Part shown: piece by piece, positions 1-39,917 of the stretch
Position numbering within the stretch: the first letter of the stretch is position 1
How the letters are laid out: the number at the start of each line of letters is the position of its first letter
DNA from: Escherichia phage vB_EcoA_ASO2B
Sequence record: MZ726794.1
Direction: 5' to 3' (one strand)
DNA: 39,917 nt
Translations under genes and position numbers: made by a program
The notes under the pieces: model-generated
The model's input: the letters and a program-made list of their open reading frames with translations, nothing else
Databases searched by the model: none
What the model was told of the DNA's origin: nothing

Positions 1-100
1 AGGTCAACGATAGGTCTAGGCTATGGCTTATGGAAGGACGATAGGTAGAGGCTATAGGTCTTCTTTGAGTCTCTATCTGTATAGTGTTATAGTATAACAT
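1..100. repeat. Distal part of predicted direct terminal repeat (wraps from window end); boundaries approximate
   Basis: Bases ~60-100 (tctttgagtctctatctgtatagtg...) parallel the 3' end of the T7 terminal repeat just before the short-repeat array. Start of repeat inferred at ~39790. By analogy only; no second copy present in window. Confidence 0.35.
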
Positions 101-103
101 TAC

Positions 104-217
104 GTCCTACACCTACAGTCTCACTAACCTACAGTCTCACTAACCTACAGTCTCACTAACCTACAGTCTCAACCATAAGACACCAACACCTACAGTCATA
201 GACCTACAGTTACTAGA
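104..217. repeat. Left short-repeat array (SRL-like), ~7 tandem units with core CCTACAG
   Basis: Seen directly: acctacagtctcacta repeated at 111-126, 127-142, 143-158, degenerate copies to ~217. Analogous to T7 CCTAAAG arrays adjacent to the terminal repeat (concatemer processing/packaging region). Confidence 0.7.
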
Positions 218-321
218 CACAGAGCTATAGACTTAAGGTCCAAGACATGTTAGTCAAAGACTATATCCTCTTACACCATGAGGCCGACGATAGCTTAATC
301 AATATTATTTCAAATTACCTA

Positions 322-350
322 TTGACTATAGGTCAAGGATATGGCCTAAT
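322..350 (+). promoter_or_regulatory. Candidate host sigma70 early promoter (A1-like)
   Basis: TTGACT (322-327), 17-bp spacer, CCTAAT (345-350); located where T7 has its strong early host promoters. -10 element is weak; inference. Confidence 0.3.
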
Positions 351-461
351 AGCTTCCGTCAACACGACACGGCAACAACCGGATAGTGAAGACGCCGGTC
401 CGGTCCGGTTAAGTAGTCAGCCTGTAAGACATACGAACAACAGGCAACCGACAGAAAGTAG

Positions 462-491
462 TTGACAAGAAGTATATAATTAAAGTATTAT
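462..491 (+). promoter_or_regulatory. Candidate host sigma70 early promoter (A2/A3-like)
   Basis: TTGACA (462-467), 18-bp spacer, TATTAT (486-491); followed by gcagtaagac, resembling the T7 A2 region. Inference. Confidence 0.35.
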
Positions 492-733
492 GAATCTAAA
501 GCAGTAAGACGCCACCACGGAATTGGTAGCAGGTACACTCTAACCGCCTCACTAAGAGTAAATTGAGGGGCCGGGCTTCACCGAGTGAAGAAGGTCTGAT
601 TGTCGGATACTAAGTTACTACCTATAGCGCGGTAACAGAGAACGTTGGGAACTACGCAATACCCCGAGTTGGACAGCCAACAATGCTCTTTAACAATCTG
701 GATAAACTCTTAATGTACGCCGATAGCGACTAA

Positions 734-784
734 CTACAGGGCCTTTGAGTCTACATCTGAAGGCCCTGACTGATAGTCACTAAC
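734..784 (+). promoter_or_regulatory. RNase III-type processing hairpin (R0.3-like) preceding first early gene
   Basis: agggcctt...aaggccct inverted repeat followed by ctgactgatagtcactaac, a motif recurring before successive early genes; preceded by gctctttaacaatctgg, as found upstream of T7 R0.3. Confidence 0.45.
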
Positions 785-791
785 TTAACGG

Positions 792-1046
792 ATGAACACT
801 ATGAAACACTTAAGCACAATCACTAATCACAATGAAGTATTCGTGAACACTAAAGGTTATGCGTGGATTCAGCTTAAAGAGATGACAGGAGCGCGTCACC
901 GTGTGGTAGTGCGCAAGGTCTCAAGCAAGCCGTTCAGCAACTACAGCATAGATACTGTGCGCATAGACAACGAGACCTACCTGATAGATTCGCAGATAAC
1001 CGTGAGTCCTACAGCGGGCGTCTCAGCTCCTTATTTCGCTAACTGA
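792..1046 (+). CDS. Hypothetical early protein (84 aa)
   Basis: ORF exactly fills the gap between two R-site hairpins in the early region; weak SD; no recognisable family. Confidence 0.45.
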   Translation: MNTMKHLSTITNHNEVFVNTKGYAWIQLKEMTGARHRVVVRKVSSKPFSNYSIDTVRIDNETYLIDSQITVSPTAGVSAPYFAN

Positions 1047-1066
1047 GAGTGATTAACTACAGGTCG

Positions 1067-1101
1067 TTAGACTTATAGCGGCCTGACTGATAGTCACTAA
1101 C
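1067..1101 (+). promoter_or_regulatory. RNase III-type processing hairpin upstream of ocr
   Basis: ctacaggtcgttagacttatagcggcctgactgatagtcactaac; shares the gcctgactgatagtcactaac arm with the site at 734-784. Confidence 0.45.
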
Positions 1102-1119
1102 AACTGAGAGGATATAACT

Positions 1120-1650
1120 ATGGAACGTAACGCTAACGCATACTATGAGCTGCTGGCTGCAACCGTTGAGCTGTTCAATGAGCGTATTCAGTGCGACGAA
1201 ATAGCTGAAGGCGATGACTACAGTGATGCGCTGCATGAGGTCGTAGACGGTAATGTTCCGCATTATTACCACGAGATTTACACGGTGATGGCTGCTGATG
1301 GTATTGACAATGAGTTCGAAGACTCTGGGCTGATGCCTGAGACCAAGGACGTAACGCGTATACTACAAGCTCGCATCTATGAGGCACTGTATAACGATGT
1401 GTCTAATAGCTCTGAGGTGGTCTGGTTTGAGGCTGAAGAGGAAGACGAAAAGGCTGAAGAGGAAGACGAAAAGGCTGAATATTGGGTAGTTGACACTAGA
1501 ACAGGCGAGATAATTGAGGCAGCTGTATCACTTTGCGAGGCTATTGCATGTGCAAAAGAACTCTATGAGGAAGGTTTTCACATGCAAGTCGAAGACATCA
1601 ACGATAACGTAGTGTTCGATCCTGAGGCTGCTGAGGAGGACTGCGAGTGA
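1120..1650 (+). CDS. ocr: Ocr-like DNA-mimic anti-restriction protein (T7 gene 0.3 homolog), 176 aa with extended acidic C-terminus
   Basis: Translation contains [43 protein letters not shown], closely matching the T7 Ocr core ([43 protein letters not shown] as I recall it); strong SD gagagga; highly acidic. Confidence 0.85.
   Translation: [176 protein letters not shown]
1432..1479 (+). repeat. Perfect 21-bp tandem duplication (gctgaagaggaagacgaaaag x2 plus partial third) inside ocr
   Basis: Seen directly; encodes [16 protein letters not shown] in the acidic tail of Ocr. Confidence 0.85.
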
Positions 1651-1817
1651 TGGTAACTTATGGTCTCTGCCAGCACCACGTCACCAACGCCCGGCTTATG
1701 GTCAAGACCGGGAGATTAAACCACGAGGAGTCTATGCGTCTCTTGAAAGTGGTCTACAGGAGACGCAAGCGCATACACGACAGCCTACACGCTGAGGACA
1801 AGAAATATTTACCATAG
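1650..1817 (+). CDS. Possible small basic early protein (55 aa), start overlapping ocr stop (TGATG)
   Basis: ATG at 1650 overlaps the ocr TGA (1648-1650); ORF MVTYGLCQHHVTNARLMVKTGRLNHEESMRLLKVVYRRRKRIHDSLHAEDKKYLP ends at TAG 1815-1817; below the ORF-track size cutoff; occupies the gap before the next R-site. Confidence 0.25.
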   Translation: MVTYGLCQHHVTNARLMVKTGRLNHEESMRLLKVVYRRRKRIHDSLHAEDKKYLP

Positions 1818-1856
1818 CCTGACCATAACGCTGACAGGTGGGTACTGAGTGTTAAA

Positions 1857-1902
1857 CTACAGGTCATCTACATGGTGGCCTGAGTGATTACCACTTGATA
1901 AC
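1857..1902 (+). promoter_or_regulatory. RNase III-type processing hairpin
   Basis: ctacaggtcatctacatggtggcctgagtgattaccacttgataac; shares caggtcat...ggtggcct with the late R-sites. Confidence 0.45.
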
Positions 1903-1919
1903 TACAGAAGGAAAGAATA

Positions 1920-2267
1920 ATGACTGCTAAAACTCGCAATGTATTCTCGGTAGCATTTAAACTCAACGTTGTTAACTACTACACCTCTCTGCCTGAGGGA
2001 GTTATGGATAGGGTGACTGAAACCGCCCAAAAGTTCGGGGTGGGAACGAGTTCGGTGAAGCGCTGGTTTACTCAGTATATCCGTGGTGAGCTTGCCATGG
2101 AAAACGCTATTGCGGTGAGTCGCCGGCCTTCTAAGGTAATAACAGGTGATATTTACCACCTTGCAGGAAAGGACTTCAAGTCCAAAGAGGAGGCGATACG
2201 CTATGCGGTTGAGCTTGCTGGTGGGCTGACTGTAAGCAAGATGACCACTGTATCGGTGGAAGTGTAA
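1920..2267 (+). CDS. Hypothetical early protein (115 aa) with probable N-terminal helix-turn-helix
   Basis: SD aagga 8 nt upstream; N-terminal segment VVNYYTSLPEGVMDRVTETAQKFGVGTSSVKRWFTQY resembles the HTH of IS3-family transposase N-termini (pattern recognition only). Confidence 0.5.
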   Translation: MTAKTRNVFSVAFKLNVVNYYTSLPEGVMDRVTETAQKFGVGTSSVKRWFTQYIRGELAMENAIAVSRRPSKVITGDIYHLAGKDFKSKEEAIRYAVELAGGLTVSKMTTVSVEV

Positions 2268-2277
2268 CCGTGTAAGG

Positions 2278-2345
2278 CCTAGCTGAGTGATAGACGAGAG
2301 GTCATCGACTGATAGGTGGCCTCAAAGATTACCACTTAAATTGAT
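2278..2345 (+). promoter_or_regulatory. RNase III-type processing hairpin
   Basis: aggcctagctgagtgatagacgagaggtcatcgactgataggtggcctcaaagattaccacttaaattgatag; paralog of the site at 1857-1902. Confidence 0.4.
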
Positions 2346-2442
2346 AGAGGTTAACTATGAGTGTTGGACATTGGGTATGCTTATCTCCGGTCATCTTTCT
2401 GATAGCTTGGGGGATATACGACTGTATTAAACGGAAATCACT

Positions 2443-2640
2443 ATGAGTCTTGCACTATTGATAGCCATAGGCTATGGACTTATCGCCTACGTGCTGGTGA
2501 GAGACATCAATAAAGCGCATAGAGTATACAAATTAAACTATGTACGTCTGGGCCGCTGGACTGTACGTCAACCTAACGGACGATTCATGCGCAACTTAGC
2601 GAACGTCTGGGATATAGCAACTATTGGGAGCAAACTGTAA
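2443..2640 (+). CDS. Hypothetical small membrane protein (65 aa)
   Basis: N-terminal hydrophobic helix LALLIAIGYGLIAYVLV followed by a basic tail; stop overlaps next start (TAATG). Confidence 0.4.
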   Translation: MSLALLIAIGYGLIAYVLVRDINKAHRVYKLNYVRLGRWTVRQPNGRFMRNLANVWDIATIGSKL

Positions 2641-2900
2641 TGAAAACCGTATACATTAACAAGCCATCTATCCGTAGCCGTATAGAGCAAATACAGCGTG
2701 ACGAGTTCTTACATCGCCGCATGAAGGCTGAGGGCCATGAATCCGAACTGATGTGTCTGGCGTATGGTGGACGACCAATCACTGACGATGGTAAACTTTT
2801 AGTCTCAGGCTGGAAGGCGATGGACCAACGGTCAACCATCAAGCACACGACCAATGGTGACTTCAGCCATCTCCACGCTAACCAACTGATATGCAAGTGA
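2640..2900 (+). CDS. Hypothetical early protein (86 aa)
   Basis: ATG overlaps upstream stop (translational coupling); occupies the slot immediately upstream of gene 1 where T7 has the 0.7 kinase, but is far too small to be a kinase. Confidence 0.45.
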   Translation: MKTVYINKPSIRSRIEQIQRDEFLHRRMKAEGHESELMCLAYGGRPITDDGKLLVSGWKAMDQRSTIKHTTNGDFSHLHANQLICK

Positions 2901-2905
2901 TTATG

Positions 2906-2926
2906 ACTTAACTATCACTTTAGGAC
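2906..2926 (+). promoter_or_regulatory. Phage RNAP promoter variant (ttaactatcactTtagga) upstream of gene 1
   Basis: Matches the 11-member promoter family except A->T in the TATA element. Confidence 0.5.
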
Positions 2927-2997
2927 TAAAGGTCTAAGACTACAAGTGAAAGACCAAAGAGACTCTAAGTGAAAGACTAATAACAAGGACTTTAAGT

Positions 2998-5679
2998 ATG
3001 AGCGTCATCTCTATTGATAAACACGACTTCTCTGATGTGTCGAACGCCATTGAGCCGTTTAACCTGCTGGCTGACCACTACGGGCAGGACCTTGCAGTCA
3101 AGCAGCTTCAGCTTGAGCATGAGGCATACACTGAAGGCGAGCGACGTTTCATCAAAAACCTTGAGCGACAGACTGAGCGCGGGGAACTGGCAGACAATCA
3201 GGTCGCCAAGCCTTTGATGCAGACTCTGGTTCCTAAGATTGCGCAAGCCGTCAGGGAGTGGTATGAAGGTCCAGACGGGAAGCTGTCAACCTCTCGTCCT
3301 AGCGTAGCGTTCACCATGTTAAGCACCGAAGAGAAGGCCGTCAAGGACCGCTCTCTGCGTATCCCTTGCGAGTCTGCTGCGGTCATCATACTGAAGGTCA
3401 TACTCTCCAAGCTGGTAAAGCCTGAAGGGATACCGATTACACCGATGGCCTCCGCGATAGGTCGCACACTTGAGGACGAAATCCGCTTCGGTCGCATCCG
3501 TGACAAAGAGAAAGAGCACTTCAAGAAGGCGATAGCTGATAACCTGAATAAGCGGGCCGGGGCGTCCTACAAGAAAGCCTACATGCAAGCGGTCGAGACA
3601 TCCATGCTGGAGCAAGGCCAACTGGAAGATGCGTGGGGAACTTGGAGTCCTACAGAGGCTGTCCACGTGGGCATCAAGATGCTTGAGATTGTCATCCAGT
3701 CAACACAACTGGTCGAGCTTAAGCGGTACGGTGCTGGCAATGCAGCGGCTGACGTAGAGATGGTCCACCTGTCAGACTTCTGGGTAAAGAAGATGGCACA
3801 ACGAGGATTCAGCCTTGCGGGTATAGCTCCAGTCTACCAGCCTTGCGTCGTTCCACCTAAGCCGTGGACTGGTGTCGTAGGTGGTGGGTACTGGGCCAAA
3901 GGTCGCAGACCGCTACCCCTGATTCGCTTAGGGTCTAAATCAGCGGTGGCACGTTATGAAGACGTATACATGCCTGAAGTCTATGACGCTGTGAATATCA
4001 TCCAGAATACACCTTGGAAAGTGAACAAGAAGGTACTGGACGTGGTGAACATGGTCGAGAAGTTGAACAAAACGCCTATTGATGACATCCCTCAGATGGA
4101 GCCACTGAAGCCTGAAGACTATGCGGGTGAGACTGAGGAGGAACTCAAGGCATGGAAGAAGGCTGCTGCTGGTATCTATCGCCGCGAGAAGGCCCGACAG
4201 TCGCGAAGATTGTCACTGAGCTTTATCGTTAACCAAGCGAACAAGTTCTCTCAGTTCAAGGCCATCTGGTTCCCGTACAACATGGACTGGCGTGGGCGCG
4301 TCTACGCTGTGCCGATGTTCAACCCTCAAGGTAACGACATGCAGAAAGGTCTCCTTACTCTGGCAGTCGGTAAGCCTATTGGTGCTGACGGTTTCAAATG
4401 GCTGAAGGTCCATGGTGCAAACTGCGCGGGTGTTGATAAAGTCACCTTCGAGGAGCGCATCAAGTGGGTGGAAGACAACCACGACAACATTATGGCTGCT
4501 GCTAAGGCACCTATGGATAGCATTGAGTGGTGGGGCAAGTTAGACTCTCCGTTCTGCTTCCTTGCGTTCTGCTTCGAGTATGCTGGTGTAATGCATCACG
4601 GATTGTCTTACTCCTGCTCATTACCGATAGCGTTCGATGGGTCATGCTCAGGGATTCAGCACTTTAGCGCGATGCTTCGTGATCACATAGGTGGACATGC
4701 AGTAAACCTAACGCCTTCCGGTAAGGTCCAAGACATCTACCGAATCGTGTCCGACCGCATTGAGGAAGAGCTTAAAGTCCTGCTGGTTAACGGCACAGAC
4801 AACGAGATGGTAACTCACGAGGACAAGAAAACTGGTGAGATTACCGAACGCCTCAAGCTGGGGACACGAGAGCTGGCCCGGCAGTGGCTGACTTACGGCA
4901 TGTCACGCAAGGTCACTAAGCGTTCAGTAATGACTCTGGCCTATGGGTCGAAAGAGTACGGCTTCGCAGACCAAGTTTATGAGGACATCGTGATGCCGGC
5001 GATTGACTCAGGGTCTGGCGCTATGTTCACCGAACCAAGCCAAGCGTCCCGCTTCATGGCTAAGATGATTTGGGAAGCTGTGAGCGTGACCGTAGTTGCT
5101 GCGGTTGACGCAATGAAGTGGCTTCAGGGTGCTGCCAAGCTGCTGGCTGCTGAAGTGAAGGACAAGAAGACTGGAGAAATCCTGAAGCCTTGCCTTCCGG
5201 TACACTGGGTAACACCTGATGGTTTCCCGGTCTGGCAGGAATACCGCAAGAAGGATACCACCCGTCTGAATCTGATGTTCTTAGGGTCATTCAACCTTCA
5301 ACCTACGGTCAACAAAGGCATGAAGAAAGAGTTGGACAAGCAAAAGCAGGAGTCAGGCATTAGCCCGAACTTCGTCCACTCACAAGATGGTAGCCACCTA
5401 CGCAAGACTGTAGTCCACACGCACCGCAAGTATGGCGTGATGTCCTTCGCAGTGATTCACGATAGCTTCGGGACCATCCCTGCTGACGCTGAGTATCTGT
5501 TCCGTGGTGTCCGTGAGACGATGGTCGAGACCTACCGCGATAACGATGTGCTGCTTGACTTCTACGAGCAGTTTGAATACCAGCTTCACGAGAGCCAGCG
5601 CGACAAGTTACCTGAGCTTCCGAAGAAAGGTAAACTGAATATCGAAGACATTCTGTCTTCAGACTTTGCATTCGCTTAA
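2998..5679 (+). CDS. Single-subunit DNA-dependent RNA polymerase (T7 gene 1 homolog), 893 aa
   Basis: Size and position as T7 RNAP (883 aa); C-terminus ...DFAFA as in T7; conserved segments e.g. RRPLPLIRLGSKS, FDGSCSGIQHFSAMLRD, HDSFGT. Confidence 0.97.
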   Translation: MSVISIDKHDFSDVSNAIEPFNLLADHYGQDLAVKQLQLEHEAYTEGERRFIKNLERQTERGELADNQVAKPLMQTLVPKIAQAVREWYEGPDGKLSTSRPSVAFTMLSTEEKAVKDRSLRIPCESAAVIILKVILSKLVKPEGIPITPMASAIGRTLEDEIRFGRIRDKEKEHFKKAIADNLNKRAGASYKKAYMQAVETSMLEQGQLEDAWGTWSPTEAVHVGIKMLEIVIQSTQLVELKRYGAGNAAADVEMVHLSDFWVKKMAQRGFSLAGIAPVYQPCVVPPKPWTGVVGGGYWAKGRRPLPLIRLGSKSAVARYEDVYMPEVYDAVNIIQNTPWKVNKKVLDVVNMVEKLNKTPIDDIPQMEPLKPEDYAGETEEELKAWKKAAAGIYRREKARQSRRLSLSFIVNQANKFSQFKAIWFPYNMDWRGRVYAVPMFNPQGNDMQKGLLTLAVGKPIGADGFKWLKVHGANCAGVDKVTFEERIKWVEDNHDNIMAAAKAPMDSIEWWGKLDSPFCFLAFCFEYAGVMHHGLSYSCSLPIAFDGSCSGIQHFSAMLRDHIGGHAVNLTPSGKVQDIYRIVSDRIEEELKVLLVNGTDNEMVTHEDKKTGEITERLKLGTRELARQWLTYGMSRKVTKRSVMTLAYGSKEYGFADQVYEDIVMPAIDSGSGAMFTEPSQASRFMAKMIWEAVSVTVVAAVDAMKWLQGAAKLLAAEVKDKKTGEILKPCLPVHWVTPDGFPVWQEYRKKDTTRLNLMFLGSFNLQPTVNKGMKKELDKQKQESGISPNFVHSQDGSHLRKTVVHTHRKYGVMSFAVIHDSFGTIPADAEYLFRGVRETMVETYRDNDVLLDFYEQFEYQLHESQRDKLPELPKKGKLNIEDILSSDFAFA

Positions 5680-5694
5680 TAACAGGAGAAGTAT

Positions 5695-5925
5695 ATGTCA
5701 ATGAAACTTGTAGCACACAACAAAGCATTCAACGATGGGTCGGGACGTTGTCATGTAGAGCTGACTTATAAGGATTTAGTCATTCTCAGAGACAGATTAC
5801 AAGCTGGTGTTACTGGGTGGATTCAACCTAACGAGTACAACCTTATCGCTTCGATTGACGAAGTGCTTAACGCGTGGAGGGAAGACGAGCGCACTCAGTA
5901 TCCATCATTCCCTACAATTAGATAA
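5695..5925 (+). CDS. Hypothetical protein (76 aa) downstream of RNAP
   Basis: SD aggaga 7 nt upstream of ATG; no family recognised. Confidence 0.5.
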   Translation: MSMKLVAHNKAFNDGSGRCHVELTYKDLVILRDRLQAGVTGWIQPNEYNLIASIDEVLNAWREDERTQYPSFPTIR

Positions 5926-5935
5926 GGAGCTAGTT

Positions 5936-6151
5936 ATGAAATTTGCACACAAGCATACTGGCGTTAATGGTGGGACTCAAATCGTGACCGTAACAGAACA
6001 CAACGGCGCGGGTCTGGTGAAGACCACGGTCATCCCGACCAAGATGTCCAAGCAGCTTAACATCCCGTTCAAGACTCTTGTAGATCTGGTCGAGTCCAGC
6101 CACGAGAAGTACCTGAAGGACGCAGTGTCCAAGCTGGAGCAGGCCAAATGA
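5936..6151 (+). CDS. Hypothetical protein (71 aa)
   Basis: Internal ATG at 5936 of track ORF 5807..6151, preceded by SD aaggag (5924-5929); the longer track ORF would overlap the upstream gene. Confidence 0.5.
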   Translation: MKFAHKHTGVNGGTQIVTVTEHNGAGLVKTTVIPTKMSKQLNIPFKTLVDLVESSHEKYLKDAVSKLEQAK

Positions 6152-6225
6152 CAGACCTACAGTCACTGGCCTTGTGGCTAGGAGCACTCGCAGTATTCAC
6201 TTTAATCCAACGCAGAAGAGGTTAA

Positions 6226-6248
6226 CCCTAAACTATCACTATAGGATT
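6226..6248 (+). promoter_or_regulatory. Phage RNAP promoter (ctaaactatcactatagga)
   Basis: Consensus core; position equivalent to T7 phi1.1. Confidence 0.75.
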
Positions 6249-6292
6249 AGACTCAAGGTCATGACTCAAAGTCGTGGCCTTCATGATTAACC
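6248..6292 (+). promoter_or_regulatory. RNase III-type processing site (R1.1-like)
   Basis: tagactcaaggtcatgactcaaagtcgtggccttcatgattaac; same motif at 13468 and 36784; resembles T7 R0.3 (actcaagg...gtgccctttatgat). Confidence 0.55.
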
Positions 6293-6321
6293 CTAACGTA
6301 AACTACTGGAGATTTAACCAC

Positions 6322-6501
6322 ATGTATCAGAACACTATCAACTTTGAGCGCATCCGTGAACGTCAGCAGACTGAAGACTACATCCCGAAGGGACGCAAGC
6401 TGAACAAGATCAAGCGTGGTGGTGGTGTCAAAGGCGCTTTCCGTAATGCTGAAGGTAAAGACTCTCTGGTCAACCAAGAGAAATACTTCGTAGGAGCATA
6501 A
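6322..6501 (+). CDS. gp1.1-like small basic protein (59 aa)
   Basis: Internal ATG 6322 with SD ggag; contains KGRKLNKIKR like T7 gp1.1 (KGRKLNKTKR); the upstream part of track ORF 6274..6501 lies within the R-site. Confidence 0.6.
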   Translation: MYQNTINFERIRERQQTEDYIPKGRKLNKIKRGGGVKGAFRNAEGKDSLVNQEKYFVGA

Positions 6502-6505
6502 CCAA

Positions 6506-6769
6506 ATGGGCCGACTTTATAGTGGCATCCTCAACGCTTTCAGAGCAGCGTGTAACAGGCTCTACCAGTTAGACTTCGCTGTTATATCTCAGGAGTTTCA
6601 AGACCATGTGTCACGCCAAGAGTGCATGAGACTCAGGGTGGAGGACCGAGCTGGTAACATCTTCGCGCTTGAGACCTTCACACACTACGATGAAGACGTG
6701 CTGTATAATACTGCAACCAACTACCTCAACGGTCTCGCTGACCATATCGACACATGGAGCAAAGCATAA
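6506..6769 (+). CDS. gp1.2-like protein (host dGTPase inhibitor homolog), 87 aa
   Basis: Begins MGRLYSG..., with ...HYDEDVLYN, matching T7 gp1.2 (MGRLYSGNL..., HHDEDVLFN). Confidence 0.85.
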   Translation: MGRLYSGILNAFRAACNRLYQLDFAVISQEFQDHVSRQECMRLRVEDRAGNIFALETFTHYDEDVLYNTATNYLNGLADHIDTWSKA

Positions 6770-7845
6770 TGACAACTATTAAAACCAACCCGCACCGCGC
6801 TGTAGATTACTCTGAGTCTGGCGTTAAGAAGGCACTGGAAGCAGCCGGGTCTCTGGAAGCTGAAGTGAAGTACGACGGTGTGCGCCTGAATCTCCCGGTC
6901 CTGCGTGAAGGTGAGACCTACTGGCTGAGTCGTGAGTCTAAACCTCTTCCAGCCTTGGAGTGGATGAACTCTGAGTTAGGGAATGCGTGGACCCAAGCTG
7001 ACTGGCGCTGGTTCCTACGTCAAGCTGGCTACGAAGGTGTGGGCATGATGATTGATGGCGAGGTCATGGTCAAAGGTGTAGACTTCAACACCTCCTCAGG
7101 TCTCATCCGCACGAAGTGGCTGAAGCCTAACAACGAGGAGTTCGCTGAATGCTATCCGTGGCGCGGTAAGAAGGTCCCGTTCTGGGCCGCCCGGTCAAGA
7201 CTTCAGGTTGTGGTATACGGTGTCGTAGACATGACAACCATTGCTGACCCGAAAGCCGAAGGTCCTATCCATAGCGTCACACGCCTGAAGGCCGAAGCTA
7301 TCGTCCCTCTCCTCCAGAAATACTTCCCGGAAATCGACTGGGTTCTGTCTGAGTCACACACGGTCTATGACCTTGAGTCGCTCAACTCCCTGTACGAAGA
7401 GAAGCGTCTGGAAGGACATGAGGGTCTGGTAGTCAAAGACCCGCTTGGTAAGTGGAAGCGTGGCAAGAAGTCAGGCATGTGGAAAATGAAGCCTGAGGAT
7501 ACCATCGACGGGACCGTATGCGGACTCGTGTGGGGGACTCCGGGTAAGGCTAACGAAGGTAAGGTCATCGGCTTCGAGGTTCTGCTGGAGGACGGAATGG
7601 TAGTTAATGCTTGTGGTCTGACTGAAGAACAGAAGGACGAGTTCACAGCTAACGTCGCTGAATCTAGTGGTTATACCTTGGCTGGTGGCCCTGTGGTTAT
7701 TCAGGATGGGACCGAGAAGATCAACCCATACGAAGGCTGGCAGTGCGAAGTCCTCTTCATGGAGCGGTTCCCAGATGGTTCCCTTCGTCACCCTAGCTTC
7801 AAGTGCTGGCGCGGAACGGAAGATAACCCAACTGTTAAGAGTTAA
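6754..7845 (+). CDS. ATP-dependent DNA ligase (T7 gene 1.3 homolog), 363 aa
   Basis: Adenylation motif KYDGVR (EVKYDGVRLN); size as T7 ligase (359 aa); followed by the early terminator. Confidence 0.92.
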   Translation: MEQSIMTTIKTNPHRAVDYSESGVKKALEAAGSLEAEVKYDGVRLNLPVLREGETYWLSRESKPLPALEWMNSELGNAWTQADWRWFLRQAGYEGVGMMIDGEVMVKGVDFNTSSGLIRTKWLKPNNEEFAECYPWRGKKVPFWAARSRLQVVVYGVVDMTTIADPKAEGPIHSVTRLKAEAIVPLLQKYFPEIDWVLSESHTVYDLESLNSLYEEKRLEGHEGLVVKDPLGKWKRGKKSGMWKMKPEDTIDGTVCGLVWGTPGKANEGKVIGFEVLLEDGMVVNACGLTEEQKDEFTANVAESSGYTLAGGPVVIQDGTEKINPYEGWQCEVLFMERFPDGSLRHPSFKCWRGTEDNPTVKS

Positions 7846-7855
7846 CTAAATTTCA

Positions 7856-7895
7856 ACCCAGTGGTCTTAGCGGACTGCTGGGTTTCTTTGCTTTG
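7856..7895 (+). terminator. Early rho-independent terminator (TE-like)
   Basis: Stem AACCCAGTGGTC / GACTGCTGGGTT (7856-7885, with G-U pairs), loop ttagcg, then tctttgctttg. Confidence 0.7.
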
Positions 7896-7929
7896 TGCTA
7901 GCAAGCTATAGTCTTGGCCACCAGCTAGA

Positions 7930-7952
7930 CCCTAAGCTATCACTATAGGACA
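7930..7952 (+). promoter_or_regulatory. Phage RNAP promoter variant (ctaagctatcactatagga)
   Basis: Core atcactatagg present; upstream aaGctat variant. Confidence 0.65.
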
Positions 7953-7977
7953 ACCATCAACAACCTAAGGAGACTCT

Positions 7978-8232
7978 ATGTCTAAGAACTTAATGTTCAA
8001 CCGTTATACCGATACCTTCCACCTGTCCAACAACCCGTTTGCTTGCATTAAGCGTAACGAGAAGCTGGGCTACTTCGGGAAGGCCGTTAAGCTGTCACCT
8101 ACAGTCTTCGCTCTGATTACTCCGGGCAAAGCTGAAGAGGCTCGCCAGAAGCGCGAGACCAGCGTACCTGTGGTCTACACTAAGTGGCCTCGTGTTCGCC
8201 TGTTCGTTGAGTTCGTGAAGGAGGTGTTCTGA
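7978..8232 (+). CDS. Hypothetical protein (84 aa), gene 1.6 position
   Basis: SD aaggag upstream; stop overlaps next start (TGATG). Confidence 0.5.
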   Translation: MSKNLMFNRYTDTFHLSNNPFACIKRNEKLGYFGKAVKLSPTVFALITPGKAEEARQKRETSVPVVYTKWPRVRLFVEFVKEVF

Positions 8233-8774
8233 TGGGATGCATAGCTTGCTTAGAGAAGGATGACCGTTATCCACACACCTGTAATAAAGGAGTTAACAAC
8301 ATGACTGAACGCGAGCAAGAAATGATCGTGAAGCTGGTAGACAACAACGAAGGTCGCCCAGATTATTTGGATGGCTGCGGGATCCTTTGCTCTAATGTCC
8401 CTTGCCACCTCTGCCCCGCAAACAACAATCCCAAAATAACCTTAGGTGAAATCCGAGCGATGGACCATCGTAAGTCTAATCTGGATAAACAAGAGGTAAC
8501 TCCTACAGATGGCCAACCTTCCACTGAGTCAATCGACGCTGTCCGCAAGCCGTCCCACTATCAGGTCTTTGATGGTGTGGAATCCATTGAGATTATCGCT
8601 CGGTCCATGACTGTCAGTGAGTTCCGTGGCTTCTGCGTGGGTAACGTCCTGAAGTATCGACTCCGAGCTGGTAAGAAGTCCGAGCTGGCTACTATGGAGA
8701 AGGACCTAAACAAAGCGGCCTTCTATCAGGAGCTGTTCGACCTGCATAAAGGCAAGTGCTATGCTGCCGAGTGA
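8232..8774 (+). CDS. Probable gp1.7-like nucleotide kinase (180 aa)
   Basis: Synteny and size match T7 gene 1.7; Cys-rich N-terminus (CIACLEKDDRYPHTCNKG, CGILCSNVPCHLCP); sequence similarity to T7 gp1.7 is recalled, not verified. Confidence 0.6.
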   Translation: MGCIACLEKDDRYPHTCNKGVNNMTEREQEMIVKLVDNNEGRPDYLDGCGILCSNVPCHLCPANNNPKITLGEIRAMDHRKSNLDKQEVTPTDGQPSTESIDAVRKPSHYQVFDGVESIEIIARSMTVSEFRGFCVGNVLKYRLRAGKKSELATMEKDLNKAAFYQELFDLHKGKCYAAE

Positions 8775-8972
8775 ATGGTGCCGGGAGATGTACGAGAAGA
8801 CTCTCAACCCGGACTACATTACGTTATACAACCAATGGAAGGAGCGAGGTTTATGAACCAAGATCAGATTAACTTTGTGTGCCAGCTTATTAAGGAGTTC
8901 GTGGACTTCACTGATTTATCCGAAGATGAACTTGTTAAGCTGGAAGAGATTCTCGACAAGGAGATTTTATGA
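8775..8972 (+). CDS. Small acidic protein, gene 1.8 position; likely real start at 8853 (39 aa)
   Basis: ATG 8853 preceded by SD ggaaggag; stop overlaps gp2 start (ATGA). Confidence 0.4.
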
Positions 8973-9127
8973 CTGAGGTTGAGAAGAAATACATCGTGGA
9001 GCTTGAGGGTCGCGTTCAGTCCTTCGAGGTTCCGGTGTACGCAAAGTCTCTTGAAGAGGCTACCCTGAAGTCCCAAGAGTATGAGGACGCTGGTTTTGTG
9101 GTCGGACGGATTCGTCCTGAGACCTAA
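8969..9127 (+). CDS. Gp2-like inhibitor of host RNA polymerase (52 aa)
   Basis: Not in ORF track (<60 aa). [52 protein letters not shown]; matches T7 Gp2 SFEVPIYA...AGFEVTRVRP including the Arg pair. Confidence 0.75.
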
Positions 9128-9144
9128 ACTATCACTTTAGGACA
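9123..9144 (+). promoter_or_regulatory. Phage RNAP promoter variant (ctaaactatcactTtagga), phi2.5-like
   Basis: Overlaps gp2 stop; TTTAGG variant shared with the 2906 promoter. Confidence 0.6.
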
Positions 9145-9185
9145 GACGTCAAGTTTGTAACTTTTAAATGAGGAGATTTACACCA

Positions 9186-9887
9186 ATGGCTAAAGAGCAA
9201 CTGAAGACTTTCACCACTCCGGTATCTGGTATCGTTGAGCCTTACGCATGGCTGAACAAAGCAGACACCAAGTTTAACGAGCGTGGTGAGCATAAGGTTA
9301 ACCTGACATTCGACCTGAGCAACCCGAAGGTCCGTAAGATGATTGATGTCTTACAGAAGATTCACGACGATGCGTATGAGAAAGCACTCGCAGACCACGA
9401 GAAGAACCCGCCTCAGGTTCAGCGTGGCAAGAAGCCTATTGAACCACGAGAAGGCGACATGCCGTGGATTGAGAATGGTGACGGTACTGTTACCCTTAAG
9501 TTTAAATGCTTTGCGTCTTACCTTAAAGACGGCAAGTCAGAGCCTATCGTATTACGGTTCTACGACACTGATGCTAAGTTAATCCGTGACGTCCCGAATA
9601 TTGGCGCTGGCTCAAAGCTGAAGGTCAAGTTTAAAGTCCTGCCGTTCAAGTGGAACGCTGCGACTGGTGCAAGCGTTAAGCTCCAGCTTGAGTCCTGCCT
9701 TCTGGTAGAACTGAAGGAATGGAAAGGTGATGGTGCTGGTGGCGATGGTGGCTGGGGTGATGATGAAGACCTCGGTACTGGCTACAAAGCGTCAACCGAT
9801 GGTGACTTCGGTGACGATGACTTCGGTGACGATGGTTCCGAAGGTGGTGGTGACGACTCCAACTCTGGTGGCGATTACGACTTCTAA
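9186..9887 (+). CDS. Single-stranded DNA-binding protein (T7 gp2.5 homolog)
   Basis: Start MAKEQLK at 9186 with SD gaggag (track ORF starts 18 nt upstream inside the SD); motifs RGKKP, MPWIENGDGTVTLKFKC, SVKLQLES; C-terminal ...DYDF as in T7 gp2.5. Confidence 0.9.
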   Translation: MAKEQLKTFTTPVSGIVEPYAWLNKADTKFNERGEHKVNLTFDLSNPKVRKMIDVLQKIHDDAYEKALADHEKNPPQVQRGKKPIEPREGDMPWIENGDGTVTLKFKCFASYLKDGKSEPIVLRFYDTDAKLIRDVPNIGAGSKLKVKFKVLPFKWNAATGASVKLQLESCLLVELKEWKGDGAGGDGGWGDDEDLGTGYKASTDGDFGDDDFGDDGSEGGGDDSNSGGDYDF

Positions 9888-10339
9888 TGGCCCAATGGTC
9901 TGCAAAACGGGGGCACTCTGTGGGTGCCTACCGCTCTGGACTTGAAGCCAAGAACCAGCAGTGGCTGGAACAGAATGGCGTCAAAGCGGAGTACGAAAGC
10001 CATTATATCAACTATGTGATTCCGGCTTCCGACCACAAGTATACACCAGACTTTATCCTTCCTAACGGTATCATCGTGGAGACCAAAGGTATCTTCGATA
10101 GTGATGACCGTAAGAAGCACCTTCTGGTACGAGAACAGCACCCAGAGTTAGACATCCGGTTCGTGTTCTCAAGTTCCCGCTCCAAGCTATACAAAGGGTC
10201 TCCGACCACGTATGGCGCATGGTGTGAAAAGAATGGCTATAAGTATGCCGATAAGTTCATCCCGGTTGAGTGGCTGAAAGAGGCGACTGTACGTCTGCCT
10301 TCAGGTATCCTCATCCCCAAGAAGAAAGGAGTTAAGTGA
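9887..10339 (+). CDS. Endonuclease I, Holliday-junction resolvase (T7 gene 3 homolog)
   Basis: FRSGLE...YVIPASDHKYTPDFILPNGIIVETKG...DDRKKHLLVREQHPELDIRFVFSSSRSKLYKGSPTTYG closely matches T7 gp3. Confidence 0.92.
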   Translation: MAQWSAKRGHSVGAYRSGLEAKNQQWLEQNGVKAEYESHYINYVIPASDHKYTPDFILPNGIIVETKGIFDSDDRKKHLLVREQHPELDIRFVFSSSRSKLYKGSPTTYGAWCEKNGYKYADKFIPVEWLKEATVRLPSGILIPKKKGVK

Positions 10340-10809
10340 TGACTCAGAAATTTAGACTTAAGGTTAGTGACTACGGGTGGCCTAAAGGCACTATCGTTAC
10401 GAAATGTGCGAAAGACCCTGCACCATCAAACGGGCGTACTCTGGTGGAATCCACTGAGCGTGGCACATATAAACACGGAGCAGCAGGTCATAACACTCAG
10501 CCTGATGGTATGTGGGGGGCGTGGGTTGTAAACGAAAATCTTGAGGAAATCGTAGAGGATAAACCTCAGGTCCTACCAGCCTCAAGCGTCCCTCCTGTCA
10601 CCGTTAAACGTGAAGTCCTGACCATCAACAAGATTGGTGTAGGCCAGACGTTCATCGTCCACGGTAAGCCTGACGAAGTGTACGTGAAGATTAGCAACTC
10701 TCACGTATTCAACCACAAGCGGCTACAGATGCACACGACTGACGCACAGCGCTTCCAGTCACATCTGAATCTGGTGGTAGTAGAACTGGTGGTGTACAAT
10801 GGTAAGTAA
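10339..10809 (+). CDS. Hypothetical protein (156 aa) inserted between endonuclease I and lysozyme
   Basis: ATG 10339 overlaps gene 3 stop (TGATG), SD aaggag; no T7 counterpart at this position; no family recognised. Confidence 0.55.
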   Translation: MTQKFRLKVSDYGWPKGTIVTKCAKDPAPSNGRTLVESTERGTYKHGAAGHNTQPDGMWGAWVVNENLEEIVEDKPQVLPASSVPPVTVKREVLTINKIGVGQTFIVHGKPDEVYVKISNSHVFNHKRLQMHTTDAQRFQSHLNLVVVELVVYNGK

Positions 10810-11257
10810 GGTACAGTTCAACCCACGGTCCCGGACTGACGCTATCTTCGTGCACTGTTCGGCTACCAAGCCAGAGATGGACATCGGGGTAGAGACCATC
10901 CGTATGTGGCACAAGCAGCAAGGCTGGCTGGATGTAGGCTACCACTTTATCATCAAGCGTGATGGTACTGTGGAAGAGGGTCGCCCGGTAAATGTCGTAG
11001 GGTCACACGTTAAGGATTGGAACTCCCGGTCAGTAGGCGTCTGCCTTGTAGGTGGAATTGACGCTAAGGGTCAGTTTGAAGCTAACTTCACTCCAGCCCA
11101 GATGAACTCCCTGCGCAACAAGCTGGCTGACCTGAAGGTCCTGTATCCTCAGGCAGAAATCAAAGCACACCATGACGTAGCACCTAAGGCGTGTCCAAGT
11201 TTTGACTTGCAACGCTGGCTGTCTACCAATGAACTGGTCACTTCCGACCGTGGTTAA
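10799..11257 (+). CDS. Lysozyme / N-acetylmuramoyl-L-alanine amidase (T7 gene 3.5 homolog)
   Basis: TDAIFVHCSATKP...WLDVGYHFIIKRDGTVEEGR...HHDVAPKACPSFDL...NELVTSDRG matches T7 lysozyme almost throughout. Confidence 0.93.
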   Translation: MVSKVQFNPRSRTDAIFVHCSATKPEMDIGVETIRMWHKQQGWLDVGYHFIIKRDGTVEEGRPVNVVGSHVKDWNSRSVGVCLVGGIDAKGQFEANFTPAQMNSLRNKLADLKVLYPQAEIKAHHDVAPKACPSFDLQRWLSTNELVTSDRG

Positions 11258-11281
11258 TAAACTCTAAGGGAGAACAACCCA

Positions 11282-11497
11282 ATGATTAAAATTATCGAAT
11301 TTCTTGGTCGTCTGGTGGTGCGTGGGTATCGTCGTGCTGCGGTACTGGAACGAAAGGTAGAAAAGAAGAATGCGGACGGTGCGGCTGATGCTGCTGCTCT
11401 GGCTGACAAGCTGACCATCGCGTCACTGGAAGCTGGAATGAAGGCTCGTCAGGCTGATACCAAAGCTGACCAGTTGGCTCAGTTCTTCAAAGCCTAA
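11282..11497 (+). CDS. Hypothetical small protein (71 aa), Ala/Lys-rich
   Basis: SD gggaga upstream; no family recognised. Confidence 0.45.
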   Translation: MIKIIEFLGRLVVRGYRRAAVLERKVEKKNADGAADAAALADKLTIASLEAGMKARQADTKADQLAQFFKA

Positions 11498-11514
11498 ACT
11501 ATCACCTTAGGGAT
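11492..11514 (+). promoter_or_regulatory. Phage RNAP promoter variant (ctaaactatcacCttaggga) upstream of gene 4
   Basis: Family member with a C substitution in the TATA element. Confidence 0.55.
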
Positions 11515-11562
11515 GGGACAATTAGTCCTGTCCCTTTGTTCGCATTTGTGATTAAGGAGTGA

Positions 11563-13299
<1,737 letters not shown>

Positions 13300-13300
<1 letters not shown>

Positions 13301-13464
13301 TGTTACGAAAACTTAAAGCTCGCTACCATCAGTTCATGTACAAATGGTGGAGCGATGAAGCAACCTGCCTGTCGAACATTCTTGGAGACCAGCGGTTCGA
13401 CTCTGAGGCATGGAAGAAAGCTAACCGGAAGTTTATGTATCACTTCTTGCGTACAGACTTCTAG
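13300..13464 (+). CDS. Hypothetical small protein (54 aa)
   Basis: ATG 13300 with SD ggaggg 11 nt upstream; internal start of track ORF 13282..13464. Confidence 0.4.
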
Positions 13465-13467
13465 GTC

Positions 13468-13512
13468 TAGACTCAAGGTCATTCACAGCGAGTGGCCTTT
13501 ATGATTAGACTA
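13468..13512 (+). promoter_or_regulatory. RNase III-type processing site (R4.7-like)
   Basis: tagactcaaggtcattcacagcgagtggcctttatgattagac; same motif as 6248 and 36784. Confidence 0.55.
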
Positions 13513-13527
13513 AACGGAGGATTAACC

Positions 13528-15699
13528 ATGTTTGACCTTAAGAGTATCTGGGGTTCTGACATCGAGACCAACGGTCTCCTTGATACAGTCTCCCAGTTTC
13601 ACTGTGGGGTCCTGATTAACGCCGAGTCGAATGAGACCCTTAAGTATGGGGTAGCTCCGATGGTCGGTATCGTCGGTGGCTTCAAAGAGTATGTTCATAA
13701 AGTGGAAGAGATTGCCGCATCACCTGATGGTATGCTGGTATTCCATAACGGTATCAACTATGACGTCCCTGCTATAGACAAGCTGAAACGTCTGTACTTT
13801 GGGAAACGCTTTAACTTCCCGAAACACAAGATGATTGATACCTTGGTGCTGGGGCGCTTGATGTATCCAAACATTAAGTTCTCAGACATGGGCGCAGTGA
13901 AATCTGGTCGTCTGCCACCTAGTATGATGGGACGTCAGTCTCTTGAGGCTTGGGGCTATCGTCTCGGTGAGATGAAGGGTGAGTACAAACACGATTACGT
14001 TGCCAAATGCAAGGCTGAAGGTATCGAATATAAGGCTGGTGACGAATGGTTGTTCCCGTCTCAGGAGATGCTGGACTATAACGTTCAAGACGTTGTGGTC
14101 ACACTGGCGTTGTTCAAGAAGTTCCTGACTGACAAGTATTACTTCCAGTCTGAACAGTTCGCTTTCGACCAGATTTATGCGTTGCGTCTGGAACACGATG
14201 CTGCGTGGACCTGTGCGAAGATGGAGCGTAACGGCTATCCGATGAACACCGAGATGGTCGAAGGCTTATATCGTGAACTCACCGTCAAACGTGCAGAGTT
14301 GCTGGACAAGCTGCGTTCGACTTTCGGTAGCTGGTACGCACCAAAGGGCGGAAAGGAGTTCTTCAAGCACCCACGTACAGGCAAGGACCTTCCGAAGTAT
14401 CCGAGAGTCGTGTATCCTAAGGTCGGGTCAGTATTCAAGAAGCCGAAGAACAAAGCTCAACGCTTAGGTCTGGAGCCTTGCGAGTTCGACTCACGAGACA
14501 CGATGGAGGGAGCACCGTTCACACCTATCACTTACGTTGAGTTCAATCCGGGAAGCGGGGACCACTTAGCGAAAGTTCTGATGGAGCGTGGCTGGGAGCC
14601 TGTGGACTTCACTGACACCGGGAAACCTGTAGTCGATGACGAGACGTTAGAACACGTTAAGTTGCCAGACGAAGAGGCTCAGGCTTGCGTAGAGCTGGTC
14701 CGTGAGTATCTGGTAGTCCAGAAGCGCATCGGTCAGGCTGCTGAAGGTAAGAACGCATGGTTGAAACTTGTAGGTCCAGACGGACGTATGCACGGTTCAA
14801 TAAACCCATGCGGGGCAGTAACCGGACGTGCGACTCACAGTTCACCAAACATGGCTCAAGTCCCGGCTAACGGTGCTCCATACGGTGAGACTTGCCGTGG
14901 TGCTTTCGGTGCAGCTTGGAACAAGACGGATGGTAAGCCAGACCCTTGGATTCAAGTAGGCGTGGATGCTTCAGGTCTTGAGCTTCGTTGTCTAGGGAAC
15001 CGAGCGGCTCCGTTTGATGGTGGAGACTATGCGAAGACTGTGGTCGAAGGGGACATACACTGGGCCAACGCAGTAAACGCTGGGTTAGCACCTAACGTCC
15101 CACGCGACAAGTCGAGCCACGACCATGATGCTTTCCGTAATAACGCTAAGACGTTCATCTATGCGTTCCTGTATGGTGCAGGGGCCGCGAAGATTGGACT
15201 GATAGTTGGCGGTGGTAAGAAGGAAGGTTCAGCTCTCATGAAGAAATTCATTGAGGGCACACCAGCCATCAAGGACCTCAGGGAAGCTGTGAGTGATACG
15301 TTAATCTCAGACTCTAAGTGGGTGGACGGAGAGAACATCGTCAAGTGGAAACGCCGTTGGTTGCGTGGACTTGATGGTCGGCGTATCCACATCCGGTCTC
15401 CACACTCAGCACTTAACGCCTTACTTCAAGGCGATGGTGCGGTAGTCTGTAAGCACTGGATTGTCGAGACTGAACGTATGCTCGAAGATGCCGGGTATGT
15501 TCACGGCTGGGAAGGTGACTTTGCGTACATGGCTTGGGTTCACGATGAGCTACAGATTGCGTGTCGTACTCAGGAGATTGCCGAAGAAGTCGTCAAGATT
15601 GCTCAACTTGCTATGCGTAAGGTGGGTGAGTTCTATAACTTTAAATGTGTCCTTGATACCGAAGGTAAGATTGGACCAACGTGGAAGGAGTGTCACTAA
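13528..15699 (+). CDS. DNA polymerase (T7 gene 5 homolog)
   Basis: Start at 13528 (SD ggagg); the track start 13492 lies inside the R-site motif. Motifs DIETNGL (exo I), VFHNGINYDVPA, NAKTFIYAFLYGAG, YMAWVHDELQ; the thioredoxin-binding region is present. Confidence 0.96.
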   Translation: MFDLKSIWGSDIETNGLLDTVSQFHCGVLINAESNETLKYGVAPMVGIVGGFKEYVHKVEEIAASPDGMLVFHNGINYDVPAIDKLKRLYFGKRFNFPKHKMIDTLVLGRLMYPNIKFSDMGAVKSGRLPPSMMGRQSLEAWGYRLGEMKGEYKHDYVAKCKAEGIEYKAGDEWLFPSQEMLDYNVQDVVVTLALFKKFLTDKYYFQSEQFAFDQIYALRLEHDAAWTCAKMERNGYPMNTEMVEGLYRELTVKRAELLDKLRSTFGSWYAPKGGKEFFKHPRTGKDLPKYPRVVYPKVGSVFKKPKNKAQRLGLEPCEFDSRDTMEGAPFTPITYVEFNPGSGDHLAKVLMERGWEPVDFTDTGKPVVDDETLEHVKLPDEEAQACVELVREYLVVQKRIGQAAEGKNAWLKLVGPDGRMHGSINPCGAVTGRATHSSPNMAQVPANGAPYGETCRGAFGAAWNKTDGKPDPWIQVGVDASGLELRCLGNRAAPFDGGDYAKTVVEGDIHWANAVNAGLAPNVPRDKSSHDHDAFRNNAKTFIYAFLYGAGAAKIGLIVGGGKKEGSALMKKFIEGTPAIKDLREAVSDTLISDSKWVDGENIVKWKRRWLRGLDGRRIHIRSPHSALNALLQGDGAVVCKHWIVETERMLEDAGYVHGWEGDFAYMAWVHDELQIACRTQEIAEEVVKIAQLAMRKVGEFYNFKCVLDTEGKIGPTWKECH

Positions 15700-15971
15700 T
15701 GGCTATGACCAAACGCCTGACCTGTAAGTTTGACATGAAGATTGTCTTTACACCTGAGGACGTGGAGTCATACGTTCTTGAGCTGGTGAAGATTACCAAG
15801 GCTTATGTCTCCGGTGAGAAACTGGATGGCATGGCACGGAAGCTGGTAGAGACTGCTGTAGAGCATGGGGTCGAAGCTGCTATTGAGCTGCACCTGAAGT
15901 CTATTCTGGCGTCACAACTGAAAGACAAGTTGCAAGAGGTCTACAATATCAGCACGAGGTTCAAGCAATGA
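15699..15971 (+). CDS. gp5.5-like protein
   Basis: Starts MAMTKRL at ATG 15699 overlapping gene 5 stop (TAATG), SD aaggag; synteny with T7 5.5. Confidence 0.65.
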   Translation: MAMTKRLTCKFDMKIVFTPEDVESYVLELVKITKAYVSGEKLDGMARKLVETAVEHGVEAAIELHLKSILASQLKDKLQEVYNISTRFKQ

Positions 15972-16177
15972 GTGAATACTTACGGGTCCTAGCGGCCCTT
16001 AAGTCCTGCCCGAAGACCTTCCAGTCCAACTATGTGCGCAACAACGCTGCACTAGTGGCTGAGGCTGCGAGTCGTGGACATCTAAGCTGCCTGTCTATGG
16101 ATGGGCGTAACAACGGTGCGTGGGAGATTACTGCTGAAGGCACCAAGTTCCTGAACCAATACGGAGGCTGTCTATGA
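15968..16177 (+). CDS. gp5.7-like protein (69 aa)
   Basis: KSCPKTFQSNYVRNNAALVAEAASRGH...GAWEITAEGTKFL matches T7 gp5.7. Confidence 0.75.
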   Translation: MSEYLRVLAALKSCPKTFQSNYVRNNAALVAEAASRGHLSCLSMDGRNNGAWEITAEGTKFLNQYGGCL

Positions 16178-17040
16178 GTGAAAAGAAAATAGCTCTGGTG
16201 CTGGACGGTGACTACTTGGTGTTCTCTTCTATGGCTGCTGCCGAGGACGAGACAGACTGGGGCGATGACATCTGGACCCTTATCTGCGACCACGCCAAGG
16301 CCCATCGTATCCTTGAGAACACCATCGCTGAAATCGTTAAGAAGCGCAAGGCGTGGAAAGACGCTAAGATTGTGATGTGCTTTACTGACGATAATAACTG
16401 GCGTAAGGATGTTCTTCCTACCTATAAGGCCAACCGTAAGGGTTCACGTAAGCCTGTAGGTTACAAGAAGTTCGTAGCCGAAGTGATGGCTGACCCACGG
16501 TTCAACAGCTTCCTGCGTCCTACGCTTGAGGGTGATGACTGTATGGGCATCATCGGGACCAGACCTCAGATTGTCGGATGTGACCATGCGGTTCTGGTGT
16601 CCTGTGACAAGGACTTCAAGACCATCCCAAACTGTGAGTTCTTCTGGTTAACCACTGGTGAAATACTGAGTCATACGACTGCCGAAGCAGACTACTGGCA
16701 CATGGAGCAGACCATCAAGGGTGACACTACAGATGGCTATGGCGGGATTCCGGGGATGGGTGAGGACACCACTCGTGTGTTCCTTGACGAGCCGTACTAC
16801 TTCGTGCAGGAGAGCCGTGAGCTTAAGACTGGCAAGAACAAAGGCCAGATTAAGACTGAGTGGAAGAAGTATCCAAAGCGTGAAGACATGACGCTGTGGG
16901 ACTGCATGGTTACTCTGGCTGCTAAAGCTGGGATGACCGAGGAGGAACTTCTGGTCCAAGCTCAGGTCGCTCGTATTTGTCGAGCCTCCGACTATGACCC
17001 TAAGTCCAAGGAGGTCATCCTGTGGACACCACCCATGTAA
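16174..17040 (+). CDS. 5'-3' exonuclease (T7 gene 6 homolog)
   Basis: LDGDYLVF, CDHAKA, FTDDNNWRK, YKANRK, LEGDDCMG, SCDKDFKTIPNCEF, TIKGDTTDGY, TLWDC...AKAGMTEEE match T7 gp6. Confidence 0.92.
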   Translation: MSEKKIALVLDGDYLVFSSMAAAEDETDWGDDIWTLICDHAKAHRILENTIAEIVKKRKAWKDAKIVMCFTDDNNWRKDVLPTYKANRKGSRKPVGYKKFVAEVMADPRFNSFLRPTLEGDDCMGIIGTRPQIVGCDHAVLVSCDKDFKTIPNCEFFWLTTGEILSHTTAEADYWHMEQTIKGDTTDGYGGIPGMGEDTTRVFLDEPYYFVQESRELKTGKNKGQIKTEWKKYPKREDMTLWDCMVTLAAKAGMTEEELLVQAQVARICRASDYDPKSKEVILWTPPM

Positions 17041-17166
17041 TCTACTGGGCAGGACTTCTGGCCCTTTACTGCATGTACAAGTGGTTCGGGTCGAACAACC
17101 GTCCTAAACACTGAGTCTAACCGATAGTCATATCCTATTAATCCCACAGTCATCCATAGGTGAAAC

Positions 17167-17189
17167 ACTAAACTATCACTATAGGGACT
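17167..17189 (+). promoter_or_regulatory. Phage RNAP promoter (ctaaactatcactatagggac), phi6.5-like
   Basis: Perfect consensus; begins the late (class III-like) region. Confidence 0.8.
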
Positions 17190-17250
17190 TTAGGACCTAA
17201 GATATGACTATAAGATAGACTTTAGTCTTAACTTAAAGAGGAGATTCAAG

Positions 17251-17523
17251 ATGGCGATTAATGCTATTGAAAACGTTGTTAAGCAGTTACAGGAAGAAAG
17301 ACTTGATGTCCCGAACATCTCCCAGTCTGCCATCCAGTTTCTGCACGTATTGTTCAACGCAAGCTACGCTGAGAAGATGGGAGCTATCAGTCTCCTCAAG
17401 CAGCAGGGCTACAGCGATGCGTTCATTGCCGGGTTCATCAAGGGTCTCCAGTATTGTTCTGACACTCTCGACTCTGCGATTGCTATGCGTCGTGAGCTGA
17501 AAGATACCGTTCAGTTTGATTAA
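17251..17523 (+). CDS. gp6.5-like protein (90 aa)
   Basis: SD agaggag; synteny with T7 gene 6.5. Confidence 0.55.
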   Translation: MAINAIENVVKQLQEERLDVPNISQSAIQFLHVLFNASYAEKMGAISLLKQQGYSDAFIAGFIKGLQYCSDTLDSAIAMRRELKDTVQFD

Positions 17524-17537
17524 CTGTAGGAGGGACT

Positions 17538-17762
17538 ATGTGTTTCAGTCCAAAGATTAGCACTCCGAAGCCTTCGGTCCAAGCACCTGAACCAGCACCT
17601 CTGAGTGAGGAAGTTGCGTCAGTTGACATCGGGGCTGAATCGGACGTGGGCACCAACGAGACCAAAGGTATCAAAGACCTGAAGGTCAAGAAGGAGTCTG
17701 CACCTAAAGATAAATCGTCAGTAAGTCGCGCTATGCGTAACTCTGGCGTCAACATGGGGTAA
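17538..17762 (+). CDS. gp6.7-like virion protein
   Basis: Starts MCFSPKI as T7 gp6.7; SD ggaggga. Confidence 0.7.
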   Translation: MCFSPKISTPKPSVQAPEPAPLSEEVASVDIGAESDVGTNETKGIKDLKVKKESAPKDKSSVSRAMRNSGVNMG

Positions 17763-17766
17763 GACA

Positions 17767-18189
17767 ATGCTACCATATCTCAACTCACGCGAAGGCCGCC
17801 ACATGTGCGCTTGTCGCCTCTGGGAAGACGGGCAGTCTAACTTCAAGTCATTCGAGGACTTCAAGGCTCATACTTACCGTATGGCTGACGAGTTCGACGG
17901 TGAAGAGTACACAATCTACGATGTCTCAGGTCAACCAGTAGCGTATCTCTACATGCTGGCTACCGCATCTTGGCACCGACCGACTCCCGGTCTTGACCTT
18001 TCAATCGTCGCTATTCGTCGTGACTCGCAGTCCTCCCGCAAGGTTCTTGAGACTGTCAGGCACATCATAGACGAAGAGTGCAAGCAGTGGGGTCTTGGCT
18101 GGTATTCTCGTGTCAAGCATGTTTCTGGGTCGGTAGACATCGTAACAACCAAGTGCGTTAGCACGAACAAGGAGATTAACCGTGGGTAA
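17767..18189 (+). CDS. gp7-like protein (T7 gene 7 position)
   Basis: Synteny and size (140 aa vs T7 133 aa). Confidence 0.5.
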   Translation: MLPYLNSREGRHMCACRLWEDGQSNFKSFEDFKAHTYRMADEFDGEEYTIYDVSGQPVAYLYMLATASWHRPTPGLDLSIVAIRRDSQSSRKVLETVRHIIDEECKQWGLGWYSRVKHVSGSVDIVTTKCVSTNKEINRG

Positions 18190-18433
18190 ATCAATCAGTA
18201 AGGCTTTCAAGAAAGTGGTGAAAAGTACGTTAGGGACAGTGGGTCTTGGCTCTGACGATGCACCTAAGGTTGTTGAGGCTCCGACCCCAGCAGCAGCAGC
18301 AGTGGAAGTGCCGAACGATAAAGTGGAAGATGTGGATACCGAAGCAACCGCATCTGATGAGAAGAAAGTGAAGCGTTCAGGTAAGCGGAGCCTTCAGGTC
18401 TCTCGCACCTCTGGTGGTGGTATTTCTATTTAA
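18182..18433 (+). CDS. gp7.3-like tail/adsorption protein
   Basis: GTG start with SD aaggag; Lys-rich N-terminus and C-terminus SGKRSLQVSRTSGGGISI matching T7 gp7.3 (...KKSLSVARSSGGGINI). Confidence 0.7.
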   Translation: MGKSISKAFKKVVKSTLGTVGLGSDDAPKVVEAPTPAAAAVEVPNDKVEDVDTEATASDEKKVKRSGKRSLQVSRTSGGGISI

Positions 18434-18444
18434 GGAGGTGACGA

Positions 18445-20013
18445 ATGGCTGAACGTGAAGGGTTCGCTGCTGAAGGAGCCAAAGCGGTCTATGACCGACT
18501 GAAGAACGGTAGACAGCCATATGAGACACGCGCTCAGAATTGTGCTGCTGTCACTATCCCGTCACTGTTTCCTAAGGAGTCCGACAACTCGTCTACTGAG
18601 TACACCACTCCGTGGCAAGCTGTAGGTGCTCGATGTTTGAACAACTTGGCTGCAAAGCTGATGTTGGCATTATTCCCCCAGTCACCGTGGATGCGACTTA
18701 CAGTCTCCGAATATGAGGCTAAGACCTTGAGTCAGGACTCAGAGGCTGCTGCTCGTGTTGACGAGGGGCTTGCTATGGTCGAGCGTGTGTTGATGGCCTA
18801 CATGGAGACAAACAGTTTCCGTGTGCCATTGTTCGAAGCTCTGAAGCAGCTTATAGTCTCCGGTAACTGTCTGCTCTACATTCCAGAGCCTGAACAGGGA
18901 ACCTACAGTCCCATGCGAATGTACCGCTTAGTGTCTTACGTTGTTCAACGTGATGCGTTCGGTAACATCTTGCAGATTGTGACTCTCGACAAGGTAGCGT
19001 TTAGTGCTCTACCGGAAGACGTGAAGTCTCAACTCAACGCAGACGACTATGAGCCTGACACCGAGCTGGAAGTGTATACGCACATTTACCGTCAGGACGA
19101 CGAGTATCTACGCTACGAGGAAGTGGAAGGCATTGAGGTAGCAGGGACCGATGGTTCTTACCCACTGACTGCCTGTCCATACATCCCGGTACGAATGGTT
19201 CGACTGGACGGTGAAGACTATGGGCGCTCTTATTGCGAGGAGTATCTGGGAGACCTGAACTCGCTGGAGACGATTACAGAAGCTATCACCAAAATGGCTA
19301 AGGTAGCCTCCAAAGTGGTGGGCCTCGTTAACCCGAACGGTATCACGCAACCTCGTCGTCTGAATAAGGCGGCTACAGGTGAGTTCGTGGCTGGTCGCGT
19401 TGAGGACATCAACTTTCTGCAACTGACGAAAGGTCAGGACTTTACGATTGCTAAATCGGTGGCTGACGCTATCGAGCAACGTCTAGGCTGGGCCTTCCTT
19501 CTCAATAGTGCTGTTCAGCGTAATGCCGAGCGAGTCACTGCCGAAGAGATTCGTTATGTTGCTGGCGAACTGGAGGCGACCTTAGGTGGCGTGTATTCAG
19601 TACAGTCACAAGAGCTTCAGTTACCTATCGTCCGTGTGCTGATGAACCAACTTCAGTCTGCTGGCATGATTCCTGACCTTCCGAAAGAAGCGGTAGAGCC
19701 TACTGTCTCAACTGGTCTGGAAGCTCTGGGCCGTGGTCAGGACTTGGAGAAGCTGACTCAGGCGGTTAACATGATGACTGGTCTTCAGCCGCTATCTCAG
19801 GACCCGGACATCAATTTGCCGACCCTTAAGCTGCGACTCCTGAACGCTCTGGGCATCGACACCGCTGGCCTACTCCTGACGCAAGACGAGAAGATTCAGC
19901 GCATGGCAGAGCAGTCGTCTCAACAGGCAGTTGTCCAAGGTGCTAGTGCTGCTGGTGCTAACATGGGTGCTGCTGTAGGTCAGGGAGCTGGTGAGGACAT
20001 GGCTCAAGCCTAA
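18445..20013 (+). CDS. Portal (head-tail connector) protein, T7 gene 8 homolog
   Basis: PYETRAQNCA, TPWQAVGAR, YRLVSYVVQRDAFGN, LRYEEVEG, RLDGEDYGRSY, ITQPRRL, ERVTAEEIRYVA match T7 gp8. Confidence 0.96.
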   Translation: MAEREGFAAEGAKAVYDRLKNGRQPYETRAQNCAAVTIPSLFPKESDNSSTEYTTPWQAVGARCLNNLAAKLMLALFPQSPWMRLTVSEYEAKTLSQDSEAAARVDEGLAMVERVLMAYMETNSFRVPLFEALKQLIVSGNCLLYIPEPEQGTYSPMRMYRLVSYVVQRDAFGNILQIVTLDKVAFSALPEDVKSQLNADDYEPDTELEVYTHIYRQDDEYLRYEEVEGIEVAGTDGSYPLTACPYIPVRMVRLDGEDYGRSYCEEYLGDLNSLETITEAITKMAKVASKVVGLVNPNGITQPRRLNKAATGEFVAGRVEDINFLQLTKGQDFTIAKSVADAIEQRLGWAFLLNSAVQRNAERVTAEEIRYVAGELEATLGGVYSVQSQELQLPIVRVLMNQLQSAGMIPDLPKEAVEPTVSTGLEALGRGQDLEKLTQAVNMMTGLQPLSQDPDINLPTLKLRLLNALGIDTAGLLLTQDEKIQRMAEQSSQQAVVQGASAAGANMGAAVGQGAGEDMAQA

Positions 20014-20031
20014 ACTATCACTATAGGAACA
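20009..20031 (+). promoter_or_regulatory. Phage RNAP promoter (phi9-like)
   Basis: cctaaactatcactataggaac overlapping the portal stop. Confidence 0.8.
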
Positions 20032-20121
20032 ACACAACTTGAGTGAGTGAACGCATAGCCAGCCGTAACGGGAGGGCAGGTTGTTGTGTTTCCTATTAAC
20101 GACTTAAAGGAGAATGACTTA

Positions 20122-21006
20122 ATGTCTCAATCAGTTTATGCCGAGTTCGGCGTTAGCTCTAATGCAATCACTGGTTCCGTTGAGGACCTGAACGAACACC
20201 AGAAGTCTATGCTTGAACAGGACGTAGCTGTTCGTGATGGCGATGACGCTATTACCTTCAAGCAACTGGAAGCCGAAAACGAAGAGGCGACCGAAGAAGA
20301 CGAAAACGTCGAAGAGACTGAAGGTGAAGAAGACCACGAGTCAGATGACGAAGAGTCTGAGACAGATGGTGAGCAACCTGAGTTCGTAGAACTTGGTGAT
20401 GCACCTAAAGAGCTGACCGAAAGTGTCACCGCTCTGGATGAAAACGAAGCTGCATTTGACGACATGGTGTCTTCTGCTGTAGAAGCCGGCAAGGTCACTG
20501 CTGATGAAATTACCGCTATCAAGGCTGAATACGCCAAGGACGGTAAGCTGTCTGACGCATCCTACGCTAAGTTGCAGGAAGCAGGTTACACCAAGCGTTT
20601 CGTAGATTCGTTTGTCCGTGGTCAGGAAGCTCTGGCTGAACAGTATGCTGCTGGTGTGGTTCGCTACGCTGGCGGAGCTGAACAGTTTAATCGCATCCTG
20701 TCACACCTTGAGTCCAACGACCCATCAACTCGTGAAGCACTGGAAGCTGCTATCGTTCGTAAGGACATTGCGACTACCAAAGCTCTGCTGAATCTGGCTG
20801 GCAAGACTCTGGGTAAAGCTGTGGGTGTTAAACCTCAGCGTACCATCACCACTCAGGCTAAACCTGTGGTCGCACCTAAGGCTCCTCAGACCGAAGCATT
20901 CAGCTCCAAGGCTGACATGATTAAGGCCATGAGTGACCCGCGATACCTGCGTGACGCTAAATACACTATGGAAGTTCGCGCTAAGGTAGCTGCCTCAAGC
21001 CTGTAG
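20122..21006 (+). CDS. Capsid scaffolding protein (T7 gene 9 homolog)
   Basis: Start at 20122 (SD aaggag); acidic middle region; C-terminal IKAMSDPRY as in T7 gp9. Confidence 0.9.
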   Translation: MSQSVYAEFGVSSNAITGSVEDLNEHQKSMLEQDVAVRDGDDAITFKQLEAENEEATEEDENVEETEGEEDHESDDEESETDGEQPEFVELGDAPKELTESVTALDENEAAFDDMVSSAVEAGKVTADEITAIKAEYAKDGKLSDASYAKLQEAGYTKRFVDSFVRGQEALAEQYAAGVVRYAGGAEQFNRILSHLESNDPSTREALEAAIVRKDIATTKALLNLAGKTLGKAVGVKPQRTITTQAKPVVAPKAPQTEAFSSKADMIKAMSDPRYLRDAKYTMEVRAKVAASSL

Positions 21007-21007
21007 G

Positions 21008-21031
21008 ACTAAACTATCACTATAGGGAGAC
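21008..21031 (+). promoter_or_regulatory. Phage RNAP promoter (phi10-like), full consensus ctaaactatcactatagggaga
   Basis: Only copy with the full GGGAGA start; located upstream of the capsid gene as T7 phi10. Confidence 0.85.
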
Positions 21032-21132
21032 CAAGAGATAGACTCAAGGTTTCCCTATTACTTCAGTCCATACGGATTGGGCATACAGTAAGTAATAAAC
21101 TTTATCTTTCAATTGAATAGGAGAATTATCAT

Positions 21133-22176
21133 ATGGCAAACGTTCCGGGTCAGAAAATTGGTACAGACCAAGGTAAAGGCAAATCCAGTTCAGACGCTCT
21201 GGCGTTGTTCCTGAAGGTATTTGCTGGTGAAGTCCTGACCGCATTCACTCGCCGCTCTGTAACTGCTGACAAGCATATTGTCCGTACCATTCAGAACGGT
21301 AAGTCTGCTCAGTTCCCGGTCATGGGTCGCACCTCTGGTGTGTATCTGGCTCCGGGTGAGCGACTGTCCGATAAGCGTAAAGGTATCAAACATACCGAGA
21401 AAGTGATTACCATTGATGGTCTGCTGACTGCCGATGTGATGATTTTCGACATTGAAGACGCGATGAACCACTACGACGTGGCTGGCGAGTATTCCAACCA
21501 GTTGGGCGAAGCTCTGGCTATCGCTGCTGATGGTGCGGTGCTGGCTGAAATGGCGATCCTGTGTAACCTCCCGGCTGCATCCAACGAGAACATCGCGGGT
21601 CTTGGCACTGCGTCAGTACTGGAAGTTGGCAAGAAAGCTGACCTCAACACCCCGGCTAAACTGGGTGAAGCAATCATTGGTCAACTGACCATTGCTCGTG
21701 CGAAGCTGACCTCCAACTACGTTCCTGCTGGCGACCGTTACTTCTACACCACGCCGGACAACTACTCTGCAATCCTAGCGGCTCTGATGCCGAACGCTGC
21801 TAACTATGCTGCGCTGATTGACCCAGAGACTGGTAACATCCGTAACGTGATGGGCTTCGTTGTTGTTGAAGTTCCGCATCTGGTACAGGGTGGCGCTGGT
21901 GAGACTCGTGGTGACGATGGCATCTCTATCGCTTCCGGTCAGAAACACGCATTCCCGGCAACTGCTACTGGCGACGTTAAAGTTGCTATGGACAACGTTG
22001 TTGGTCTGTTCTCTCACCGTTCTGCTGTGGGTACTGTGAAGCTGCGTGACTTGGCGCTGGAACGTGACCGTGACGTAGATGCTCAGGGCGACCTGATTGT
22101 TGGTAAATACGCTATGGGTCACGGTGGTCTGCGTCCTGAAGCGGCTGGCGCACTGGTTTTCAGCCCAGCGGCGTAA
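21133..22176 (+). CDS. Major capsid protein (gene 10A)
   Basis: SD aggaga; LALFLKVFAGEVLTAF, KHTEKVITIDGLLTADV, ILAALMPNAANYAALIDPE, AMGHGGLRPEAAG match T7 gp10A. Confidence 0.97.
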   Translation: MANVPGQKIGTDQGKGKSSSDALALFLKVFAGEVLTAFTRRSVTADKHIVRTIQNGKSAQFPVMGRTSGVYLAPGERLSDKRKGIKHTEKVITIDGLLTADVMIFDIEDAMNHYDVAGEYSNQLGEALAIAADGAVLAEMAILCNLPAASNENIAGLGTASVLEVGKKADLNTPAKLGEAIIGQLTIARAKLTSNYVPAGDRYFYTTPDNYSAILAALMPNAANYAALIDPETGNIRNVMGFVVVEVPHLVQGGAGETRGDDGISIASGQKHAFPATATGDVKVAMDNVVGLFSHRSAVGTVKLRDLALERDRDVDAQGDLIVGKYAMGHGGLRPEAAGALVFSPAA

Positions 22177-22307
22177 GCACCTTTAGCCAACCTAACGTCG
22201 CTACAGTAGCGGCTGCACCTGAAGAGGAGACTCTAACTCCTCAACAGAAAGCTGCGCGTACTCGTGCTGCGAACAGGGCCGCTAAACTGGCTGAGTCCAA
22301 CAACTAA
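22155..22307 (+). other. Programmed -1 frameshift site (G GTT TTC, 22155-22161) and 48-codon extension giving minor capsid protein 10B
   Basis: Slippery heptamer at the same place as T7; the -1 frame reads QPSGVSTFSQPNVATVAAAPEEETLTPQQKAARTRAANRAAKLAESNN to TAA 22305-22307, resembling the T7 10B extension. Confidence 0.7.
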
Positions 22308-22310
22308 TTG

Positions 22311-22350
22311 AAACCCCTTGGGTGCCTTCGGGTGCTTGAGGGGTTTTTTG
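22311..22350 (+). terminator. Late terminator (Tphi-like)
   Basis: aaaccccttgggtgccttcgggtgcttgaggggttttttg: GC-rich hairpin with G-U pairs plus a T6 tract, near-identical architecture to T7 Tphi. Confidence 0.85.
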
Positions 22351-22364
22351 CTTAAGGAGGTACT

Positions 22365-22454
22365 ATGGTCCTTATTTACACAGGGTTAGCACTATTCGTC
22401 TTATTCTGGGCGTACCTGCTGTCCAGCTCACCGTCTAGCGCCTATGACCGTTAA
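22365..22454 (+). CDS. Possible small hydrophobic peptide (29 aa)
   Basis: ATG 22365 with SD aaggagg; MVLIYTGLALFVLFWAYLLSSSPSSAYDR; its stop codon lies inside the SD of gene 11. Confidence 0.3.
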   Translation: MVLIYTGLALFVLFWAYLLSSSPSSAYDR

Positions 22455-22465
22455 GGAGTAAACCT

Positions 22466-23032
22466 ATGGCTCAATACATTCCACTGAATGCTAACGATGA
22501 CTTAGACGCCATCAACGATATGTTAGCTGCTATCGGTGAACCAGCAGTCCTACAGCTTGACGAGGGGAACGCTGACGTCTCGAACGCTCAACGTATCCTG
22601 CATCGTGTCAATCGTCAGGTCCAAGCTAAAGGCTGGAACTTTAATATCAATGAAGCTGCTGTCCTGACACCTGATGTCCAAGACAATAGGATTCGATTCT
22701 TGCCGTCATACCTTCGCGTAATGACCGCTGGGGCCACCAGCTACTACAGCAACATGGGTGGATACCTGTACGACCTATCCACTCAGTCAACCACTTTCAC
22801 CGACCCCATCACGGTAGAGCTTGTGGAGATGAAGCCATTCTCCGAGATGCCTGTGGTCTTCAGGGACTACATCGTCACTAAAGCTAGCCGTGAGTTCAAC
22901 GCTAAGTTCTTCGGTAGCCCAGAGTCAGAGCTATACCTTCGTGAGCAGGAAGCAGAACTCTATCAGCAGGTTATGGAGTACGAGATGGACACTGGTCGCT
23001 ACAACATGATGTCTGACATCGGGAGGGACTAA
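22466..23032 (+). CDS. Tail tubular protein A (T7 gene 11 homolog)
   Basis: RILHRVNRQVQAKGWNFNINE, YIVTKASREFNAKFFG, EYEMD match T7 gp11. Confidence 0.9.
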   Translation: MAQYIPLNANDDLDAINDMLAAIGEPAVLQLDEGNADVSNAQRILHRVNRQVQAKGWNFNINEAAVLTPDVQDNRIRFLPSYLRVMTAGATSYYSNMGGYLYDLSTQSTTFTDPITVELVEMKPFSEMPVVFRDYIVTKASREFNAKFFGSPESELYLREQEAELYQQVMEYEMDTGRYNMMSDIGRD

Positions 23033-23259
23033 TGGCTAGTCACAACCTGAAGATTCACCGCCAGCACTTTGGTCCGGTACAACTAGGTCTAAAGACAGCA
23101 GAGCTGAGACTTAACGACCGGGACTTTAAGGTTGGCGATTGGCTTATCCTGAATGAGTGGGACAACGGGTATACTGGACAACAGGTAGCACGTAAGGTTG
23201 TCCACATTGCTGACGTTGGTGACATCGCTGAGGGATACGTCCTAATGAGTATGATTTAA
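23032..23259 (+). CDS. Small PUA/ASCH-like protein (DUF3850-like), 75 aa, inserted between gp11 and gp12
   Basis: Pattern KIHRQHFGPVQLGLKTAELRLNDRDFKVGDWLILNEWD...YTGQQVARKVVHI resembles DUF3850 small phage proteins (from memory); start overlaps gp11 stop (TAATG). Confidence 0.55.
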   Translation: MASHNLKIHRQHFGPVQLGLKTAELRLNDRDFKVGDWLILNEWDNGYTGQQVARKVVHIADVGDIAEGYVLMSMI

Positions 23260-23268
23260 GGAGGGCCT

Positions 23269-25626
23269 ATGCCACTAATTACTCAATCAATCAAGAACCT
23301 TAAAGGTGGTATTAGCCAGCAGCCAGACATACTGAGGTTCTCAGACCAAGGCGAAGCACAAGTTAACTGCTGGTCATCCGAGAGTGATGGCCTCCAGAAG
23401 CGCCCACCTACAGTCTTCAAGCGACGTCTTAACATCGACGTTGGAAGCAACCCTAAGTTCCACCTGATTAACCGTGATGAGCAGGAGCAGTATTACATCG
23501 TGTTCAATGGGTCAAACATTCAGGTAGTTGACTTGAGTGGTAATCAATACGCAGTGTCAGGTTCGGTAGACTACGTTAAGTCCTCCAACCCACGAGATGA
23601 CATCCGTGTCGTTACCGTGGCAGACTATACGTTCGTCGTTAACCGTAAGGTTGTCGTCAAAGGTGGAAGCGAGAAGTCACACTCTGGTTATAACCGCAAA
23701 GCACGAGCTTTAATTAACCTACGTGGTGGACAGTATGGTCGAACCCTTAAGGTGGGAATCAACGGTGGCGTTAAGGTCTCGCATAAGCTACCAGCAGGTA
23801 ATGATGCCGAGAATGACCCGCCTAAGGTGGACGCTCAAGCCATTGGTGCAGCTCTGAGAGACCTTCTTGTTACTGCCTACCCTACCTTCACGTTTGACCT
23901 TGGGTCTGGATTCCTGCTAATCACAGCTCCTTCAGGGACCGATATTAACTCAGTGGAGACGGAGGATGGCTACGCTAACCAGCTAATAAGCCCAGTCCTA
24001 GACACTGTGCAGACAATCTCTAAACTACCTCTTGCTGCTCCTAATGGGTATATCATTAAGATTCAAGGTGAGACAAACAGTAGCGCCGATGAATACTACG
24101 TGATGTATGACTCCAACACTAAGACGTGGAAGGAGACAGTGGAGCCGGGAGTTGTCACTGGGTTCGATAACACCACAATGCCACACGCTCTGGTACGACA
24201 ATCTGATGGCTCCTTTGAGTTCAAGGCTCTGGACTGGTCTAAGCGTGGTGCTGGTAATGATGACACAAGCCCTATGCCTAGCTTCGTGGATGCTACGATT
24301 AACGATGTGTTCTTCTACAGGAACAGGCTAGGGTTCTTGTCAGGCGAGAACGTAATCATGAGCCGTTCAGCAAGCTACTTTGCGTTCTTCCCTAAGAGTG
24401 TGGCGACACTGAGTGATGATGATCCTATTGATGTAGCTGTAAGTCACCCTAGAATCTCAATCCTTAAGTATGCCGTTCCGTTTAGCGAGCAGCTACTACT
24501 TTGGTCAGATGAGGTGCAGTTCGTGATGACAAGCTCAGGGGTCCTTACCTCGAAGTCTATCCAGCTTGATGTAGGCTCAGAGTTTGCCTTAGGAGATAAT
24601 GCCAGACCGTTCGCTGTAGGACGCTCAGTCTTCTTCTCAGCGCCTCGTGGATCATTCACCAGCATTAAGCGATACTTCGCTGTAGCAGATGTGTCTGACG
24701 TGAAGGATGCCGATGATACCACTGGTCACGTACTATCCTATATCCCTAACGGGGTGTTTGACATTCAGGGAACAGGGACTGAGAACTACATCTGCGTCAA
24801 CTCTACAGGTGCATACAACCGAATCTACATCTACAAGTTCTTGTTTAAGGACGGCGTACAGCTTCAAGCCTCTTGGTCTCACTGGGAGTTCCCTAAAGCT
24901 GATAAGATTCTGGCGTCTGCGTCGATTGGCTCTACCATGTTCATTGTTCGTCAGCACCAAGGCGGCGTGGACCTTGAGCACCTTAAGTTCATCAAGGAGG
25001 CAACTGACTTTCCGTCAGAGCCGTATAGACTCCACGTTGACTCCAAGGTGTCTATGGTCATCCCAATTGGCTCGTTTAATGCTGACACATATAAGACTAC
25101 GGTTGACATTGGTGCTGCTTATGGTGGTAATGCTCCGTCTCCCGGTCGGTACTATCTGATTGACAGTCAGGGTGCTTATTTGGACCTTGGGGACTTGGCC
25201 AGTATCTCTACTGTGATTACCCTCAACGGCGATTGGTCAGGACGTACAGTGTTCATCGGACGGCCCTATCTGATGTCCTACAAGTTCTCACGGTTCCTGA
25301 TTAAGATTGAAGATGATAGGGGCACTCAGTCTGAAGACACTGGTCGTCTACAGCTTCGTCGGGCTTGGGTCAACTACAAGGACACTGGCGCTCTGAGACT
25401 CATTGTCAGAAACGGTGAGCGAGAGTTCGTTAACACCTTTAATGGGTACACCCTTGGTCAGCAGACCATAGGGACTACTAACATTGGTGACGGGCAGTAT
25501 CGCTTCGCTATGAATGGTAACGCATTAACCACGAGTCTAACCTTAGAGTCCGACTATCCTACCCCAGTGTCAATCGTTGGATGTGGCTGGGAGGCGTCAT
25601 ACGCTAAGAAAGCTCGTTCCGTCTAA
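23269..25626 (+). CDS. Tail tubular protein B (T7 gene 12 homolog)
   Basis: Size (785 aa vs 794) and synteny; SD ggaggg. Confidence 0.93.
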   Translation: MPLITQSIKNLKGGISQQPDILRFSDQGEAQVNCWSSESDGLQKRPPTVFKRRLNIDVGSNPKFHLINRDEQEQYYIVFNGSNIQVVDLSGNQYAVSGSVDYVKSSNPRDDIRVVTVADYTFVVNRKVVVKGGSEKSHSGYNRKARALINLRGGQYGRTLKVGINGGVKVSHKLPAGNDAENDPPKVDAQAIGAALRDLLVTAYPTFTFDLGSGFLLITAPSGTDINSVETEDGYANQLISPVLDTVQTISKLPLAAPNGYIIKIQGETNSSADEYYVMYDSNTKTWKETVEPGVVTGFDNTTMPHALVRQSDGSFEFKALDWSKRGAGNDDTSPMPSFVDATINDVFFYRNRLGFLSGENVIMSRSASYFAFFPKSVATLSDDDPIDVAVSHPRISILKYAVPFSEQLLLWSDEVQFVMTSSGVLTSKSIQLDVGSEFALGDNARPFAVGRSVFFSAPRGSFTSIKRYFAVADVSDVKDADDTTGHVLSYIPNGVFDIQGTGTENYICVNSTGAYNRIYIYKFLFKDGVQLQASWSHWEFPKADKILASASIGSTMFIVRQHQGGVDLEHLKFIKEATDFPSEPYRLHVDSKVSMVIPIGSFNADTYKTTVDIGAAYGGNAPSPGRYYLIDSQGAYLDLGDLASISTVITLNGDWSGRTVFIGRPYLMSYKFSRFLIKIEDDRGTQSEDTGRLQLRRAWVNYKDTGALRLIVRNGEREFVNTFNGYTLGQQTIGTTNIGDGQYRFAMNGNALTTSLTLESDYPTPVSIVGCGWEASYAKKARSV

Positions 25627-25651
25627 CTTATTGAAGGGCCTATAGATTTAC

Positions 25652-25674
25652 CTTAACTATCACTATAGGGACTA
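25652..25674 (+). promoter_or_regulatory. Phage RNAP promoter (phi13-like)
   Basis: ccttaactatcactatagggact. Confidence 0.8.
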
Positions 25675-25702
25675 TAGGCCCTTAAGGTTATAAGGAGACT
25701 TT

Positions 25703-26173
25703 ATGTATATTCGCAAGGCTACGGAACCAGATGTCCACTACTTTCTGTGGCATCTTTCAGCAGATGATGTTAATGAGTGCAAAGCAAACTATGGGTCAAC
25801 CGTTGGTCTCTCTGAAAGACTGCTTAAGCACCTATCTCCGTCATCTGTGGTTTTAACGAACGGTGTAGGCGAAGTGTTTGCTTATGGTGGAAACCAAGGG
25901 GATAACGTATGGTTCTTGACTTCCGGTCTTGTCTATAAGCTGAGACCTAAAGAGAAGCGAGAGTTCATAAAGCGTATCTCTGAATACAGGGACTTAATGT
26001 TAGACCAATACGGGACCATCTGGAACTACGTGTGGTCAGGCAATAAGTCTCACATTAAATTCTTGAAGTTGCTTGGGGCTAAATTCCATGATGATTGGAC
26101 TGTAAGCCCAGTAACTGGTGAGCGTTTTCAACTATTCACTATCTCTAAGGAGGACGTATGTGCGAGCCAGTAA
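25703..26173 (+). CDS. gp13-like protein
   Basis: Synteny with T7 gene 13; SD aaggaga. Confidence 0.65.
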   Translation: MYIRKATEPDVHYFLWHLSADDVNECKANYGSTVGLSERLLKHLSPSSVVLTNGVGEVFAYGGNQGDNVWFLTSGLVYKLRPKEKREFIKRISEYRDLMLDQYGTIWNYVWSGNKSHIKFLKLLGAKFHDDWTVSPVTGERFQLFTISKEDVCASQ

Positions 26174-26745
26174 GTATCGGCATGGGTATTATGGCTGTAG
26201 CTGGTGCCACTATGTCCGCATCCCAACAGGCCAAGGCTGAAGGAGCAGCAATTGACGCTCAGAACCGACAGGCTCAGGAAATGGTTAAGCAGATGAACTA
26301 CTCTGACGCCAACCTGAGGATGCAGGAGCGCGACCTGAAGGAGCAGCAGATGGCTGAACTGACAGAGACCACGCTCAACGGTATCCGCAATCAGGGTATG
26401 GTCCGAGCTGCGGTGGCTGAGTCCGGTCTGGAAGGTAACTCTATGGACAGGATTGAACGTCAGGTCGCGGGAGATACAGTCAAGGAGCGAGCAGGGATTA
26501 CCGAAAGTTACAACCGCGACTATGCGGCTATCTTCGGGAACCGTATCGCCAACATTGAGAACACCAAGTCTGCTATCCGTGGTCAAGGTAAAATCATCAA
26601 GACCAGCCCACTGGCTCATGCACTTAATGTTGCTAACGCCGGGATGCAAGGTTACGCCGCTGGTAAGTCAATCTCTGGAGCGTCCAGCTCTGGTGGTGCT
26701 GCACCAATTAGTGCTGCTAAAGGCACACCTACAGGTCATAGCTAA
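26158..26745 (+). CDS. Internal virion protein B (T7 gene 14 homolog)
   Basis: Starts MC...; SMDRI, YNRDYAAIF, AAKGT motifs as in T7 gp14. Confidence 0.85.
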   Translation: MCEPVSIGMGIMAVAGATMSASQQAKAEGAAIDAQNRQAQEMVKQMNYSDANLRMQERDLKEQQMAELTETTLNGIRNQGMVRAAVAESGLEGNSMDRIERQVAGDTVKERAGITESYNRDYAAIFGNRIANIENTKSAIRGQGKIIKTSPLAHALNVANAGMQGYAAGKSISGASSSGGAAPISAAKGTPTGHS

Positions 26746-26756
26746 GAGGAGGACTA

Positions 26757-29039
26757 ATGGCTAGTAATATTGAATCAGCTCTGGCTAATCGGACTATGGG
26801 TCGCGGCAGAGCGCCGGGTAAAACTATCGCCGTCAACTATCAAGCAGCCAACGTTCAGGCTCCGACTGGGGACTCCGGTCTGGCTCGTGCGTTAACCAAC
26901 TTCGTTGAGTCTGGGACTGGATTGTACAAGCAGTTCAAGGACGAGGAGAAGACCAGAGCTGACGAGCGGTCTAACGAGATTATCCGTAAACTGACACCTC
27001 AGCAAAGACGTGAGGCTATCCAGAACGGCACATTGCTGTATCAGGATGACCCTTACGCTATGGAAGCACTTCGAGTCAAGACTGGTCGTAATGCTGCCTT
27101 TGCTGTAGACGACGAGATTAACGTTAAGATTCAGAACGGTGAGTTCCGTACACGTCAGGACATGGAAGAGTATCGCCACCAGCGACTTCAGGACGCCGCT
27201 AAGTCCTATGCTGAAGAGGCGGGTATTAACCCTACAGACGAGTTCTTCCAGCGTGGGTTCAACGATAACATCACAGACCGCAACATAGCTATCTATGGGT
27301 CTTTCAATAAGTATTTCAGCAAGCAGTCTGAAGAGACAGCAATGTTGAACACCCGTATTGAGATGAACTCATTCCTGAACGATGGCGACCTGATGCGTTC
27401 ACCTGAGTCTGGCAAGACATTCATGACCTACCTTCGTGACGGACTGACTACTGCTGCTATCCCCTCGGACCAGCGAGCGCGTGAGGTCATTACCCAGACT
27501 GTACGTGACGCAATCCAGAAGTCAGGCGGCTCAAACTTCCTACAGCAAGTACGAGGCGAGCGAATCACACTTAACGGTGTGGATGCTACAGTCGAAGAGA
27601 TTGTAGGACCTGATGTCTTCAACGCTGCTATTGTTGAGGCACAAGGTACTGAGTATAAACTGGTGGCTAAGTATCAGGAAGACTTAGCGTTAGGCGTTCA
27701 GTCTGCGATTCTTCAGGACGACCCAACCATCGGTCTTGCCCAGATTCAGAAACTCAAGGAGCAGAACAACCTGCTTCAACCGGGTGAAGAACTCACACCT
27801 CAGCGTCAGATGCTTATTAATGCCGAAGCCAGCTTACTGGAAGCGGTAAAGCGTAAGTCTGCTGAACAGGCGAAGGAGAACACGAAGTTAATCCAGACCC
27901 AGAACAAGCAACTGGTCATTGACCAAGTTTATCAGCGACGTCTGGCTGGAGACAACGTGTCCACCAACTATGAGGACCTTCCGGTCTCTGAAGCCACAGG
28001 AGAGTTCAAGCGTTCAGACATGAACAACTATGCGTCTTCTAAGCTACAGCAGATTGACCAGATGGACATCCCTGAGGCTGCTAAGGACGCCCAGAAGGTG
28101 GCATTGTTAAGAGCTGACACTAACAACGGTCCGTTCCGTAATGCCTTCCAGACGCTTACTCAGGACGCTGCGGGTGAGTGGCAAGCTGCTGTCATCCGTG
28201 GACAGTACGACCAAGACAAGATGAAACGCTTCGAGTCTCTTCGTCGTGCCTACACTCAGGACCCTTCAAGTTTCGCTGCTCTGTATCCTGACCAAGCTCA
28301 GTTGTTCTCTACGTTCGACCAGATGGACAAGATGGGTCTGGACCCTCAGACGATGATTGAAGCTGATAAGCAAGCTGCAAGTCAAAGCCGCGAGATGCGC
28401 ATGGAGTCAGACAAGGCGTGGCAGGAGTTGAAGAACGACTCCAAGAACACCCAGTTGTCTCGCCTCCCAACGTCTCTGGACTCAAGTGCTCGTAAGGTCT
28501 GGGACTCATGGTACTATCGTACAGGTAACGCTGACGCTGCAACGCAGCAGACTCAACGCTGGCTGAATGAGAACACCGTAACGTTCCAGTCTGAAGGTTC
28601 TGACGGTAAGTCCATCGGCATGGTGTCCAAGCACCAGCTTATGGTCGGGGATAACCCAGAGTCGTGGCAGGTGGGTCGAGACATTATCGATACAGCTCGT
28701 AAGCAGCTCATTAAGGCCAACCCTTGGGTAGTGAACTCTCAGTTGTCCGTTGTTGAACAGAACGGCTCTATCTTCCTCCAAGACGCTACAGGGACTATTC
28801 GTATTCGCTACGATAAAGAACTTGTAGGTAAACTCTACCGCGAACAACAGCAGAAGGCACAAGATGCCGCATACGCTCAGGCAGAACGTGACGCTAACAA
28901 GCGAGCGCGTATCGTCGGGACTAAAGCTGCCGGTGACAAACGTCGAGCTGACCGAGAGGCCAACATCGAGAAGCGCGGAGGGATGTACAATGACGTCTCA
29001 TTGGAGGGTATCGCAAACGTACTAATCGGTAAGGAGTAA
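26757..29039 (+). CDS. Internal virion protein C (T7 gene 15 homolog)
   Basis: ADERSNEIIRKLTPQQRREAIQNGTLLYQDDPYAMEALRVKTGRNAA is near-identical to T7 gp15; size 760 vs 747 aa. Confidence 0.93.
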   Translation: MASNIESALANRTMGRGRAPGKTIAVNYQAANVQAPTGDSGLARALTNFVESGTGLYKQFKDEEKTRADERSNEIIRKLTPQQRREAIQNGTLLYQDDPYAMEALRVKTGRNAAFAVDDEINVKIQNGEFRTRQDMEEYRHQRLQDAAKSYAEEAGINPTDEFFQRGFNDNITDRNIAIYGSFNKYFSKQSEETAMLNTRIEMNSFLNDGDLMRSPESGKTFMTYLRDGLTTAAIPSDQRAREVITQTVRDAIQKSGGSNFLQQVRGERITLNGVDATVEEIVGPDVFNAAIVEAQGTEYKLVAKYQEDLALGVQSAILQDDPTIGLAQIQKLKEQNNLLQPGEELTPQRQMLINAEASLLEAVKRKSAEQAKENTKLIQTQNKQLVIDQVYQRRLAGDNVSTNYEDLPVSEATGEFKRSDMNNYASSKLQQIDQMDIPEAAKDAQKVALLRADTNNGPFRNAFQTLTQDAAGEWQAAVIRGQYDQDKMKRFESLRRAYTQDPSSFAALYPDQAQLFSTFDQMDKMGLDPQTMIEADKQAASQSREMRMESDKAWQELKNDSKNTQLSRLPTSLDSSARKVWDSWYYRTGNADAATQQTQRWLNENTVTFQSEGSDGKSIGMVSKHQLMVGDNPESWQVGRDIIDTARKQLIKANPWVVNSQLSVVEQNGSIFLQDATGTIRIRYDKELVGKLYREQQQKAQDAAYAQAERDANKRARIVGTKAAGDKRRADREANIEKRGGMYNDVSLEGIANVLIGKE

Positions 29040-29043
29040 CATA

Positions 29044-32000
29044 ATGGCGACTCGTGGTATTCGCAATAACAATCCGGGTAACATCCGGGTAAGTAAGGAC
29101 CAATGGGAAGGAATGACTGGAGATGATGGCTCATTCGTCACCTTCGATAGTCCAGAGTCTGGCGTCCGAGCTTTAGGTAAAAACCTGCTGTCCTACGGTC
29201 GCCAAGGTTATGACTCCATCGAGAAGATTATCAACCGATGGGCGCCTCCTAACGAGAACGACACTAAGGCTTATATTGACTCAGTGGTGGCTGCAACTGG
29301 TATTCCAGCTACCCAGAGTCTCGACCTATCGAACCCTGACACCCTGTCTGCTCTGGCGCAAGCTATTAGCTTCCATGAGACAGGCTCCCGGTACAATCCT
29401 GAAGTCTATCAGAAGGGAGTCGAAAGAGCACTTAACGGCATTAGCCCAAAGACTCCACCAGTAAGCGCTAACGTATTTGACGCACTCACGGAAGGACTCA
29501 AGGCTAAACCTAAAGTAGCTCTGGGTGAGAACCTTCCGACCGCTGCTGGTCTAAACATTGAGGGTCAAGCACCTGAAGCTCCCAACGAATCGTTCGGTGA
29601 GATGTTCTATAAGTCTACTGGCGAGACCATGCAGGAACGAGAGGATCGCTCTACGTGGTTCGGTTTCGGCTCGGCTACAGAAGCTGAAGTGAAGAACTCT
29701 ATGGTCGGCGTGGCTATCCGCGCTGGTCAGACCGAGGACTCACTTGATGTCATTGGCGATGTGTTCAACCCTACCCGCTGGAACAACCATAAGTGGTCTC
29801 GTGAGGAGCTGGACCAGATTCGTAACGCTGGAGTTCTCCCTCAGTATTACGGTGTCATTACTGGTGGCTCTCCTCAGAACCTGACCGAGCTTATTAACTT
29901 GGCGCTTGAGAACCAGAAGTTGGACCAAGAGAAGGCCAAGGCTGGGACTGGTGCTCAGCTAGCAGCTGGTGTGATTGGTGCTGGTGTAGACCCGCTGACC
30001 TACGTTCCTATCGCTGGACAGGTTGGCAAAGGTGCGAAGCTAGTCAACAAGATGTTCACCGTGGCTGCTCAATCTGGAGCACTTGCTGGTGTATCAGAGA
30101 TGGCCCGTACCTCAGTGGCTGGTGGGGATGCTCATGTGGCTGAAGCTATCCTTGGTGGTGCTCTCTTTGGTGGTGGTATGACTGCCATCGCTGATGGGTT
30201 AGGCAGAGCCTTAGGTCGCAACACTAATGAGTTTGCTGGCCCAGCTACACGTCTGGAAGCTCGTGAGACCGCTCGTAACGTTGATGGTCAGGACCTGTCT
30301 CGTCTTCCTATTCAGGAAGGTGAGCAGACCTTTAGTCATCAAGGCGTTAAGTTCGCTGACGTTCCTAATGAGCCGGGAAGTGTACGATTAGAAGATGGTT
30401 CAATCCTGATTGGTGAGAACCCTCTGAACCCTAAGACACGTCAAGTCTTCGACGAAGTGATTGAGCCAGAACGTGCCGCTGCTGGTGTGAACCTTGGTGG
30501 ACTTACCGAGATTGGTCTGAAGCTGCTTCGGTCTGAGAACCCTGAGATTCGTGGAGTAGCTGCTGACTTAGTACGTTCACCGACTGGTATGCAGTCTGGG
30601 GCCTCAGGTAAAATTGGGACAACTGCGTCAGACGTGTTCGAGAGGCTTCGTGCTGTGGACCATCGGTTCTACAACGACATCGACGATGCGGTTACTGAGG
30701 CACTAAAGGACCCGTACTTCCAGACAGCATTCTGGCGAGACTCTGGAGCATTCCGTCAGGACATCTACCAGCGCGTGTCTATGGCTATCGAAGATGGCAG
30801 CGGAAACCTGAAGGCTGAACTGACTCCGGGAGAACTTAAAGTCTATGACCTACTGAAGAACCAGTTTGACGCCAAGCGTGAGATGATGGAGAACCCAGCT
30901 ATGTTTGGTCGGTCAGATGCTCAGTCTATCTTTCCGGGCAGCCGCTTCAAGGGAACCTACGTCCCTCATGTGTATAGCAAACAGATGAAGGAGCTGTACA
31001 CCAAGGAGCTTGGGAGTCCAGAGGCGTTGCAGGAGGCCATCAAGAAGGCATGGTTGACCAGCTATGCGTCTCGACCTGAAGTCAAGAAACGCGTGGACGA
31101 GGCACTCTTAGAGTCTGACCCTACGTTGACTCCAGAAGGGCTTGCGGCTGCGGTCGATAAGTACGCCAACGATAAGGCTTACGGTATCTCCCACACCGAG
31201 CAGTTCGAACGTTCATCCGTAATGGAAGAGAACATCAACGGTCTGGTTGGTCTGGAGAACAACAGCTTCCTTGAGGCTCGTAACCTGTTCGATAGCGATA
31301 TGTCAATCGTCCTACCTAACGGTCAGACCTTCAGTGTCAACAACCTGCGTGAGTGGGACATGGACAAGATTGTCCCGGCATACAACCGTCGAGTTAATGG
31401 TGACATTGCTATTATGGCTGGTACAGGCAAGACAACGAAAGAAATGAAGGACTTGGTTGAGACCATGATGAACAAGGCTGGGGATGACGGTAAGTTGAAA
31501 GGTGAAGTATCTACCTTACGTGACACCTTGAAGATTCTAACTGGTCGTGCTCGACGTGATGGTGCTGACGATGCAGCCTTCGCTGCCGTGATGCGCACAA
31601 TGACAGACCTATCGTTCTTCGCTAAGAATGCCTATATGGGTGTTCAGAACTTAACGGAGATTGGTGGTATGCTGGCCCGTGGTAACGTTCGCGCAATGCT
31701 GCATGGAGTCCCAATTTTCCGTGACCTAGCCTTCCGTAACAAGAAAGTTGGGGCCTCAGAGATTAAGGACCTGCACAATGTTATCTTTGGTAAGGAGCTG
31801 GATGACTCAATCCGTCCGTCTAAACAGGATGTCATTGACCGTCTGCGATCTTACAGTGACCTCGGTCGTGGTACAGCTACAGCTCTGGGGACTGCCAAGT
31901 ATTACACTGGCGAACTTGCAGTACGCTCTCCGTTCACTAAAGCCCTCAACGGTACGACCAACTACCTGTTAGATGCTGGACGTCAAGGCTTCCTGTCTGA

Positions 32001-32931
32001 CATCGTGGAGCATAGCCTGACTGGTAGTAAGCGTAAATTCGATGACCGCTGGCTGAAGACAGCTGGTATCTCTGACGAGCAGTGGAAGGGCATTAAGTCC
32101 CTAATCCGTGAGTCAGTGACTCGTGGTCCAGACGGGAAGTATATCATCAAGGATAAGAAGGCGTTCAGTCAGGACCCAAGGGCTATGGACCTGTGGCGTA
32201 TGGGTGATACCATCGCTGACGAAACGTTACTCCGGCCACACAAGCTGTCCAACATGGACGCCAAGGCTTATGGTCCTCTCGCTAAGACTGTCCTTCAGTT
32301 TAAGAACTTCGTCATCAAGTCCATCAATGGACGTACCATGCGAACCTTCTATAACGCCACGAAGAACAACCGAGCGATGGACGCTGCCTTGTCCACTGTG
32401 ATGTCTATGGGTCTGGCTGGTATCTACTACATGGCTCAGGCGCACGTCAAGGCCTACGCTATGCAGGATGGTCGAGACCGTGACTACCTCAAGCAAGCTC
32501 TAGACCCGACGATGATTGGATATGCAGCTCTATCACGTAGTTCACATCTTGGTGGACCACTTGGGGTAGCTAACATTCTGGGTGGCATCGCTGGGTATGA
32601 GGACACTAAGATGCTCCGTTCGTCTATCCTACCTCGTTCGCCTACAGAGAAGCCTGAACGTGCCATCGCGTATGGTGCAGCTACAAGCGGCCCTGTGATG
32701 AATGTTGTTGGTAACTTCTTGGAGCAGGTTCCAGCTTTCGGATATGCTGCTAACGTTGGCGCTTCGGCTTACAACTTGGCTGGCTACCTCAAGGCTGATA
32801 CTCGTGTCAACGAGCGTGACTACATGACCGGGATGTATAATACGTTCCGTGAACTGGTTCCGAACGACCCAATTACCCAGAAGCTGTTGCTTGGAACGTT
32901 TGAGGAGCAAGGTATCCACATCAAGGACTAA
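29044..32931 (+). CDS. Internal virion protein D (T7 gene 16 homolog), 1295 aa, with divergent N-terminal domain
   Basis: From about residue 200 onward matches T7 gp16 (RLEARETARN, DLVRSPTGMQSGASGK, PHVYS, EENIxGLVGxENNSFLEARNLFDSD, RPHK, LSRSS); N-terminal ~150 aa lack the T7 transglycosylase motif I recall. Confidence 0.92.
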   Translation: MATRGIRNNNPGNIRVSKDQWEGMTGDDGSFVTFDSPESGVRALGKNLLSYGRQGYDSIEKIINRWAPPNENDTKAYIDSVVAATGIPATQSLDLSNPDTLSALAQAISFHETGSRYNPEVYQKGVERALNGISPKTPPVSANVFDALTEGLKAKPKVALGENLPTAAGLNIEGQAPEAPNESFGEMFYKSTGETMQEREDRSTWFGFGSATEAEVKNSMVGVAIRAGQTEDSLDVIGDVFNPTRWNNHKWSREELDQIRNAGVLPQYYGVITGGSPQNLTELINLALENQKLDQEKAKAGTGAQLAAGVIGAGVDPLTYVPIAGQVGKGAKLVNKMFTVAAQSGALAGVSEMARTSVAGGDAHVAEAILGGALFGGGMTAIADGLGRALGRNTNEFAGPATRLEARETARNVDGQDLSRLPIQEGEQTFSHQGVKFADVPNEPGSVRLEDGSILIGENPLNPKTRQVFDEVIEPERAAAGVNLGGLTEIGLKLLRSENPEIRGVAADLVRSPTGMQSGASGKIGTTASDVFERLRAVDHRFYNDIDDAVTEALKDPYFQTAFWRDSGAFRQDIYQRVSMAIEDGSGNLKAELTPGELKVYDLLKNQFDAKREMMENPAMFGRSDAQSIFPGSRFKGTYVPHVYSKQMKELYTKELGSPEALQEAIKKAWLTSYASRPEVKKRVDEALLESDPTLTPEGLAAAVDKYANDKAYGISHTEQFERSSVMEENINGLVGLENNSFLEARNLFDSDMSIVLPNGQTFSVNNLREWDMDKIVPAYNRRVNGDIAIMAGTGKTTKEMKDLVETMMNKAGDDGKLKGEVSTLRDTLKILTGRARRDGADDAAFAAVMRTMTDLSFFAKNAYMGVQNLTEIGGMLARGNVRAMLHGVPIFRDLAFRNKKVGASEIKDLHNVIFGKELDDSIRPSKQDVIDRLRSYSDLGRGTATALGTAKYYTGELAVRSPFTKALNGTTNYLLDAGRQGFLSDIVEHSLTGSKRKFDDRWLKTAGISDEQWKGIKSLIRESVTRGPDGKYIIKDKKAFSQDPRAMDLWRMGDTIADETLLRPHKLSNMDAKAYGPLAKTVLQFKNFVIKSINGRTMRTFYNATKNNRAMDAALSTVMSMGLAGIYYMAQAHVKAYAMQDGRDRDYLKQALDPTMIGYAALSRSSHLGGPLGVANILGGIAGYEDTKMLRSSILPRSPTEKPERAIAYGAATSGPVMNVVGNFLEQVPAFGYAANVGASAYNLAGYLKADTRVNERDYMTGMYNTFRELVPNDPITQKLLLGTFEEQGIHIKD

Positions 32932-32949
32932 ACTATCACTATAGGAAAC
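32927..32949 (+). promoter_or_regulatory. Phage RNAP promoter (phi17-like)
   Basis: ggactaaactatcactataggaaac overlapping the gp16 stop. Confidence 0.8.
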
Positions 32950-32995
32950 GGGAGGCGCTATCATAGGTCTCCTTTAATTCATAACAGGAGGCATA

Positions 32996-35900
32996 ATGTC
33001 CACGATTACACAATTCCCTTCAGGAAACACTCAGTACAGGATTGAGTTCGACTACCTCGCCAGAACGTTTATTGTTGTTACGCTGGTGAATAGCTCTAAC
33101 CCTACCCTGAACCGTGTACTGGAAGTTGGTCGAGATTACCGATTCCTTAATCCAACGATGATTGAGATGTTGGTTGACCAATCAGGTTTCGACATCGTTC
33201 GTATTCACCGTCAGACTGGAACTGACTTAGTGGTAGACTTCAGGAATGGCTCAGTGTTGACAGCTAGTGACCTGACCAATTCAGAGCTTCAGGCTATCCA
33301 TATTGCAGAAGAAGGTAGAGACCAAACGGTTGACTTAGCGAAGGAATATGCCGATGCTGCTAGTAGCTCTGCTGGCAACGCTAAGGATAGCGAGGACGAA
33401 GCACGACGAATCGCTGAGAGTATCAGGGAAGCTGGTCTAATTGGCTATATTACCCGTCGCTCCTTCGAGAAAGGCTACAACGTTACAACATGGAGCGAGG
33501 TCCTGCTATGGGAAGAGGATGGTGATTATTACCGCTGGGATGGTACGCTTCCAAAGAACGTTCCTGCTGGTTCAACTCCTGAAACTTCCGGTGGGATTGG
33601 ATTAGGTGCGTGGGTTAGTGTTGGTGATGCTGCTTTAAGAAGTCAGATTTCAAATCCTGAGGGGGCAATACTCTACCCTGAATTACATAGAGCACGCTGG
33701 CTTGATGAAAAAGATGTTCGTGGTTGGGGTGCTAAAGGTGATGGTGTCACTGATGATACAGCAGCGTTAACGAGCGCATTAAACGACATACCGGTTGGAC
33801 AAAAGATTAATGGCAATGGGAAGACATATAAGGTCACGTCCCTGCCTGACATTAGTCGCTTCATCAACACTCGTTTCGTTTATGAGCGCATTCCCGGACA
33901 ACCTCTTTATTATGCCTCTGAGGAATTTGTTCAGGGTGAGTTGTTCAAAATAACTGACACCCCTTATTACAATGCGTGGCCTCAGGATAAAGCGTTCGTA
34001 TATGATAATGTGATATATGCACCTTACATGGGCAGCGATCGTCATGGTGTCAGTCGTCTGCATGTATCATGGGTTAAGTCTGGTGATGATGGTCAAACAT
34101 GGTCTACTCCAGAGTGGTTAACTGATCTGCATCCAGATTACCCTACAGTGAACTATCACTGTATGAGTATGGGTGTATGTCGCAACCGTCTGTTTGCCAT
34201 GATTGAAACACGTACTTTAGCCAAGAACGCATTAACCAATTGTGCATTGTGGGATCGCCCCATGTCTCGTAGCCTGCATCTTACTGGTGGTATCACTAAA
34301 GCTGCAAATCAGCAATATGCAACAATACATGTACCAGACCACGGACTATTCGTGGGTGATTTTGTTAACTTCTCTAATTCTGCGGTAACAGGTGTATCCG
34401 GTGATATGACTGTTGCAACCGTAATAGATAAGGACAACTTCACGGTTCTTACACCCAACCAGCAGACTTCAGATTTGAATAACGCTGGAAAGAATTGGCA
34501 CATGGGTACGTCTTTCCATAAGTCTCCATGGCGTAAGACAGACCTTGGTCTAATCCCTCGTGTCACAGAGGTGCATAGCTTTGCTACTATTGATAACAAT
34601 GGCTTTGTTATGGGTTATCATCAAGGCGATGTAGCCCCACGCGAAGTTGGGCTTTTCTACTTCCCTGATGCTTTCAATAGCCCATCTAGTTATGTTCGTC
34701 GTCAGATACCATCTGAGTATGAACCAGATGCGTCAGAGCCGTGCATCAAGTACTATGACGGTGTATTATACCTTATCACTCGTGGCACTCGTGGGGATAG
34801 ACTAGGTAGCTCTTTGCATCGTAGTAGAGACATAGGTCAGACTTGGGAGTCACTGAGATTTCCACATAATGTTCATCATACTACATTACCTTTTGCTAAA
34901 GTAGGGGATGACCTTATTATGTTTGGTTCAGAACGTGCAGAAAATGAATGGGAAGCAGGTGCACCAGATGATCGTTACAAGGCATCTTATCCTCGCACCT
35001 TCTATGCACGCTTGAATGTAAACAATTGGAATGCAGATGATATTGAATGGGTTAACATCACTGACCAGATTTATCAGGGCGGAATAGTTAACTCAGGTGT
35101 AGGTGTTGGTTCGGTAGTTGTGAAGGATAATTACATCTACTACATGTTTGGTGGAGAGGACCATTTTAACCCATGGGCATATGGAGATAACTCAGCGAAG
35201 GACCCATTCAAATCAGATGGTCATCCCTCAGATTTGTATTGCTACAAAATGAAGATTGGCCCAAGCAATCATGTTTCCCGTGATTTCAGGTATGGTGCTG
35301 TACCTAACAGAGCTGTTCCCGTGTTTTTTGATACGAATGGGATTCGCACTGTTCCTGCGCCAATGGAATTTACAGGGGATTTGGGTTTAGGTCATGTGAC
35401 CCTTAGAGCCAGCACCAGTAGTAACATTCGCTCTGAAGTTTTAATGGAAGGTGAATATGGGTTTATCGGGAAGTCTATACCGACTGATAATCCAGCAGGG
35501 CAGCGCACCATATTTTGCGGAGGTGAAGGCACCAGTTCAACGACTGGCGCACAGATTACGCTTTATGGTGCAAATAACACCGACTCAAGGCGAATAGTTT
35601 ACAATGGTGATGAGCATCTGTTCCAGACTGCTGACGTTAAGCCTTATAACGATAACGCCATTGCGCTTGGTGGGCCAAGTAACCGTTTCACAACTGCATA
35701 TCTCGGAAGCAACCCTATTGTTACTTCTAATGGGGAGAAGAAAACAGAGCCGGTAGTTTTTGATGATGCTTTCCTAGATGCCTGGGGTGACGTTCACTAC
35801 ATCATGTATCAATGGTTAGATGCTGTTCAACTGAAAGGCAATGATGCTCGTATTCACTTCGGGGTTATTGCTCAGCAAATTCGTGATGTATTCATTGCAC

Positions 35901-36190
35901 ACGGTCTGATGGATGAAAACAGTACGAATTGTCGTTATGCCGTTCTGTGTTATGACAAGTATCCACGGATGACCGATACGGTATTTTCGCACAATGAAAT
36001 CATTGAACACACTGACGAGGAGGGTAATGTCACTACTACGGAAGAGCCTGTATTCACTGAGGTGGTTATCCATGAAGAGGGTGAAGAGTGGGGTGTCCGG
36101 CCTGACGGAATTTTCTTTGCTGAAGCCGCTTATCAGAGAAGAAAACTGGAAAGAATCGAAGCCAGACTTTCTGCTCTTGAACAGAAGTAA
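32996..36190 (+). CDS. Tail fibre / tailspike (gene 17), 1064 aa: T7-type N-terminal adaptor fused to sialidase-type (endosialidase-like) depolymerase with C-terminal intramolecular chaperone
   Basis: N-terminus RIEFDYLARTFIVVTL matches the T7 gp17 adaptor (NIPFEYLARKFVVVTL); two perfect Asp-boxes SGDDGQTW (34079-34102) and SRDIGQTW (34823-34846); C-terminal HFGVIAQQ chaperone motif with Ser911-x3-Lys-Lys at 35726. Confidence 0.9.
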   Translation: MSTITQFPSGNTQYRIEFDYLARTFIVVTLVNSSNPTLNRVLEVGRDYRFLNPTMIEMLVDQSGFDIVRIHRQTGTDLVVDFRNGSVLTASDLTNSELQAIHIAEEGRDQTVDLAKEYADAASSSAGNAKDSEDEARRIAESIREAGLIGYITRRSFEKGYNVTTWSEVLLWEEDGDYYRWDGTLPKNVPAGSTPETSGGIGLGAWVSVGDAALRSQISNPEGAILYPELHRARWLDEKDVRGWGAKGDGVTDDTAALTSALNDIPVGQKINGNGKTYKVTSLPDISRFINTRFVYERIPGQPLYYASEEFVQGELFKITDTPYYNAWPQDKAFVYDNVIYAPYMGSDRHGVSRLHVSWVKSGDDGQTWSTPEWLTDLHPDYPTVNYHCMSMGVCRNRLFAMIETRTLAKNALTNCALWDRPMSRSLHLTGGITKAANQQYATIHVPDHGLFVGDFVNFSNSAVTGVSGDMTVATVIDKDNFTVLTPNQQTSDLNNAGKNWHMGTSFHKSPWRKTDLGLIPRVTEVHSFATIDNNGFVMGYHQGDVAPREVGLFYFPDAFNSPSSYVRRQIPSEYEPDASEPCIKYYDGVLYLITRGTRGDRLGSSLHRSRDIGQTWESLRFPHNVHHTTLPFAKVGDDLIMFGSERAENEWEAGAPDDRYKASYPRTFYARLNVNNWNADDIEWVNITDQIYQGGIVNSGVGVGSVVVKDNYIYYMFGGEDHFNPWAYGDNSAKDPFKSDGHPSDLYCYKMKIGPSNHVSRDFRYGAVPNRAVPVFFDTNGIRTVPAPMEFTGDLGLGHVTLRASTSSNIRSEVLMEGEYGFIGKSIPTDNPAGQRTIFCGGEGTSSTTGAQITLYGANNTDSRRIVYNGDEHLFQTADVKPYNDNAIALGGPSNRFTTAYLGSNPIVTSNGEKKTEPVVFDDAFLDAWGDVHYIMYQWLDAVQLKGNDARIHFGVIAQQIRDVFIAHGLMDENSTNCRYAVLCYDKYPRMTDTVFSHNEIIEHTDEEGNVTTTEEPVFTEVVIHEEGEEWGVRPDGIFFAEAAYQRRKLERIEARLSALEQK

Positions 36191-36323
36191 TAAACAAAAC
36201 CCTTTTGCCATTAAGTTGGTGGGTAGATGTTAGAAGGTTGTGGAGTTAGAGGCTAACTACACGCTAGACAACATAAGGTAACAACTTTGGGTCACGGACG
36301 ACCCGCTTTAAACTGGAGGTTTT

Positions 36324-36521
36324 ATGATTGAGTTAGACTTCAAGAATGAGGTCCTTAAAGCCTCTCCTATAGTCGGGACCGCTGCGGCTGATGGTGCCAG
36401 TCGGTTCTTCTTCGGACTTACACTGAACGAATGGTTCTACGTTGCAGCTATCGCGTACACCGTTGTCCAGATTGGTGTGCTAGTCTACAAAACGATTAAA
36501 GGAGGCGGTGGTAAAACATGA
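36324..36521 (+). CDS. Holin (gene 17.5-like)
   Basis: 65 aa with one transmembrane segment (YVAAIAYTVVQIGVLVY); located before the terminase/spanin genes as in T7. Confidence 0.7.
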   Translation: MIELDFKNEVLKASPIVGTAAADGASRFFFGLTLNEWFYVAAIAYTVVQIGVLVYKTIKGGGGKT

Positions 36522-36781
36522 CGCAGATGGACTTAGAGAAGTTCCTCTTAATGCTAGATACTGAACGTGCTCGACTCATGCTGCAAGACCTGCGGGATGA
36601 CACTAAGCGTTCACCTCAGCTCTACAACGCCATTGAGAAGCTACTGGCTCGTCACAACTTTGTGTTAAGCAAGGTGTCTGTTGACGAGAAGACGCTGGCT
36701 GATATGGAGGCCCTGAACGCAGAGTACGATAAGGTGCTCTCCGCTACGGAAGATAATGACACCGGGTATGGTGTTCAATAA
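36518..36781 (+). CDS. Terminase small subunit (T7 gene 18 homolog)
   Basis: FLLMLDTERARLMLQDLRDDTKRSPQLYNAIEKLLARHNF resembles T7 gp18; size 87 vs 89 aa. Confidence 0.8.
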   Translation: MTQMDLEKFLLMLDTERARLMLQDLRDDTKRSPQLYNAIEKLLARHNFVLSKVSVDEKTLADMEALNAEYDKVLSATEDNDTGYGVQ

Positions 36782-36783
36782 GT

Positions 36784-36832
36784 GTTAGACTCAAGGTCAT
36801 TACTGTATGTAGTGGCCTTTATGGTTAACACT
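36784..36832 (+). promoter_or_regulatory. RNase III-type processing site (R18.5-like)
   Basis: tagactcaaggtcattactgtatgtagtggcctttatggttaac; third copy of the 6248/13468 motif. Confidence 0.55.
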
Positions 36833-36882
36833 AACTAGTGGAGGAGACTCTACGTGCAATCTGATAAACCGGGAGGGCAACT

Positions 36883-37332
36883 ATGCTCGAATTTTTAAAG
36901 AGAGCGGCTCCGTGGTTACTTGCAGCAGTGATGTTTGCGGGTGGCTACCACACCGCTAATAATAAGTGGGAGGCTAAGGTCAATGAAGAATACACCTCGA
37001 ATCTTAAGGCATCGGAAGATACAAGGCTTGCTGTCCAAGCTGAAGTCAACAAAGTGTCCAAACGGTTTCAGGACGAAATGTCCTCGCTGGAAGGCAGCAC
37101 TGATAGGATTATTGCTGACCTTCAGTCTGACAATAAGCGGCTGCGCATCCGAGTCAAGCCAACGAGTGGAACCACGCAAAGTGACGGTCGATGCGTCATT
37201 GATGGTTACGCCGAACTTGACGAACGAGATGCTAAACGTCTTATCGCCATCGGAGTGAAAGGAGACAAGTGGATTAAGGCCCTTCAGGACACTGTGAGAG
37301 CCTTGCAGCAAGATAAGGAGGTGACGCATTGA
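36883..37332 (+). CDS. i-spanin (Rz-like, T7 gene 18.5 homolog)
   Basis: N-terminal membrane anchor [15 protein letters not shown], then a charged, probably coiled-coil periplasmic domain; SD gggaggg. Confidence 0.8.
36983..37258 (+). CDS. o-spanin (Rz1-like, gene 18.7), embedded in +1 frame of the i-spanin gene; start uncertain
   Basis: Lipoprotein signal with lipobox [13 protein letters not shown] and Pro-rich mature part; chosen ATG 36983 gives 91 aa; track ORF begins at 36935. Confidence 0.5.
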   Translation: MKNTPRILRHRKIQGLLSKLKSTKCPNGFRTKCPRWKAALIGLLLTFSLTISGCASESSQRVEPRKVTVDASLMVTPNLTNEMLNVLSPSE

Positions 37333-39092
37333 GTAAAGATTTAGTGGCGCGTCAGGCGCTAATGACTGCCCGTATGAAGGCAGACTTCGTGTTCTTCCTG
37401 TTCGTCCTGTGGAAAGCTCTGTCACTACCAGTCCCGACTCGCTGTCAGATTGACATGGCGAAGAAACTATCGGCTGGGGACAACAGGCGTTTCATCCTAC
37501 AGGCGTTCCGTGGTATCGGGAAGTCATTCATTACGTGCGCATTCGTGGTATGGAAACTGTGGAACAACCCAGACTTGAAGTTCATGATTGTGTCGGCCTC
37601 AAAGGAACGAGCAGATGCGAACTCCATCTTCATCAAGCGAATCATCGACCTCATGCCTCAGCTTCAGGAACTTAAACCTAAGCAGGGGCAGCGAGATGCG
37701 GTTATCAGCTTCGACGTTGGACCAGCCAAGCCAGATCACTCACCTTCGGTTAAGTCCGTTGGTATCACTGGTCAGTTGACTGGTAGTCGTGCTGACATCC
37801 TGATTGCCGATGACGTGGAGGTTCCTAACAACTCAGCGACTCAGGCTGCACGAGACCGTCTGTCAGAGCTTGTGAAAGAGTTCGACGCTATCCTGAAGCC
37901 GGGAGGTACAATCATCTATCTGGGTACTCCTCAGAACGAGATGACCTTGTATCGTGAGCTGGAAGGCCGAGGATACACCACTACCATCTGGCCCGCTCGC
38001 TACCCACGCGATAAGAAGGACTGGCAGTCTTACGGCGACCGTCTGGCTCCTATGCTTCAGGCAGAGCTTGAAGAGGACCCTGAGTCCTTCTACTGGCGTC
38101 CTACCGATGAAGTACGATTCGATGATACGGACCTGAAGGAACGTGAGCTGTCCTATGGTAAAGCTGGCTTCGCTCTACAGTTCATGCTTAACCCTAACCT
38201 GAGTGATGCCGAGAAGTACCCTCTGAAGCTCCGTGACCTTATCGTAGCAGACTTGGACCCAGCGTCTAGCCCAATGGTCTACCAATGGCTTCCTAACCCT
38301 CAGAACAAGCGTGAGGACGTTCCTAACGTTGGACTCATGGGTGACTCATACCACACGTATCAGACTGTAGGTTCTGCCTTCAGTTCGTACACCCAGAAGA
38401 TTCTGGTCATTGACCCTAGTGGTCGTGGTAAGGATGAAACGGGTTATGCGGTACTGTACCAGCTAAACGGCTACATCTTCGCTATGGAAGTTGGCGGTAT
38501 GCGAGGTGGCTATGAAGACTCTACGCTGGAATCCTTGGCTAAGATTGGTCGTAAGTGGAAGGTAAACGAATACGTCATTGAGGGTAACTTCGGTGATGGC
38601 ATGTACCTTGAGCTATTCAAGCCCGTAGCTTCCCGTATTCATCCTGCTGCTGTAACTGAAGTGAAGAGTAAGGGTCAGAAGGAACTCCGCATCTGTGACG
38701 TTCTGGAGCCTATCATGGGGTCTCACCGACTTATCGTCAACGCTGCTGCTATCGTCCAAGATTACCAGTCTGCCTCTGATAAGGATGGTGTTCGTAACCC
38801 TATCTACTCTCTCTTCTACCAGATGACACGTATCTCTCGTGAACGTGGAGCATTGGCACACGATGACCGACTTGATGCGCTGGCTATCGGTGTACAGTTC
38901 TTCGTTGAGTCTATGGCGAAGGATGCCAACAAAGGCGAACGTGAAGTCACTGAGGAGTGGCTGGAGGAACAGATGGAGAACCCACGGAAAGGCTTCGAGT
39001 CCATCCACACGGAGTTCTGGGACAATGGTGTCCGGGTAACTCACGATACGGACGACGAGATGGGACTAGGGTCCTACGTTACGTTCCACTAG
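37329..39092 (+). CDS. Terminase large subunit (T7 gene 19 homolog), 587 aa
   Basis: Size and order as T7 gp19 (586 aa); ATPase-like N-terminal half ([15 protein letters not shown]) and nuclease-like C-terminal half. Confidence 0.95.
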
Positions 39093-39186
39093 CTGAATGA
39101 ATAACTATAGGCGAAAACTGAATTAATAAGCAGTTAGTAACCTATAGTTACTACCAGTCTAACCTACTGTTTTACAAGGAGTTTGG

Positions 39187-39209
39187 ACTTAACTATCACT
39201 ATAGGGAAG
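39187..39209 (+). promoter_or_regulatory. Phage RNAP promoter near right end (phiOR-like)
   Basis: gacttaactatcactatagggaaga. Confidence 0.8.
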
Positions 39210-39391
39210 ACCCCCCCGGTTACTTATAGTATTACTGTAGTGAATATACATATGCAGACTTTATGCAAGACCTTAGGAGGCAGACTACGAGTTCTTACCT
39301 AAGGCTTGCACCGATGGAAGGAGGGTGATATTAATCATAATCCCTCCAATACAGATAGTCACCGACCATAGATACAGGAGGTATGTAGCAT

Positions 39392-39550
39392 ATGGCAAAG
39401 ACCAAAGCTGTACTTAAAGCTCTGGCGACCAATCGAGCTACATACAGGTTTCTTGCTGCTGTTCTACTTGCTGCTGGCGTTACTGCTGGAAGTCAGTGGG
39501 TCGGGTGGGTCGAGACTCTCGTATGTTCTCTGGTGTCTCAGTGTAATTAA
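39392..39550 (+). CDS. Small hydrophobic protein (gene 19.5 position), 52 aa
   Basis: ATG 39392 with SD aggagg; MAKTKAVLKALATNRATYRFLAAVLLAAGVTAGSQWVGWVETLVCSLVSQCN. Confidence 0.5.
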   Translation: MAKTKAVLKALATNRATYRFLAAVLLAAGVTAGSQWVGWVETLVCSLVSQCN

Positions 39551-39679
39551 CGCAATCATGGTAACGATTCATGAGTGGAAGACCTAAGGTCAGTACGTGG
39601 ATAAAGACCCACTCTACTGACCTTAGCTACTGTAGTCAAGGACTTTAGGTAACACCTTAATAGAAGCTCACTTAGGGTC

Positions 39680-39755
39680 ATCCTACTTATTGGTCTATCC
39701 TAGTGTCGCCTGACCTACGGTCCTTGACCTACAGTGGCTGTGGCCTACAGTAGTG
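39680..39755. repeat. Right short-repeat array (SRR-like), CCTAC(A/G)G units
   Basis: cctacgg 39714-39720, cctacag 39728-39734 and 39744-39750, plus degenerate copies upstream; mirrors the left array at 104-217. Confidence 0.6.
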
Positions 39756-39789
39756 ACGATGAGTTTTGGACCAAAAGTTTGAGACCACA

Positions 39790-39917
39790 TCTCACAGTTC
39801 AAGAACCTCAAGTCTCCCCATAGGCCCTCTTTAAGTCCAGACCAAAGGCCCTACCCGTTACTGCTCCTTGCAGTCACAGCCAGTCTGTCATAAGGTTGGA
39901 CCGATGGTCAGGACTTC
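39790..39917. repeat. Proximal part of predicted direct terminal repeat; predicted physical genome terminus at ~39790
   Basis: tctcacagttcaagaacctcaagtctccccatagg parallels the T7 left end TCTCACAGTGTACGGACCTAAAGTTCCCCCATAGGGGG; continues into window start. Inference by analogy. Confidence 0.4.

Follow-up and report, generated by a model that had tools for sequence, protein, structure and literature searches.

Homologues of the T7/T3 RNase III processing sites in the Kayfunavirus Escherichia phage vB_EcoA_ASO2B

The genome of Escherichia phage vB_EcoA_ASO2B (MZ726794.1), analysed here as a single stretch of 39,917 nucleotides (the window), carries a related hairpin motif between genes at several places, which raises the question of whether these elements are cutting sites for host RNase III like the R-sites of T7 and T3. 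The phage belongs to Kayfunavirus (K1F-like, T7 group) and is 99% identical to phage Mt1B1_P3. Its seven intergenic hairpins are clear homologues of the T7/T3 R-sites, real but ordinary, and we are highly confident that host RNase III processes the rightward polycistronic phage transcripts at them. The reading as RNase III-type hairpins, proposed in the initial annotation, is supported by their folds, their alignment with annotated T3/phiYeO3-12 sites, covariation and an independent model.

All seven elements are clearly related to one another and occupy positions between ORFs on the + strand. The motif starts first given were right for four of them (734, 1857, 6248 and 13468) but off for the other three, which begin at 1057 (not 1067), at about 2282 (not 2278) and at 36786 (not 36784); the original numbers are kept here as names. 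This list was complete for the canonical type but missed three non-canonical hairpins at the R3.8, R6.5 and R13 positions. Three related copies of the middle/late form (class A) are real, but the fixed N10 spacer and exact string quoted for them were wrong, the literal pattern having no match in the window even with three mismatches allowed. With a variable spacer, GACTCAAGGTCAT-N(7-14)-GTGGCCTT matches exactly 6250, 13470 and 36788 (chance expectation 0.00), with spacers of 11, 9 and 11 nt, respectively; the 6248 copy reads TTCATG instead of TTTATG, and the 13468 copy ends in TTAGAC, not TTAAC. Likewise, the four early elements exist, but the 21-mer quoted for them, GCCTGACTGATAGTCACTAAC, fits only two of the four (at 764 and 1081). 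In the 1857 and 2278 copies the 3′ arm differs and reads GATTACCACTT, and the 2278 copy carries GAGAGG...CCTC in place of CTACAGG...CCTG. A core AGGTCAT-N-GTGGCCT is common to five copies (1861, 2299, 6256, 13476 and 36794; expected 0.02). The proposed division into two sub-classes holds, one covarying pair separating them as A-U (class A) or C-G (class B), but the description of the second as an early-region form does not: the C-G form is the R1 type of T7, T3 and phiYeO3-12, and R0.3 and R0.5 of the T7/T3 early region belong to class A, so class does not follow timing.

RNA folding, suggested earlier as a check, gave bulged duplexes for all seven elements (z -2.2 to -4.5 versus shuffled sequence), each minimum free energy fold consisting of a lower stem of 6-8 bp, an asymmetric internal loop with 3-5 nt per side and an upper stem of 9-12 bp. 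The elements align column by column with the annotated T3/phiYeO3-12 RNase III stem_loops and the known T7 sites. The consensus structure has 94.4% of its cells paired, versus 30-50% with partners slid, and compensatory double changes occur at 11 of its 16 pairs; the covariation score of 0.539, versus 0.07-0.12 for slid partners, was reached by none of 500 shuffles. In the K1F and EcoDS1 orthologues, substitutions lie in loops or leave the pairing intact. For five of the seven elements, the fold of the + strand RNA is more stable than that of the complement by about 10 kcal/mol, owing to G·U pairs; for 734 and 6248 the two strands fold to the same degree. The seven elements thus display homology in sequence and structure, covariation and strand specificity, as well as the synteny described below.

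A covariance model (R2) trained only on 21 T7/T3/phiYeO3-12 sites, with no window sequence included, finds exactly these seven elements in the window, all on the + strand (30.5-59.7 bits, E 2.5e-4 to 8e-11), and its next best match scores 19 bits. A minus-strand match at 2424-2460 (19-21 bits, E about 0.05-0.07), only 37 nt long and within coding sequence, was rejected as noise. Across five reference genomes (T7, T3, phiYeO3-12, K1F and K11), every R2 match with E<0.01 is on the + strand. The matches in T7, T3 and phiYeO3-12 are sites annotated there or, for T7, known sites, and three of them are R6.5 sites absent from the training set; those in K1F and K11, whose records annotate no such sites, were judged only by position relative to genes. 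T7 R0.7, which we take to lie at coordinate 1971, was dropped as a reference because the stretch folded there held no hairpin. A search of the whole window against Rfam at the gathering score returned no matches, and on these hairpins no curated family reached that score.

The class B site upstream of gene 0.2 (ATG 792/801; element 734, 724..782) has a C-G proximal pair and a predicted cut after nt 771; it folds at -24.2 kcal/mol (z -4.5), scores 30.5 bits with R2 (E 2.5e-4) and has orthologues in K1F at 704 and in EcoDS1 at 898. Upstream of gene 0.3 (ocr, ATG 1120), a further class B site (element 1067, 1048..1098; predicted cut after nt 1088; z -3.1; R2 39.8 bits), with a K1F orthologue at 1027, folds at -24.1 kcal/mol on the + strand versus -11.9 on the - strand. 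Class B also includes the site at 1847..1896 (element 1857; predicted cut after nt 1885), which precedes a 115-aa gene (1920-2267) and sits within an insertion relative to K1F; aligned with T7/T3/phiYeO3-12 R1, its upper stem CAGGUCAUC/GGUGGCCUG matches T7 R1 in every one of its nine pairs (R2 55.8 bits, E 6e-10). Upstream of a small ORF (2357-2430) and genes 0.37/0.38/1 lies a variant (element 2278, 2284..2338; predicted cut after nt 2326) with a G-C proximal pair, a differing internal loop (GACGAG / CAAAGA) and the weakest fold of the seven (z -2.2; R2 33.5 bits, E 5e-5), whose orthologues in K1F at 1763 and EcoDS1 at 1487 carry changes that preserve pairs.

Among the class A sites, the R1.1 homologue before gene 1.1 (ATG 6322; element 6248, 6242..6295; predicted cut after nt 6284) directly follows the phage promoter 6229-6247, scores 39.6 bits with R2 and has orthologues in K1F at 5562 and EcoDS1 at 6045. 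The R4.7/R5 homologue before gene 5 (ATG 13528; element 13468, 13464..13511; predicted cut after nt 13502; R2 49.3 bits) has a 10-bp upper stem, AAGGUCAUUC/GAGUGGCCUU, with exactly the sequence found in T7 R1.1, a site that has been characterised biochemically. The R18.5 homologue (element 36784, 36781..36832; R2 59.7 bits, E 8e-11) lies between gene 18 (stop 36781) and gene 18.5 (ATG 36883) and has a predicted cut after nt 36822, 60 nt ahead of the start codon (61 nt in T7).

The three class A elements had been placed exactly where T7 has R1.1, R4.7 and R18.5. For R1.1 and R18.5 this holds, as 6248 lies after a phi1.1-type promoter and ahead of gene 1.1/1.2, and 36784 between genes 18 and 18.5; 13468, however, lies directly ahead of gene 5, where T3 and phiYeO3-12 carry R4.7, whereas in T7 gene 4.7 intervenes. 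All three are syntenic with R1.1, R4.7 and R18.5 of T3 and phiYeO3-12, and orthologues occur in K1F and EcoDS1. The consensus ACUCAAGGUC…GUGGCCUUUAUGAUUA and the stem/loop/stem architecture are the same as in T7 R1.1, R0.3, R0.5, R4.7 and R18.5 and their T3/phiYeO3-12 counterparts, but apical loops and lower-stem sequences differ, and 6248 has CAUGA, not UAUGA. Unlike in T7/T3, where R0.3 and R0.5 belong to class A, this class is unused upstream of gene 1. Class B shares CAGG/CCUG at the base of the upper stem with R1 of T7, T3 and phiYeO3-12 (UUACAGGUCAUC…GGUGGCCUGAAUAGG), although its 3′ internal loop reads ACUGA/AGUGA where theirs reads AAUAG. In T7/T3 this R1-type variant occurs only ahead of gene 1, whereas in the window it occurs ahead of gene 0.2, gene 0.3 and the 1920-2267 gene. 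No canonical R1 site was found before gene 1 (fold z -0.37, no covariance-model match), where a phage promoter and a degenerate half-site of 5 bp are all that is present. An R1.3 site was also looked for and none was found; genes 1.2 and 1.3 overlap (6754-6769), which leaves no room for one.

The non-canonical hairpins, likewise on the + strand, resemble T3/T7 R3.8, R6.5 and R13 in their positions and their relation to promoters. Before gene 4, an R3.8-type hairpin of 11 bp with no internal loop (11509..11535; -18.7 kcal/mol, z -3.7) lies just after the promoter 11495-11513 and aligns with T7 R3.8 and the annotated T3/phiYeO3-12 R3.8. Its 3′ tail CCCTTTGTTCGCATT is common to T7, and like T3/T7 R3.8 it stands at a transcript 5′ end with a conserved CCCUUUGUUCGCAUU tail. 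At the R6.5 position, a hairpin enclosing the promoter 17169-17187 (17113..17222; -31.7 kcal/mol, z -4.0) consists of a 7-bp lower stem, a 4x4 internal loop and an 11-bp upper stem and is 98% identical in K1F and EcoDS1. The covariance models gave no match to it, and its sequence is unrelated to the canonical motif, which R6.5 of T7, T3 and K11 keeps; its architecture and conservation make it a candidate RNase III site. A second candidate, before gene 13 (25634..25683; 12-bp stem, fold z -3.1), is identical in K1F and EcoDS1 and encloses the promoter 25653-25671, as does R13 in the T3/phiYeO3-12 records, where it is annotated as a stem_loop enclosing promoter phi13. Both candidates are 98-100% identical across the three Kayfunavirus genomes compared, leaving too little variation to assess covariation.

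Cuts were placed using T7 cleavage coordinates attributed to Dunn & Studier 1983, which were checked for internal consistency: they show a constant +3 offset at four sites and agree with the 28-nt product geometry (PMC1540722). Cleavage is what we infer for all seven elements, together with the precise place of the cut and the consequences for mRNA stability and translation; a literature search for transcript-end data for vB_EcoA_ASO2B or K1F found none. In the proposed mechanism, each element would form about two helical turns in RNA, the upper stem (9-12 bp) bearing the proximal-box and distal-box determinants defined for RNase III (PMC1540722). E. coli RNase III would bind the element and, because of the internal loop, cut the 3′ strand only, 2-3 nt below the upper stem, in the context …GGCCUU-UAU^GA… or …GGCCUG-ACU^GA…; internal loops confine the enzyme to one phosphodiester and leave protective 3′ hairpins (PMC1540722). 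The upstream mRNA would thus retain the hairpin as an exonuclease-protected 3′ end, and the downstream mRNA would begin 20-37 nt ahead of the start codon (60 nt for gene 18.5). Five such cuts would divide the early transcript, running from a host promoter near 462-491 to the terminator TE at 7855-7884, into discrete mRNAs.

Not every element need be cut equally well. The E. coli RNase III consensus comprises G-C at proximal-box position 1 (pb1), W-W at pb2 and A-U at pb3, with U-A/U-G in the distal box (PMC1540722). The class A sites fit this proximal-/distal-box consensus, the boxes of 13468 and 36784 being the same as those of T7 R1.1. At proximal-box position 3, class B sites carry C-G, equal to T7/T3 R1, and 2278 carries G-C, both of which differ from the minimal-substrate consensus; given the preference for A-U at this position, class B sites and 2278 may be less reactive. 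It is conceivable, though improbable, that some elements, especially these, only bind the enzyme or only form hairpins and are cut inefficiently, acting mainly as mRNA stabilisers or translational modulators instead of processing sites. The 2278 internal loop is atypical, and according to PMC1540722 reactivity drops when the proximal box carries G-C/C-G substitutions, some of which uncouple binding from cleavage; however, that uncoupling concerns position 4, unpaired in these elements, the remaining architecture is canonical, and the R1 sites of T7, T3 and phiYeO3-12, with a CAGG/CCUG stem like theirs, are annotated as RNase III sites.

We regard it as very improbable that the elements act as DNA palindromes, serving as cassette recombination junctions, replication hairpins or defence signals, with RNA structure incidental. 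Palindromes of T7-type RNase III sites, cloned as DNA, do trigger DdmABC (Lamassu) (PMC11707656), the same R-site stands ahead of different cargo genes across phages, and one cassette junction abuts an R-site. Yet every copy is oriented with transcription, conserved G·U pairs strongly weaken five of the seven elements on the complementary strand, and a location immediately upstream of ribosome-binding sites suits a role in mRNA; any effects at the DNA level would be secondary. As stable G+C-containing intergenic hairpins, the elements might also be taken for terminators or pause sites of host or phage RNA polymerase, a reading with next to no probability: read directly, the 3′ flanks of all seven lack a T-run, and a scan of positions 1-8000 that required a T-run found four terminator-like sites, including TE at 7855-7884, none of which coincides with the five elements covered (13468 and 36784 were assessed by direct reading). 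Moreover, the essential genes 1, 5 and 19 lie downstream, several without a new promoter.

The hairpins also bear on gene starts. The maximal ORFs of genes 1.1 and 5 begin at GTGs within hairpins (6274 and 13492), and in-frame ATGs occur at 6283, 39 nt upstream of ATG 6322, and at 13501, 27 nt upstream of ATG 13528. The predicted cut (UAU^GA) would split the in-frame AUGs at 6283-6285 and 13501-13503. The in-frame ATGs pointed out earlier in the motif at genes 5 and 1.1 are thus real, but the misleading of gene callers attributed to them is a potential rather than a demonstrated hazard, since the record of the closest relative starts both genes at the downstream ATGs. In many phage records, 'hypothetical protein' or extended CDS features are laid over homologous hairpins, and the K1F, EcoDS1 and Mt1B1_P3 records inspected annotate no RNase III sites.

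It is possible, but we think unlikely, that the R-sites are more than passive processing signals, through graded reactivity and module junctions. The A-U, C-G or G-C pair at proximal-box position 3 could set differing RNase III reactivity, in which case early mRNAs upstream of gene 1 would be processed and stabilised unlike the 1.1, 5 and 18.5 messages. The conserved sites of about 60 nt could also serve as homology junctions for swapping early cassettes among T7-group phages, the swapped unit possibly being an R-site, a ribosome-binding site and a gene. This reading draws on a cassette of R-site and 115-aa gene inserted immediately upstream of a resident R-site and on the same R-site standing ahead of different genes in about 115 other phage records; if true, the R-sites as DNA palindromes would expose the phage to Lamassu-type defence (PMC11707656).

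The practical value of the sites lies in annotation, since marking them settles where gene 1.1 (6322) and gene 5 (13528) truly start and yields a predicted set of early mRNAs for a phage genus that is employed in K1-capsule and phage-therapy work. Without opening a new question, these results confirm the T7 processing-site family as conserved in Kayfunavirus, where the R1-type variant is used at shifted positions and R1 itself has been lost.

The window contains seven related hairpin elements in three near-duplicate groups, as established by motif searches: 734 and 1067 (724-782 and 1048-1098), 1857 and 2278 (1847-1896 and 2284-2338), and 6248, 13468 and 36784 (6242-6295, 13464-13511 and 36781-36832). 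The positions in the initial annotation were correct, with errors of 0-10 nt. The string it quoted for the last group (class A), with a fixed N10 spacer, does not occur even when three mismatches are allowed; when the spacer is allowed to vary in length, GACTCAAGGTCAT-N-GTGGCCTT is found three times as proposed, only at 6250, 13470 and 36788 (0.00 expected), with spacers of 11, 9 and 11 nt, respectively, and the 6248 copy reads TTCATG. The 21-mer proposed for the early region is present only at 764 and 1081; 1857 and 2278 have a different 3' arm, and CTACAGG is absent from the 2278 copy. A core of AGGTCAT-N-GTGGCCT (5 matches vs 0.02 expected) unites 1857 and 2278 with the three class A copies.

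Because the first 8 kb share 99% identity with Escherichia phage Mt1B1_P3 (Kayfunavirus MT1B1P3) and ~93% with K1F, we assign the window, by sequence, to a complete K1F-like T7-group phage (Autographiviridae, Studiervirinae). The ORF map shows a T7-like layout with all ORFs rightward, including gene 0.3 (ocr, 1120-1650), gene 1 (2998-5679), a ligase gene (6754-7845), gene 4 (11566-13266), gene 5 (ending at 15699) and genes 18, 18.5 and 19 (36518-39092), all on the + strand. Ten phage promoters were found, as well as a host-type promoter at 462-491 (11/12 consensus matches) and, on scanning the first 8 kb for terminators, TE at 7855-7884. Directly 3' of gene 1, a 242-bp insertion relative to K1F (5690-5931) codes for a 76-aa protein (PHROG 28104, function unknown), and EcoDS1 has an ORF at the equivalent position. 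Gene 0.3 contains a perfect ~21-nt tandem duplication (1431-1480, GCTGAAGAGGAAGACGAAAAG twice), through which the Ocr-like protein gains an acidic heptapeptide repeat in frame.

When folded as RNA, the check suggested in the initial annotation, all seven elements formed two stems, a lower one of 6-8 bp and an upper one of 9-12 bp, separated by an asymmetric internal loop, with energies of -17 to -24 kcal/mol and z-scores of -2.2 to -4.5 against dinucleotide shuffles. In five of the seven, the + strand fold is ~10 kcal/mol more stable than its complement owing to 3-4 G·U pairs, while 734 and 6248 show no strand asymmetry in fold energy. No T-run was detected 3' of the five elements in the first 8 kb by the scan that flags TE, and none was seen in the directly read flanks of 13468 and 36784.

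In the T3 RefSeq record, ten stem_loops are labelled 'RNase III recognition site' (R0.3, R0.5, R1, R1.1, R1.3, R3.8, R4.7, R6.5, R13 and R18.5), and the phiYeO3-12 record contains an equivalent set. T7 has four copies of AAGGTC-N-GTGGCCTT, each ending exactly 3 nt 5' of one of the positions 1468, 5887, 6448 and 13892, which we take to be the cleavage coordinates of Dunn & Studier, and its R0.3, R0.5, R1, R1.1, R1.3, R4.7 and R18.5 regions adopt the same fold as the window elements. A MAFFT alignment of the seven elements with 21 T7, T3 and phiYeO3-12 sites yielded the consensus AGTGnTAnACTCAAGGTCAT…GTGGCCTTTATGATTAnCACT, for which RNAalifold returned a two-stem structure with compensatory changes in 11 of 16 pairs. 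On this structure 94.4% of cells were paired, compared with 30-50% when partners were slid by 1-3 columns, and the covariation score of 0.539 (0.07-0.12 with slid partners) was reached in none of 500 shuffles. A covariance model trained exclusively on the 21 reference sites, with which the entire window was searched unfiltered, matched exactly the seven elements, all on the + strand (59.7, 55.8, 49.3, 39.8, 39.6, 33.5 and 30.5 bits); further matches in the window were noise of ≤19 bits. In five reference genomes, all 36 matches with E<0.01 were on the + strand. Those in T3, phiYeO3-12 and T7, which include the R6.5 sites left out of training, fall at annotated sites or, in T7, at known RNase III sites. 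K1F and K11, whose records lack RNase III site annotations, have six seemingly syntenic matches each. EcoDS1, outside this set of genomes, has five. Within the genus, orthologous elements are near-identical, and the rare substitutions are in the apical loop or preserve pairing (in EcoDS1, C-G to U·G at 898; in K1F, U·G to C-G and A-U to G·U at 1763). The earlier reading of the seven elements as predicted RNase III processing sites (R-sites) finds support in homology, structure, covariation, strand specificity and synteny.

Element 13468 and T7 R1.1, the RNase III substrate normally used in biochemical work, have the same upper stem (AAGGUCAUUC/GAGUGGCCUU). What separates the two sub-classes of the initial annotation is alignment pair 20/51, at the base of the upper stem: class A has A-U (AAGG/CCUU), class B (734, 1067 and 1857) has C-G (CAGG/CCUG), and 2278 has G-C. 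Their proposed early-versus-late split did not hold: in T7, T3 and phiYeO3-12, R1 belongs to class B and the early sites R0.3 and R0.5 to class A, and we therefore interpret the difference as a family-wide covarying pair that follows no early-versus-late rule. This pair is position 3 of the proximal box in the terms of Pertzev & Nicholson (PMC1540722), and because the minimal-substrate consensus prefers A-U at this position (PMC1540722), class B sites may have somewhat reduced reactivity.

RNase III substrates are ~two helical turns long, internal loops restrict the enzyme to a single phosphodiester, and the 3' hairpin left after cleavage shields upstream RNA against 3'-5' exonucleases (PMC1540722). 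The 28-nt product of the minimal substrate, made up of 11 bp per strand, a loop of 4 nt and an overhang of 2 nt (PMC1540722), would put the cut in the 3' strand at a distance of 13 nt from the loop, i.e., CCUU-UAU^GA. Cuts are accordingly predicted after 771, 1088, 1885, 2326, 6284, 13502 and 36822, located 20-37 nt upstream of a start codon except at gene 18.5, which starts 60 nt from the predicted cut (61 nt in T7). This placement is consistent with the +3 offset in T7, itself measured from the presumed coordinates. From the positions of the host-type promoter and TE, five cuts are predicted in the early transcript. Promoter 6229-6247 adjoins the R1.1 homologue (6248), like phi1.1 in T3. No R1 site was found in the gene 1 leader (2901-2997), where a phage promoter and a degenerate half-site are present instead, and the gene 1 message would therefore extend from the 2326 cut to the 6284 cut. 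The promoter-like CTTAACTATCACTTTAGGAC (2907-2926) is annotated as a promoter in EcoDS1; 3' of it are the half-site, read as ACTCAAGGTCT…AGACC in K1F and EcoDS1, and two copies of AAGTGAAAGAC.

In-frame ATGs, suspected of misleading gene callers, are present at 6283 and 13501, sharing the reading frame of the actual starts (6322 and 13528), and the maximal ORFs of both genes have GTG starts within the hairpins. In the Mt1B1_P3 annotation both genes already begin at the downstream ATGs (gene 5, 2172 nt; gene 1.1, 180 nt), leaving the suspected error a potential one; in many other phage records CDS features overlie the homologous hairpins. The predicted cut would split both AUGs between U and G, so that processed mRNAs would lack them. 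Between the R18.5 homologue (36784) and gene 18.5 is a 14-codon GTG-initiated ORF (36856-36900), which follows GGAGGAG and overlaps the gene 18.5 start codon.

Three further hairpins were absent from the initial annotation. An 11-bp R3.8-type hairpin (11509-11535), 3' of promoter 11495-11513, has the tail CCCTTTGTTCGCATT in common with T7 R3.8 and can be aligned with the R3.8 sites annotated in T3 and phiYeO3-12. Hairpins at the R6.5 (17113-17222, z -4.0) and R13 (25634-25683, z -3.1) positions each enclose a promoter and are 98-100% conserved in K1F and EcoDS1; they are considered candidates only, since the R6.5-position hairpin has a fitting architecture but lacks the canonical sequence. The gene 10 leader also contains a 5' hairpin (21025-21055, GGGAGACC…GGUUUCCC) after promoter 21010-21028, which includes GACTCAAGGT, the 10-mer that forms the 5' arm of class A sites; here EcoDS1 has it too and K1F lacks it.

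Sequences resembling the R18.5 homologue were identified in 780 phage records from Klebsiella, Escherichia, Salmonella, Yersinia, Vibrio and other hosts, and one match, in T7M, bears the annotation RNase III site R0.5. Records with the 1067-type sequence number 109 and are mainly of Kayfunavirus and close relatives. Relative to K1F, the window has an insertion (1797-2281) with a separate R-site (1847-1896) and, at 1920-2267, a 115-aa gene whose HTH-like Pfam matches are all sub-threshold; the right edge of the insertion adjoins the resident R-site at 2284. The whole cassette is found in only 13 phage records, including Cronobacter phage GW1 (91%), and in ~115 others the match is limited to the R-site part, after which different genes follow; in the early region, R-sites may therefore mark cassette junctions. 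A weak sigma-70-like match (1831-1858, CTGACA-16-TAAACT preceded by TG) extends over the 5' edge of the 1857 R-site, an arrangement reminiscent of the T3 minor host promoters B and C, which adjoin R0.5 and R1; such matches are no more numerous around it than expected by chance. In Vibrio cholerae, DNA-cloned palindromes of T7-type RNase III sites trigger DdmABC (Lamassu) cell death, and a T7-like vibriophage carries homologous sites (PMC11707656), suggesting that R-site hairpins may be a liability against some defence systems. Within the T7 group, we regard the seven predicted sites as unannotated members of a textbook family.

Follow-up and report, generated by a model that had tools for sequence, protein, structure and literature searches.

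The early region of Escherichia phage vB_EcoA_ASO2B (sequence record MZ726794.1) raises the question of what a relative of T7 carries between the ocr gene and gene 1 when the 0.7-type protein kinase is missing. The window considered here is the whole stretch of 39,917 nucleotides that was analyzed. Positions 460–3000 very probably make up the early (class I) operon of a Kayfunavirus of the K1F type, essentially that of Escherichia phage Mt1B1_P3, kinase-less and split by hairpins, with its proteins in the roles assigned below. The block contains the following features.

462–491, + strand: strong sigma-70-type promoter, TTGACA, 18 nt, TATTAT; 11 of 12 consensus matches, the best within 1–3300
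720–786, + strand: hairpin A, 5′ of the 84-aa gene; −26.5 kcal/mol, z = −4.0; T7/T3-like structure; 55 bits, as a training copy of the covariance model
792–1046, + strand: 84-aa gene, K1F gp0.2 homolog; phrog_10124 at 7.6e-41; 81 aa if the start is the ATG at 801
1043–1103, + strand: hairpin B, 5′ of ocr; z = −3.6; T7/T3-like structure; 61 bits, likewise a training copy
1120–1650, + strand: ocr (gp0.3), DNA-mimic anti-restriction protein of 176 aa with an acidic-repeat C-terminal extension; Pfam ocr at 2.4e-30
1650–1817, + strand: 55-aa gene of the K1F gp0.35 family (PF26807, phrog_5058); probably a divergent T7 gp0.4-type protein, predicted FtsZ inhibitor
1843–1900, + strand: hairpin C, cassette-borne, traveling with the helix-turn-helix (HTH) gene; z = −3.6; 65.5 bits, also a training copy
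1920–2267, + strand: 115-aa accessory gene; N-terminal IS3-OrfA/Brinker-type HTH and a nearly invariant 60-aa C-terminal domain
2281–2341, + strand: hairpin D, resident; z = −1.35; near-identical across all Kayfunavirus genomes examined
2357–2446, + strand: gene for a 29-aa hydrophobic peptide (MSVGHWVCLSPVIFLIAWGIYDCIKRKSL); unannotated in Mt1B1_P3; positional analog of T7 gene 0.5
2443–2640, + strand: 65-aa gene, K1F gp0.37 homolog with an N-terminal membrane anchor; phrog_2385; no CDS in the Mt1B1_P3 record
2640–2900, + strand: 86-aa gene, K1F gp0.38 homolog; phrog_7066; in every Kayfunavirus examined
2904–2997, + strand: invariant gene 1 leader with a phage-RNA-polymerase promoter core at 2910–2924 and no RNase III site
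2998–5679, + strand: gene 1, T7-type single-subunit RNA polymerase, last gene of the block

The missing kinase in a K1F-type early region

The initial annotation held that a 0.7-type kinase is absent and that small early genes take up its space, and this is borne out, as there is no gp0.7 homolog anywhere in the window. A tblastn search of the whole window with T7 gp0.7 gave a best E-value of 2.1, no Pfam kinase domain was found in any of the small ORFs, and no protein kinase is annotated anywhere in the near-identical Mt1B1_P3 genome. ORFs between ocr and gene 1 encode at most 115 aa, compared with 359 aa for T7 gp0.7, and none reaches the length of a kinase-domain ORF (about 240 aa or more). 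Searching the early regions of 15 Kayfunavirus loci with gp0.7 yielded no match, while the identical query, as a positive control, finds the kinase of phage Pisces at E = 1e-31. As for a kinase fold, the model of the 115-aa HTH protein is a helical bundle, that of the 86-aa protein is too poor to judge, and the remaining small proteins are all too short for a kinase domain. Two apparent kinases elsewhere were discarded: the ocr gene of LM33_P1 is wrongly labeled "Phage protein kinase," and a 174-aa ORF that replaces ocr in genomes L010 and L012 looks kinase-like by eye (GKGAFTKCY) and has no gp0.7, Pfam, or PDB similarity.

Gp0.7 is dispensable in T7, and so no substitute is needed. The proteins gp2, gp5.7, and gp1.2 are annotated in Mt1B1_P3; without gp0.7, host-transcription shut-off would fall to gp2 and gp5.7, both of which are present.

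The arrangement itself is not new. The block has the ordinary K1F-type layout of the Kayfunaviruses, which are relatives of T7. Its gene order is that of K1F gp0.2–0.38, and the annotated K1F layout runs from ocr through small genes to gene 1 without a 0.7 kinase. The observation is real and largely known already, given that a kinase-less early region with these genes stands in the annotated K1F record; Scholl and Merril reportedly noted the lack of gene 0.7 in their K1F genome paper of 2005. It carries little weight as a discovery because the layout is on record for K1F, the early region of the window is 99.6% identical to that of a deposited Kayfunavirus genome (Mt1B1_P3), and gp0.7 is dispensable.

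Coding evidence, hairpins, and promoters

Every ORF in the initial annotation was found where it had been placed. The block has six real small genes, of which the 29-aa gene had been overlooked. Codon-position substitution patterns among 7–14 related genomes support coding for 792–1046, 1650–1817, 1920–2267, 2443–2640, and 2640–2900, with codon-position differences of 18/16/30 for the 84-aa gene (both of its ATGs are conserved), 31/34/72 for the 65-aa gene, and 47/24/118 for the 86-aa gene. The 29-aa ORF has differences of 25/18/41, against 61/50/31 for the 47-aa frame that overlaps it, and in 9 of 11 genomes it has exactly 29 codons, an ATG start, and a GGAG/GAGG ribosome-binding site.

It could be argued that gene 1 has a long untranslated leader in which the small ORFs occur by chance, given that two ORFs with PHROG families are truly noncoding by their codon-position patterns: the 47-aa GTG ORF at 2287–2430, which is spurious, and the "gp0.1" ORF at 247–465. 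This reading is most improbable, however, as all six accepted ORFs show third-position excess and synonymous bias, there is conservation of ORF length, of the start codon, and of the ribosome-binding site, and there is homology to T7 gp0.4 and T3 gp0.6. Several annotation corrections can be made. Two real genes are absent from the Mt1B1_P3 record (2357–2446 and 2443–2640), one ORF with a PHROG family is spurious, and the LM33_P1 "protein kinase" label belongs to ocr.

The four T7-type hairpins are putative RNase III processing sites by analogy with the T7 group. Hairpins A, B, and C fold far better than shuffled sequences, and hairpin D modestly better. The four window hairpins share an 18-pair consensus structure with eight annotated RNase III sites of T7 and T3, and compensatory changes occur in 11 of the 18 pairs. 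As in T7-group sites, the hairpins span about 50–60 nt and have upper and lower stems with an asymmetric internal loop between them. The surroundings of the loop are conserved (…ACTNNAGGTC…GGCCTNNNTGAT…), and the AGG and G-CCT columns are invariant in the window, T7, and T3 copies. A covariance model matched 7 places in the window, the three additional ones at T7-like positions, and another 47 in 14 related genomes. Without exception, these are intergenic and on the + strand, and the T7-group habit of lying between genes on the transcribed strand, just 5′ of a ribosome-binding site, holds here as well. An Rfam scan of 1–8000 (E ≤ 1) returned no family matching these hairpins. Hairpins had been described as separating the ORFs; the four are present, but they part groups of ORFs and not each ORF, with stop-to-start overlaps at ocr/1650, 2357/2443, and 2443/2640.

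The sigma-70-type sequence at 462–491 is likely the host-RNA-polymerase promoter of the early operon, by comparison with the T7 A promoters. On the T7 pattern, host RNA polymerase would start there and read through to gene 1, and RNase III would cut the transcript at the four hairpins to give four mRNA segments. The first would carry gp0.2, the second ocr and the 55-aa gene, the third the HTH gene, and the fourth the 29-aa, 65-aa, and 86-aa genes with gene 1. The gene 1 leader has 93% invariant columns across 14 genomes, and 2904–2997 gave no covariance-model match for an RNase III site and a fold z-score of −0.68. The phage promoter core AACTATCACTWTAGG occurs 12 times, always on the + strand, where 1.5 occurrences are expected.

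The small proteins and their T7 counterparts

The claim that these genes lack characterized T7 counterparts does not hold for three of them: 1650–1817 resembles T7 gp0.4, 2443–2640 resembles T3 gp0.6, and 2357–2446 is an analog of T7 gp0.5. The gene upstream of the first is ocr, whose product scores 105.4 bits with the Pfam ocr model (cut-off, 25) and is 58% identical to T7 Ocr; its coding pattern is strong.

The 55-aa gene probably belongs to the T7 gp0.4 family, a membership that is not certain because the relationship is remote. Direct searches with the 55-aa protein did not find the link to T7 gp0.4, and the two show 38% identity over 40 residues. PF26807 is the precomputed Pfam label on every match of the 55-aa protein, which matches phrog_5058 at 9e-25; T7 gp0.4 matches the same family at 9e-5. 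Comparison of the 55-aa family with T7 gp0.4 by hhalign gave 88% probability and E = 2.9e-6. Both proteins are about 50 aa long and occupy the identical position, and the 1-nt TGATG overlap of ocr with the 55-aa gene is also found at 0.3/0.4 in T7. Residues V15, V22, W28, M32, L35, and Y39 of T7 gp0.4 are needed for FtsZ binding and toxicity (PMC13423816). Five of these six are kept in the 55-aa protein as V11, V18, M29, L32, and Y36, with W28 replaced by His; within the family, columns H25, M29, L32, and Y36 are invariant or nearly so, and V11 and V18 are not. Infection by K1F, like that by T7, blocks Z-ring formation (PMC9372555). Most likely, the 55-aa protein would bind FtsZ and block cell division. 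None of the five residues with which T7 gp0.4 contacts the CapRel(Ebc) sensor is conserved, and for this reason the 55-aa protein probably would not trigger CapRel(Ebc) defense. With FtsZ-contact residues kept and CapRel-contact residues lost, the gp0.35 family is a candidate for the gene behind the K1F-type Z-ring block.

The next two assignments concern predicted small membrane proteins, which would be the equivalents of T7 gp0.5 and T3 gp0.6. The 29-aa peptide is a positional and physicochemical analog of T7 gp0.5, as judged by position and hydropathy. The 65-aa protein is, by sequence comparison, a homolog of T3 gp0.6, with similarity over its full length (43% identity over 63 aa, E = 4e-10) and an N-terminal hydrophobic segment; its hydropathy maximum is 2.49 at residue 5, next to 2.54 for T3 gp0.6.

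The 84-aa and 86-aa proteins are lineage-specific. The 84-aa gene is optional in Kayfunaviruses (8 of 15 genomes) and always lies between two hairpins. An exhaustive phmmer search with its product returned small phage proteins and scattered weak matches to SH3_5, Big_7, and LVIVD repeat proteins, too heterogeneous to interpret. The 86-aa protein has 125 relatives, all on phage contigs of roughly 40 kb. Its AlphaFold model is unusable (pLDDT 49.6), and its profile found only noise among PDB sequences.

The initial annotation suspected an HTH in ORF 1920–2267, and Pfam evidence from a family member together with structure prediction places one at the N terminus. The window protein itself scores below every Pfam threshold (BrkDBD, 20.6 bits with a cut-off of 23.4; HTH_Tnp_1, 14 bits with a cut-off of 24.1). 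The family member P0025 reaches 27.6 bits with HTH_Tnp_1, above the cut-off, and 7 of 19 members match this domain at E ≤ 0.01. AlphaFold predicts the N-terminal domain as a three-helix bundle (pLDDT 80–89) and gives low confidence for the C-terminal domain (pLDDT 37–67), which is of a beta-beta-alpha type. DUF2188 matches the C-terminal domain at 12.9–15.2 bits (E = 0.02–0.13), below the cut-off of 22 and a lead only. A Foldseek search of the PDB with the model found nothing below E = 0.46, with generic homeodomain and winged-helix matches; in BFVD, it matched its own family alone, under the name "Transposase"; and the family profile found Brinker alone among PDB sequences (E = 0.52). One homolog carries the source name "SiR5 protein," for which a literature search gave nothing relevant. 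The C-terminal domain is invariant and is also found fused to other N termini, and it is the selected part of the protein, probably an effector or oligomerization domain. Codon changes number 7 synonymous and 36 nonsynonymous in the N-terminal domain.

An accessory slot and its cargo

The place of the HTH gene varies among phages. K1F has nothing in this slot, LM33_P1 has a Cys-rich 75-aa gene there, and Pisces, an Escherichia phage of the Kayfunavirus group, has a 0.7-type kinase domain. The kinase thus counts as optional cargo within the lineage. An alignment of 21 hairpins indicates that hairpin D is resident and that the hairpins at the position of C are cargo-specific; hairpin C is the same in L008, the other HTH-carrying genome, and unlike the hairpins leading other cargo types. 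The slot maps and the hairpin alignment, which cover about 20 genomes, form the basis of a cassette model. Each accessory unit would combine an ORF with its ribosome-binding site and a leading RNase III hairpin, and the three would be gained and lost together and inserted just 5′ of a resident hairpin. By such comparison, the HTH gene and its own 5′ hairpin make up one optional cassette. A bolder and rather doubtful proposal is that the early accessory genes of T7-like phages travel in self-contained, hairpin-led cassettes that enter a fixed slot, which may be that of the 0.7 kinase, and that the 115-aa protein (HTH plus DUF2188-like) might be a new early effector, a host-transcription regulator or defense inhibitor, with the C-terminal domain as its active part.

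The HTH family invites the thought that the 115-aa ORF derives from or forms part of a mobile element (an IS3-type transposase N terminus or a homing element) that spreads for its own sake and contributes nothing to infection. Its top Pfam and NCBIfam similarities are transposase HTH domains, homologs are called "Transposase" in UniProt, and the gene is patchily distributed (25 of 50,697 phage records). Like the HTH of IS3-family OrfA and Brinker proteins (HTH_Tnp_1, BrkDBD), the N-terminal 55 residues form a predicted three-helix bundle of DNA-binding type. Unlike those proteins, however, the 115-aa protein has no transposase catalytic part and has a phage-specific C-terminal domain; no DDE catalytic domain or ORF was found at the gene, which is flanked by a hairpin and small phage genes. 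A search of 185,579 bacterial and archaeal species (one genome each) turned up no relatives, and the homologs all lie in the early region of T7-like genomes of roughly 40 kb. In addition, the gene comes with an RNase III hairpin and a ribosome-binding site of its own, both in operon orientation, and the non-HTH domain is under strong purifying selection (16 synonymous versus 10 nonsynonymous changes). A mobile-element origin of this kind is thus unlikely, and the 115-aa protein is better described as a predicted, optional early DNA-binding protein.

It is likewise decidedly unlikely that one of the small proteins, the 86-aa or the HTH protein, is a functional stand-in for gp0.7 that carries out host shut-off or another 0.7 activity with a different fold. 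The 86-aa gene is the last before gene 1, the place of 0.7 in T7 and T3, but its family resembles neither gp0.7 nor T3 gp0.65 (hhalign probability 0.6% and 0.5%), and an origin as a remnant of either was rejected; Pisces also carries both the kinase and an 86-aa homolog. The HTH gene sits in the slot that Pisces fills with a kinase, and in this positional sense the suggestion that it is there "instead" of a kinase stands. Functionally it fails: the HTH gene is not a kinase substitute, because an SRT7-like phage carries it side by side with full-length gp0.7. K1F has neither kinase nor HTH gene, and the dispensability of gp0.7 in T7 also speaks against a substitute. With the slot read as a site for optional cargo, its map (nothing, the HTH gene, the Cys-rich gene, or the kinase) singles out a few accessory early genes in therapeutic K1F-like phages that are worth testing for host-range or anti-defense effects.

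The Pisces cassette is built as in the window, occupying the same slot with a cargo-specific hairpin 5′ and the resident hairpin D 3′. Downstream of hairpin D, the gene order is again that of the window (29-aa, 65-aa, 86-aa, gene 1). The cargo differs, as the 244-aa kinase domain of Pisces, with 33% identity to T7 gp0.7, has no sequence relation to the HTH cargo. The order in K1F (gp0.1, 0.2, 0.3, 0.35, 0.36, 0.37, 0.38, gene 1) and other Kayfunaviruses is that of the window. These phages likewise lack 0.7 and share the resident hairpins and the invariant gene 1 leader, with 72–100% of the early region alignable at 90–99.6% identity. The 115-aa HTH cassette and its extra hairpin are absent from K1F, which has the 55-aa gp0.36 where the window has the 29-aa peptide gene.

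In T7 and T3, the class I order is R0.3-0.3-0.4-R0.5-0.5-0.6-0.7-R1-1. Common to these phages and the window is a host-promoter-driven operon with gene 1 last, in which ocr comes first and is overlapped by a gp0.4-type gene. The RNase III hairpins belong to one class of sequence and structure, one hairpin precedes the gene for a small membrane peptide, and the window has a homolog of T3 gp0.6. The window differs from T7 and T3 in having an additional gene 5′ of ocr, additional HTH and 86-aa genes, no 0.7 kinase, and a gene 1 that is preceded by a phage promoter core and not by an RNase III site.

Absence of the kinase and the early gene set

The early region at 792-2900 was described in the initial annotation as a run of small ORFs separated by hairpins, with no 0.7-type protein kinase. 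The small ORFs are present where it placed them, and the kinase is absent. In a tblastn search of the whole 39.9-kb window, T7 gp0.7 (359 aa) gave a best E-value of 2.1, while T7 Ocr, searched in the same run, found its window homologue at 8e-28. Across the 15 Kayfunavirus loci compared, no early region matched T7 or T3 gp0.7. Both queries did detect the kinase of phage Pisces (1e-31 to 2e-36), which served as the positive control. A Pfam search of the small ORFs returned no kinase domain in any of them. Phage records with a gp0.7 homologue number 908, and most of these phages belong to other genera. The label "Phage protein kinase" at 1121-1624 in LM33_P1 (LT594300) was given to the ocr gene in error, and it could mislead kinase surveys.

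Kayfunavirus is the K1F group of T7 relatives. The Escherichia phage Mt1B1_P3, from this genus, matches window 700-3000 over its full length at 99.6% identity, and K1F and many other Kayfunaviruses align to the same stretch at ~90-94%. The full annotation of Mt1B1_P3 contains no protein kinase; it includes the gp2 host-RNA-polymerase inhibitor, gp5.7 and the gp1.2 dGTPase inhibitor, and host shut-off would rely on gp2 and gp5.7. Its early genes run from a hypothetical protein through Ocr and three further hypothetical proteins to RNA polymerase, and the corresponding series in the K1F record is gp0.1, 0.2, 0.3, 0.35, 0.36, 0.37, 0.38 and gp1. The layout first described is thus the standard annotated layout of the K1F group, and a kinase-less early region with small genes is already known in K1F-like phages. 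What is new is new in detail only: a gp0.4 assignment, a 29-aa gene, a slot shared with the Pisces kinase and a selected C-terminal domain in the helix-turn-helix (HTH) protein.

Coding status was assessed from differences at each codon position in comparisons with up to 14 related genomes.

Early genes of the window, with differences at codon positions 1/2/3
792-1046, 84-aa gene (K1F gp0.2 homologue): 18/16/30, coding, moderate signal
1120-1650, ocr: 78/83/209, coding
1650-1817, 55-aa gene: 104/54/103, coding, moderate signal
1920-2267, HTH gene (115 aa): 11/8/37, coding
2357-2446, 29-aa gene: 25/18/41, coding
2443-2640, 65-aa gene: 31/34/72, coding
2640-2900, 86-aa gene: 47/24/118, coding

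The 29-aa ORF lies in a different frame of a stretch that overlaps a 47-aa GTG ORF (2287-2430). The latter was rejected as a gene: it starts within hairpin D (2281-2341) and shows the reverse, anti-coding pattern (61/50/31), despite which it matches phrog_36394 at 1.3e-22, a family that seems to consist of miscalled ORFs. The 29-aa ORF follows a GAGG or GGAG ribosome-binding site, starts with ATG and is exactly 29 codons long in 9 of 11 genomes; its stop usually overlaps the next gene's start as ATGA. The Mt1B1_P3 record (GenBank MT496969) has no CDS for this membrane peptide or for the 65-aa protein, both of which are conserved. In vB_Eco_1RS (PV615263), the gene for RNA polymerase is broken up into three CDS (3153-3955) and the 29-aa ORF is frameshifted, which suggests sequencing or assembly errors and not biology; an "Acinetobacter phage" record, PV615262, has the identical length and is an equally good match. 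Both K1F and LM33_P1 carry an annotation for the "gp0.1" ORF (247-465 in the window; 72 aa, phrog_30192), which lies within the promoter region. This ORF has no coding signature over 14 genomes (45/59/49; 19 synonymous versus 95 non-synonymous codons) and is probably not a gene.

RNase III-type hairpins and the slots they bound

Repeat analysis found four related intergenic elements, each folding as RNA so that an asymmetric internal loop separates a lower from an upper stem. The T7 sites R0.3, R0.5 and R1, folded alongside, have the same shape.

Hairpins of the early region, with folding energy and z-score against shuffles
720-786, + strand, hairpin A: -26.5 kcal/mol, z = -4.0
1043-1103, + strand, hairpin B: -24.2 kcal/mol, z = -3.6
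1843-1900, + strand, hairpin C: -25.6 kcal/mol, z = -3.6
2281-2341, + strand, hairpin D: -20.7 kcal/mol, z = -1.35

An alignment of the four hairpins and eight RNase III sites annotated in T7 and T3 has invariant AGG and G-CCT blocks and an 18-pair consensus structure, 11 pairs of which still pair after changes on both sides across the 12 sequences. A covariance model built from these 12 sequences recovers the four training copies in the window and three independent sites, all on the + strand (6238-6299, 13458-13516 and 36776-36837), in positions reminiscent of T7 R1.1, R3.8 or R4.7, and R18.5. In 14 related genomes outside its training set the model finds 47 sites, every one of them on the + strand. 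Rfam holds no family matching these hairpins. By analogy with T7, host RNA polymerase would start at the strong promoter at 462-491, RNase III would cut the early transcript at the four hairpins, and the early products would act in the first minutes of infection.

Maps of anchors and hairpins in 15 genomes, later extended to Pisces and an SRT7-like phage, show hairpins marking the borders of slots. All the genomes mapped have nearly the same hairpin D, downstream leader and ribosome-binding site. The genes 3' of D are, in order, a small membrane peptide gene, a T3-0.6-like gene, the 86-aa gene and finally gene 1. What the slot directly upstream of D contains varies among genomes.

Content of the slot directly upstream of hairpin D
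Empty: K1F and ten other loci
HTH gene: the window, locus L008, pO2 and SH3
Cys-rich 75-aa gene: LM33_P1
244-aa gp0.7-type kinase domain: Pisces

Pisces (MK903277) is classified in Kayfunavirus, and the N terminus of its RNA polymerase is 92.5% identical to that of the window. Its kinase (1844-2578) is a 244-aa domain without the C-terminal shut-off part. The kinase is therefore one optional cargo in Kayfunavirus. In the same phage a SAMase stands in the place of ocr. The upstream hairpin is specific to each cargo and differs between cargos; the 84-aa gene also lies between two hairpins, and genomes without it keep one hairpin only. Taken together, these patterns argue that accessory early genes are swapped as units, each made up of a hairpin, a ribosome-binding site and an ORF. 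In the SRT7-like phage the HTH gene adjoins a full-length gp0.7, so the HTH gene and the kinase are not functional alternatives. The HTH protein may be a new effector of early infection, carried by such a hairpin-led cassette.

Products of the small genes

The 55-aa protein belongs to phrog_5058. Every relative found carries the precomputed Pfam label PF26807, and all lie on ~40-kb T7-like contigs. The family profile matches T7 gp0.4 with 88% probability (E = 2.9e-6, 38% identity over 40 columns), and T7 gp0.4 itself matches phrog_5058 at 9e-5. Its gene shares one base with the ocr stop codon (TGATG), the same arrangement as between T7 0.4 and 0.3. The toxicity of T7 gp0.4 is abolished by each of V15A, V22A, W28A, M32A, L35A and Y39A (2026, PMC13423816). 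At these six FtsZ positions, the profile alignment gives V, V, H, M, L and Y in the 55-aa protein, five of six identical, and the family shows little or no variation in the columns of H25, M29, L32 and Y36. At the five gp0.4 residues that contact the CapRel(Ebc) sensor (A12, T14, L16, S19 and R23; PMC13423816), the 55-aa protein carries Q, H, T, R and K, none identical. Like T7, K1F prevents the Z-ring from forming in infected cells (PMC9372555); a term search of that paper brought up no K1F gene. The profile match, the ocr overlap, the residues at the FtsZ positions and the K1F Z-ring block make the 55-aa gene a probable K1F-type FtsZ inhibitor.

The HTH proposed for 1920-2267 is supported. 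The N-terminal 55 residues match Brinker and transposase HTH families, but below threshold; one family member passes the HTH_Tnp_1 cut-off, 7 of 19 match at E <= 0.01, and AlphaFold models a three-helix bundle (pLDDT 80-89). These matches could point to a transposase, a reading rejected because the protein has no catalytic part and no bacterial relatives: no family member was found among 185,579 bacterial and archaeal species, each represented by one genome. The family was found in 25 of 50,697 phage records, 29 clusters of a large protein collection and 5 IMG/VR contigs. Within it the C-terminal 60 residues are nearly invariant, and the N terminus falls to ~30% identity. Compared with the pO2 protein, the C-terminal domain (82% nucleotide identity) differs by 16 synonymous and 10 non-synonymous codon changes and the N-terminal domain (48%) by 7 and 36; the codon changes indicate that the C terminus is conserved through selection on the protein and not because of recent transfer. 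A SAMase fragment (Dev2) and the gp0.35 N terminus also occur as fusion partners of the C-terminal domain. The domain is modeled as beta-beta-alpha with low confidence, and its resemblance to DUF2188 is below threshold.

The 65-aa protein is 43% identical to T3 gp0.6 (E = 4e-10), shares its N-terminal hydrophobic anchor and is linked with it in the Pipis record as well. The 29-aa peptide is hydrophobic with a basic tail, and its gene is the first after an RNase III-type site, like that of T7 gp0.5; in its place K1F has a 55-aa hydrophobic protein and LM33_P1 a 34-aa one. The 86-aa gene is present in every Kayfunavirus examined. Its product has 125 relatives, all phage, and no Pfam family; its AlphaFold model is too poor for use, and it is unrelated to gp0.7 and T3 gp0.65. 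Searches with the 84-aa protein returned no informative relatives.

Ocr has 176 aa, versus 117 in T7. Beyond the Pfam ocr domain (residues 7-99) lie a tandem EEEDEKAE repeat (1428-1480) and a ~55-aa segment without a match. Some relatives align to residues 1-103 or 1-110 alone, indicating that their C-terminal parts differ or are missing. In two IMG/VR Kayfunavirus contigs (L010, 1310-1834; L012, 1134-1658), a 174-aa ORF (phrog_11084) replaces ocr. This ORF, also found in Citrobacter phages SH4 and SH5, has a Gly-rich N-terminal motif, GKGAFTKCY, and no similarity detected to gp0.7, Pfam or PDB; the best match of the ocr-replacing protein is from the siphovirus Seurat (PMC4925675).

The left end and the leader of gene 1

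Near the left end, a 16-nt unit, ACCTACAGTCTCACTA, is repeated in tandem ~3.5 times at 111-171, and related ACCTACAG motifs reach to ~215; such repeats are typical of the left end in T7-like phages.

A phage-RNA-polymerase promoter core, AACTATCACTTTAGG, lies at 2910-2924, directly upstream of gene 1. It has 12 occurrences, all on the + strand, versus 1.5 expected. The gene 1 leader (about 97 nt, window 2904-2997) is 93% invariant over 14 genomes and also has three GACTNNAAGNNNAAGAC-like repeats. The core and the invariant leader suggest that gene 1 may also be transcribed by its own product. Directly before gene 1 there is no RNase III-type site (fold z = -0.68; no covariance-model match). 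T7 and T3, in contrast, have an E. coli promoter (the C promoter) and the RNase III site R1 at the place of the AACTATCACTTTAGG core.

Follow-up and report, generated by a model that had tools for sequence, protein, structure and literature searches.

A predicted eleven-member promoter set of the K1F specificity class in Escherichia phage vB_EcoA_ASO2B, with a class II/III-like sequence split

Eleven 23-bp elements in Escherichia phage vB_EcoA_ASO2B (sequence record MZ726794.1) very probably constitute the full promoter set of the phage's own T7-type RNA polymerase, the product of gene 1, and belong to the K1F/Kayfunavirus specificity class. The stretch of DNA analyzed (39,917 nucleotides; here, the window) is the complete genome of a Kayfunavirus coliphage, K1F-like and of the T7 family, sharing about 99% identity with Mt1B1_P3 and about 96% with K1F; approximately 92% of it is coding. 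Annotation and testing in close relatives had already established this promoter type, its cognate polymerase loop, and the eleven positions. The finding, though correct, is therefore an ordinary one.

Both strands were searched with the query TAAACTATCACTWTAGGRA, allowing up to three mismatches, with 100 dinucleotide-preserving shuffles as the null. The search returned 11 matches, all on the plus strand, against a shuffle mean of 0.01, and none of the 100 shuffles gave 11. Taken as 23-mers spanning -17 to +6, the predicted promoters are as follows.

2906 to 2928, plus strand: early promoter directly 5' of gene 1 (RNA polymerase), ACTTAACTATCACTTTAGGACTA; predicted start, G at 2923
6227 to 6249, plus strand: early promoter 3' of gene 1 and small ORFs, phi1.1-like, CCTAAACTATCACTATAGGATTA; predicted start, 6244
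7931 to 7953, plus strand: phi1.6 promoter (EcoDS1 phi1.6), CCTAAGCTATCACTATAGGACAA; predicted start, 7948
9123 to 9145, plus strand: phi2.5 promoter (EcoDS1 phi2.5), CCTAAACTATCACTTTAGGACAG; predicted start, 9140
11493 to 11515, plus strand: promoter 5' of gene 4 (primase/helicase), CCTAAACTATCACCTTAGGGATG; predicted start, 11510
17167 to 17189, plus strand: late promoter phi6.5, fitting the late consensus, ACTAAACTATCACTATAGGGACT; predicted start, 17184
20009 to 20031, plus strand: late promoter phi9, overlapping the gene 8 TAA stop, CCTAAACTATCACTATAGGAACA; predicted start, 20026
21008 to 21030, plus strand: late promoter phi10, for the major capsid gene, ACTAAACTATCACTATAGGGAGA; predicted start, 21025
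25651 to 25673, plus strand: late promoter phi13, CCTTAACTATCACTATAGGGACT; predicted start, 25668
32927 to 32949, plus strand: late promoter phi17, for the endosialidase tailspike gene, overlapping the gene 16 TAA stop, ACTAAACTATCACTATAGGAAAC; predicted start, 32944
39187 to 39209, plus strand: phiOR promoter, some 600 nt short of the physical end of the genome, ACTTAACTATCACTATAGGGAAG; predicted start, 39204

These starts fall within 1 nt of those in a preliminary description of the sequence, whose statement that the copies are always intergenic or at gene ends also holds: seven lie wholly between genes, while the other four (9123, 11493, 20009, and 32927) each extend exactly 5 nt into the 3' end of the preceding gene, because that gene's TAA stop forms promoter positions -15 to -13. 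Given the coding share of the genome, the chance that all 11 start sites would avoid gene bodies is about 6e-13. All 11 are co-oriented with the genes and stand 28 to 188 nt from the downstream start codon. A weight matrix made from the same 11 sites and scanned over both strands of the window scored them at 30.8 to 35.8 bits, with a 14-bit gap to the runner-up at 17196 (plus strand, 16.8 bits), which was followed by 34147 (plus strand, 14.4 bits), and a top minus-strand score of 8.0 bits. The motif holds about 32 bits of information versus the 12.8 bits required to pick out 11 sites in the genome. No phiOL-like site was found left of gene 1 in the same scan.

The relatives provide a close match. 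EcoDS1 (GenBank EU734172) annotates 11 phi promoters syntenic with those of the window, of which 8 are identical as 23-mers, and the same 11 sites occur in K1F, Ro45lw, Mt1B1_P3, phiYIO1-1, SH3, EV136_1, and SAKp10309. The consensus, MCTWAACTATCACTATAGGRA, is shared with EcoDS1 and Ro45lw (NC_048136), and only single-base variants distinguish the window, such as T instead of G at -3 of phi2.5; the T at -3 of the gene 1 promoter is common to Mt1B1_P3 only. One or two additional promoters, absent from the window, are present in SH3 and EV136_1. A Kayfunavirus genome paper from 2026 also interprets CTWAACTATCACTATAGG repeats as promoters (PMC13298934). Biochemical evidence comes from purified Ro45lw polymerase, which transcribes from ACTTAACTATCACTATAGGGA with a G at +1, as determined by 5'-end sequencing (PMC12272871); the first 21 nt of phiOR are identical to this minimal promoter validated in vitro.

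That the elements are promoters of the phage's own polymerase, as the preliminary description had it, is borne out by their co-orientation, by the EcoDS1 annotation, and by the T7-type enzyme encoded in the genome, for which three features are relevant.

2998 to 5679, plus strand: gene 1, T7-type single-subunit RNA polymerase of 893 aa (Pfam RNA_pol and RPOL_N)
5257 to 5310, plus strand: specificity loop codons, residues 754 to 771 (T7 744 to 761), TTRLNLMFLGSFNLQPTV
3265 to 3312, plus strand: codons of the region that aligns to the AT-rich recognition loop of T7, EGPDGKLSTSRPSVAF

The gene 1 product shares 99.0% amino acid identity with that of EcoDS1, 98.9% with K1F, 94.2% with Ro45lw, and 63.7% with T7. 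Its specificity loop reads TTRLNLMFLGSFNLQPTV versus QTRLNLMFLGQFRLQPTI in T7, the changes being Q744T, Q754S, R756N, and I761V; it equals the loops of K1F and EcoDS1 and stands one residue apart from that of Ro45lw (M to L at the T7-750 position). A T7 polymerase variant with 754S/756N/761V has been tabulated with the cognate promoter ACTAT at -12 to -8 (PMC11880802), a pairing that supports the distinct specificity-loop recognition proposed earlier. Moreover, Temme (2012) placed the K1F loop in T7 polymerase and altered the promoter at -12 to -7, which gave 17-fold induction and orthogonality to other pairs (PMC3458549). The window resembles this engineered polymerase and its promoter, PK1F, in having S, N, and V at T7 754, 756, and 761 and ACTAT at -12 to -8. 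However, the engineered system is built on a T7 backbone and its promoter keeps the flanks of T7 (TAATA upstream and GGGAGA downstream), whereas the natural promoters have MCTWA at -17 to -13 and the natural enzyme has T at 744 and a diverged AT-rich-loop region. The latter, EGPDGKLSTSRPSVAF, contains a two-residue insertion and diverges strongly from T7 and T3, which may be linked to the less AT-rich promoter positions -17 and -16 (M and C).

Mechanistically, the specificity loop (window residues 754 to 771) would read the major groove at about -12 to -7. Individual contacts can be suggested: the R and Q kept at the equivalents of T7 746 and 758 would match the kept C at -7 and T at -8, and the N that replaces T7 R756 would accompany A for C at -9. 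Combined with S754 and V761, this N could produce the preference for ACTAT. Nevertheless, the residue equivalent to T7 748 is still N even though the window has CT at -11/-10 versus GA in T7, and so a simple residue-to-base code does not fully explain specificity.

At -12 to -8, the window has ACTAT, T7 has CGACT, T3 has ACCCT, and K11 has GGGCA, while CACTATA-G(G) at -7 to +2 is common to the window, T7, and K11. The preliminary description was right that this region differs from T7 and T3, but the strings it quoted were 6 to 7 nt long and off by one in register. As in T7, the promoters span 23 bp, carry CACTATA-G at -7 to +1, and in several cases run over the preceding gene's stop codon. In contrast to T7, they also differ at -17 to -13, and there are 5 early/middle promoters rather than 10 class II promoters plus phiOL. 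A phage promoter lies immediately 5' of gene 1, where none is annotated in T7, T3, or K11. T3 promoters share A at -12, C at -11, and TCAC at -8 to -5 but have CC instead of TA at -10/-9 and A at -2; the two polymerases differ at 748 and 756, with D and R in T3 and N at both in the window enzyme.

Some copies may serve mainly DNA replication or concatemer processing and not mRNA synthesis, a possibility that we regard as less likely than not and for which phiOR (39187) and the 6227 site are the candidates. Such a role has been proposed for T7 phiOR, phiOL, and phi1.1A/B. Downstream of phiOR there is only a 52-codon ORF, 188 nt away, before the nearby physical end, and the promoter reads into the terminal repeat; the annotated primary origin of replication of T3 adjoins phi1.05, just 3' of gene 1. 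Because initiation by the phage polymerase would still be required, a replication role supplements the promoter reading.

The promoter set also displays a real class II/III-like sequence split, which the preliminary description had noted. Departures from the late consensus occur in 5/5 early versus 0/6 late sites of the window (Fisher p = 0.002). Across nine Kayfunavirus genomes, which are closely related (gene 1 DNA identity of 86 to 99%) and thus not independent samples, the counts are 45/45 for early/middle and 0/54 for late sites. Of the late six, five precede genes 6.5, 9, 10, 13, and 17 and one lies at the right end, as in the late consensus set of T7, whose early/middle promoters likewise deviate; they occupy the EcoDS1 slots phi6.5, phi9, phi13, phi17, and phiOR, as well as the place just 5' of gene 10A where EcoDS1 has a "phi" without a number. 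The class II and III promoters of T7 were reportedly described by Dunn and Studier in 1983. The late sites had been called perfect consensus, which is true only with W at -14, since 25651 and 39187 carry T for A there; the substitutions given for the early sites (TTTAGG at 2906 and 9123, CCTTAGG at 11493, and aaGctat at 7931) are right.

The early/middle departures are site specific and conserved across the nine genomes. The 2906 promoter, syntenic with an EcoDS1 "phi" feature (2244-2266), departs at -3 (T) and +4 (C), while the sole departure at 6227 (EcoDS1 "phi" 6034-6056) is +4 (T). The phi1.6 promoter departs at -12 (G, present in 7/9 genomes) and +4 (C), and phi2.5, which overlaps the gene 2 TAA stop, departs at -3 (T; non-A in 9/9 genomes) and +4 (C). 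At 11493, which overlaps the TAA stop of the upstream ORF and corresponds to EcoDS1 "phi" 11107-11129, the -4C/-3T pair occurs in 9/9 genomes.

It is unlikely that this early/late difference reflects neutral drift or shared ancestry, with no functional class II/III distinction. The close kinship of the genomes means that shared variants are possibly just inherited, the gene 1 promoter has -3T, -2A, or neither, depending on the genome, and the phi1.6 promoter of EV136_1 has the consensus A at -12. Yet at least one departure has been kept at 45/45 early sites and none gained at 54 late sites, position -3 of phi2.5 switches between G and T but never back to A, and differing weakening changes by genome at the gene 1 promoter are the pattern that selection for suboptimality would produce. 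Also, the promoters differ at 7/231 nt between the window and Ro45lw (hand count of 21-mers), whereas gene 1 diverges by 14%, and the late set fills the EcoDS1 slots phi6.5, phi9, phi13, phi17, and phiOR and the one before gene 10A. By analogy with T7 and given this conservation, the early promoters are probably weaker than the late set. Finally, a nonpromoter dispersed element (a homing-endonuclease or recombination site or a packaging signal), which has only the repetition itself in its favor, is effectively ruled out by the published initiation in vitro from an identical 21-mer with a 94%-identical polymerase, and it is further opposed by the strict gene co-orientation, the intergenic placement, the CACTATAGG core in common with T7, and the cognate polymerase encoded in the genome.

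Three further features bear on how these promoters might be deployed during infection.

7855 to 7884, plus strand: early terminator TE, between the ligase gene and phi1.6, a 13-pair hairpin and then a T-run
10799 to 11257, plus strand: gene 3.5, amidase/lysozyme (Pfam Amidase_2)
22314 to 22349, plus strand: Tphi-like terminator 3' of gene 10, CCCCTTGGGTGCCTTCGGGTGCTTGAGGGG and then TTTTTT

TE is syntenic with the TE annotated in EcoDS1, and the Tphi-like terminator is syntenic with one annotated in EcoDS1 and Ro45lw; the arrangement is like that of T7, with TE 3' of gene 1.3 and Tphi 3' of gene 10. A gene for the gp2 host-polymerase inhibitor is present, and the K1F orthologue of gene 3.5 is annotated "lysozyme/RNA polymerase inhibitor." We propose that host polymerase would first transcribe the early region as far as TE and that new phage polymerase would then use the five suboptimal promoters before genes 1, 1.1-1.3, 1.6, 2.5, and 4, as well as the six late consensus promoters, starting at the first G of GGR. 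As in T7, the gene 3.5 product presumably inhibits the phage polymerase and enforces a class II-to-class III switch, such that lysozyme buildup would preferentially shut the weaker class II-like promoters and leave the class III-like promoters driving the virion genes.

A family of eleven phage promoters, of the T7-like (Autographiviridae) single-subunit RNA polymerase type and of the K1F/Kayfunavirus specificity class, is present in the window, as the preliminary description had proposed for the promoters themselves. A search with TAAACTATCACTWTAGGRA on both strands, with up to 3 mismatches allowed, returned 11 matches, all on the + strand, against an expectation of 0.01 in shuffled sequence. 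A weight matrix, which was made from the 11 sites themselves, scored these sites at 30.8 to 35.8 bits, with a runner-up at 16.8 bits and a minus-strand maximum of 8.0 bits; it found no hidden further members, no copies in gene bodies, and no minus-strand copies anywhere in the window. The promoters are listed here by the first base of the 23-mer that spans -17 to +6.

Phage promoters of the window (start of 23-mer, strand, identity)
2906, + strand, early/middle promoter before gene 1
6227, + strand, early/middle promoter
7931, + strand, early/middle promoter phi1.6
9123, + strand, early/middle promoter phi2.5
11493, + strand, early/middle promoter before gene 4
17167, + strand, late promoter phi6.5
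20009, + strand, late promoter phi9
21008, + strand, late promoter phi10
25651, + strand, late promoter phi13
32927, + strand, late promoter phi17
39187, + strand, late promoter phiOR

The sites had been described as intergenic or overlapping gene ends, and this placement was borne out: seven are intergenic, and the other four each share exactly 5 nt with the gene before them, since the TAA stop codon of that gene forms promoter positions -15 to -13. All 11 are oriented with the genes, and the following start codon lies 28 to 188 nt away.

TCAC at -8 to -5 and AGG at -1 to +2 are invariant (11/11 sites). CACTATAGG occurs exactly in eight sites, CACTTTAGG replaces it at 2906 and 9123, and CACCTTAGG is found at 11493. 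The CACTATA core at -7 to -1 and the initiating G are common to T7 phi1.1A and K11 phi1.05. Positions -12 to -8 read ACTAT in 10 of the 11 sites and GCTAT at 7931, compared with CGACT in T7, ACCCT in T3, and GGGCA in K11. Thus, the claim that this region is distinct holds for the sequence, which differs from those of T7 and T3, but the strings originally quoted were one base off register. The substitutions assigned to individual sites are all correct. The six late sites had been called perfect consensus; this is true apart from -14, where two of them have T. Site 6227 deviates from the late consensus solely at +4.

Two further elements were considered as promoters and rejected. The first, at 34147-34169 within gene 17 (AGTGAACTATCACTGTATGAGTA, 14.4 bits), has TG rather than GG at +1/+2, is common only to Escherichia phage Mt1B1_P3, and is absent from K1F; it is probably a chance match. 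The second, at 17196-17218 (CCTAAGATATGACTATAAGATAG, 16.8 bits), is missing the TCAC and GG core. This element starts 29 nt downstream of phi6.5, and its first 19 nt are exactly kept at the same offset in six of eight other Kayfunavirus genomes. The leader that holds it displays no significant RNA structure, and the element is possibly a duplicate promoter that has decayed.

The 39,917-bp window is the complete genome of a K1F-like podovirus of the genus Kayfunavirus, subfamily Studiervirinae, and keeps the T7 gene order. It is ~99% identical to Mt1B1_P3 (98.7% over 2900-12900) and ~96% identical to K1F over 15000-39917. The assembly is circularly collapsed, with a T7-like physical left end (TCTCACAGTTCAAG...; TCTCACAGTTCAAGAACC...) at ~39790; alignment with the EcoDS1 terminal repeat indicates that one copy of a ~200-bp direct terminal repeat is split over the window ends (39790-39917 plus 1-~75). 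Just inside the left end, at ~105-175, a 16-nt unit (CCTACAGTCTCACTAA) is repeated in tandem, with about four copies, and motifs like CCTACAGT are seen again near 39720-39760. They are reminiscent of the short repeat arrays that flank the T7 concatemer junction. Gene 17 (32996-36190) codes for an endosialidase tailspike that is 98% identical to that of K1F and contains the full endosialidase Pfam domain set plus a C-terminal chaperone domain, and for these reasons the K1 capsule is the predicted specificity of the phage. Homology to EcoDS1 is broken across gene 17. An Rfam scan of the window yielded nothing at the gathering threshold.

The cognate polymerase is the product of gene 1 (2998-5679), an 893-residue, T7-type single-subunit enzyme with Pfam RNA_pol (E = 1.5e-106) and RPOL_N domains. 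It is 98.9 to 99.0% identical to the polymerases of K1F and EcoDS1 and 94.2% identical to that of Ro45lw, and its identity to those of T7, T3, K11, and SP6 is 63.7%, 63.4%, 59.2%, and 32.3%, respectively. Alignment of the specificity loop supports the distinct recognition that had been suggested from the promoter sequence: residues 754 to 771 (T7 744 to 761) read TTRLNLMFLGSFNLQPTV, versus QTRLNLMFLGQFRLQPTI in T7, with the changes Q744T, Q754S, R756N, and I761V. The same loop occurs in K1F and EcoDS1 and is of the K1F type (S754/N756/V761 in T7 numbering). We infer individual residue-base contacts from the T7 structure as summarized in PMC11880802. R746 and Q758 are both retained, consistent with the unchanged C at -7 and T at -8 of the promoters, and the loss of R756 accompanies the replacement of C by A at -9. 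A code of single residues for single bases is incomplete, because N748 is unchanged although -11 and -10 differ from T7. Also, the region aligned to the AT-rich recognition loop of T7 is strongly divergent and contains a 2-residue insertion, which would fit the non-T7 MCTWA at -17 to -13.

The proposed division into class II-like and class III-like promoters is clear in the window, where 5/5 early/middle sites deviate from the late consensus TWAACTATCACTATAGGRA (-15 to +4), versus 0/6 late sites (Fisher p = 0.002). It extends to eight further genomes of the genus Kayfunavirus, in which gene 1 is 86 to 99% identical to that of the window at the DNA level: in promoter tables built from per-locus pattern searches, 45/45 early/middle promoters of the nine genomes deviate, as do 0/54 late ones. 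The late set lies before genes 6.5, 9, 10, 13, and 17 and at the right end, corresponding to the EcoDS1 slots phi6.5, phi9, phi13, phi17, phiOR, and an unnamed "phi" before gene 10A. The early deviations are site specific and conserved across the nine genomes.

Site-specific deviations of early/middle promoters in nine Kayfunavirus genomes
Promoter before gene 1: -3 T in two genomes, -2 A in three, neither in four; +4 C in nine
phi1.6: G at -12 in 7/9 genomes
phi2.5: -3 is G or T, never A
Promoter before gene 4: -4 C and -3 T in 9/9 genomes

Transcripts would also begin differently, with GGAC or GGAT for four of the five early promoters and GGGA or GGAA for the late ones. Because the same promoter carries different putative weakening changes across genomes, with no return to consensus, the pattern among these nine related genomes is better explained by selection for sub-optimal strength than by drift.

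Further elements of a T7-like programme are in place: a TE-like terminator after the ligase gene (7855-7884), a Tphi-like terminator after gene 10 (~22314-22349), and genes that code for gp2, the host polymerase inhibitor, and for gp3.5, the amidase/lysozyme. Given these and the promoter split, the most likely mechanism is a T7-style programme in which transcription by the host polymerase would be followed by use of the class II-like promoters and then of the class III-like promoters, with lysozyme, as a presumed final step, tilting expression to the late set.

The observation is thus confirmed and its interpretation supported, yet both were already known: the feature is of a textbook type, and the genus has been well sampled. 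The EcoDS1 record (EU734172) annotates 11 "phi" promoters, including phi1.6, phi2.5, phi6.5, phi9, phi13, phi17, and phiOR, together with unnamed ones before gene 1, after gene 1.05, before gene 4, and before gene 10. The window sites correspond to them one to one, with 8 of the 11 23-mers identical, and are syntenic with sites in seven other genomes as well. Several of these promoters are also annotated in the Ro45lw RefSeq record; neither of the K1F GenBank records (DQ111067 and AM084414) has promoter features.

The promoter has been characterized and exploited before, and so has the polymerase loop. In the work of Temme et al. (2012), T7 polymerase received the K1F loop and promoter positions -12 to -7 were set to the K1F consensus, which gave an active pair with 17-fold induction that was orthogonal to other pairs (PMC3458549). 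In Table 2 of a 2025 NAR paper, the resulting 754S/756N/761V variant is matched with the cognate promoter ACTAT (PMC11880802). Work published in JBC in 2025 demonstrated that purified Ro45lw polymerase transcribes from ACTTAACTATCACTATAGGGA(CT), trimmed the promoter to a 21-nt minimum, and mapped +1 to G in vitro (PMC12272871); site 39187 matches that 21-mer exactly over its first 21 bases. In 2026, a genome note describing a different Kayfunavirus took CTWAACTATCACTATAGG repeats as promoters (PMC13298934). A literature search on Kayfunavirus start-site mapping returned nothing relevant.

The promoter family has little significance beyond correct annotation, and it illustrates that a reader who has no tools can arrive at the full promoter set, the polymerase/promoter specificity class, and the division into early and late sites just by reading the sequence. 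In practical terms, synthetic biology already employs the K1F loop with the ACTAT promoter as an orthogonal part, in vitro transcription makes use of the Ro45lw enzyme, and the genus-wide substitution table could supply a small library of natural K1F-type promoters of graded strength.

The promoter wiring differs from that of T7. The window has merely five early/middle promoters; a phiOL-like site to the left of gene 1 was not detected by the weight matrix in 1-2900; and a promoter lies directly before gene 1 (2906-2928), where none is annotated in the T7, T3, and K11 records. All of these differences can already be read from the EcoDS1 annotation. Early promoters vary in number within the genus, since Citrobacter phage SH3 and Enterobacter phage EV136_1 carry extra sub-consensus promoters that are absent from the window: each has one before gene 5 (SH3 13643-13663; EV136_1 14020-14040), and EV136_1 has a second before gene 1.6 (8618-8638). 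The weight-matrix search of the window found no relic of a gene 5 promoter.

Several transcript leaders are predicted to be structured. The gene 4 promoter transcript would open, from exactly +1, with a hairpin of 10 bp (GGGAUGGGAC-loop-GUCCUGUCCC) and then UUUGUU (window 11510-11540; fold z-score -3.15). This hairpin is kept in 8/8 Kayfunavirus genomes with a variable loop, and three of the eight carry one compensatory change from G-C to A-U. It could act as a 5' stabilizer or as an attenuator or terminator for the phage polymerase. In the EV136_1 record, the interval from the gene 4 promoter to the gene itself carries a misc_feature labelled "tRNA" (12022-12100). The phi10 transcript (window 21025-21055; leader z-score -2.7) likewise starts with a stem, GGGAGACC...GGUUUCCC, which we take to resemble the stem-loop that opens the gene 10 leader of T7 in pET vectors. 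Downstream of the 6227 promoter, a long hairpin at 6255-6283 (AAGGUCAUGACU-CAA-AGUCGUGGCCUU; z-score -2.75) lies at the place of the RNase III site R1.1 that is annotated in T3 after phi1.1, which makes it a candidate for RNase III processing.

Functionally, the wiring may depart from that of T7 in three respects that appear to have received no experimental characterization so far. A phage promoter immediately precedes the RNA polymerase gene in 9/9 Kayfunavirus genomes, a position which implies that gene 1 would be under positive autoregulation; conserved and always sub-consensus, this promoter may provide positive feedback on the polymerase. Every early promoter, moreover, holds its own fixed, putatively weakening substitutions across the genus. 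Finally, the conserved hairpin and the U-rich tract behind it at the predicted start of the gene 4 promoter transcript could attenuate that transcript. It is possible, if on balance doubtful, that the promoter before gene 1, the fixed early substitutions, and the gene 4 hairpin together would form a timing circuit that is distinct and tuned quantitatively.

Follow-up and report, generated by a model that had tools for sequence, protein, structure and literature searches.

Immediately upstream of gene 1, which encodes the RNA polymerase of Escherichia phage vB_EcoA_ASO2B, the + strand carries the sequence TTAACTATCACTTTAGGA at positions 2908-2925 of MZ726794.1 (39,917 nt; this whole stretch was analysed and is referred to below as the window). 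We interpret the site as a promoter at which the phage's own T7-type RNA polymerase initiates, early-region-like in its sequence, fixed in the K1F lineage, and closing an autogene loop, and we place the probability of this reading at roughly 60%. The site genuinely belongs to the phage promoter family and, on the comparative evidence given below, it very probably functions as a promoter. The features that enter into the argument are collected in Table 1.

Table 1. Coordinates of features in the ASO2B window that bear on the promoter before gene 1.
Feature	Position	Strand	Basis or remark
Best sigma-70-type match, TTGACA-18-TATTAT, 11/12	462-491	+	presumed host-RNAP early promoter
ocr, 176 aa	1120-1650		
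gp0.38 homologue, ORF directly upstream of the gene-1 promoter	2640-2900	+	stop TGA at 2898-2900
Phage-RNAP promoter before gene 1, -17..+6 (ACTTAACTATCACTTTAGGACTA)	2906-2928	+	alignment with family, matrix score, annotated orthologues
Predicted leader of phage-RNAP gene 1 transcript, 75 nt	2923-2997	+	36% GC, 67% purine
21-nt direct repeat AGACTnnAAGTGAAAGACnAA, two copies in leader	2937-2957, 2960-2980	+	86% identity, spacing 23
Gene 1, T7-type single-subunit RNA polymerase, 893 aa	2998-5679	+	Pfam RNA_pol 1.5e-106, RPOL_N 3.6e-15
Next phage promoter 3' of gene 1, +1 = 6244	6227-6249	+	motif family, matrix
Ligase gene	6754-7845		
TE-like terminator directly 3' of ligase	7855-7884	+	hairpin + T-run
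gp2 homologue, host RNA polymerase inhibitor	8969-9127	+	PF16857, 1.9e-20
Phage promoter before gene 2.5 (SSB), same CACTTTAGG (-3 T)	9123-9145	+	motif match 9125-9142
gp2.5 (SSB homologue)	9168-9887		
Amidase, T7 gp3.5 lysozyme homologue	10799-11257	+	PF01510, 2.4e-16

The preliminary description of this DNA had pointed to a variant member of a promoter family about 75 bp 5' of gene 1, and the site is where it was said to be. With up to three mismatches allowed, the promoter motif has 12 matches in the whole genome, all of them on the + strand, against 0.03 expected from shuffled sequences. Alignment with the rest of the family puts the predicted +1 of the site before gene 1 at G2923, with a G at +2, and the ATG of gene 1 (2998) lies 75 nt 3' of this predicted start. 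Scored with a leave-one-out weight matrix, it reached 32.5 bits, compared with 27-37 bits for ten other good sites and 12.6 bits for the best non-family sequence of the genome; by matrix-scan rank it was tenth of the 12. Its sole departure from the core is an A>T change at -3, giving CACTTTAGG in place of CACTATAGG, with the rest of -17..+6 intact. It starts with GGA and not GGG, as do the other early-region promoters of this genome, and its positions -17..-13 (ACTTA) match the right-end promoter at 39189, unlike those of most internal promoters. Because the upstream ORF stops at its TGA (2898-2900), the promoter is intergenic, standing between that stop and the ATG of gene 1 on the same strand as the genes, and coding constraint was therefore rejected as a source of the conservation of the site.

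Two other members of the family deserve mention. The site at 34149-34166 (TGAACTATCACTGTATGA) is degenerate, with T for G at +2, and scored 7.3 bits in the leave-one-out matrix and 22.9 bits in the scan, far below the remaining eleven sites; as a promoter it may be weak or dead. The promoter at 17169-17186 lies in a 75-nt stretch (17163-17237; 29% GC) that is more AT-rich than any other of this length in the genome. This promoter is followed by a second, degenerate promoter-like sequence (12.6 bits, with +1 near 17213) and by GACTTTAG/GACTATAAG elements in repeated form. In T7, origins consist of a promoter plus an AT-rich stretch, and by analogy 17163-17237 might be a replication-origin-like region.

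For the interval 2400-3400, the window shared 99.4% identity with Escherichia phage Mt1B1_P3 and about 95% with K1F, and the source phage is by sequence a Kayfunavirus (K1F-like), with the usual gene content of a K1F-type early region around the gene-1 site. The window begins within the left terminal repeat, its position 1 being equivalent to nt 105 of both K1F and EcoDS1, so that little of the left end is missing. Eighty loci encoding relatives of the polymerase were fetched and 50 of them were scanned for promoter-like sites. All of the scanned loci with a polymerase identity of at least 79% had a site 75-102 nt before the start of the aligned polymerase match, and in all K1F-like genomes examined the site lay 75-87 nt upstream of gene 1 (in CR8, 87 nt from the annotated ATG). 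It was also present in Kayfunaviruses of other hosts, namely Pisces (E. coli), Kc166A (Kosakonia), and LET1 (Pectobacterium). In a set of 27 distinct K1F-type intergenic sequences, no variation was seen at -13..-4 and +1..+5 except at -10/-9 in the two GW1-type loci, while positions -3/-2 varied. The preliminary description had stated that T7 has no phage promoter just before gene 1 and had proposed a comparison with T3- and K1F-type genomes at the equivalent position; the statement was correct, since no promoter was found within 400 nt of gene 1 in the T7-, T3-, and K11-like loci (about 30 scanned; 58-63% polymerase identity), and the comparison separated these from the K1F-like genomes, all of which have the site. 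Judged from these alignments, the K1F lineage (Kayfunavirus) and its close relatives have the gene-1 promoter as a fixed feature.

The early region itself is mosaic within the group, with the gene-1 promoter as its fixed element. In ASO2B, small ORFs lie between ocr and the gp0.38 homologue, and one of these (1920-2267; 115 aa) gave a sub-threshold match to a Brinker-type helix-turn-helix (E 4e-4; 20.6 bits vs a cutoff of 23.4), with different small ORFs occupying the equivalent interval of K1F. No ORF of the size of the gene 0.7 kinase (about 240 aa) was found 5' of gene 1 here, the longest being the ocr gene. A protein kinase is annotated 5' of gene 1 in Pisces (L105 1844-2578) and LET1 (L107 347-1081), and the CR8 record notes a similarity to gene 0.7 (L108 1875-2603). 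No integrase or repressor context was seen near the gene-1 site. Many RefSeq and recent records (e.g. NC_007456, NC_047808, PV615262) label the T7-type polymerase an 'N4-like RNA polymerase', and several list unlikely Kayfunavirus hosts (Acinetobacter, Enterococcus, Staphylococcus); both look like mistakes of annotation or metadata.

That the gene-1 promoter works is strongly supported, on comparative grounds, by its co-variation with the specificity loop of the polymerase. We compared the loop residues aligned with T7 N748, R756, and Q758; residues 748, 756, and 758 contact promoter positions -11/-10, -9, and -8, respectively (cited in PMC5937735). In three lineages, the specificity bases at -12..-8 were paired with the loop, ACTAT with N/N/Q, ACCCT with D/R/Q, and a pair of its own in CR8. 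The K1F type has promoters with ACTATCAC and the loop N/N/Q, which is also what the gene 1 product of ASO2B has at these positions. In the GW1 type, represented by two loci close to Cronobacter phage GW1 (L018 and L038), ACCCTCAC (full form AAACCCTCACTATAGG) is present in every promoter, that before gene 1 included, and the loop is D/R/Q. The T3-like locus has an identical D/R/Q, and CCCT likewise occupies -11..-8 of its promoters. In Citrobacter phage CR8 (L016; genus Caroctavirus), the promoters, the one before gene 1 among them, all have GAAGGTACAC (full form GGAAGGTACACTATAGG), and the loop is divergent. Because the site tracks the specificity of the loop through two independent switches, it appears to have been selected for recognition by the phage polymerase, and its recognition by the gene 1 product thus has strong comparative support. 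These lineages are also a clear example from nature of promoters that change together with the specificity loop of the polymerase. The co-variation indicates selection for polymerase recognition, but not necessarily for gene 1 expression; genome entry, replication priming, or the expression of downstream genes could instead be what the promoter is kept for.

In the two GW1-type loci, the sites lie at L018:3909-3931 and L038:3908-3930 and the polymerase genes at L018:4001-6664 and L038:4001-6664. The GW1-type polymerase is 88% identical to that of ASO2B, yet it is associated with a T3-like promoter specificity, and its AT-rich-recognition loop is different and shorter. The GW1 and K1F types look like the two sides of a natural and recent specificity switch between close relatives.

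The path from the promoter to gene 1 is open, with no terminator-like site, an unstructured leader, and a Shine-Dalgarno sequence in place. Folding of the leader region gave no significant secondary structure (z -0.48 and +0.56), the AAGGA at 2985-2989 stands 8 nt 5' of the gene 1 ATG, and both leader and Shine-Dalgarno sequence are kept among relatives. K1F-type relatives have kept the direct repeat of the leader, which is rearranged in the Pisces/LET1 type. No terminator-like site was found in 2923-2998 or farther upstream to the left end, and the TE-like terminator behind the ligase gene is the first such site 3' of the gene-1 promoter, except for a weak 5-bp match at 7326-7342. The EcoDS1 record is arranged alike, with three host-RNAP promoters at 469-800, a distance from the left end similar to that of the best sigma-70-type match here, a 'phi' promoter (6034-6056) at the equivalent place after gene 1, and TE annotated directly after its gene 1.3.

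From this arrangement we propose that, early in infection, the host RNAP would start at the left-end sigma-70 promoters and, because no terminator-like site intervenes, read through gene 1, making the first polymerase molecules. The new phage polymerase would then start at G2923 and produce a second, shorter gene 1 mRNA, whose 75-nt leader would be unstructured and carry a ribosome binding site of its own, and transcription from this start would run on into genes 1.1-1.3. In this way a positive feedback loop would be closed, making gene 1 a natural 'autogene', and the loop would keep gene 1 transcribed after gp2 had shut off the host polymerase. The Gp2 homologues of CR8 and CR44b inhibit E. 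coli RNAP (PMC3541766). Self-amplification of this kind is plausible from the architecture of the region, and an unrestrained polymerase autogene would be expected to be costly. The class II promoters of T7 are damped by T7 lysozyme. By analogy, the amidase of ASO2B is a candidate brake on the phage polymerase, and the loop would presumably be limited later in infection by this lysozyme-like inhibitor. A literature search, with the original K1F genome paper outside its reach, returned neither mapped transcript 5' ends nor in vitro transcription experiments for ASO2B or K1F-like phages, and no relevant description of K1F-like promoters or transcriptome was found.

The T7-type phages are wired differently. 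The T7-, T3-, and K11-like loci each have one phiOL-type promoter near the left end, 2.5-3.4 kb 5' of gene 1 and in the same orientation, with the next promoter directly after gene 1. In 17 K1F-like genomes, among them K1F, EcoDS1, Pisces, and CR8, whose left ends are defined, a scan allowing up to three mismatches found no other phage promoter left of gene 1, and a phiOL-like left-end promoter in ASO2B was likewise discarded after a matrix scan of the window. As each group has only one of the two arrangements, they look mutually exclusive. Since the phiOL of T7-type phages also lies 5' of gene 1, the capacity of a polymerase to transcribe its own gene is not unique in principle to the K1F type, and it is the position that differs. 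The ASO2B site is like T7 phiOL in its orientation, in being slightly non-canonical in sequence, and in having no other phage promoter beside it 5' of gene 1. In contrast, T7 phiOL is found near the genome end, before the host promoters, whereas the K1F-type site is 75 nt before gene 1, in ASO2B some 2.9 kb into the window and 3' of both the best sigma-70-type match and the early genes.

The intergenic slot before gene 1 differs between the groups as well. In the one T7-like locus that was folded, the spacer between gene 0.7 and gene 1 formed a significant hairpin (-25.9 kcal/mol; z -2.70), and we take this spacer to be the location of the R1 RNase III site of T7. Compared with this control, the z-scores of the ASO2B leader given above led us to reject an RNase III site or other RNA structure there, and an Rfam search over 1-9000 gave no match. 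The R1 site and the gene-1 promoter thus have in common the equivalent slot and the setting of a discrete 5' end for gene 1 mRNA, which in ASO2B is a predicted one, but the T7-like locus has a hairpin where the ASO2B region has a promoter.

These differences could also be read to mean that the promoter is functional but was selected as a replacement for phiOL, serving in genome entry, replication priming, or some other DNA transaction, with gene 1 transcription as a by-product; we regard this as unlikely, although it survives better than the other alternatives. The complementary distribution of the two promoter positions, with a single phage promoter left of gene 1 in either group, fits such a replacement, and T7 phiOL is weakly used and tied to RNAP-mediated genome entry (PMC6171733). 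The ACTTA shared with the right-end promoter points in the same direction, as does the leader, which is AT-rich (its GC content is at the 1.6th percentile) and contains six GAC triplets vs 1.7 expected. However, AT-rich and purine-rich leaders also follow other promoters of this genome (e.g. 17184, at 36% GC), so that this composition is not particular to the gene-1 site, and a separate replication-origin reading of the leader was dropped on the same ground and retained only as part of the phiOL-type role. Moreover, by the time that any phage polymerase exists, the host RNAP would already have transcribed and internalised gene 1, and with the promoter at 6229 near entry the gain from a second entry promoter would probably be small. 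The fixed short distance to gene 1, together with the conserved leader and Shine-Dalgarno sequence, has the look of an expression signal and favours an expression role over a phiOL-like one, but the two roles are not exclusive.

A second alternative concerns the -3 position, and holds that the A>T change has weakened or inactivated the promoter in ASO2B, leaving a decaying copy of one that works in relatives. At the gene-1 site, TTTAGG was seen only in ASO2B and Mt1B1_P3, while the IMG/VR relatives have TATAGG (n=13) or TAAAGG (n=6) and the 97.8% identical relative vB_Aba_01KA has TATAGG. Since the variant is confined to these two phages and vB_Aba_01KA differs, it would be a recent single-base change, and the low matrix-scan rank of the site is also in keeping with decay. 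On the other hand, the same CACTTTAGG core precedes gene 2.5 both here and in several relatives, which suggests that T at -3 is probably tolerated. The corresponding last sites of relatives, about 5.5-6.4 kb after the start of gene 1, have TTTAGG or TGTAGG, and in Kc166A all four of the promoters found in the first 10 kb, gene-1 site included, have G at -3. Natural forms among relatives thus comprise TATA, TAAA, TTTA, and TGTA, and this variation at -3/-2 stands against the invariance of -13..-4 and the otherwise intact -17..+6 of the ASO2B site. Substitutions at -4..-1 in the T7 promoter, according to the mutagenesis by Imburgio and co-workers in 2000, reportedly lower activity but do not abolish it; the literature search returned no measurements of how -3 A>T affects promoters of the T7 type. 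Based on these comparisons, the change is most likely neutral or mildly weakening; promoter activity in ASO2B could be reduced by it, but its decay to a relic of a once-working promoter seems distinctly improbable. That the site is a non-functional relic or chance match unused by the polymerase, such as the leftover of a duplication hinted at by the resemblance of the K1F downstream bases GGACTCAAGGTC to those after the 6229 promoter (GACTCAAGGTC), is very improbable, as chance is excluded by the size of the family and the matrix score, the invariance of -13..-4 across the 27 sequences is not expected of a relic, and, most tellingly, two other lineages show the specificity bases changing along with the polymerase loop.

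With a working promoter before gene 1 as the preferred reading, a broader scenario can be put forward tentatively, as a possibility that we would not yet call probable. The K1F/CR8 lineage may have rewired the T7 early region by dropping phiOL and the RNase III hairpin and installing a gene-1-proximal promoter for its own polymerase, which would make polymerase synthesis self-amplifying and independent of the host RNAP, with the natural variation at -3/-2 tuning the gain of the loop between strains. If this were true, a natural autogene would extend across the genus, and its control, e.g. by the lysozyme-like inhibitor, would be open to study and to borrowing for synthetic circuits. The K1F RNAP and its promoter parts are already in use in synthetic biology. 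If the feedback were confirmed, K1F-type phages would serve as a natural model for the restraint of a self-amplifying polymerase circuit. For annotation, the gain is that gene 1 has two predicted promoter inputs, one for the host and one for the phage polymerase, with no RNase III-type hairpin upstream, and that the T7 subfamily contains a lineage-level difference in early wiring, the K1F-like gene-1-proximal promoter vs the T7-like phiOL and hairpin. Current understanding is not overturned by this finding.

Any novelty that the preliminary description may have implied for the promoter is not supported, because the orthologous site is already annotated in two genomes. The record of EcoDS1 (EU734172) lists it at 2244-2266, between genes 0.38 and 1, as 'promoter phi', and that of CR8 (HG818824) lists it at 3356-3378 as 'predicted promoter'. 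Both share with ASO2B the position just after gene 0.38, 70-87 nt before gene 1, and the orientation, and both annotations are sequence-based. The EcoDS1 site has the same sequence except at -3 (TATAGG) and +6, with a nearly identical leader, whereas the CR8 site has its own specificity sequence, matching its own polymerase, in place of the K1F-type sequence with T at -3 of ASO2B. The silence of the K1F GenBank records on this point is uninformative, as they annotate no promoters at all. Given these annotations, the loop proposed for LUZ100, and the engineered T7 autogenes, the gene-1 promoter is real, ordinary for the genus, and already known both as an annotation and as a concept. What our comparison adds is the evidence from co-variation and the apparent mutual exclusion of the phiOL and gene-1-proximal arrangements.

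The closest experimental parallel is LUZ100, a T7-like Pseudomonas phage, in which the phi1 start directly 5' of the RNAP gene was mapped by ONT-cappable-seq and a positive feedback loop with a host-RNAP trigger was proposed (PMC10134795). Both phages have a promoter for their own single-subunit polymerase directly before the polymerase gene, but the start is experimentally mapped in LUZ100 and predicted in ASO2B, and the two are only distantly related. LUZ100 further differs in having a lysogeny module, with a MarR-like repressor proposed as the gate of its loop. Kayfunavirus is regarded as lytic. A similar placement of a promoter has been predicted in vibriophage phiA318 (PMC4099482). Engineered T7 autogenes, which show autocatalytic amplification, share with the proposed ASO2B loop a polymerase gene behind its cognate promoter, where a little polymerase acts as the trigger and autocatalysis follows (PMC1500874). 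The T7 autogene is artificial and usually built with a strong class III promoter, whereas the ASO2B promoter is natural, has a GGA start, and would be triggered by the host promoters upstream of it.

What the first reader, a model, noticed from the sequence alone, without database searches (positions are those of the whole stretch)
10339..10809. Extra 156-aa gene between endonuclease I and lysozyme
T7, as I recall, has no gene between 3 and 3.5. Here a well-formed ORF with SD and start/stop coupling to both neighbours fills this slot. The protein is neither obviously membrane-bound nor a nuclease by motif, so its function is unknown; it is a candidate accessory or moron gene within the DNA-metabolism module.
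Basis: partly seen in the sequence, partly recalled or inferred. Interest (0 to 1): 0.5.

Follow-up and report, generated by a model that had tools for sequence, protein, structure and literature searches.

The report
Kayfunavirus gene 3.2: two-barrel modular protein
The "extra" gene is real but already catalogued: it is the uncharacterised gene 3.2 of K1F-like (Kayfunavirus) relatives of T7. It encodes a conserved C-terminal mini-barrel joined to a swappable, fast-evolving SH3-like N-terminal module that most likely binds a variable host factor.

Summary
The ORF at 10339-10809 (+) is confirmed. It is 156 aa, has an AAGGAG Shine-Dalgarno 7 nt upstream, its ATG shares one base with the gene 3 stop (TGATG), and its end overlaps the gene 3.5 start by 11 nt. 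T7 has nothing in this slot.

The gene is not new. The window is a Kayfunavirus genome and the ORF is K1F gp3.2 / CR44b 3.01 (PHROG 16385), labelled "hypothetical" in about 220 phage records.

It is a real coding gene: dN/dS is 0.11-0.25. It has no homologue in T7 and no Pfam, NCBIfam, PADLOC or PDB match. In 1.84 billion representative proteins only 17 clusters match.

Structure prediction gives two small beta-barrels joined by a Pro-rich linker.
- **C-module (residues 87-156):** carries the motif SNSHxFN...QMHTT...RF, is near-invariant, and always sits directly after endonuclease I.
- **N-module (residues 1-71):** SH3-like. It is a discrete cassette that can be absent, replaced by unrelated sequence, stacked in tandem, or hypervariable in its loops. 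In close pairs its pN/pS is 0.89, against 0.13-0.18 for the neighbours.

Best reading (inferred, about 0.4): a non-enzymatic binding adaptor in phage-host conflict. Function remains untested. Interest is modest.

The parts
9119..9143 (+). Phage-RNA-polymerase promoter-like repeat (consensus CTAAACTATCACTATAGGGA) that heads the operon 2.5-3-3.2-3.5-3.7.
   Evidence: It is one of 11 copies of a 25-nt repeat family. No copy lies inside gene 3.2. The next copy is at 11489-11513.
9887..10339 (+). Gene 3, endonuclease I (150 aa). Its stop TGA at 10337-10339 shares one base with the gene 3.2 ATG.
   Evidence: In all five family contexts read, the 3.2 homologue directly follows a Phage_endo_I gene.
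10326..10331 (+). Shine-Dalgarno AAGGAG, 7 nt upstream of the ATG.
   Evidence: Read directly from the sequence.
10339..10809 (+). Gene 3.2 CDS, 156 aa plus TAA stop.
   Evidence: PHROG 16385 matches over the full length at 1.6e-95. It is 77% identical to K1F gp3.2. The exact sequence is UAW58406.1, a hypothetical protein of Escherichia phage vB_EcoA_ASO2B. dN/dS is well below 1.
10339..10551 (+). N-module (residues 1-71): a predicted SH3-like five-stranded barrel that behaves as a hypervariable, exchangeable cassette.
10552..10596 (+). Pro-rich linker (residues 72-86, VEDKPQVLPASSVPPV). It is conserved in most N-bearing forms read, whatever their N type (diverged or absent in CR8-type, P0130, P0131 and the divergent clade), and it is where nucleotide similarity resumes.
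   Evidence: It is disordered in the model, with pLDDT below 50 at residues 75-85.
10597..10806 (+). C-module (residues 87-156): a conserved small beta-barrel, basic (pI 9.8). This is the part that defines the family.
10681..10755 (+). Core motif Y115-F139: Y[VLM][KV][IM]SNSHVFN[HL]xxxQMHTTxxxRF. Y, S, N, S, H, F, N and R are invariant even in homologues about 30% identical.
   Evidence: Alignments A3 and A4.
10799..11257 (+). Gene 3.5, amidase/lysozyme (152 aa). Its ATG lies 11 nt inside gene 3.2 and only a weak GGTGG precedes it, which suggests translational coupling.

Best explanation
This is gene 3.2 of a Kayfunavirus (a K1F-like relative of T7). It is a real, translated middle gene, transcribed with genes 2.5, 3, 3.5 and 3.7 from the phage promoter at 9119 and translationally coupled to endonuclease I upstream and lysozyme downstream.

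It encodes a soluble, cytoplasmic, probably non-enzymatic protein built of two small beta-barrels on a Pro-rich tether.
- The basic C-terminal barrel carries the motif SNSHxFN...QMHTT...RF. It is the constant, family-defining part. I infer that it binds a conserved partner, either host or phage.
- The N-terminal SH3-like barrel is an optional, exchangeable and fast-evolving add-on. Its variable residues lie in the loops between strands. I infer that it is a specificity module aimed at a strain-variable host component, such as an immunity protein, or one that is varied to escape recognition by such a component.

Shown here: gene reality, family identity, the two-module architecture (predicted), the cassette boundaries, the contrast in selection between the halves, and the conserved position. 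Inferred: that both barrels act by binding, that the target is host-encoded and conflict-related, and what the C-module's partner is.
For: Real and expressed. It has a Shine-Dalgarno site and start/stop overlaps. dN/dS is 0.11 for the C-half and 0.25 for the N-half, similar to neighbouring genes at 0.12-0.15. It lies within the operon between the promoters at 9119 and 11489.

Family. PHROG 16385 matches at 1.6e-95. It corresponds to K1F gp3.2 and CR44b 3.01.

Modularity.
- C-only proteins of 74-75 aa make up about 45% of sampled records.
- The 201 proteins retrieved split into nine BLAST-unlinked N-terminal sequence groups (the largest merges types A and B through tandem forms). Profile-profile probability is below 7% between the five groups compared.
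- Tandem N modules occur in P0121 and P0088, and in-frame deletion variants in P0124 and P0185.

Sharp cassette. Nucleotide identity is 93-100% in gene 3, falls at 10339 to 23-80%, and recovers at about 10550-10600.

Fast evolution confined to the N-module. Entropy is 1.09 bits against 0.20. Up to 17-18 residue types occur at positions 11, 28, 30, 31, 43 and 64, while 19 scaffold residues are invariant. Pooled pN/pS in close pairs is 0.89, against 0.13 for the C-half, 0.17 for gene 3 and 0.18 for gene 3.5. Non-strand positions give 0.52 and strands 0.25.

Background (established knowledge, not tested here). Small beta-barrels such as SH3, Tudor, KOW, FeoA and the DtxR C-domain act by binding peptides, proteins or nucleic acids. 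Hypervariable loops on a fixed scaffold, together with cassette exchange, are typical of proteins in host-virus conflict.
Against: - There are no functional data anywhere.
- Whole-domain pN/pS is about 0.9, not above 1. The above-1 values at the hypervariable sites come from sites chosen for their variability. The pairs are few (13 genomes), not independent, and recombination is evident, so relaxed constraint on loops is not excluded.
- The N-module is missing in nearly half the phages, so it is dispensable.
- Type-A modules occur in phages of Escherichia, Citrobacter, Hafnia, Kosakonia and Pectobacterium. A strictly strain-specific target would not predict that spread.
- The one contextual constant is adjacency to endonuclease I, which points to DNA metabolism rather than counter-defence.
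Confidence: 0.4

Rival explanations
1. It is a DNA-metabolism accessory factor. The basic C-barrel binds DNA (branched or end structures), or binds and regulates endonuclease I, whose gene it always follows. The N-module is a secondary add-on.
For: In every lineage read, including members about 30% identical, the gene starts 1-4 nt inside the end of a Phage_endo_I gene. In two of those lineages, 2-3 extra genes separate it from the amidase. The C-module has pI 9.8 with invariant R, H, N, S, T and aromatic residues. Many SH3-like barrels (Sso7d, KOW, Tudor, integrase C-domain) bind nucleic acids; that is established knowledge, not tested here. The gene sits between genes 2.5/3 and gene 4 in the replication module.
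Against: T7 endonuclease I works without such a partner, because T7 has no homologue. T7-like genomes are collinear, so a conserved position is weak evidence of functional linkage. The explanation gives no reason for hypervariable, swappable N modules. No nucleic-acid-binding family is detected by sequence.
Confidence: 0.2
2. It has a lysis-related or lysozyme-related role: a peptidoglycan-binding or degenerate NlpC/P60-like partner of the amidase, or mainly a translational-coupling device that sets the lysozyme dose.
Against: No Cys is conserved. C-only forms have none at all, so there is no catalytic triad. There is no Pfam hit and no signal peptide or membrane segment. In L023 and L033 two or three genes separate it from the amidase. 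T7 lysozyme needs no such partner. A pure spacer would not keep a 70-residue domain at dN/dS 0.11.
Confidence: 0.08
3. It is a non-functional or decaying ORF, or one with no role of its own that persists only because it lies between essential genes.
For: The N-half is lost, frameshifted (P0123) or internally deleted (P0124, P0185) in some genomes. No function is known.
Against: The C-half is kept in about 220 genomes at dN/dS 0.11, with synonymous divergence (dS 0.39) as high as in neighbouring genes. The constraint therefore acts on the protein, not on the DNA. The invariant motif extends to homologues 30% identical.
Confidence: 0.03
4. It is a known T7 gene that has moved here.
For: None found.
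Against: HMMs of the whole family, the N-module and the C-module, run against all 817 six-frame ORFs of T7, give a best E of 0.5. Exhaustive HMMER over 1.84 billion representatives finds only 17 clusters. The five contexts read are all at this same position, directly after endonuclease I, in T7-like modules. There is no paralogue in the window.
Confidence: 0.01

Closest known systems
K1F gp3.2 / CR44b gp3.01 / EcoDS1 gp3.2 / Dev2 gp3.2 (PHROG 16385 full length; PHROG 15211 C-module only)
   Same: Same family and same slot. Identity to K1F over the full length is 77%. The profile match is 1.6e-95 and end to end. The start/stop overlaps with genes 3 and 3.5 are the same.
   Different: Nothing essential differs; this is one more allele of the type-A N cassette. 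All members are annotated hypothetical, so the family gives a name but no function.
SH3-like small beta-barrels (eukaryotic SH3, FeoA, DtxR/IdeR C-terminal domain, Tudor, KOW/EF-P domain I)
   Different: There is no sequence similarity to any of these families. The canonical SH3 ligand-binding residues were not identified, and binding is untested. This is a resemblance of fold and likely mode of action, not membership.
Small class II host-interaction proteins of T7 (gp4.5, gp5.5, gp5.7, gp5.9)
   Same: They share the genomic module, size class and middle expression. They are non-essential accessory proteins that bind host proteins (from established T7 literature, not tested here).
   Different: No homology. 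K1F-type genomes lack T7 genes 0.7, 4.5 and 5.9. That makes functional substitution conceivable, but it was not tested.
Modular phage proteins with a conserved anchor and an exchangeable specificity domain (for example T7-group tail fibre/tailspike gp17)
   Same: The evolutionary pattern is the same: one constant module, one cassette swapped by recombination at sharp boundaries, and many unrelated cassette types.
   Different: Gene 3.2 is a middle gene in the DNA-metabolism operon and is presumably intracellular rather than a virion protein. The order is reversed, with the variable module at the N terminus.

Membership tests
K1F gp3.2 family (PHROG 16385 / 15211) | End-to-end profile match | tested here: met
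   PHROG 16385 matches at 1.6e-95, residues 1-156 against profile positions 1-157 of 157. PHROG 15211 matches at 2.1e-40 on residues 87-156.
K1F gp3.2 family (PHROG 16385 / 15211) | C-terminal motif Y..SNSHxFN....QMHTT...RF | tested here: met
   The motif is present at residues 115-139 and invariant across alignments A3 and A4.
K1F gp3.2 family (PHROG 16385 / 15211) | Position directly after endonuclease I with overlapping stop and start | tested here: met
   The window has TGATG. The same holds in K1F, Vec13, TM1, CR8 and Dev2 and in L023, L032, L033 and L034.
SH3-like small beta-barrel fold | N-module: five-stranded barrel superposable on SH3 domains | tested here: met
SH3-like small beta-barrel fold | C-module: the same fold | tested here: inconclusive
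Sequence families of SH3 domains (Pfam SH3_1, SH3b and others) | Profile match above threshold | tested here: not met
   No Pfam family matches at E up to 1. No PDB sequence matches at E up to 10.
Relocated T7 gene | Detectable homology to a T7 ORF | tested here: not met
   The best E is 0.5 against T7 six-frame ORFs. The exhaustive search returned 17 clusters, none of them linked to a T7 gene.
Moron (independently transcribed insert) | Own promoter and/or terminator | tested here: not met
   There is no phage-promoter repeat between 9143 and 11489. No sigma-70-like site on the + strand and no terminator-like site lies within or flanking the gene.
Moron (independently transcribed insert) | Sporadic distribution and atypical composition | tested here: inconclusive
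   The C-module is in 220 of 236 records sharing the region, so it is not sporadic. The N cassette is sporadic. G+C is 0.484-0.488 against 0.497 for the genome, but GC3 of the N cassette is 0.42 against 0.54-0.65 in neighbouring genes.
NlpC/P60 (papain-like) peptidase | Conserved Cys-His-His/Asn catalytic triad | tested here: not met
HNH / beta-beta-alpha-Me nuclease | Beta-beta-alpha metal finger with H-N-H residues | tested here: not met
Known defence-system protein families (PADLOC) | Profile match | tested here: not met
   There is no hit for the window protein. One homologue gives a chance-level hit (DruB, E 0.0032, 14 bits). No library of anti-defence proteins was available, so that kind of membership is untested.

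The most novel reading that the evidence does not exclude
Gene 3.2 defines a new class of phage counter-defence or host-takeover adaptor. A genus-wide C-terminal barrel delivers a constant activity or anchor. Recombination shuffles, stacks and removes a library of unrelated, loop-hypervariable SH3-like modules, each of which retargets the protein to a different strain-variable host immunity component, or evades being sensed by one. This would be an intracellular counterpart of tail-fibre cassette exchange.
Probability: 0.3. Interest if true: 0.6.

Novelty: already known. Interest (0 to 1): 0.3.

Why it matters
As an ORF it is ordinary. It has been annotated as gp3.2 in K1F and as "hypothetical protein" in every record read here, out of about 220 that carry it.

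What this analysis adds is three things: a predicted two-barrel architecture, the sharp split into a constant C-module and an exchangeable, fast-evolving N cassette, and a strictly conserved position after endonuclease I.

Kayfunaviruses such as K1F, LM33_P1 and Mt1B1_P3 are, from my own knowledge, used as therapy and gut-ecology models. If the N cassette really tracks host factors, it would be an intracellular host-range determinant that receptor-based predictions overlook. It would also be a compact natural scaffold for evolving binders. If it does not, the gene remains one more conserved unknown of the T7 group.

Tried and rejected
- **Sequence libraries.** Pfam, NCBIfam, PADLOC and PDB sequence searches on the window protein and eight divergent homologues gave nothing above noise.
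- **Structure search in viral models (BFVD).** Only family members and unnamed small phage proteins were returned.
- **Relocated T7 gene.** Rejected.
- **Paralogue elsewhere in the genome.** None.
- **Cys-less NlpC/P60 remnant.** Not excluded as an origin, but there is no catalytic Cys, so it is not an active peptidase.
- **Internal duplication (N and C barrels homologous), or all N types being divergent homologues.** hhalign probabilities are all below 7%.
- **Nucleotide-level constraint explaining C-module conservation (embedded promoter or RNA).** Rejected. dS there is 0.39, as high as in the flanking genes, and no promoter repeat is present.
- **RNA structure at the 5' end of the gene.** Prompted by a 24-nt similarity to 216-239 and 21027-21050. 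The fold z-score is +0.76, so there is none.
- **In-frame internal start for a C-only isoform.** No ATG or GTG lies in frame around codons 75-90.
- **Diversity-generating retroelement.** No second copy of the cassette appears among the 20 largest of at least 60 repeat families in the genome. No reverse transcriptase is annotated in the related K1F genome.
- **Phyletic complementarity with the T7 genes missing from K1F (0.7, 4.5, 5.9).** Noted, but it amounts to a single evolutionary event and has no statistical power.
- **Literature.** Five searches found only table listings of the gene as hypothetical.

Full report
**1. The observation**

The + strand ORF at 10339-10809 encodes 156 aa. The mechanical ORF list starts one codon earlier, at GTG 10336, but all homologues begin MT/MS at the ATG. 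AAGGAG lies at 10326-10331, 7 nt upstream of the ATG. The TGA of the preceding gene (10337-10339) shares its last base with the ATG (TGATG). The next gene's ATG, at 10799, lies 11 nt inside the ORF behind only a weak GGTGG. The neighbours are endonuclease I (9887-10339) and the amidase/lysozyme (10799-11257).

**2. What the window is, and what the gene is called**

The region 9887-11257 is 99.6% identical to Escherichia phage Mt1B1_P3. It is 89-96% identical to many members of the genus Kayfunavirus, including K1F. The exact protein is on record as UAW58406.1, "hypothetical protein ASO2B_020" of Escherichia phage vB_EcoA_ASO2B, on a contig of 39,917 bp, which is the length of the window. In K1F the same ORF is annotated as gene 3.2 (gp3.2), and in Citrobacter phage CR44b as 3.01. 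PHROG 16385 matches end to end (1.6e-95), and PHROG 15211 matches residues 87-156 only (2.1e-40). Both PHROGs are of unknown function. Literature searches found the gene only in annotation tables. The gene is therefore extra relative to T7, but it is a catalogued and uncharacterised feature of K1F-like phages.

**3. It is a real protein-coding gene inside the middle operon**

I aligned thirteen genomes carrying the same (type-A) form by codon. The Nei-Gojobori results were as follows.

| Region | dN/dS | dS |
|---|---|---|
| Gene 3 | 0.146 | 0.31 |
| 3.2, residues 1-71 | 0.25 | 0.97 |
| 3.2, linker | 0.21 | 0.70 |
| 3.2, residues 87-152 | 0.11 | 0.39 |
| Gene 3.5 | 0.117 | 0.24 |

Both halves are under purifying selection on the protein. 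The synonymous rate in the conserved C-half is as high as in the flanking genes, so its conservation is not due to an embedded DNA or RNA signal.

Eleven copies of a phage-promoter-like repeat (CTAAACTATCACTATAGGGA) are spread over the genome. Those at 9119 and 11489 bracket genes 2.5, 3, 3.2, 3.5 and 3.7, and none lies within gene 3.2. A sigma-70 and terminator scan found nothing relevant. The 5' end of the gene has no unusual RNA structure, with z = +0.76. G+C (0.484-0.488) matches the genome (0.497). GC3 of the N-half is lower, at 0.42 against 0.54-0.65 in neighbouring genes.

**4. Distribution**

- tblastn against 50,697 phage records found 220 records with the protein, among the 236 that share the DNA region.
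- In an evenly spaced sample of those 220, about 25% match over the full length.
- About 28% match only from roughly residue 50-75 onward.
- About 45% match only residues 87-156. Those checked in this last class are 74-75 aa proteins consisting of the C-half alone (Dev2, SH4, and a 74-member cluster).
- An exhaustive HMMER search of 1.84 billion representative proteins found only 17 clusters. A word-indexed profile search with the C-half added a divergent clade about 30-47% identical.
- Every context read is a T7-like DNA-metabolism module, and most listed homologues with long contigs are on contigs of about 39-40 kb.
- T7 has no homologue: the best E is 0.5 against all its six-frame ORFs. The window has no paralogue.
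- There is no Pfam, NCBIfam, PADLOC or PDB sequence hit.

**5. Anatomy**

Alignments show two very different halves.

The C-half (residues 87-156) is about 95% conserved within the genus. It keeps the motif Y-x-x-x-SNSH-x-FN-x4-QMHTT-x3-RF even in members about 30% identical. Y, S, N, S, H, F, N and R are invariant.

A Pro-rich linker (PQVLPASSVPPVTV) precedes it in most N-bearing forms read, whatever their N-terminal type. It is diverged or absent in CR8-type proteins, P0130, P0131 and the divergent clade.

The N-half differs between phages.
- Among the 201 proteins retrieved, the N-terminal parts fall into nine BLAST-unlinked sequence groups; the largest merges types A and B through the tandem forms.
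- Profile-profile probabilities between the five groups compared, and between each of them and the C-half, are below 7%.
- Some proteins carry two different N modules in tandem (P0121, P0088).
- Some have in-frame deletions of the N module (P0124, P0185).

The C-half is basic (pI 9.8) and the N-half is near neutral (pI 7.9). GRAVY is -0.44.

**6. The N-half is a discrete, fast-evolving cassette**

Nucleotide identity between the window and relatives is 93-100% through gene 3. It drops exactly at 10339, to 37-80% for distant type-A alleles, to 23-50% for type B, and to a gap in C-only phages. It recovers at about 10550-10600 and stays high through the C-half and gene 3.5. For example, phage 101136BS1 has 99.3% identical gp3 and gp3.5 but only 72% identical gp3.2.

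Over 119 full-length homologues, mean column entropy is 1.09 bits in the N-half against 0.20 in the C-half. Positions 11, 28, 30, 31, 43 and 64 carry 17-18 different residues. A scaffold stays invariant in the 22-sequence alignment: G13, W14, G17, T18, V20, T21, C23, D26, P27, L35, V36, G42, G47, G50, Q54, P55, G57, W59 and G60.

The variable positions (8-12, 16, 24, 28-33, 39, 43, 48-51, 64-67) fall mostly between the predicted strands. pN/pS is 0.52 for non-strand positions and 0.25 for strand positions. By analogy with canonical SH3 topology, three of the four clusters correspond to the RT loop, the n-Src loop and the 3-10 region that form the ligand face. That correspondence is an inference, not a test.

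In the seven closest allele pairs, pooled pN/pS is 0.89 for the N-half. It is 0.13 for the C-half, 0.17 for gene 3 and 0.18 for gene 3.5. Given the invariant scaffold, this implies omega near or above 1 at loop sites.

Four caveats apply. There are few genomes, the pairs are not independent, recombination is evident, and sites chosen by variability bias any site-level ratio.

The high dS of the N-half overall (0.97, against 0.24-0.39 around it) shows that the alleles are much older than their flanks. That is the signature of cassette exchange.

**7. Position**

In Kayfunavirus the gene sits between genes 3 and 3.5 and overlaps both. In four more divergent contexts (L023, L032, L033, L034) it again starts 4 nt inside the end of a Phage_endo_I gene. 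In L023 and L033, three and two extra small genes separate it from the amidase. The constant neighbour is therefore endonuclease I, not lysozyme. Because T7-like genomes are collinear, this is only modest evidence of a functional link.

**8. How it most likely works**

Shown: a soluble middle-gene product with a constant C-terminal barrel and an optional, exchangeable, loop-variable SH3-like N-terminal barrel on a flexible Pro-rich tether, with no enzyme signature.

Inferred: both barrels act by binding.

The pattern is a constant module plus a library of unrelated, stackable, fast-evolving modules exchanged at sharp boundaries. It is what is seen in proteins engaged in host-virus conflict, and it resembles tail-fibre cassette exchange moved to an intracellular protein.

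I therefore favour, at about 0.4, a binding adaptor or inhibitor. Its C-module would engage a conserved partner. Its N-module would add specificity for a variable host component, or be varied to avoid recognition by one.

The rivals are:
- a DNA-metabolism cofactor linked to endonuclease I (0.2). It is supported by the position and the basic C-module, but it does not explain the N-module behaviour, and T7 does without it;
- a lysozyme or cell-wall-linked role, or a translational-coupling role (0.08). It is weakened by the intervening genes in L023 and L033 and by the lack of a catalytic Cys;
- a functionless ORF (0.03). It is contradicted by dN/dS of 0.11 over about 220 genomes;
- a relocated T7 gene (0.01), which is refuted.

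The remaining probability is for functions not considered here.

**9. Comparison and novelty**

Membership in the K1F gp3.2 family is met on all three defining features: the profile match, the motif and the position. Membership of any functionally defined family is not met. Similarity to SH3-like barrels is at the level of predicted fold only.

The gene itself is already known as an annotated ORF. The architecture, the cassette behaviour and the contrast in selection are, as far as the searched literature shows, undescribed. They are descriptive findings and do not establish a mechanism.

Interest is modest (0.3). A T7 specialist would not be surprised by an unknown small class II gene, but the modular hypervariable design makes a concrete, testable candidate for an intracellular host-range or counter-defence factor.

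Noticed in passing
window 2902, 6223, 7927, 9119, 11489, 17163, 20005, 21004, 25647, 32923, 39183 (each about 25 nt, + strand): Eleven copies of a repeat with consensus CTAAACTATCACTATAGGGA, all on the + strand and mostly in intergenic positions. They look like the promoter set of this phage's own RNA polymerase.
   Followed up: partly
window 6240-6300, 13455-13515, 36778-36838: Three copies of a conserved element of about 50 nt (TTAGACTCAAGGTCAT...GTGGCCTT.ATG.TTA). Each folds into a stable hairpin with an internal loop, with z-scores of -3.5, -3.3 and -4.4 against shuffles. These are candidate RNase III processing sites like those of T7; that comparison is from memory.
   Followed up: partly
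window 111-171 and 39728-39753: A perfect 16-nt tandem repeat (CCTACAGTCTCACTAA, more than three copies) lies near the left end, with related copies near the right end. This is probably part of the terminal or concatemer-junction region of a T7-like genome.
   Followed up: no
window 1414-1500 and 20269-20343: 21-nt and 30-nt tandem repeats encode acidic Glu/Asp-rich stretches (GAAGAGGAAGACGAAAAGGCTGAA). One is in an early gene near the left end and one is at about 20.3 kb.
   Followed up: no
Homologues P0121 and P0088 (226-227 aa); P0124 and P0185 (103 aa); P0123 (157 aa): Natural variants of gene 3.2. P0121 and P0088 carry two different N modules in tandem. P0124 and P0185 have an in-frame deletion running from the conserved DP after the scaffold Cys to the ASSVPP of the linker. 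P0123 has a frameshift through the N module that re-enters frame before the C-module; this could be a sequencing error.
   Followed up: partly
L023 4434-5138 and L033 3432-3990: In the divergent clade, two or three additional small ORFs with no Pfam match (116, 75 and 49 aa; 112 and 79 aa) sit between the 3.2 homologue and the amidase. This is a second insertion hot spot in the same slot.
   Followed up: no
MT350292.1 (hit H13): A record named "Enterococcus phage EFA-1", with host given as Enterococcus faecalis, is 92.9% identical over genes 3, 3.2 and 3.5 to this enterobacterial Kayfunavirus. The host label looks doubtful.
   Followed up: no
L003 118-564 (phage TM1) and hit H46 (phage PH1061): Some relatives carry an HNH homing-endonuclease gene immediately upstream of, or next to, gene 3. 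This may promote the local recombination that exchanges the 3.2 cassette.
   Followed up: no
L035 (K1F whole-genome annotation) compared with L031 (T7): K1F-type genomes have no annotated counterparts of T7 genes 0.7, 2.8, 3.8, 4.5, 4.7, 5.9 and 7.7. The missing RecBCD inhibitor (5.9) and Lon-binding 4.5 raise the question of which Kayfunavirus genes cover those functions.
   Followed up: no

Follow-up and report, generated by a model that had tools for sequence, protein, structure and literature searches.

Escherichia phage vB_EcoA_ASO2B (ASO2B), a T7-like podophage (genus Kayfunavirus, K1F-like Studiervirinae), very probably makes use of a programmed -1 ribosomal frameshift like that of T7 gene 10, by which a minor capsid protein 10B, predicted here for ASO2B from the sequence, would be produced together with the major capsid protein 10A. 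We give this reading a probability of about 0.93. Frameshifting in gene 10 is already known down to the level of the genus, in T7 as well as in K1F, and the signal described here is an ordinary recoding signal, so the value of the finding lies in the annotation and the biology is not new. The window, that is, the whole stretch of DNA that was analyzed, comprises the 39,917 nucleotides of sequence record MZ726794.1, and the features of the gene 10 region are collected in Table 1, together with the modules that occupy the equivalent place in relatives.

Table 1. Features around the 3' end of gene 10 of ASO2B (positions in the window) and extension modules of related loci (L numbers designate loci of the comparison set).
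Feature	Position or carrier	Strand	Description or evidence
Gene 10A, major capsid protein	21133-22176	+	Zero-frame ORF, 347 aa, 36.3 kDa
Overlap with both frames open, 11 codons	22140-22176	+	-1-frame TGA at 22137-22139, open from 22140
Candidate shift heptamer G_GTT_TTC (zero-frame Val-Phe)	22155-22161	+	Sequence; homologous position in T7, phiA1122, MmP1 and K1F
Predicted 10B-specific extension, -1 frame, 48 codons plus TAA	22161-22307	+	Translation, homology with the T7 tail, selection
Tphi-like intrinsic terminator	22310-22349	+	17-bp hairpin 22310-22347, CCCC/GGGG stem base, U tract
Unannotated hydrophobic ORF of 29 aa, MVLIYTGLALFVLFWAYLLSSSPSSAYDR	22365-22454	+	Strong AAGGAGG ribosome-binding site; gap between terminator and gene 11
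Module of ~92 aa	Many Kayfunaviruses, including L011		phrog_7473, E 7e-37, unknown function
Big_2 Ig-like module	L030; also behind the T3-type A_AAG site in relatives without the U run
475-aa -1 extension behind GGTTTTT	L045, L061 (IMG/VR 3300034349_000001, 3300034127_000003)

The ORF that hosts the shift site encodes a T7-type major capsid protein gp10A, as shown by its match to Pfam PF21703 (Gp10A-like, E 2.8e-105, residues 60-342 covered) and by the gene order, which in ASO2B, as in T7, is gene 9, gene 10, terminator, gene 11 and gene 12. The protein has already been deposited with exactly this sequence as UAW58421.1 (Escherichia phage vB_EcoA_ASO2B major capsid protein), and gene 10 with its 3' flank is 99.8% identical to the corresponding region of Escherichia phage Mt1B1_P3. 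Upstream of the gene, positions 21008-21030 of the plus strand read actaaactatcactatagggaga, the end of which corresponds by eye to the CACTATAGGGAGA core of the late promoters of the T7 group; this element is presumably the phi10 promoter for the mRNA of 10A and 10B.

The 3' end of 10A reads CTG GTT TTC AGC CCA GCG GCG TAA, with the stop codon at 22174-22176. The original prediction had placed a slippery heptamer G GTT TTC five codons before this stop, and it is indeed found there, with TTC as the fifth codon before the TAA and in a phase that fits a tandem -1 slip, GTT and TTC being codons of the zero frame. After such a slip the first codon read would be CAG at 22161, and 48 sense codons in all (QPSGVSTFSQPNVATVAAAPEEETLTPQQKAARTRAANRAAKLAESNN) would follow up to a TAA at 22305-22307, which is exactly the length that had been anticipated for the extension; all the coordinates and counts put forward beforehand proved to be correct. 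Since both frames are open only in the overlap, the shift has to be confined to positions 22140-22176, and the +1 frame shuts 3 codons beyond the 10A stop. The predicted 10B would have 343 + 48 = 391 aa and 40.9 kDa, in comparison with the 36.3 kDa of 10A, with its junction at F343/Q344 and its last tail nucleotide at 22304, and digestion with trypsin would be predicted to release the junction peptide PEAAGALVFQPSGVSTFSQPNVATVAAAPEEETLTPQQK. This 391-aa protein was not found in a collection of 15 billion proteins.

Taken within a single genome, the evidence for a frameshift signal is only suggestive. The heptamer GGTTTTC is not enriched in the window, where 3 copies were observed on both strands versus 3.9 expected, and -1-frame runs of 48 or more open codons have a background of around 2.6% of the -1-frame positions in long plus-strand ORFs. 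Because of these two background levels, the significance of the signal has to come from the comparison of relatives. For this, 87 loci were compared, which included T7, T3, phiA1122, MmP1, K1F, SH4 and the Kayfunavirus-type GenBank records Mt1B1_P3, P7124 and PRF-SP2 plus 78 relatives from IMG/VR with 10A identities from 99% to 43%.

The 48-aa tail was compared by means of a distant-mode DNA search and pairwise BLASTP, as a tblastn search of the phage collection with the tail alone as query yielded no matches, probably as a consequence of low-complexity masking. The resemblance to the T7 10B tail that had been claimed was confirmed by BLASTP, with an E value of 2e-11 and 23/36 identical residues, and the tail also matches phrog_12582 (E 6.5e-10), a family that was assembled in PHROGs from tails of this kind and is annotated 'head protein'. 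Selection was assayed on a 61-nt core common to ASO2B, T7, phiA1122, MmP1 and two metagenomic relatives, in the form of an ungapped block of 13 distinct sequences that were aligned as nucleotides without protein guidance. The variable columns of this core are distributed as 7/6/18 over positions 1/2/3 of the -1-frame codons (binomial p = 0.004). When ASO2B was compared with L013, L036, MmP1, phiA1122 and T7, the -1 frame gave pS values of 0.61-0.85, with synonymous sites near saturation, versus pN values of only 0.11-0.20, in such a way that the extension is conserved at the amino-acid level, and the refuting condition set beforehand, an extension without such conservation, does not apply. The -1 frame of the core is free of stops and shows dN/dS values around 0.1-0.2 where these can be calculated, whereas the other two frames contain stops and show values of 1.2-7. 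Such a pattern is that of a translated peptide under constraint, with purifying selection acting in the -1 frame only.

The conservation of the heptamer itself points in the same direction. Among the 34 loci that have GGTTTTC at the homologous Val-Phe, all except one (33/34) stay open in the -1 frame for 45 codons or more beyond the shift point; at the loci where the same Val-Phe is encoded by GGTCTTC or GGTATTC, the -1 runs are short and of variable length, and there is no conserved extension. Long -1 ORFs detected in the non-slippery loci L056, L044 and L040 were rejected as extensions, because gene 11 occupies that frame. Across a diverse set of frameshifter representatives, Val is encoded by GTT in 15/15 and Phe by TTC in 14 and by TTT in one, while the fraction of identical codons is only 0.23-0.52 for the neighboring Ala/Gly codons. 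By contrast, 15 non-frameshifters use GTA, GTC, GTG or GTT for the same Val, or have Ile (ATC) instead. Because GTT is present in 15/15 frameshifters versus the mixed Val codons of the others, and because the extension is found at 33/34 of the GGTTTTC loci, the heptamer is under selection at the nucleotide level beyond what the amino acids need. Purifying selection in the -1 frame and the retention of the heptamer where the extension exists both support the earlier proposal that the frameshift is maintained in this lineage.

In the mechanism that we propose, most ribosomes on the late capsid mRNA would pass G_GUU_UUC and stop at the end of the zero frame to give the 347-aa 10A, and a minority would slip one base back, with the P-site tRNA-Val moving from GUU to GGU and the A-site tRNA-Phe from UUC to UUU. 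The shifted ribosomes would then read the CAG at 22161 and 47 codons more, to terminate at 22305-22307, just ahead of the terminator. The product, residues 1-343 of 10A followed by a 48-residue tail rich in Ala, Glu, Lys and Arg, would co-assemble in the capsid as a minor subunit, with its tail exposed. Against this mechanism stands the fact that the heptamer is not a canonical X_XXY_YYZ. Its X_XX is G_GU, and neither the homopolymeric XXX/YYY triplets of canonical cassettes nor their stable structure at a distance of 5-9 nt on the 3' side is present.

Could 10B be made by a shift at another place of the overlap, for example by slippage of the P-site tRNA-Pro on C_CCA (22164-22167)? The overlap contains AGC CCA, the site of T3 is C_CCA_AAG, and a shift at any position of the overlap would lead to a nearly identical product. 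However, the CCA of ASO2B is followed by GCG, which does not allow re-pairing after a -1 shift, and free variation is seen at the Ser-Pro codons of the frameshifters (AGC CCA, ACA GCG, AAA GTG, AAC GAG), whereas GTT TTC is invariant, so that we regard a shift on C_CCA as very unlikely. Even less room is left for the notion that the -1 ORF has a start codon to itself and is a separate small gene, or that it is reached through transcriptional slippage on the T run, which we consider practically negligible. The T7-type tail does exist in PHROGs as a stand-alone 'head protein' family, and some records of relatives have hypothetical proteins annotated separately over the longer extensions, but the -1 frame of ASO2B offers no ATG, GTG or TTG from which an independent ORF of at least 30 aa could start, no ORF of this length was called in the frame, and the frame opens within 10A, always abutting the heptamer. 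As for transcriptional slippage, the runs that support slippage of the polymerase are far longer than four T, and only four T are present at the site.

It is also highly improbable that the signal and the tail are inherited relics, unused or negligibly used in ASO2B. 10B is dispensable in T7, and its loss may be tolerated in relatives, as two of the loci carry disrupted extensions. In L012, a close relative (IMG/VR 2974615076_000001, 39,300 bp), a 1-nt deletion that breaks the frame immediately behind the 10A stop (TAAGC to TAGC) puts an intact tail in the +1 frame, in such a way that a -1 shift would yield only 15 aa, and in L016 a frame-disrupted long module continues into a downstream small ORF. 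Both cases are either sequencing errors or natural variants without 10B, and the deletion in L012, unless it is a sequencing error, suggests that 10B can be dispensable. A relic would nevertheless be at odds with the purifying selection seen in the -1 frame among lineages that are close to saturation at synonymous sites, and also with the intact heptamer and tail of ASO2B, which are nearly identical to those of K1F, a phage whose 10B fusions reach the virion. The programmed frameshift at G_GTT_TTC, with 10B as its product, is therefore the reading that we retain.

We also searched for elements that could stimulate this programmed frameshift. Neither a hairpin nor a pseudoknot was found locally on the 3' side, as the 60 nt located 3' of the site are no more stable than their shuffled versions (z scores of +0.43 in ASO2B, -0.54 in T7 and -1.19 in SH4), no family was matched in a search of Rfam, and there is no raised conservation of synonymous sites around the heptamer beyond the heptamer itself. 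A hairpin enclosing the site (226-nt fold) was rejected as a stimulator, because a synonymous GCT-to-GCA change in its 5' arm would break it in K1F. With the 3' folds, the K1F change, the Rfam search and the synonymous sites all against it, a local stimulatory RNA was rejected, and by eye no clear Shine-Dalgarno-like element was detected upstream of the site, in positions 22100-22154. As no local stimulator was found, we infer that a simple tandem slip of modest efficiency is the best-supported model, and the frameshift efficiency is not predictable, since there is neither local structure, nor an Rfam match, nor extended synonymous constraint from which it could be derived.

The only conserved element 3' of the shift site is the terminator, the hairpin of which begins 3 nt past the 10B stop. 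Its fold has a calculated energy of -25.2 kcal/mol (z -5.4), with 0/200 shuffles equally stable, and the terminator was also detected by a consensus scan. It is near-identical to T7 Tphi and is conserved behind every extension type. Its CCCC is located 155 nt 3' of the shift site (182 nt in T7) and is conserved, as termination alone would require, with CCC rather than CCCC in two frameshifter relatives, L013 and L028. For T7 gene 10, PMC5009743 refers to an unexplained long-range effect of the terminator CCCC, over 200 nt past the site on the 3' side, and a contribution of the terminator to frameshifting in ASO2B is possible.

The 48-aa tail is not the only sequence that follows the heptamer among the relatives. 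In L007, L011, L015-L025, L072, L076 and L077 it is replaced by an unrelated beta-rich module of 91-94 aa after GGTTTTC, which has the heptamer unchanged on one side and a near-identical terminator on the other. This ~92-aa module (SH4-type) gave no Pfam match, and the possibility that it is a divergent Big_2 domain was rejected, as hhalign assigned it a probability of 0.5% and Pfam did not match; a weak similarity was found with PDB 2lyi_A (E 0.025). The last 120 residues of 10A are 91-98% identical to those of ASO2B among the Kayfunaviruses that carry either the 48-aa tail or the ~92-aa module. The case of L011, where these residues are 98% identical and yet the ~92-aa module is present instead of the 48-aa tail, suggests a recent exchange of the cassette.

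A different arrangement was observed in a T3-type set without the U run (L033, L042, L047, L051, L054, L055, L060, L064 and L067; T3 itself is L087, 1363-1692). In all of them A_AAG_G is located two codons 3' of the Val-Phe position, as in the C_CCA_AAG of T3, and a -1 ORF of around 90 codons follows; the extensions can be aligned with that of L030, which is Big_2 Ig-like. The family has in A_AAG_G another shift site, of the T3 type. The largest extension, that of L045 and L061, has at its beginning a Big_2 domain (Pfam E 1.5e-10) followed by a large unassigned region, and if it is made by frameshifting it would represent an unusually large capsid decoration.

In every case the terminator is found 3-15 nt after the module, and the distance from the site to the terminator ranges from 153 to 1442 nt among the relatives. 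It may be, although we hold it as a tentative and rather doubtful idea, that the heptamer and the Tphi terminator constitute a fixed socket, in which recombination exchanges one capsid-decoration module for another, unrelated one. Were this true, the natural variants would allow a test of the distal stimulation of T7 gene 10 frameshifting by the terminator CCCC, because no local stimulator is conserved and the distance varies over the range given above.

The gap between the terminator and gene 11 is also variable. The 29-aa ORF that it contains in ASO2B had no PHROG match; L012, L013 and L016 carry related ORFs (…LFVSFW…LLTGPCSPYDR) at this place, none is present in K1F and the majority of the others, and in L026 the place is taken by a Cys-rich ORF of 143 aa. 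Judging from these sequences, the gap between Tphi and gene 11 looks like an insertion hotspot.

With respect to the annotation, 10B appears as a joined -1 frameshift CDS in the records of T7, T3, phiA1122 and MmP1. No joined 10B CDS is present in those of Mt1B1_P3, K1F, SH4, P7124 and PRF-SP2, and in two of these five the ORF of 10A length is named 'minor capsid protein'. This label, with 10B in the accompanying note, was found on the 10A-length ORF of the PRF-SP, STP-SP and CRW-SP series of Salmonella phages and of P7124, and elsewhere the same ORF is labeled 'scaffold protein' or 'capsid and scaffold protein'. Several records of the SH4 type have a separately annotated 'hypothetical protein' beneath the match to the extension.

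We compared the ASO2B signal with recoding systems already described. With the dnaX-type and IS-element cassettes of E. coli it shares a tandem -1 slip, bacterial translation and two products per gene, but these cassettes have a heptamer of the A_AAA_AAG type, an upstream Shine-Dalgarno-like element and a hairpin or pseudoknot 5-9 nt 3' of it, whereas in ASO2B no local 3' structure was detected and no clear Shine-Dalgarno-like motif was seen by eye upstream. Gene 10B of T3 is also expressed through a -1 frameshift near the C-terminus of 10A that gives a minor capsid protein. The T3 site, C_CCA_AAG, is a canonical X_XXY_YYZ placed two codons further 3' than that of ASO2B, its extension, around 85-90 aa long, finds its counterpart in alignments among the Big_2 Ig-like extensions and not in the short charged tail of ASO2B, and its terminator is located around 160 nt past the 10B stop. 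The Ig-like nature of T3 10B is known from the literature (Fraser et al. 2006, as given in a citing paper).

In T7, the -1 frameshift between 10A and 10B was reported by Condron, Atkins and Gesteland in 1991, as summarized in PMC5009743 and PMC1635266, the latter giving a frequency of around 10%; its site G_GU_UUC is treated in PMC5009743 as an intermediate form of X_XXY_YYZ that is decoded by bacterial ribosomes. T7 and ASO2B belong here to the same gene family, with G_GUU_UUC at the homologous Val-Phe, homologous tails that share an LTPxQ.AARTRAAN core, and a Tphi terminator with a CCCC/GGGG stem directly after them. They differ in several points: the tail has 48 aa in ASO2B, which lacks the ASVTSTE segment, versus 56 in T7; counted back from the 10A stop, TTC is the fifth codon in ASO2B and the fourth in T7; and a GGGGG run around 17 nt 3' of the T7 site is absent from ASO2B. 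We infer that an efficiency like that of T7 and incorporation into the virion would also apply to ASO2B.

K1F, the type species of Kayfunavirus, shares with ASO2B both the heptamer and the terminator hairpin, and its tail is identical in 47/48 residues, with one A to D change. A few synonymous and flanking differences separate both phages, and K1F has no counterpart of the 29-aa ORF that ASO2B carries in the gap before gene 11. The -1 frameshift in K1F gene10 was described as adding 44 triplets, and a g10b::gfp fusion in the -1 frame produced a stable fluorescent phage (PMC6277420), the same locus being used later for the display of adhesins on a subset of the capsid subunits (PMC13370021). 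The F343/Q344 junction and the end of the tail at 22304 mark in ASO2B the natural display site that has already been used by those engineering K1F.

What the first reader, a model, noticed from the sequence alone, without database searches (positions are those of the whole stretch)
22365..22454. Small hydrophobic ORF immediately downstream of the late terminator, coupled to gene 11
Right after Tphi there is a strong SD (aaggagg) and a 29-codon ORF encoding a single predicted transmembrane helix; its stop codon lies within the gene 11 SD. It could be a leader peptide affecting gene 11 translation after terminator read-through, or a small membrane protein.
Basis: seen in the sequence. Interest (0 to 1): 0.4.

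Follow-up and report, generated by a model that had tools for sequence, protein, structure and literature searches.

The report
Conserved 29-residue phage membrane micro-protein gene
The tiny ORF between the capsid-gene terminator and tail gene 11 of this K1F-like coliphage is a real but dispensable gene for a 29-residue membrane-anchored peptide; relatives in three groups of T7-like phages carry it at the same spot, and its job is still unknown.

Summary
The window is Escherichia phage Mt1B1_P3 (Kayfunavirus). Right after the Tphi hairpin and T-run there is AAGGAGG (22354-22360), ATG 22365, a 29-codon ORF, and a TAA (22452-22454) that starts the gene 11 SD (TAAGGAG; ATG 22466).

It is more than a chance ORF.
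- **Carriers:** about 63 GenBank Kayfunavirus records carry the segment, as two forms that differ at 40 of 87 nucleotides. Both forms keep 29 codons, 15 identical residues and the stop-in-SD layout (neutral simulation P about 1e-4).
- **Integrity:** all type-1 haplotypes read are intact except one with a C-terminal frameshift (pN/pS 0.35).
- **Wider family:** weak tblastn hits lie at the same site in Klebsiella Przondovirus and Molineuxvirinae phages. They share a hydrophobic helix followed by [ST]-[GS]-P-x-S-x-[YFA]-[DE]-[RK] (dN/dS 0.13-0.31).
- **Dispensable:** K1F, EcoDS1 and most relatives lack the ORF cleanly. There its SD and ATG drive gene 11 directly, so it is accessory and not needed for gene 11 expression.
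- **Expression:** no phage promoter lies between phi10 and phi13, so it can only be expressed by Tphi read-through.

No Pfam, PHROG, NCBIfam, PADLOC, PDB or Rfam match and no paper was found. Databases list it only as a hypothetical protein. It is a new, small, uncharacterised micro-protein family, and of moderate interest.

The parts
22310..22349 (+). Late terminator Tphi: a 17-bp hairpin with a TTCG loop, then a T-run. Transcripts that stop here do not contain the small ORF.
   Evidence: Annotated as a terminator in EcoDS1.
22354..22360 (+). Shine-Dalgarno sequence AAGGAGG of the small ORF, 4 nt before its ATG. In relatives without the ORF, the same SD drives gene 11.
22365..22454 (+). Small ORF of 29 codons plus TAA: MVLIYTGLALFVLFWAYLLSSSPSSAYDR. 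It has an N-terminal membrane helix (about residues 2-20) and a polar tail with the family motif S-S-P-S-S-A-Y-D-R.
22452..22458 (+). Gene 11 Shine-Dalgarno sequence TAAGGAG. Its first three bases are the stop codon of the small ORF.
22466..23032 (+). Gene 11 (tail tubular protein A / tail adaptor), starting 11 nt after the small ORF's stop codon.
22368..22468 (+). The roughly 101-nt cassette (ORF codon 2 through the gene 11 ATG) that is present or absent among Kayfunavirus genomes. The exact borders are ambiguous because of the repeated TTAAGGAG...CTATGG.
21004..21028 (+). Phage promoter phi10, the nearest upstream phage promoter. The next one is at 25647, so the small ORF, gene 11 and gene 12 depend on read-through of Tphi.
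   Evidence: The T7 precedent is in PMC5592923.

Best explanation
22365-22454 is a genuine, translated, non-essential late gene. It encodes a 29-residue single-pass membrane micro-protein.

**Shown**
- The ORF has its own strong SD, of the same stereotyped form as other late genes in this genome.
- It lies only on transcripts that read through Tphi.
- Its protein sequence is under purifying selection.
- It belongs to a small family found at the same site (between the capsid-gene terminator and tail tubular gene A) in Kayfunavirus, Przondovirus and Klebsiella Molineuxvirinae phages. The family has a variable hydrophobic helix and a conserved juxtamembrane tail [ST]-[GS]-P-x-S-x-[YFA]-[DE]-[RK].
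- It is gained or lost as a roughly 100-nt cassette bounded by duplicated SD-ATG sequences. When it is absent, gene 11 takes over its SD and ATG.

**Inferred**
- The peptide is released from the ribosome and then inserts into the host inner membrane. At 29 residues it is still inside the exit tunnel when translation ends.
- It probably sits with the short N-terminus outside and the tail in the cytoplasm. The only basic residues are C-terminal.
- It acts late in infection through its conserved tail on a membrane-associated partner or on membrane integrity. Possible roles are lysis timing, exclusion of other phages, or countering a host factor. The target is unknown.
- Because its ribosomes terminate on the gene 11 SD, it is also translationally linked to gene 11. 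That link is a by-product of compact packing, not its main role.
For: **Anatomy:**

**RBS is a gene-start signal:** 19 occurrences on the + strand against 1 on the - strand.

**Distribution in Kayfunavirus**
- 48 GenBank records carry type 1 and 15 carry type 2.
- Every type-1 haplotype read has start, frame and stop intact, except one C-terminal frameshift.

**Selection on the protein**
- Type 1 against type 2: 40 of 87 nt differ, dS is saturated, 15 of 29 residues are identical, and the length is the same.
- Synonymous swaps include CGT/AGA for Arg29 and CTG/TTA for Leu19. Neutral simulation gives P about 1e-4.
- Across 15 type-1 haplotypes: 9 synonymous and 10 non-synonymous polymorphisms, pN/pS 0.35, no nonsense changes.
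- dN/dS is 0.28-0.31 in Przondovirus, 0.13-0.16 in Molineuxvirinae and 0.25 for type 2 against type 2b.

**Synteny of weak tblastn hits**
- The Przondovirus and Molineuxvirinae matches both lie between the capsid-gene terminator and the tail tubular A gene.
- Family alignment: M1, P23 and S25 are invariant, and the hydrophobic segment is retained.

**Dispensability and the cassette**
- ORF-less alleles equal the ORF's SD plus ATG fused to gene 11.
- The allele state is uncoupled from gene 11 phylogeny. Gene 11 copies 97-99% identical in nucleotides are linked to ORF-less, type-2 and nuclease-insert alleles.

**Expression route**
- There is no phage promoter between 21004 and 25647.
- In T7, genes 11 and 12 are expressed only by Tphi read-through (PMC5592923).

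**Database status:** the exact protein is already deposited as a 'hypothetical protein' / UniRef uncharacterised protein.
Against: - There is no direct evidence of translation or membrane location: no Ribo-seq, proteomics or fusion data were found.
- The function is not constrained by any homology. Pfam, PHROGs, NCBIfam, PADLOC and PDB are all empty.
- Most close relatives do without it. A survey of 56 more distant Studiervirinae loci found no hydrophobic ORF at this site. Any benefit is therefore conditional.
- Within type 1 several changes are radical (G7W, R29C/H, W15C). One pairwise dN/dS between type-1 forms is above 1, on only 6 changes.
- All dN/dS values rest on very few sites.
- Homology of the Molineuxvirinae form rests on weak tblastn scores (E about 0.5-3) plus synteny and a shared motif.
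Confidence: 0.75

Rival explanations
1. The ORF is a regulatory leader (upstream ORF). Its purpose would be to deliver or couple ribosomes to gene 11 on Tphi read-through transcripts, and the peptide itself would be a by-product.
For: - The stop codon or last codons overlap the gene 11 SD in all four lineages: 8-12 nt between stop and ATG, or a 17-nt overlap in Molineuxvirinae.
- In T7, gene 11 depends on read-through, and translational coupling to upstream genes has been proposed (PMC5592923).
- A weak predicted pairing exists between codons 2-3 (UCCUUA) and the gene 11 SD (UAAGGA).
Against: - The peptide sequence, length and hydrophobic pattern are under purifying selection. Coupling alone does not require that.
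- ORF-less relatives with 97-99% identical gene 11 express it directly from the same SD.
- The insert has no significant structure (z = +1.27).
- The pairing seen in the window's fold is not evident in the type-2 fold.
Confidence: 0.1
2. The ORF encodes a sequence-specific arrest or sensor peptide of the TnaC/SecM/MifM kind. The conserved C-terminal residues would stall the ribosome on the gene 11 SD to tune gene 11 translation.
For: - The most conserved residues (P23, S25, Y27, D28, R/K29) are the last seven. These would lie in the upper exit tunnel when the ribosome is at the stop codon that overlaps the gene 11 SD.
Against: - In Molineuxvirinae the same motif is followed by seven more codons, and the stop lies 17 nt inside gene 11. 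The motif is therefore not tied to termination.
- A viable isolate has the YDR tail replaced by a frameshift (L007).
- The last residue is not proline.
- At 29 residues the hydrophobic helix cannot leave the roughly 30-40-residue exit tunnel before termination. MifM/SecM-type force sensing is therefore physically excluded (established knowledge).
Confidence: 0.05
3. The ORF is a non-functional passenger. It would be a remnant of an insertion or duplication of the gene 11 ribosome-binding region that happens to be open, or a footprint of the mobile elements that use this spacer.
For: - Presence is patchy.
- The cassette is flanked by duplicated SD-ATG repeats.
- The same spacer holds an endonuclease VII gene in another phage.
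Against: - The reading frame is kept open across 46% nucleotide divergence and in two further genera. The excess of changes at third codon positions gives pN/pS and dN/dS well below 1.
- A strong SD is kept upstream although the surrounding bases vary.
Confidence: 0.07

Closest known systems
Bacterial and phage small single-pass membrane proteins of about 30 residues. Examples: regulators such as KdpF, AcrZ, MgtS and CydX/AppX; type I toxin peptides such as TisB and ZorO.
   Same: Size of 29-37 residues. One hydrophobic helix with a short polar or charged tail. Usually missed by annotation pipelines. Expected to act by binding a larger membrane protein or by disturbing the membrane.
   Different: No sequence relationship was detected to any of them. 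It is encoded by lytic T7-like phages at a fixed late-region site. It has no antisense RNA or toxin-antitoxin context, and its partner is unknown.
Phage 'moron'-type accessory genes and homing-endonuclease insertions in intergenic spacers
   Same: A short self-contained cassette carrying its own ribosome-binding site, present or absent between two conserved essential genes. The allele state is uncoupled from the flanking phylogeny. The same spacer holds an endonuclease VII gene in another isolate.
   Different: Classical morons carry their own promoter and terminator and occur in temperate phages. This cassette has neither, and relies on Tphi read-through.
T7-family holin gp17.5 and single-gene lysis peptides of ssRNA phages (for example the 37-residue LysM)
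   Same: Small, late-expressed phage peptides with one membrane helix and a polar C-terminus.
   Different: The genome already has a canonical T7 holin and an Rz-like spanin elsewhere (36324-36521 and 36883-37332). The ORF is not next to any lysis gene, is half the size of a holin, and matches no holin family.
Translationally coupled upstream ORFs and leader peptides
   Same: The stop codon lies inside the SD of the next gene, 11 nt before its ATG.
   Different: The peptide sequence is conserved, and the downstream gene is expressed without the ORF in most relatives.

Membership tests
Protein-coding gene (as opposed to a chance ORF) | The start codon is preceded by a ribosome-binding site of the type used by other genes of the genome. 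| tested here: met
   AGGAGG + 4 nt + ATG, the same form as several other ORF starts in the list, for example 17538, 23269 and 26757. The motif occurs 19 times on the + strand and once on the - strand. The SD is retained in all haplotypes although neighbouring bases vary.
Protein-coding gene (as opposed to a chance ORF) | The frame is kept open and the amino-acid sequence is conserved beyond the nucleotide sequence in relatives. | tested here: met
   pN/pS 0.35; dN/dS 0.13-0.31; type 1 against type 2 has saturated dS with 15 of 29 identical residues (P about 1e-4).
Protein-coding gene (as opposed to a chance ORF) | Direct evidence of translation (ribosome footprints or detected peptide). | not testable with these tools
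   No such data were found in the literature searches.
Single-pass membrane protein | A hydrophobic stretch of about 19 or more residues that favours membrane insertion. | tested here: met
   Best 19-residue windows have mean Kyte-Doolittle 2.0-2.6 and summed apparent insertion free energy of -0.8 to -3.0 kcal/mol in all 14 family members (scale values recalled from memory). Pipis annotators report a TMHMM helix, although for another frame.
Single-pass membrane protein | Experimentally shown membrane location and topology. | not testable with these tools
   Needs fractionation or PhoA/GFP fusions.
Regulatory leader peptide / translational coupling device | Expression of the downstream gene depends on translation of the upstream ORF, for example because the SD is masked by structure that the ribosome opens. 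| tested here: not met
   The insert has no significant structure (z = +1.27). The pairing seen in the window is not evident in the type-2 fold. ORF-less relatives drive gene 11 from the same SD. Only the stop-in-SD geometry is met.
Arrest peptides (TnaC / SecM / MifM type) | A conserved arrest motif sits at the stall site, and for force sensors the peptide is long enough for the sensing domain to leave the ribosome. | tested here: not met
   The motif is displaced seven codons from the stop in Molineuxvirinae. The peptide has only 29 residues. A natural frameshift of the tail exists.
Holins (T7 family, PF10746, and others) | Sequence match to a holin family, and location in or next to the lysis cassette. 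| tested here: not met
   No Pfam or PHROG match. The canonical holin is at 36324-36521 and the spanin at 36883-37332, about 14 kb away.
CydX/AppX small subunits of cytochrome bd oxidase (PF08173) | A match to the family profile, including the conserved N-terminal residues. | tested here: not met
   A resemblance at the N-terminus of type 2 and the Molineuxvirinae form (M-x-Y-L-L) was recalled from memory only. Pfam at E up to 10 gave no such hit. A profile search of all PDB chains, which I recall (not checked) include bd oxidase small subunits, gave nothing.
Bacterial lipoprotein signal peptide | A lipobox [LVI][ASTVI][GAS]C after a positively charged N-region. | tested here: not met
   There is no basic N-region. 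L-T-G-P-C is not a lipobox. The Cys is replaced by Ser in type 1 and by Val in Molineuxvirinae.
Known anti-defence or defence proteins | A match to PADLOC models. | tested here: not met
   no family at E up to 10.

The most novel reading that the evidence does not exclude
The peptides would form a previously unnamed, anciently syntenic micro-protein family of Autographiviridae. Its conserved cytoplasmic tail (P-x-S-x-Y-D-R/K) would bind and inhibit or re-programme a specific inner-membrane host protein late in infection, for example a membrane-bound abortive-infection or exclusion factor, or a respiratory or cell-envelope complex. That would give carrier phages a host-range or timing advantage on particular encapsulated Enterobacteriaceae strains. 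It would be a 29-residue phage-encoded membrane-protein effector, among the smallest known.
Probability: 0.25. Interest if true: 0.65.

Novelty: new member of a known kind. Interest (0 to 1): 0.4.

Why it matters
- Gene callers and protein databases largely miss proteins of 30 residues or fewer. The window's own GenBank record does not annotate this one, and another record annotates the wrong frame.
- Comparative evidence alone was enough here to show that a 29-codon ORF in a well-studied phage group is a selected gene. It has relatives in three genera at one fixed site.
- That adds a concrete, easily testable candidate to the small set of phage micro-proteins that act at the host membrane.
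- Several carrier phages appear to be therapy candidates (LM33_P1 and K1-capsule phages; from my own knowledge). An accessory membrane peptide that varies between near-identical isolates could contribute to differences in host range, lysis timing or exclusion.
- The locus also shows how a gene can be inserted or lost cleanly by duplicating a ribosome-binding site.

Tried and rejected
- **Protein-family libraries.** PHROGs, Pfam, NCBIfam and PADLOC scans of five family members gave no meaningful hit. The only matches were sub-threshold transmembrane noise: PetC anchor at E 0.31 and DUF350 at E 0.038.
- **Solved structures.** A PDB profile search gave nothing at E up to 10.
- **Word-indexed protein search.** It refuses queries under 40 aa. 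Chimeric two-peptide queries returned only two deposited phage proteins.
- **Exhaustive profile search of 1.84 billion representatives.** It found only two family members and one spurious repeat protein. The family is not visible outside these phages, although ORFs this short are under-called.
- **Degenerate DNA patterns.** A pattern for the ORF found 4 IMG/VR contigs and 4 metagenome contigs, all Kayfunavirus-like. The TGPCSPYD-stop pattern found no new viral contig. In 185,579 prokaryotic genomes it found one chance match with no helix and no stop, so no host counterpart was found.
- **Survey of other phages.** Among 56 more distant Studiervirinae gene-11 loci there is no hydrophobic small ORF at this site.
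- **RNA-level explanations.** The insert has no significant fold. There is no Rfam match. There is no sigma-70-like or phage promoter in the spacer.
- **Alternative frame.** The frame annotated in phage Pipis (TTG start inside the terminator) was rejected, because the T-run length varies from 5 to 9 among relatives and shifts that frame.
- **CydX/AppX mimicry.** Rejected for lack of any profile support.
- **Failed check.** My attempt to compare the 300 nt upstream of Tphi across alleles was mis-registered and gave meaningless values. Only the gene 11 identities from that call are used.
- **Literature.** Searches found no description of this ORF.

Full report
**Identity of the window and check of the observation**

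The 551 nt around the finding are 100% identical to Escherichia phage Mt1B1_P3 (MT496969 / OZ035815). This is a K1F-like member of Kayfunavirus (Autographiviridae, Studiervirinae).

- Gene 10A ends at 22176.
- The in-frame end of the 10B extension is TAA at 22305-22307.
- Tphi is a 17-bp hairpin (22310-22326 / 22331-22347, loop TTCG) running into a T-run at 22344-22349.
- AAGGAGG lies at 22354-22360.
- ATG is at 22365, followed by 29 codons: MVLIYTGLALFVLFWAYLLSSSPSSAYDR.
- TAA is at 22452-22454.

That TAA is the start of TAAGGAG, the SD of gene 11, whose ATG is at 22466. Residues 1-19 are hydrophobic enough for one membrane helix.

**Is it more than chance?**

Three lines of evidence say yes.

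1. *The ribosome-binding site is a gene-start signal.* GGAGG + 3-9 nt + ATG occurs 19 times on the coding strand and once on the other strand. On the coding strand it mostly marks starts of long ORFs. The small ORF has the same AGGAGG-NNNN-ATG form as several of these other ORF starts.

2. *Every copy read is open.* blastn finds the segment in 48 GenBank phage records. A second, diverged form is in 15 more. I read about 25 distinct haplotypes from GenBank, IMG/VR and metagenomes. Start, frame and stop are intact in all but one. The exception is vB_EcoP-22664UKE3-2, where a 1-nt deletion five codons from the end gives a 31-residue product with a changed tail. A GGAGG-type SD 4 nt (in most type-1 haplotypes) or up to 6 nt (type 2) before the ATG is kept even where the bases around it differ (AAGGAGG, GGAGGAGG, TAGGAGG, GATGAGGAGG).

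3. *The changes follow the pattern of a coding sequence.*
   - Type 1 (the window) and type 2 (vB_EcoP_F, KM02, ZG49 and others: MFYLLTALGLFVSFWAIILLTGPCSPYDR) differ at 40 of 87 nt.
   - Both have 29 codons and 15 identical residues. Eight of those residues are encoded by different codons, including CGT/AGA for Arg29 and CTG/TTA for Leu19.
   - dS is saturated. In 200,000 neutral simulations with the same number of changes, an open frame with at least this identity arose at about 1e-4.
   - Across 15 type-1 haplotypes there are 9 synonymous and 10 non-synonymous polymorphisms on 21 and 66 sites. That gives pN/pS of 0.35, with no nonsense change.

**A wider family at the same site**

A tblastn search with the type-2b peptide (from IMG/VR locus L019) gave weak hits in Klebsiella phages. 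Fetching the context showed that the hits lie at the same place, after the capsid-gene terminator and directly before the tail tubular A gene.
- *Przondovirus* vB_KpnP_cmc355D: MFIVLSAVSLAVATMLYVVVTGPCSPYDK, 29 residues, with stop TAA inside the gene 11 SD TAAGGAGG.
- *Molineuxvirinae* vB_KpP_FBKp16: MYYLLCISLLLFAGFWCYVLATGPVSEFERRDNANSK, 37 residues, running 17 nt into gene 11.

Reciprocal searches find 6 Przondovirus-like records and 17 Molineuxvirinae-type records: 16 from Klebsiella phages and one labelled Proteus. They also re-find the Kayfunavirus forms.

Within these lineages most changes are synonymous or conservative (dN/dS 0.28-0.31 and 0.13-0.16). The family alignment shows a variable hydrophobic helix followed by a conserved tail, [ST]-[GS]-P-x-S-x-[YFA]-[DE]-[RK]. 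M1, P23 and S25 are invariant.

Homology of the Molineuxvirinae form rests on weak scores plus synteny and the shared motif, so it is probable rather than proven.

**The ORF is dispensable and behaves as a cassette**

K1F, EcoDS1, ST31 and most other Kayfunavirus lack the segment. About 63 of the roughly 220 records that match the flanks have it.

The spacer between Tphi and gene 11 has at least six alleles:
- two short forms, AAGGAGGGCCTATG and the K1F-type GAGAGGAGACTTATG;
- ORF types 1, 2 and 2b;
- a 491-nt insert encoding an endonuclease VII / His-Me finger protein.

The short alleles equal the ORF's own SD and ATG joined to codon 2 of gene 11. Type 2b uses exactly the K1F-type SD, and type 1 uses the AAGGAGG form. 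In Przondovirus a 15-nt repeat (AGGAGGCTTTATGTT) brackets the ORF.

The ORF can therefore be lost, or gained, as a roughly 100-nt unit between duplicated ribosome-binding sites, leaving gene 11 correctly expressed.

The allele state does not follow gene 11 phylogeny. Gene 11 copies 97-99% identical in nucleotides to the window's are linked to ORF-less, type-2 and nuclease alleles. The only other type-1 locus in that set has 90.8% identity. Type 1 also occurs in front of a divergent gene 11 (L041). Recombination at this spacer is evidently frequent.

A survey of 56 more distant Studiervirinae loci found no hydrophobic small ORF there.

**Expression**

The phage promoter consensus (CTAAACTATCACTATAGGGA) occurs at 21004 (phi10) and next at 25647. 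None lies in between, and no sigma-70-like site lies in the spacer. The small ORF, gene 11, the DUF3850 ORF and gene 12 can therefore be transcribed only by read-through of Tphi. This is as established for genes 11 and 12 of T7 (PMC5592923).

**How it most likely works**

*Shown:*
- It is a selected protein-coding sequence with its own strong SD on late read-through transcripts.
- It encodes a hydrophobic helix plus a conserved short tail.
- It is accessory.

*Inferred:*
- A 29-residue chain is still inside the ribosomal tunnel at termination, so it must insert into the membrane after release.
- The only basic residues are C-terminal (more of them in the 37-residue form). The positive-inside rule therefore favours N-out/C-in, with the conserved tail in the cytoplasm.
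- The tail is the likely interaction surface for a membrane-associated partner, or the peptide perturbs the membrane.
- Late expression suggests a role in lysis timing, exclusion of competitors, or countering a membrane-bound host factor.

I cannot choose among these roles. The genome has a canonical T7 holin and an Rz-like spanin 14 kb away, so the peptide is not the primary lysis effector.

**The leader-peptide idea**

The geometry is real and conserved. In all lineages the ribosome finishing the ORF sits on the gene 11 SD, and coupling in this region has been proposed for T7. Several results argue against it as the main function:
- Gene 11 needs no such help in ORF-less relatives.
- The insert has no significant RNA fold (z = +1.27).
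- The weak pairing between codons 2-3 and the gene 11 SD is not evident in the type-2 fold.
- There is no Rfam match.
- A sequence-independent leader would not show protein-level selection.

An arrest-peptide mechanism is unlikely for three reasons. The motif is seven codons from the stop in Molineuxvirinae. The tail is frameshifted in one viable isolate. The peptide is too short for a membrane-insertion sensor.

**Comparison with what is known, and novelty**

No Pfam, PHROGs, NCBIfam, PADLOC or PDB relationship exists. An exhaustive profile search of 1.84 billion proteins returns only family members. A motif scan of 185,579 prokaryotic genomes gives only a chance match.

The exact protein is deposited as 'hypothetical protein' for some isolates (UniRef A0A9E7M778). 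It is unannotated in the window's own record and annotated in a wrong frame in phage Pipis. No paper describing it was found.

It works like the known small single-pass membrane proteins of bacteria and phages, and it is organised like a minimal accessory cassette. It is a member of none of the named families tested. I rate it a new member of a known kind.

**Verdict**

The membrane-protein reading is supported, and the leader reading only in its geometry. Interest is moderate (0.4). It is a tidy, testable micro-protein family with unknown function, and nothing in it overturns expectations for T7-like phages.

Noticed in passing
L015 1013-1498 (IMGVR_UViG_3300045988_000061), the same Tphi-gene 11 spacer: In place of the small ORF, this Kayfunavirus carries a 491-nt insert. 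It encodes a 143-residue endonuclease VII / His-Me finger protein (PF02945, E 1.6e-19), probably a homing-type nuclease. The spacer is an insertion hot spot.
   Followed up: partly
L009 about 1270-1500 (IMGVR_UViG_2974604219_000001; the 40,291-bp length matches Escherichia phage ZG49, KX669227): A deletion appears to have removed the end of the 10B-type extension and the whole Tphi hairpin. Only the T-run is left, directly upstream of a type-2 small ORF. If this is real, the phage has no late terminator before gene 11.
   Followed up: no
window 23032-23259 (+): A 75-residue ORF between gene 11 and gene 12 matches DUF3850 (E 1.9e-19) and ASCH. It is an accessory gene that T7 lacks (from my own knowledge of the T7 gene list) and has its own GGAGG RBS.
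   Followed up: partly
L001 487-591 (Escherichia phage Pipis, PV714130): The record annotates a 34-residue protein in another frame, starting at a TTG inside the terminator stem. That frame exists only because Pipis has two extra T in the T-run (relatives have 5-9 T). The conserved ATG frame is intact there but not annotated.
   Followed up: yes
window 22365-22454 in MT496969 (H92): The window's own GenBank record has no feature over the small ORF. Other near-identical records (PV615262 and the MZ234xxx series) call it a hypothetical protein. Annotation of this gene is inconsistent across the genus.
   Followed up: yes
PV615262 (L002): A record named 'Acinetobacter phage vB_Aba_01KA', with host given as A. 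baumannii, is 99.6% identical to this E. coli Kayfunavirus over the 551-nt query. The host assignment looks doubtful.
   Followed up: no
window 111-171: There are three exact tandem copies of a 16-nt unit (CCTACAGTCTCACTAA) near the left end. Related CCTACAGT motifs occur near 39713-39753, presumably in the terminal-repeat / concatemer-junction region.
   Followed up: no
L057 1483-1612 (Klebsiella phage vB_KpnP_cmc355D): A 15-nt direct repeat (AGGAGGCTTTATGTT) precedes both the small ORF and gene 11. This is a ready substrate for precise loss of the ORF by recombination. A related ORF-less phage (L099) has a closely similar single RBS plus ATG (AGGAGGACTTTATGTT) at that position.
   Followed up: partly
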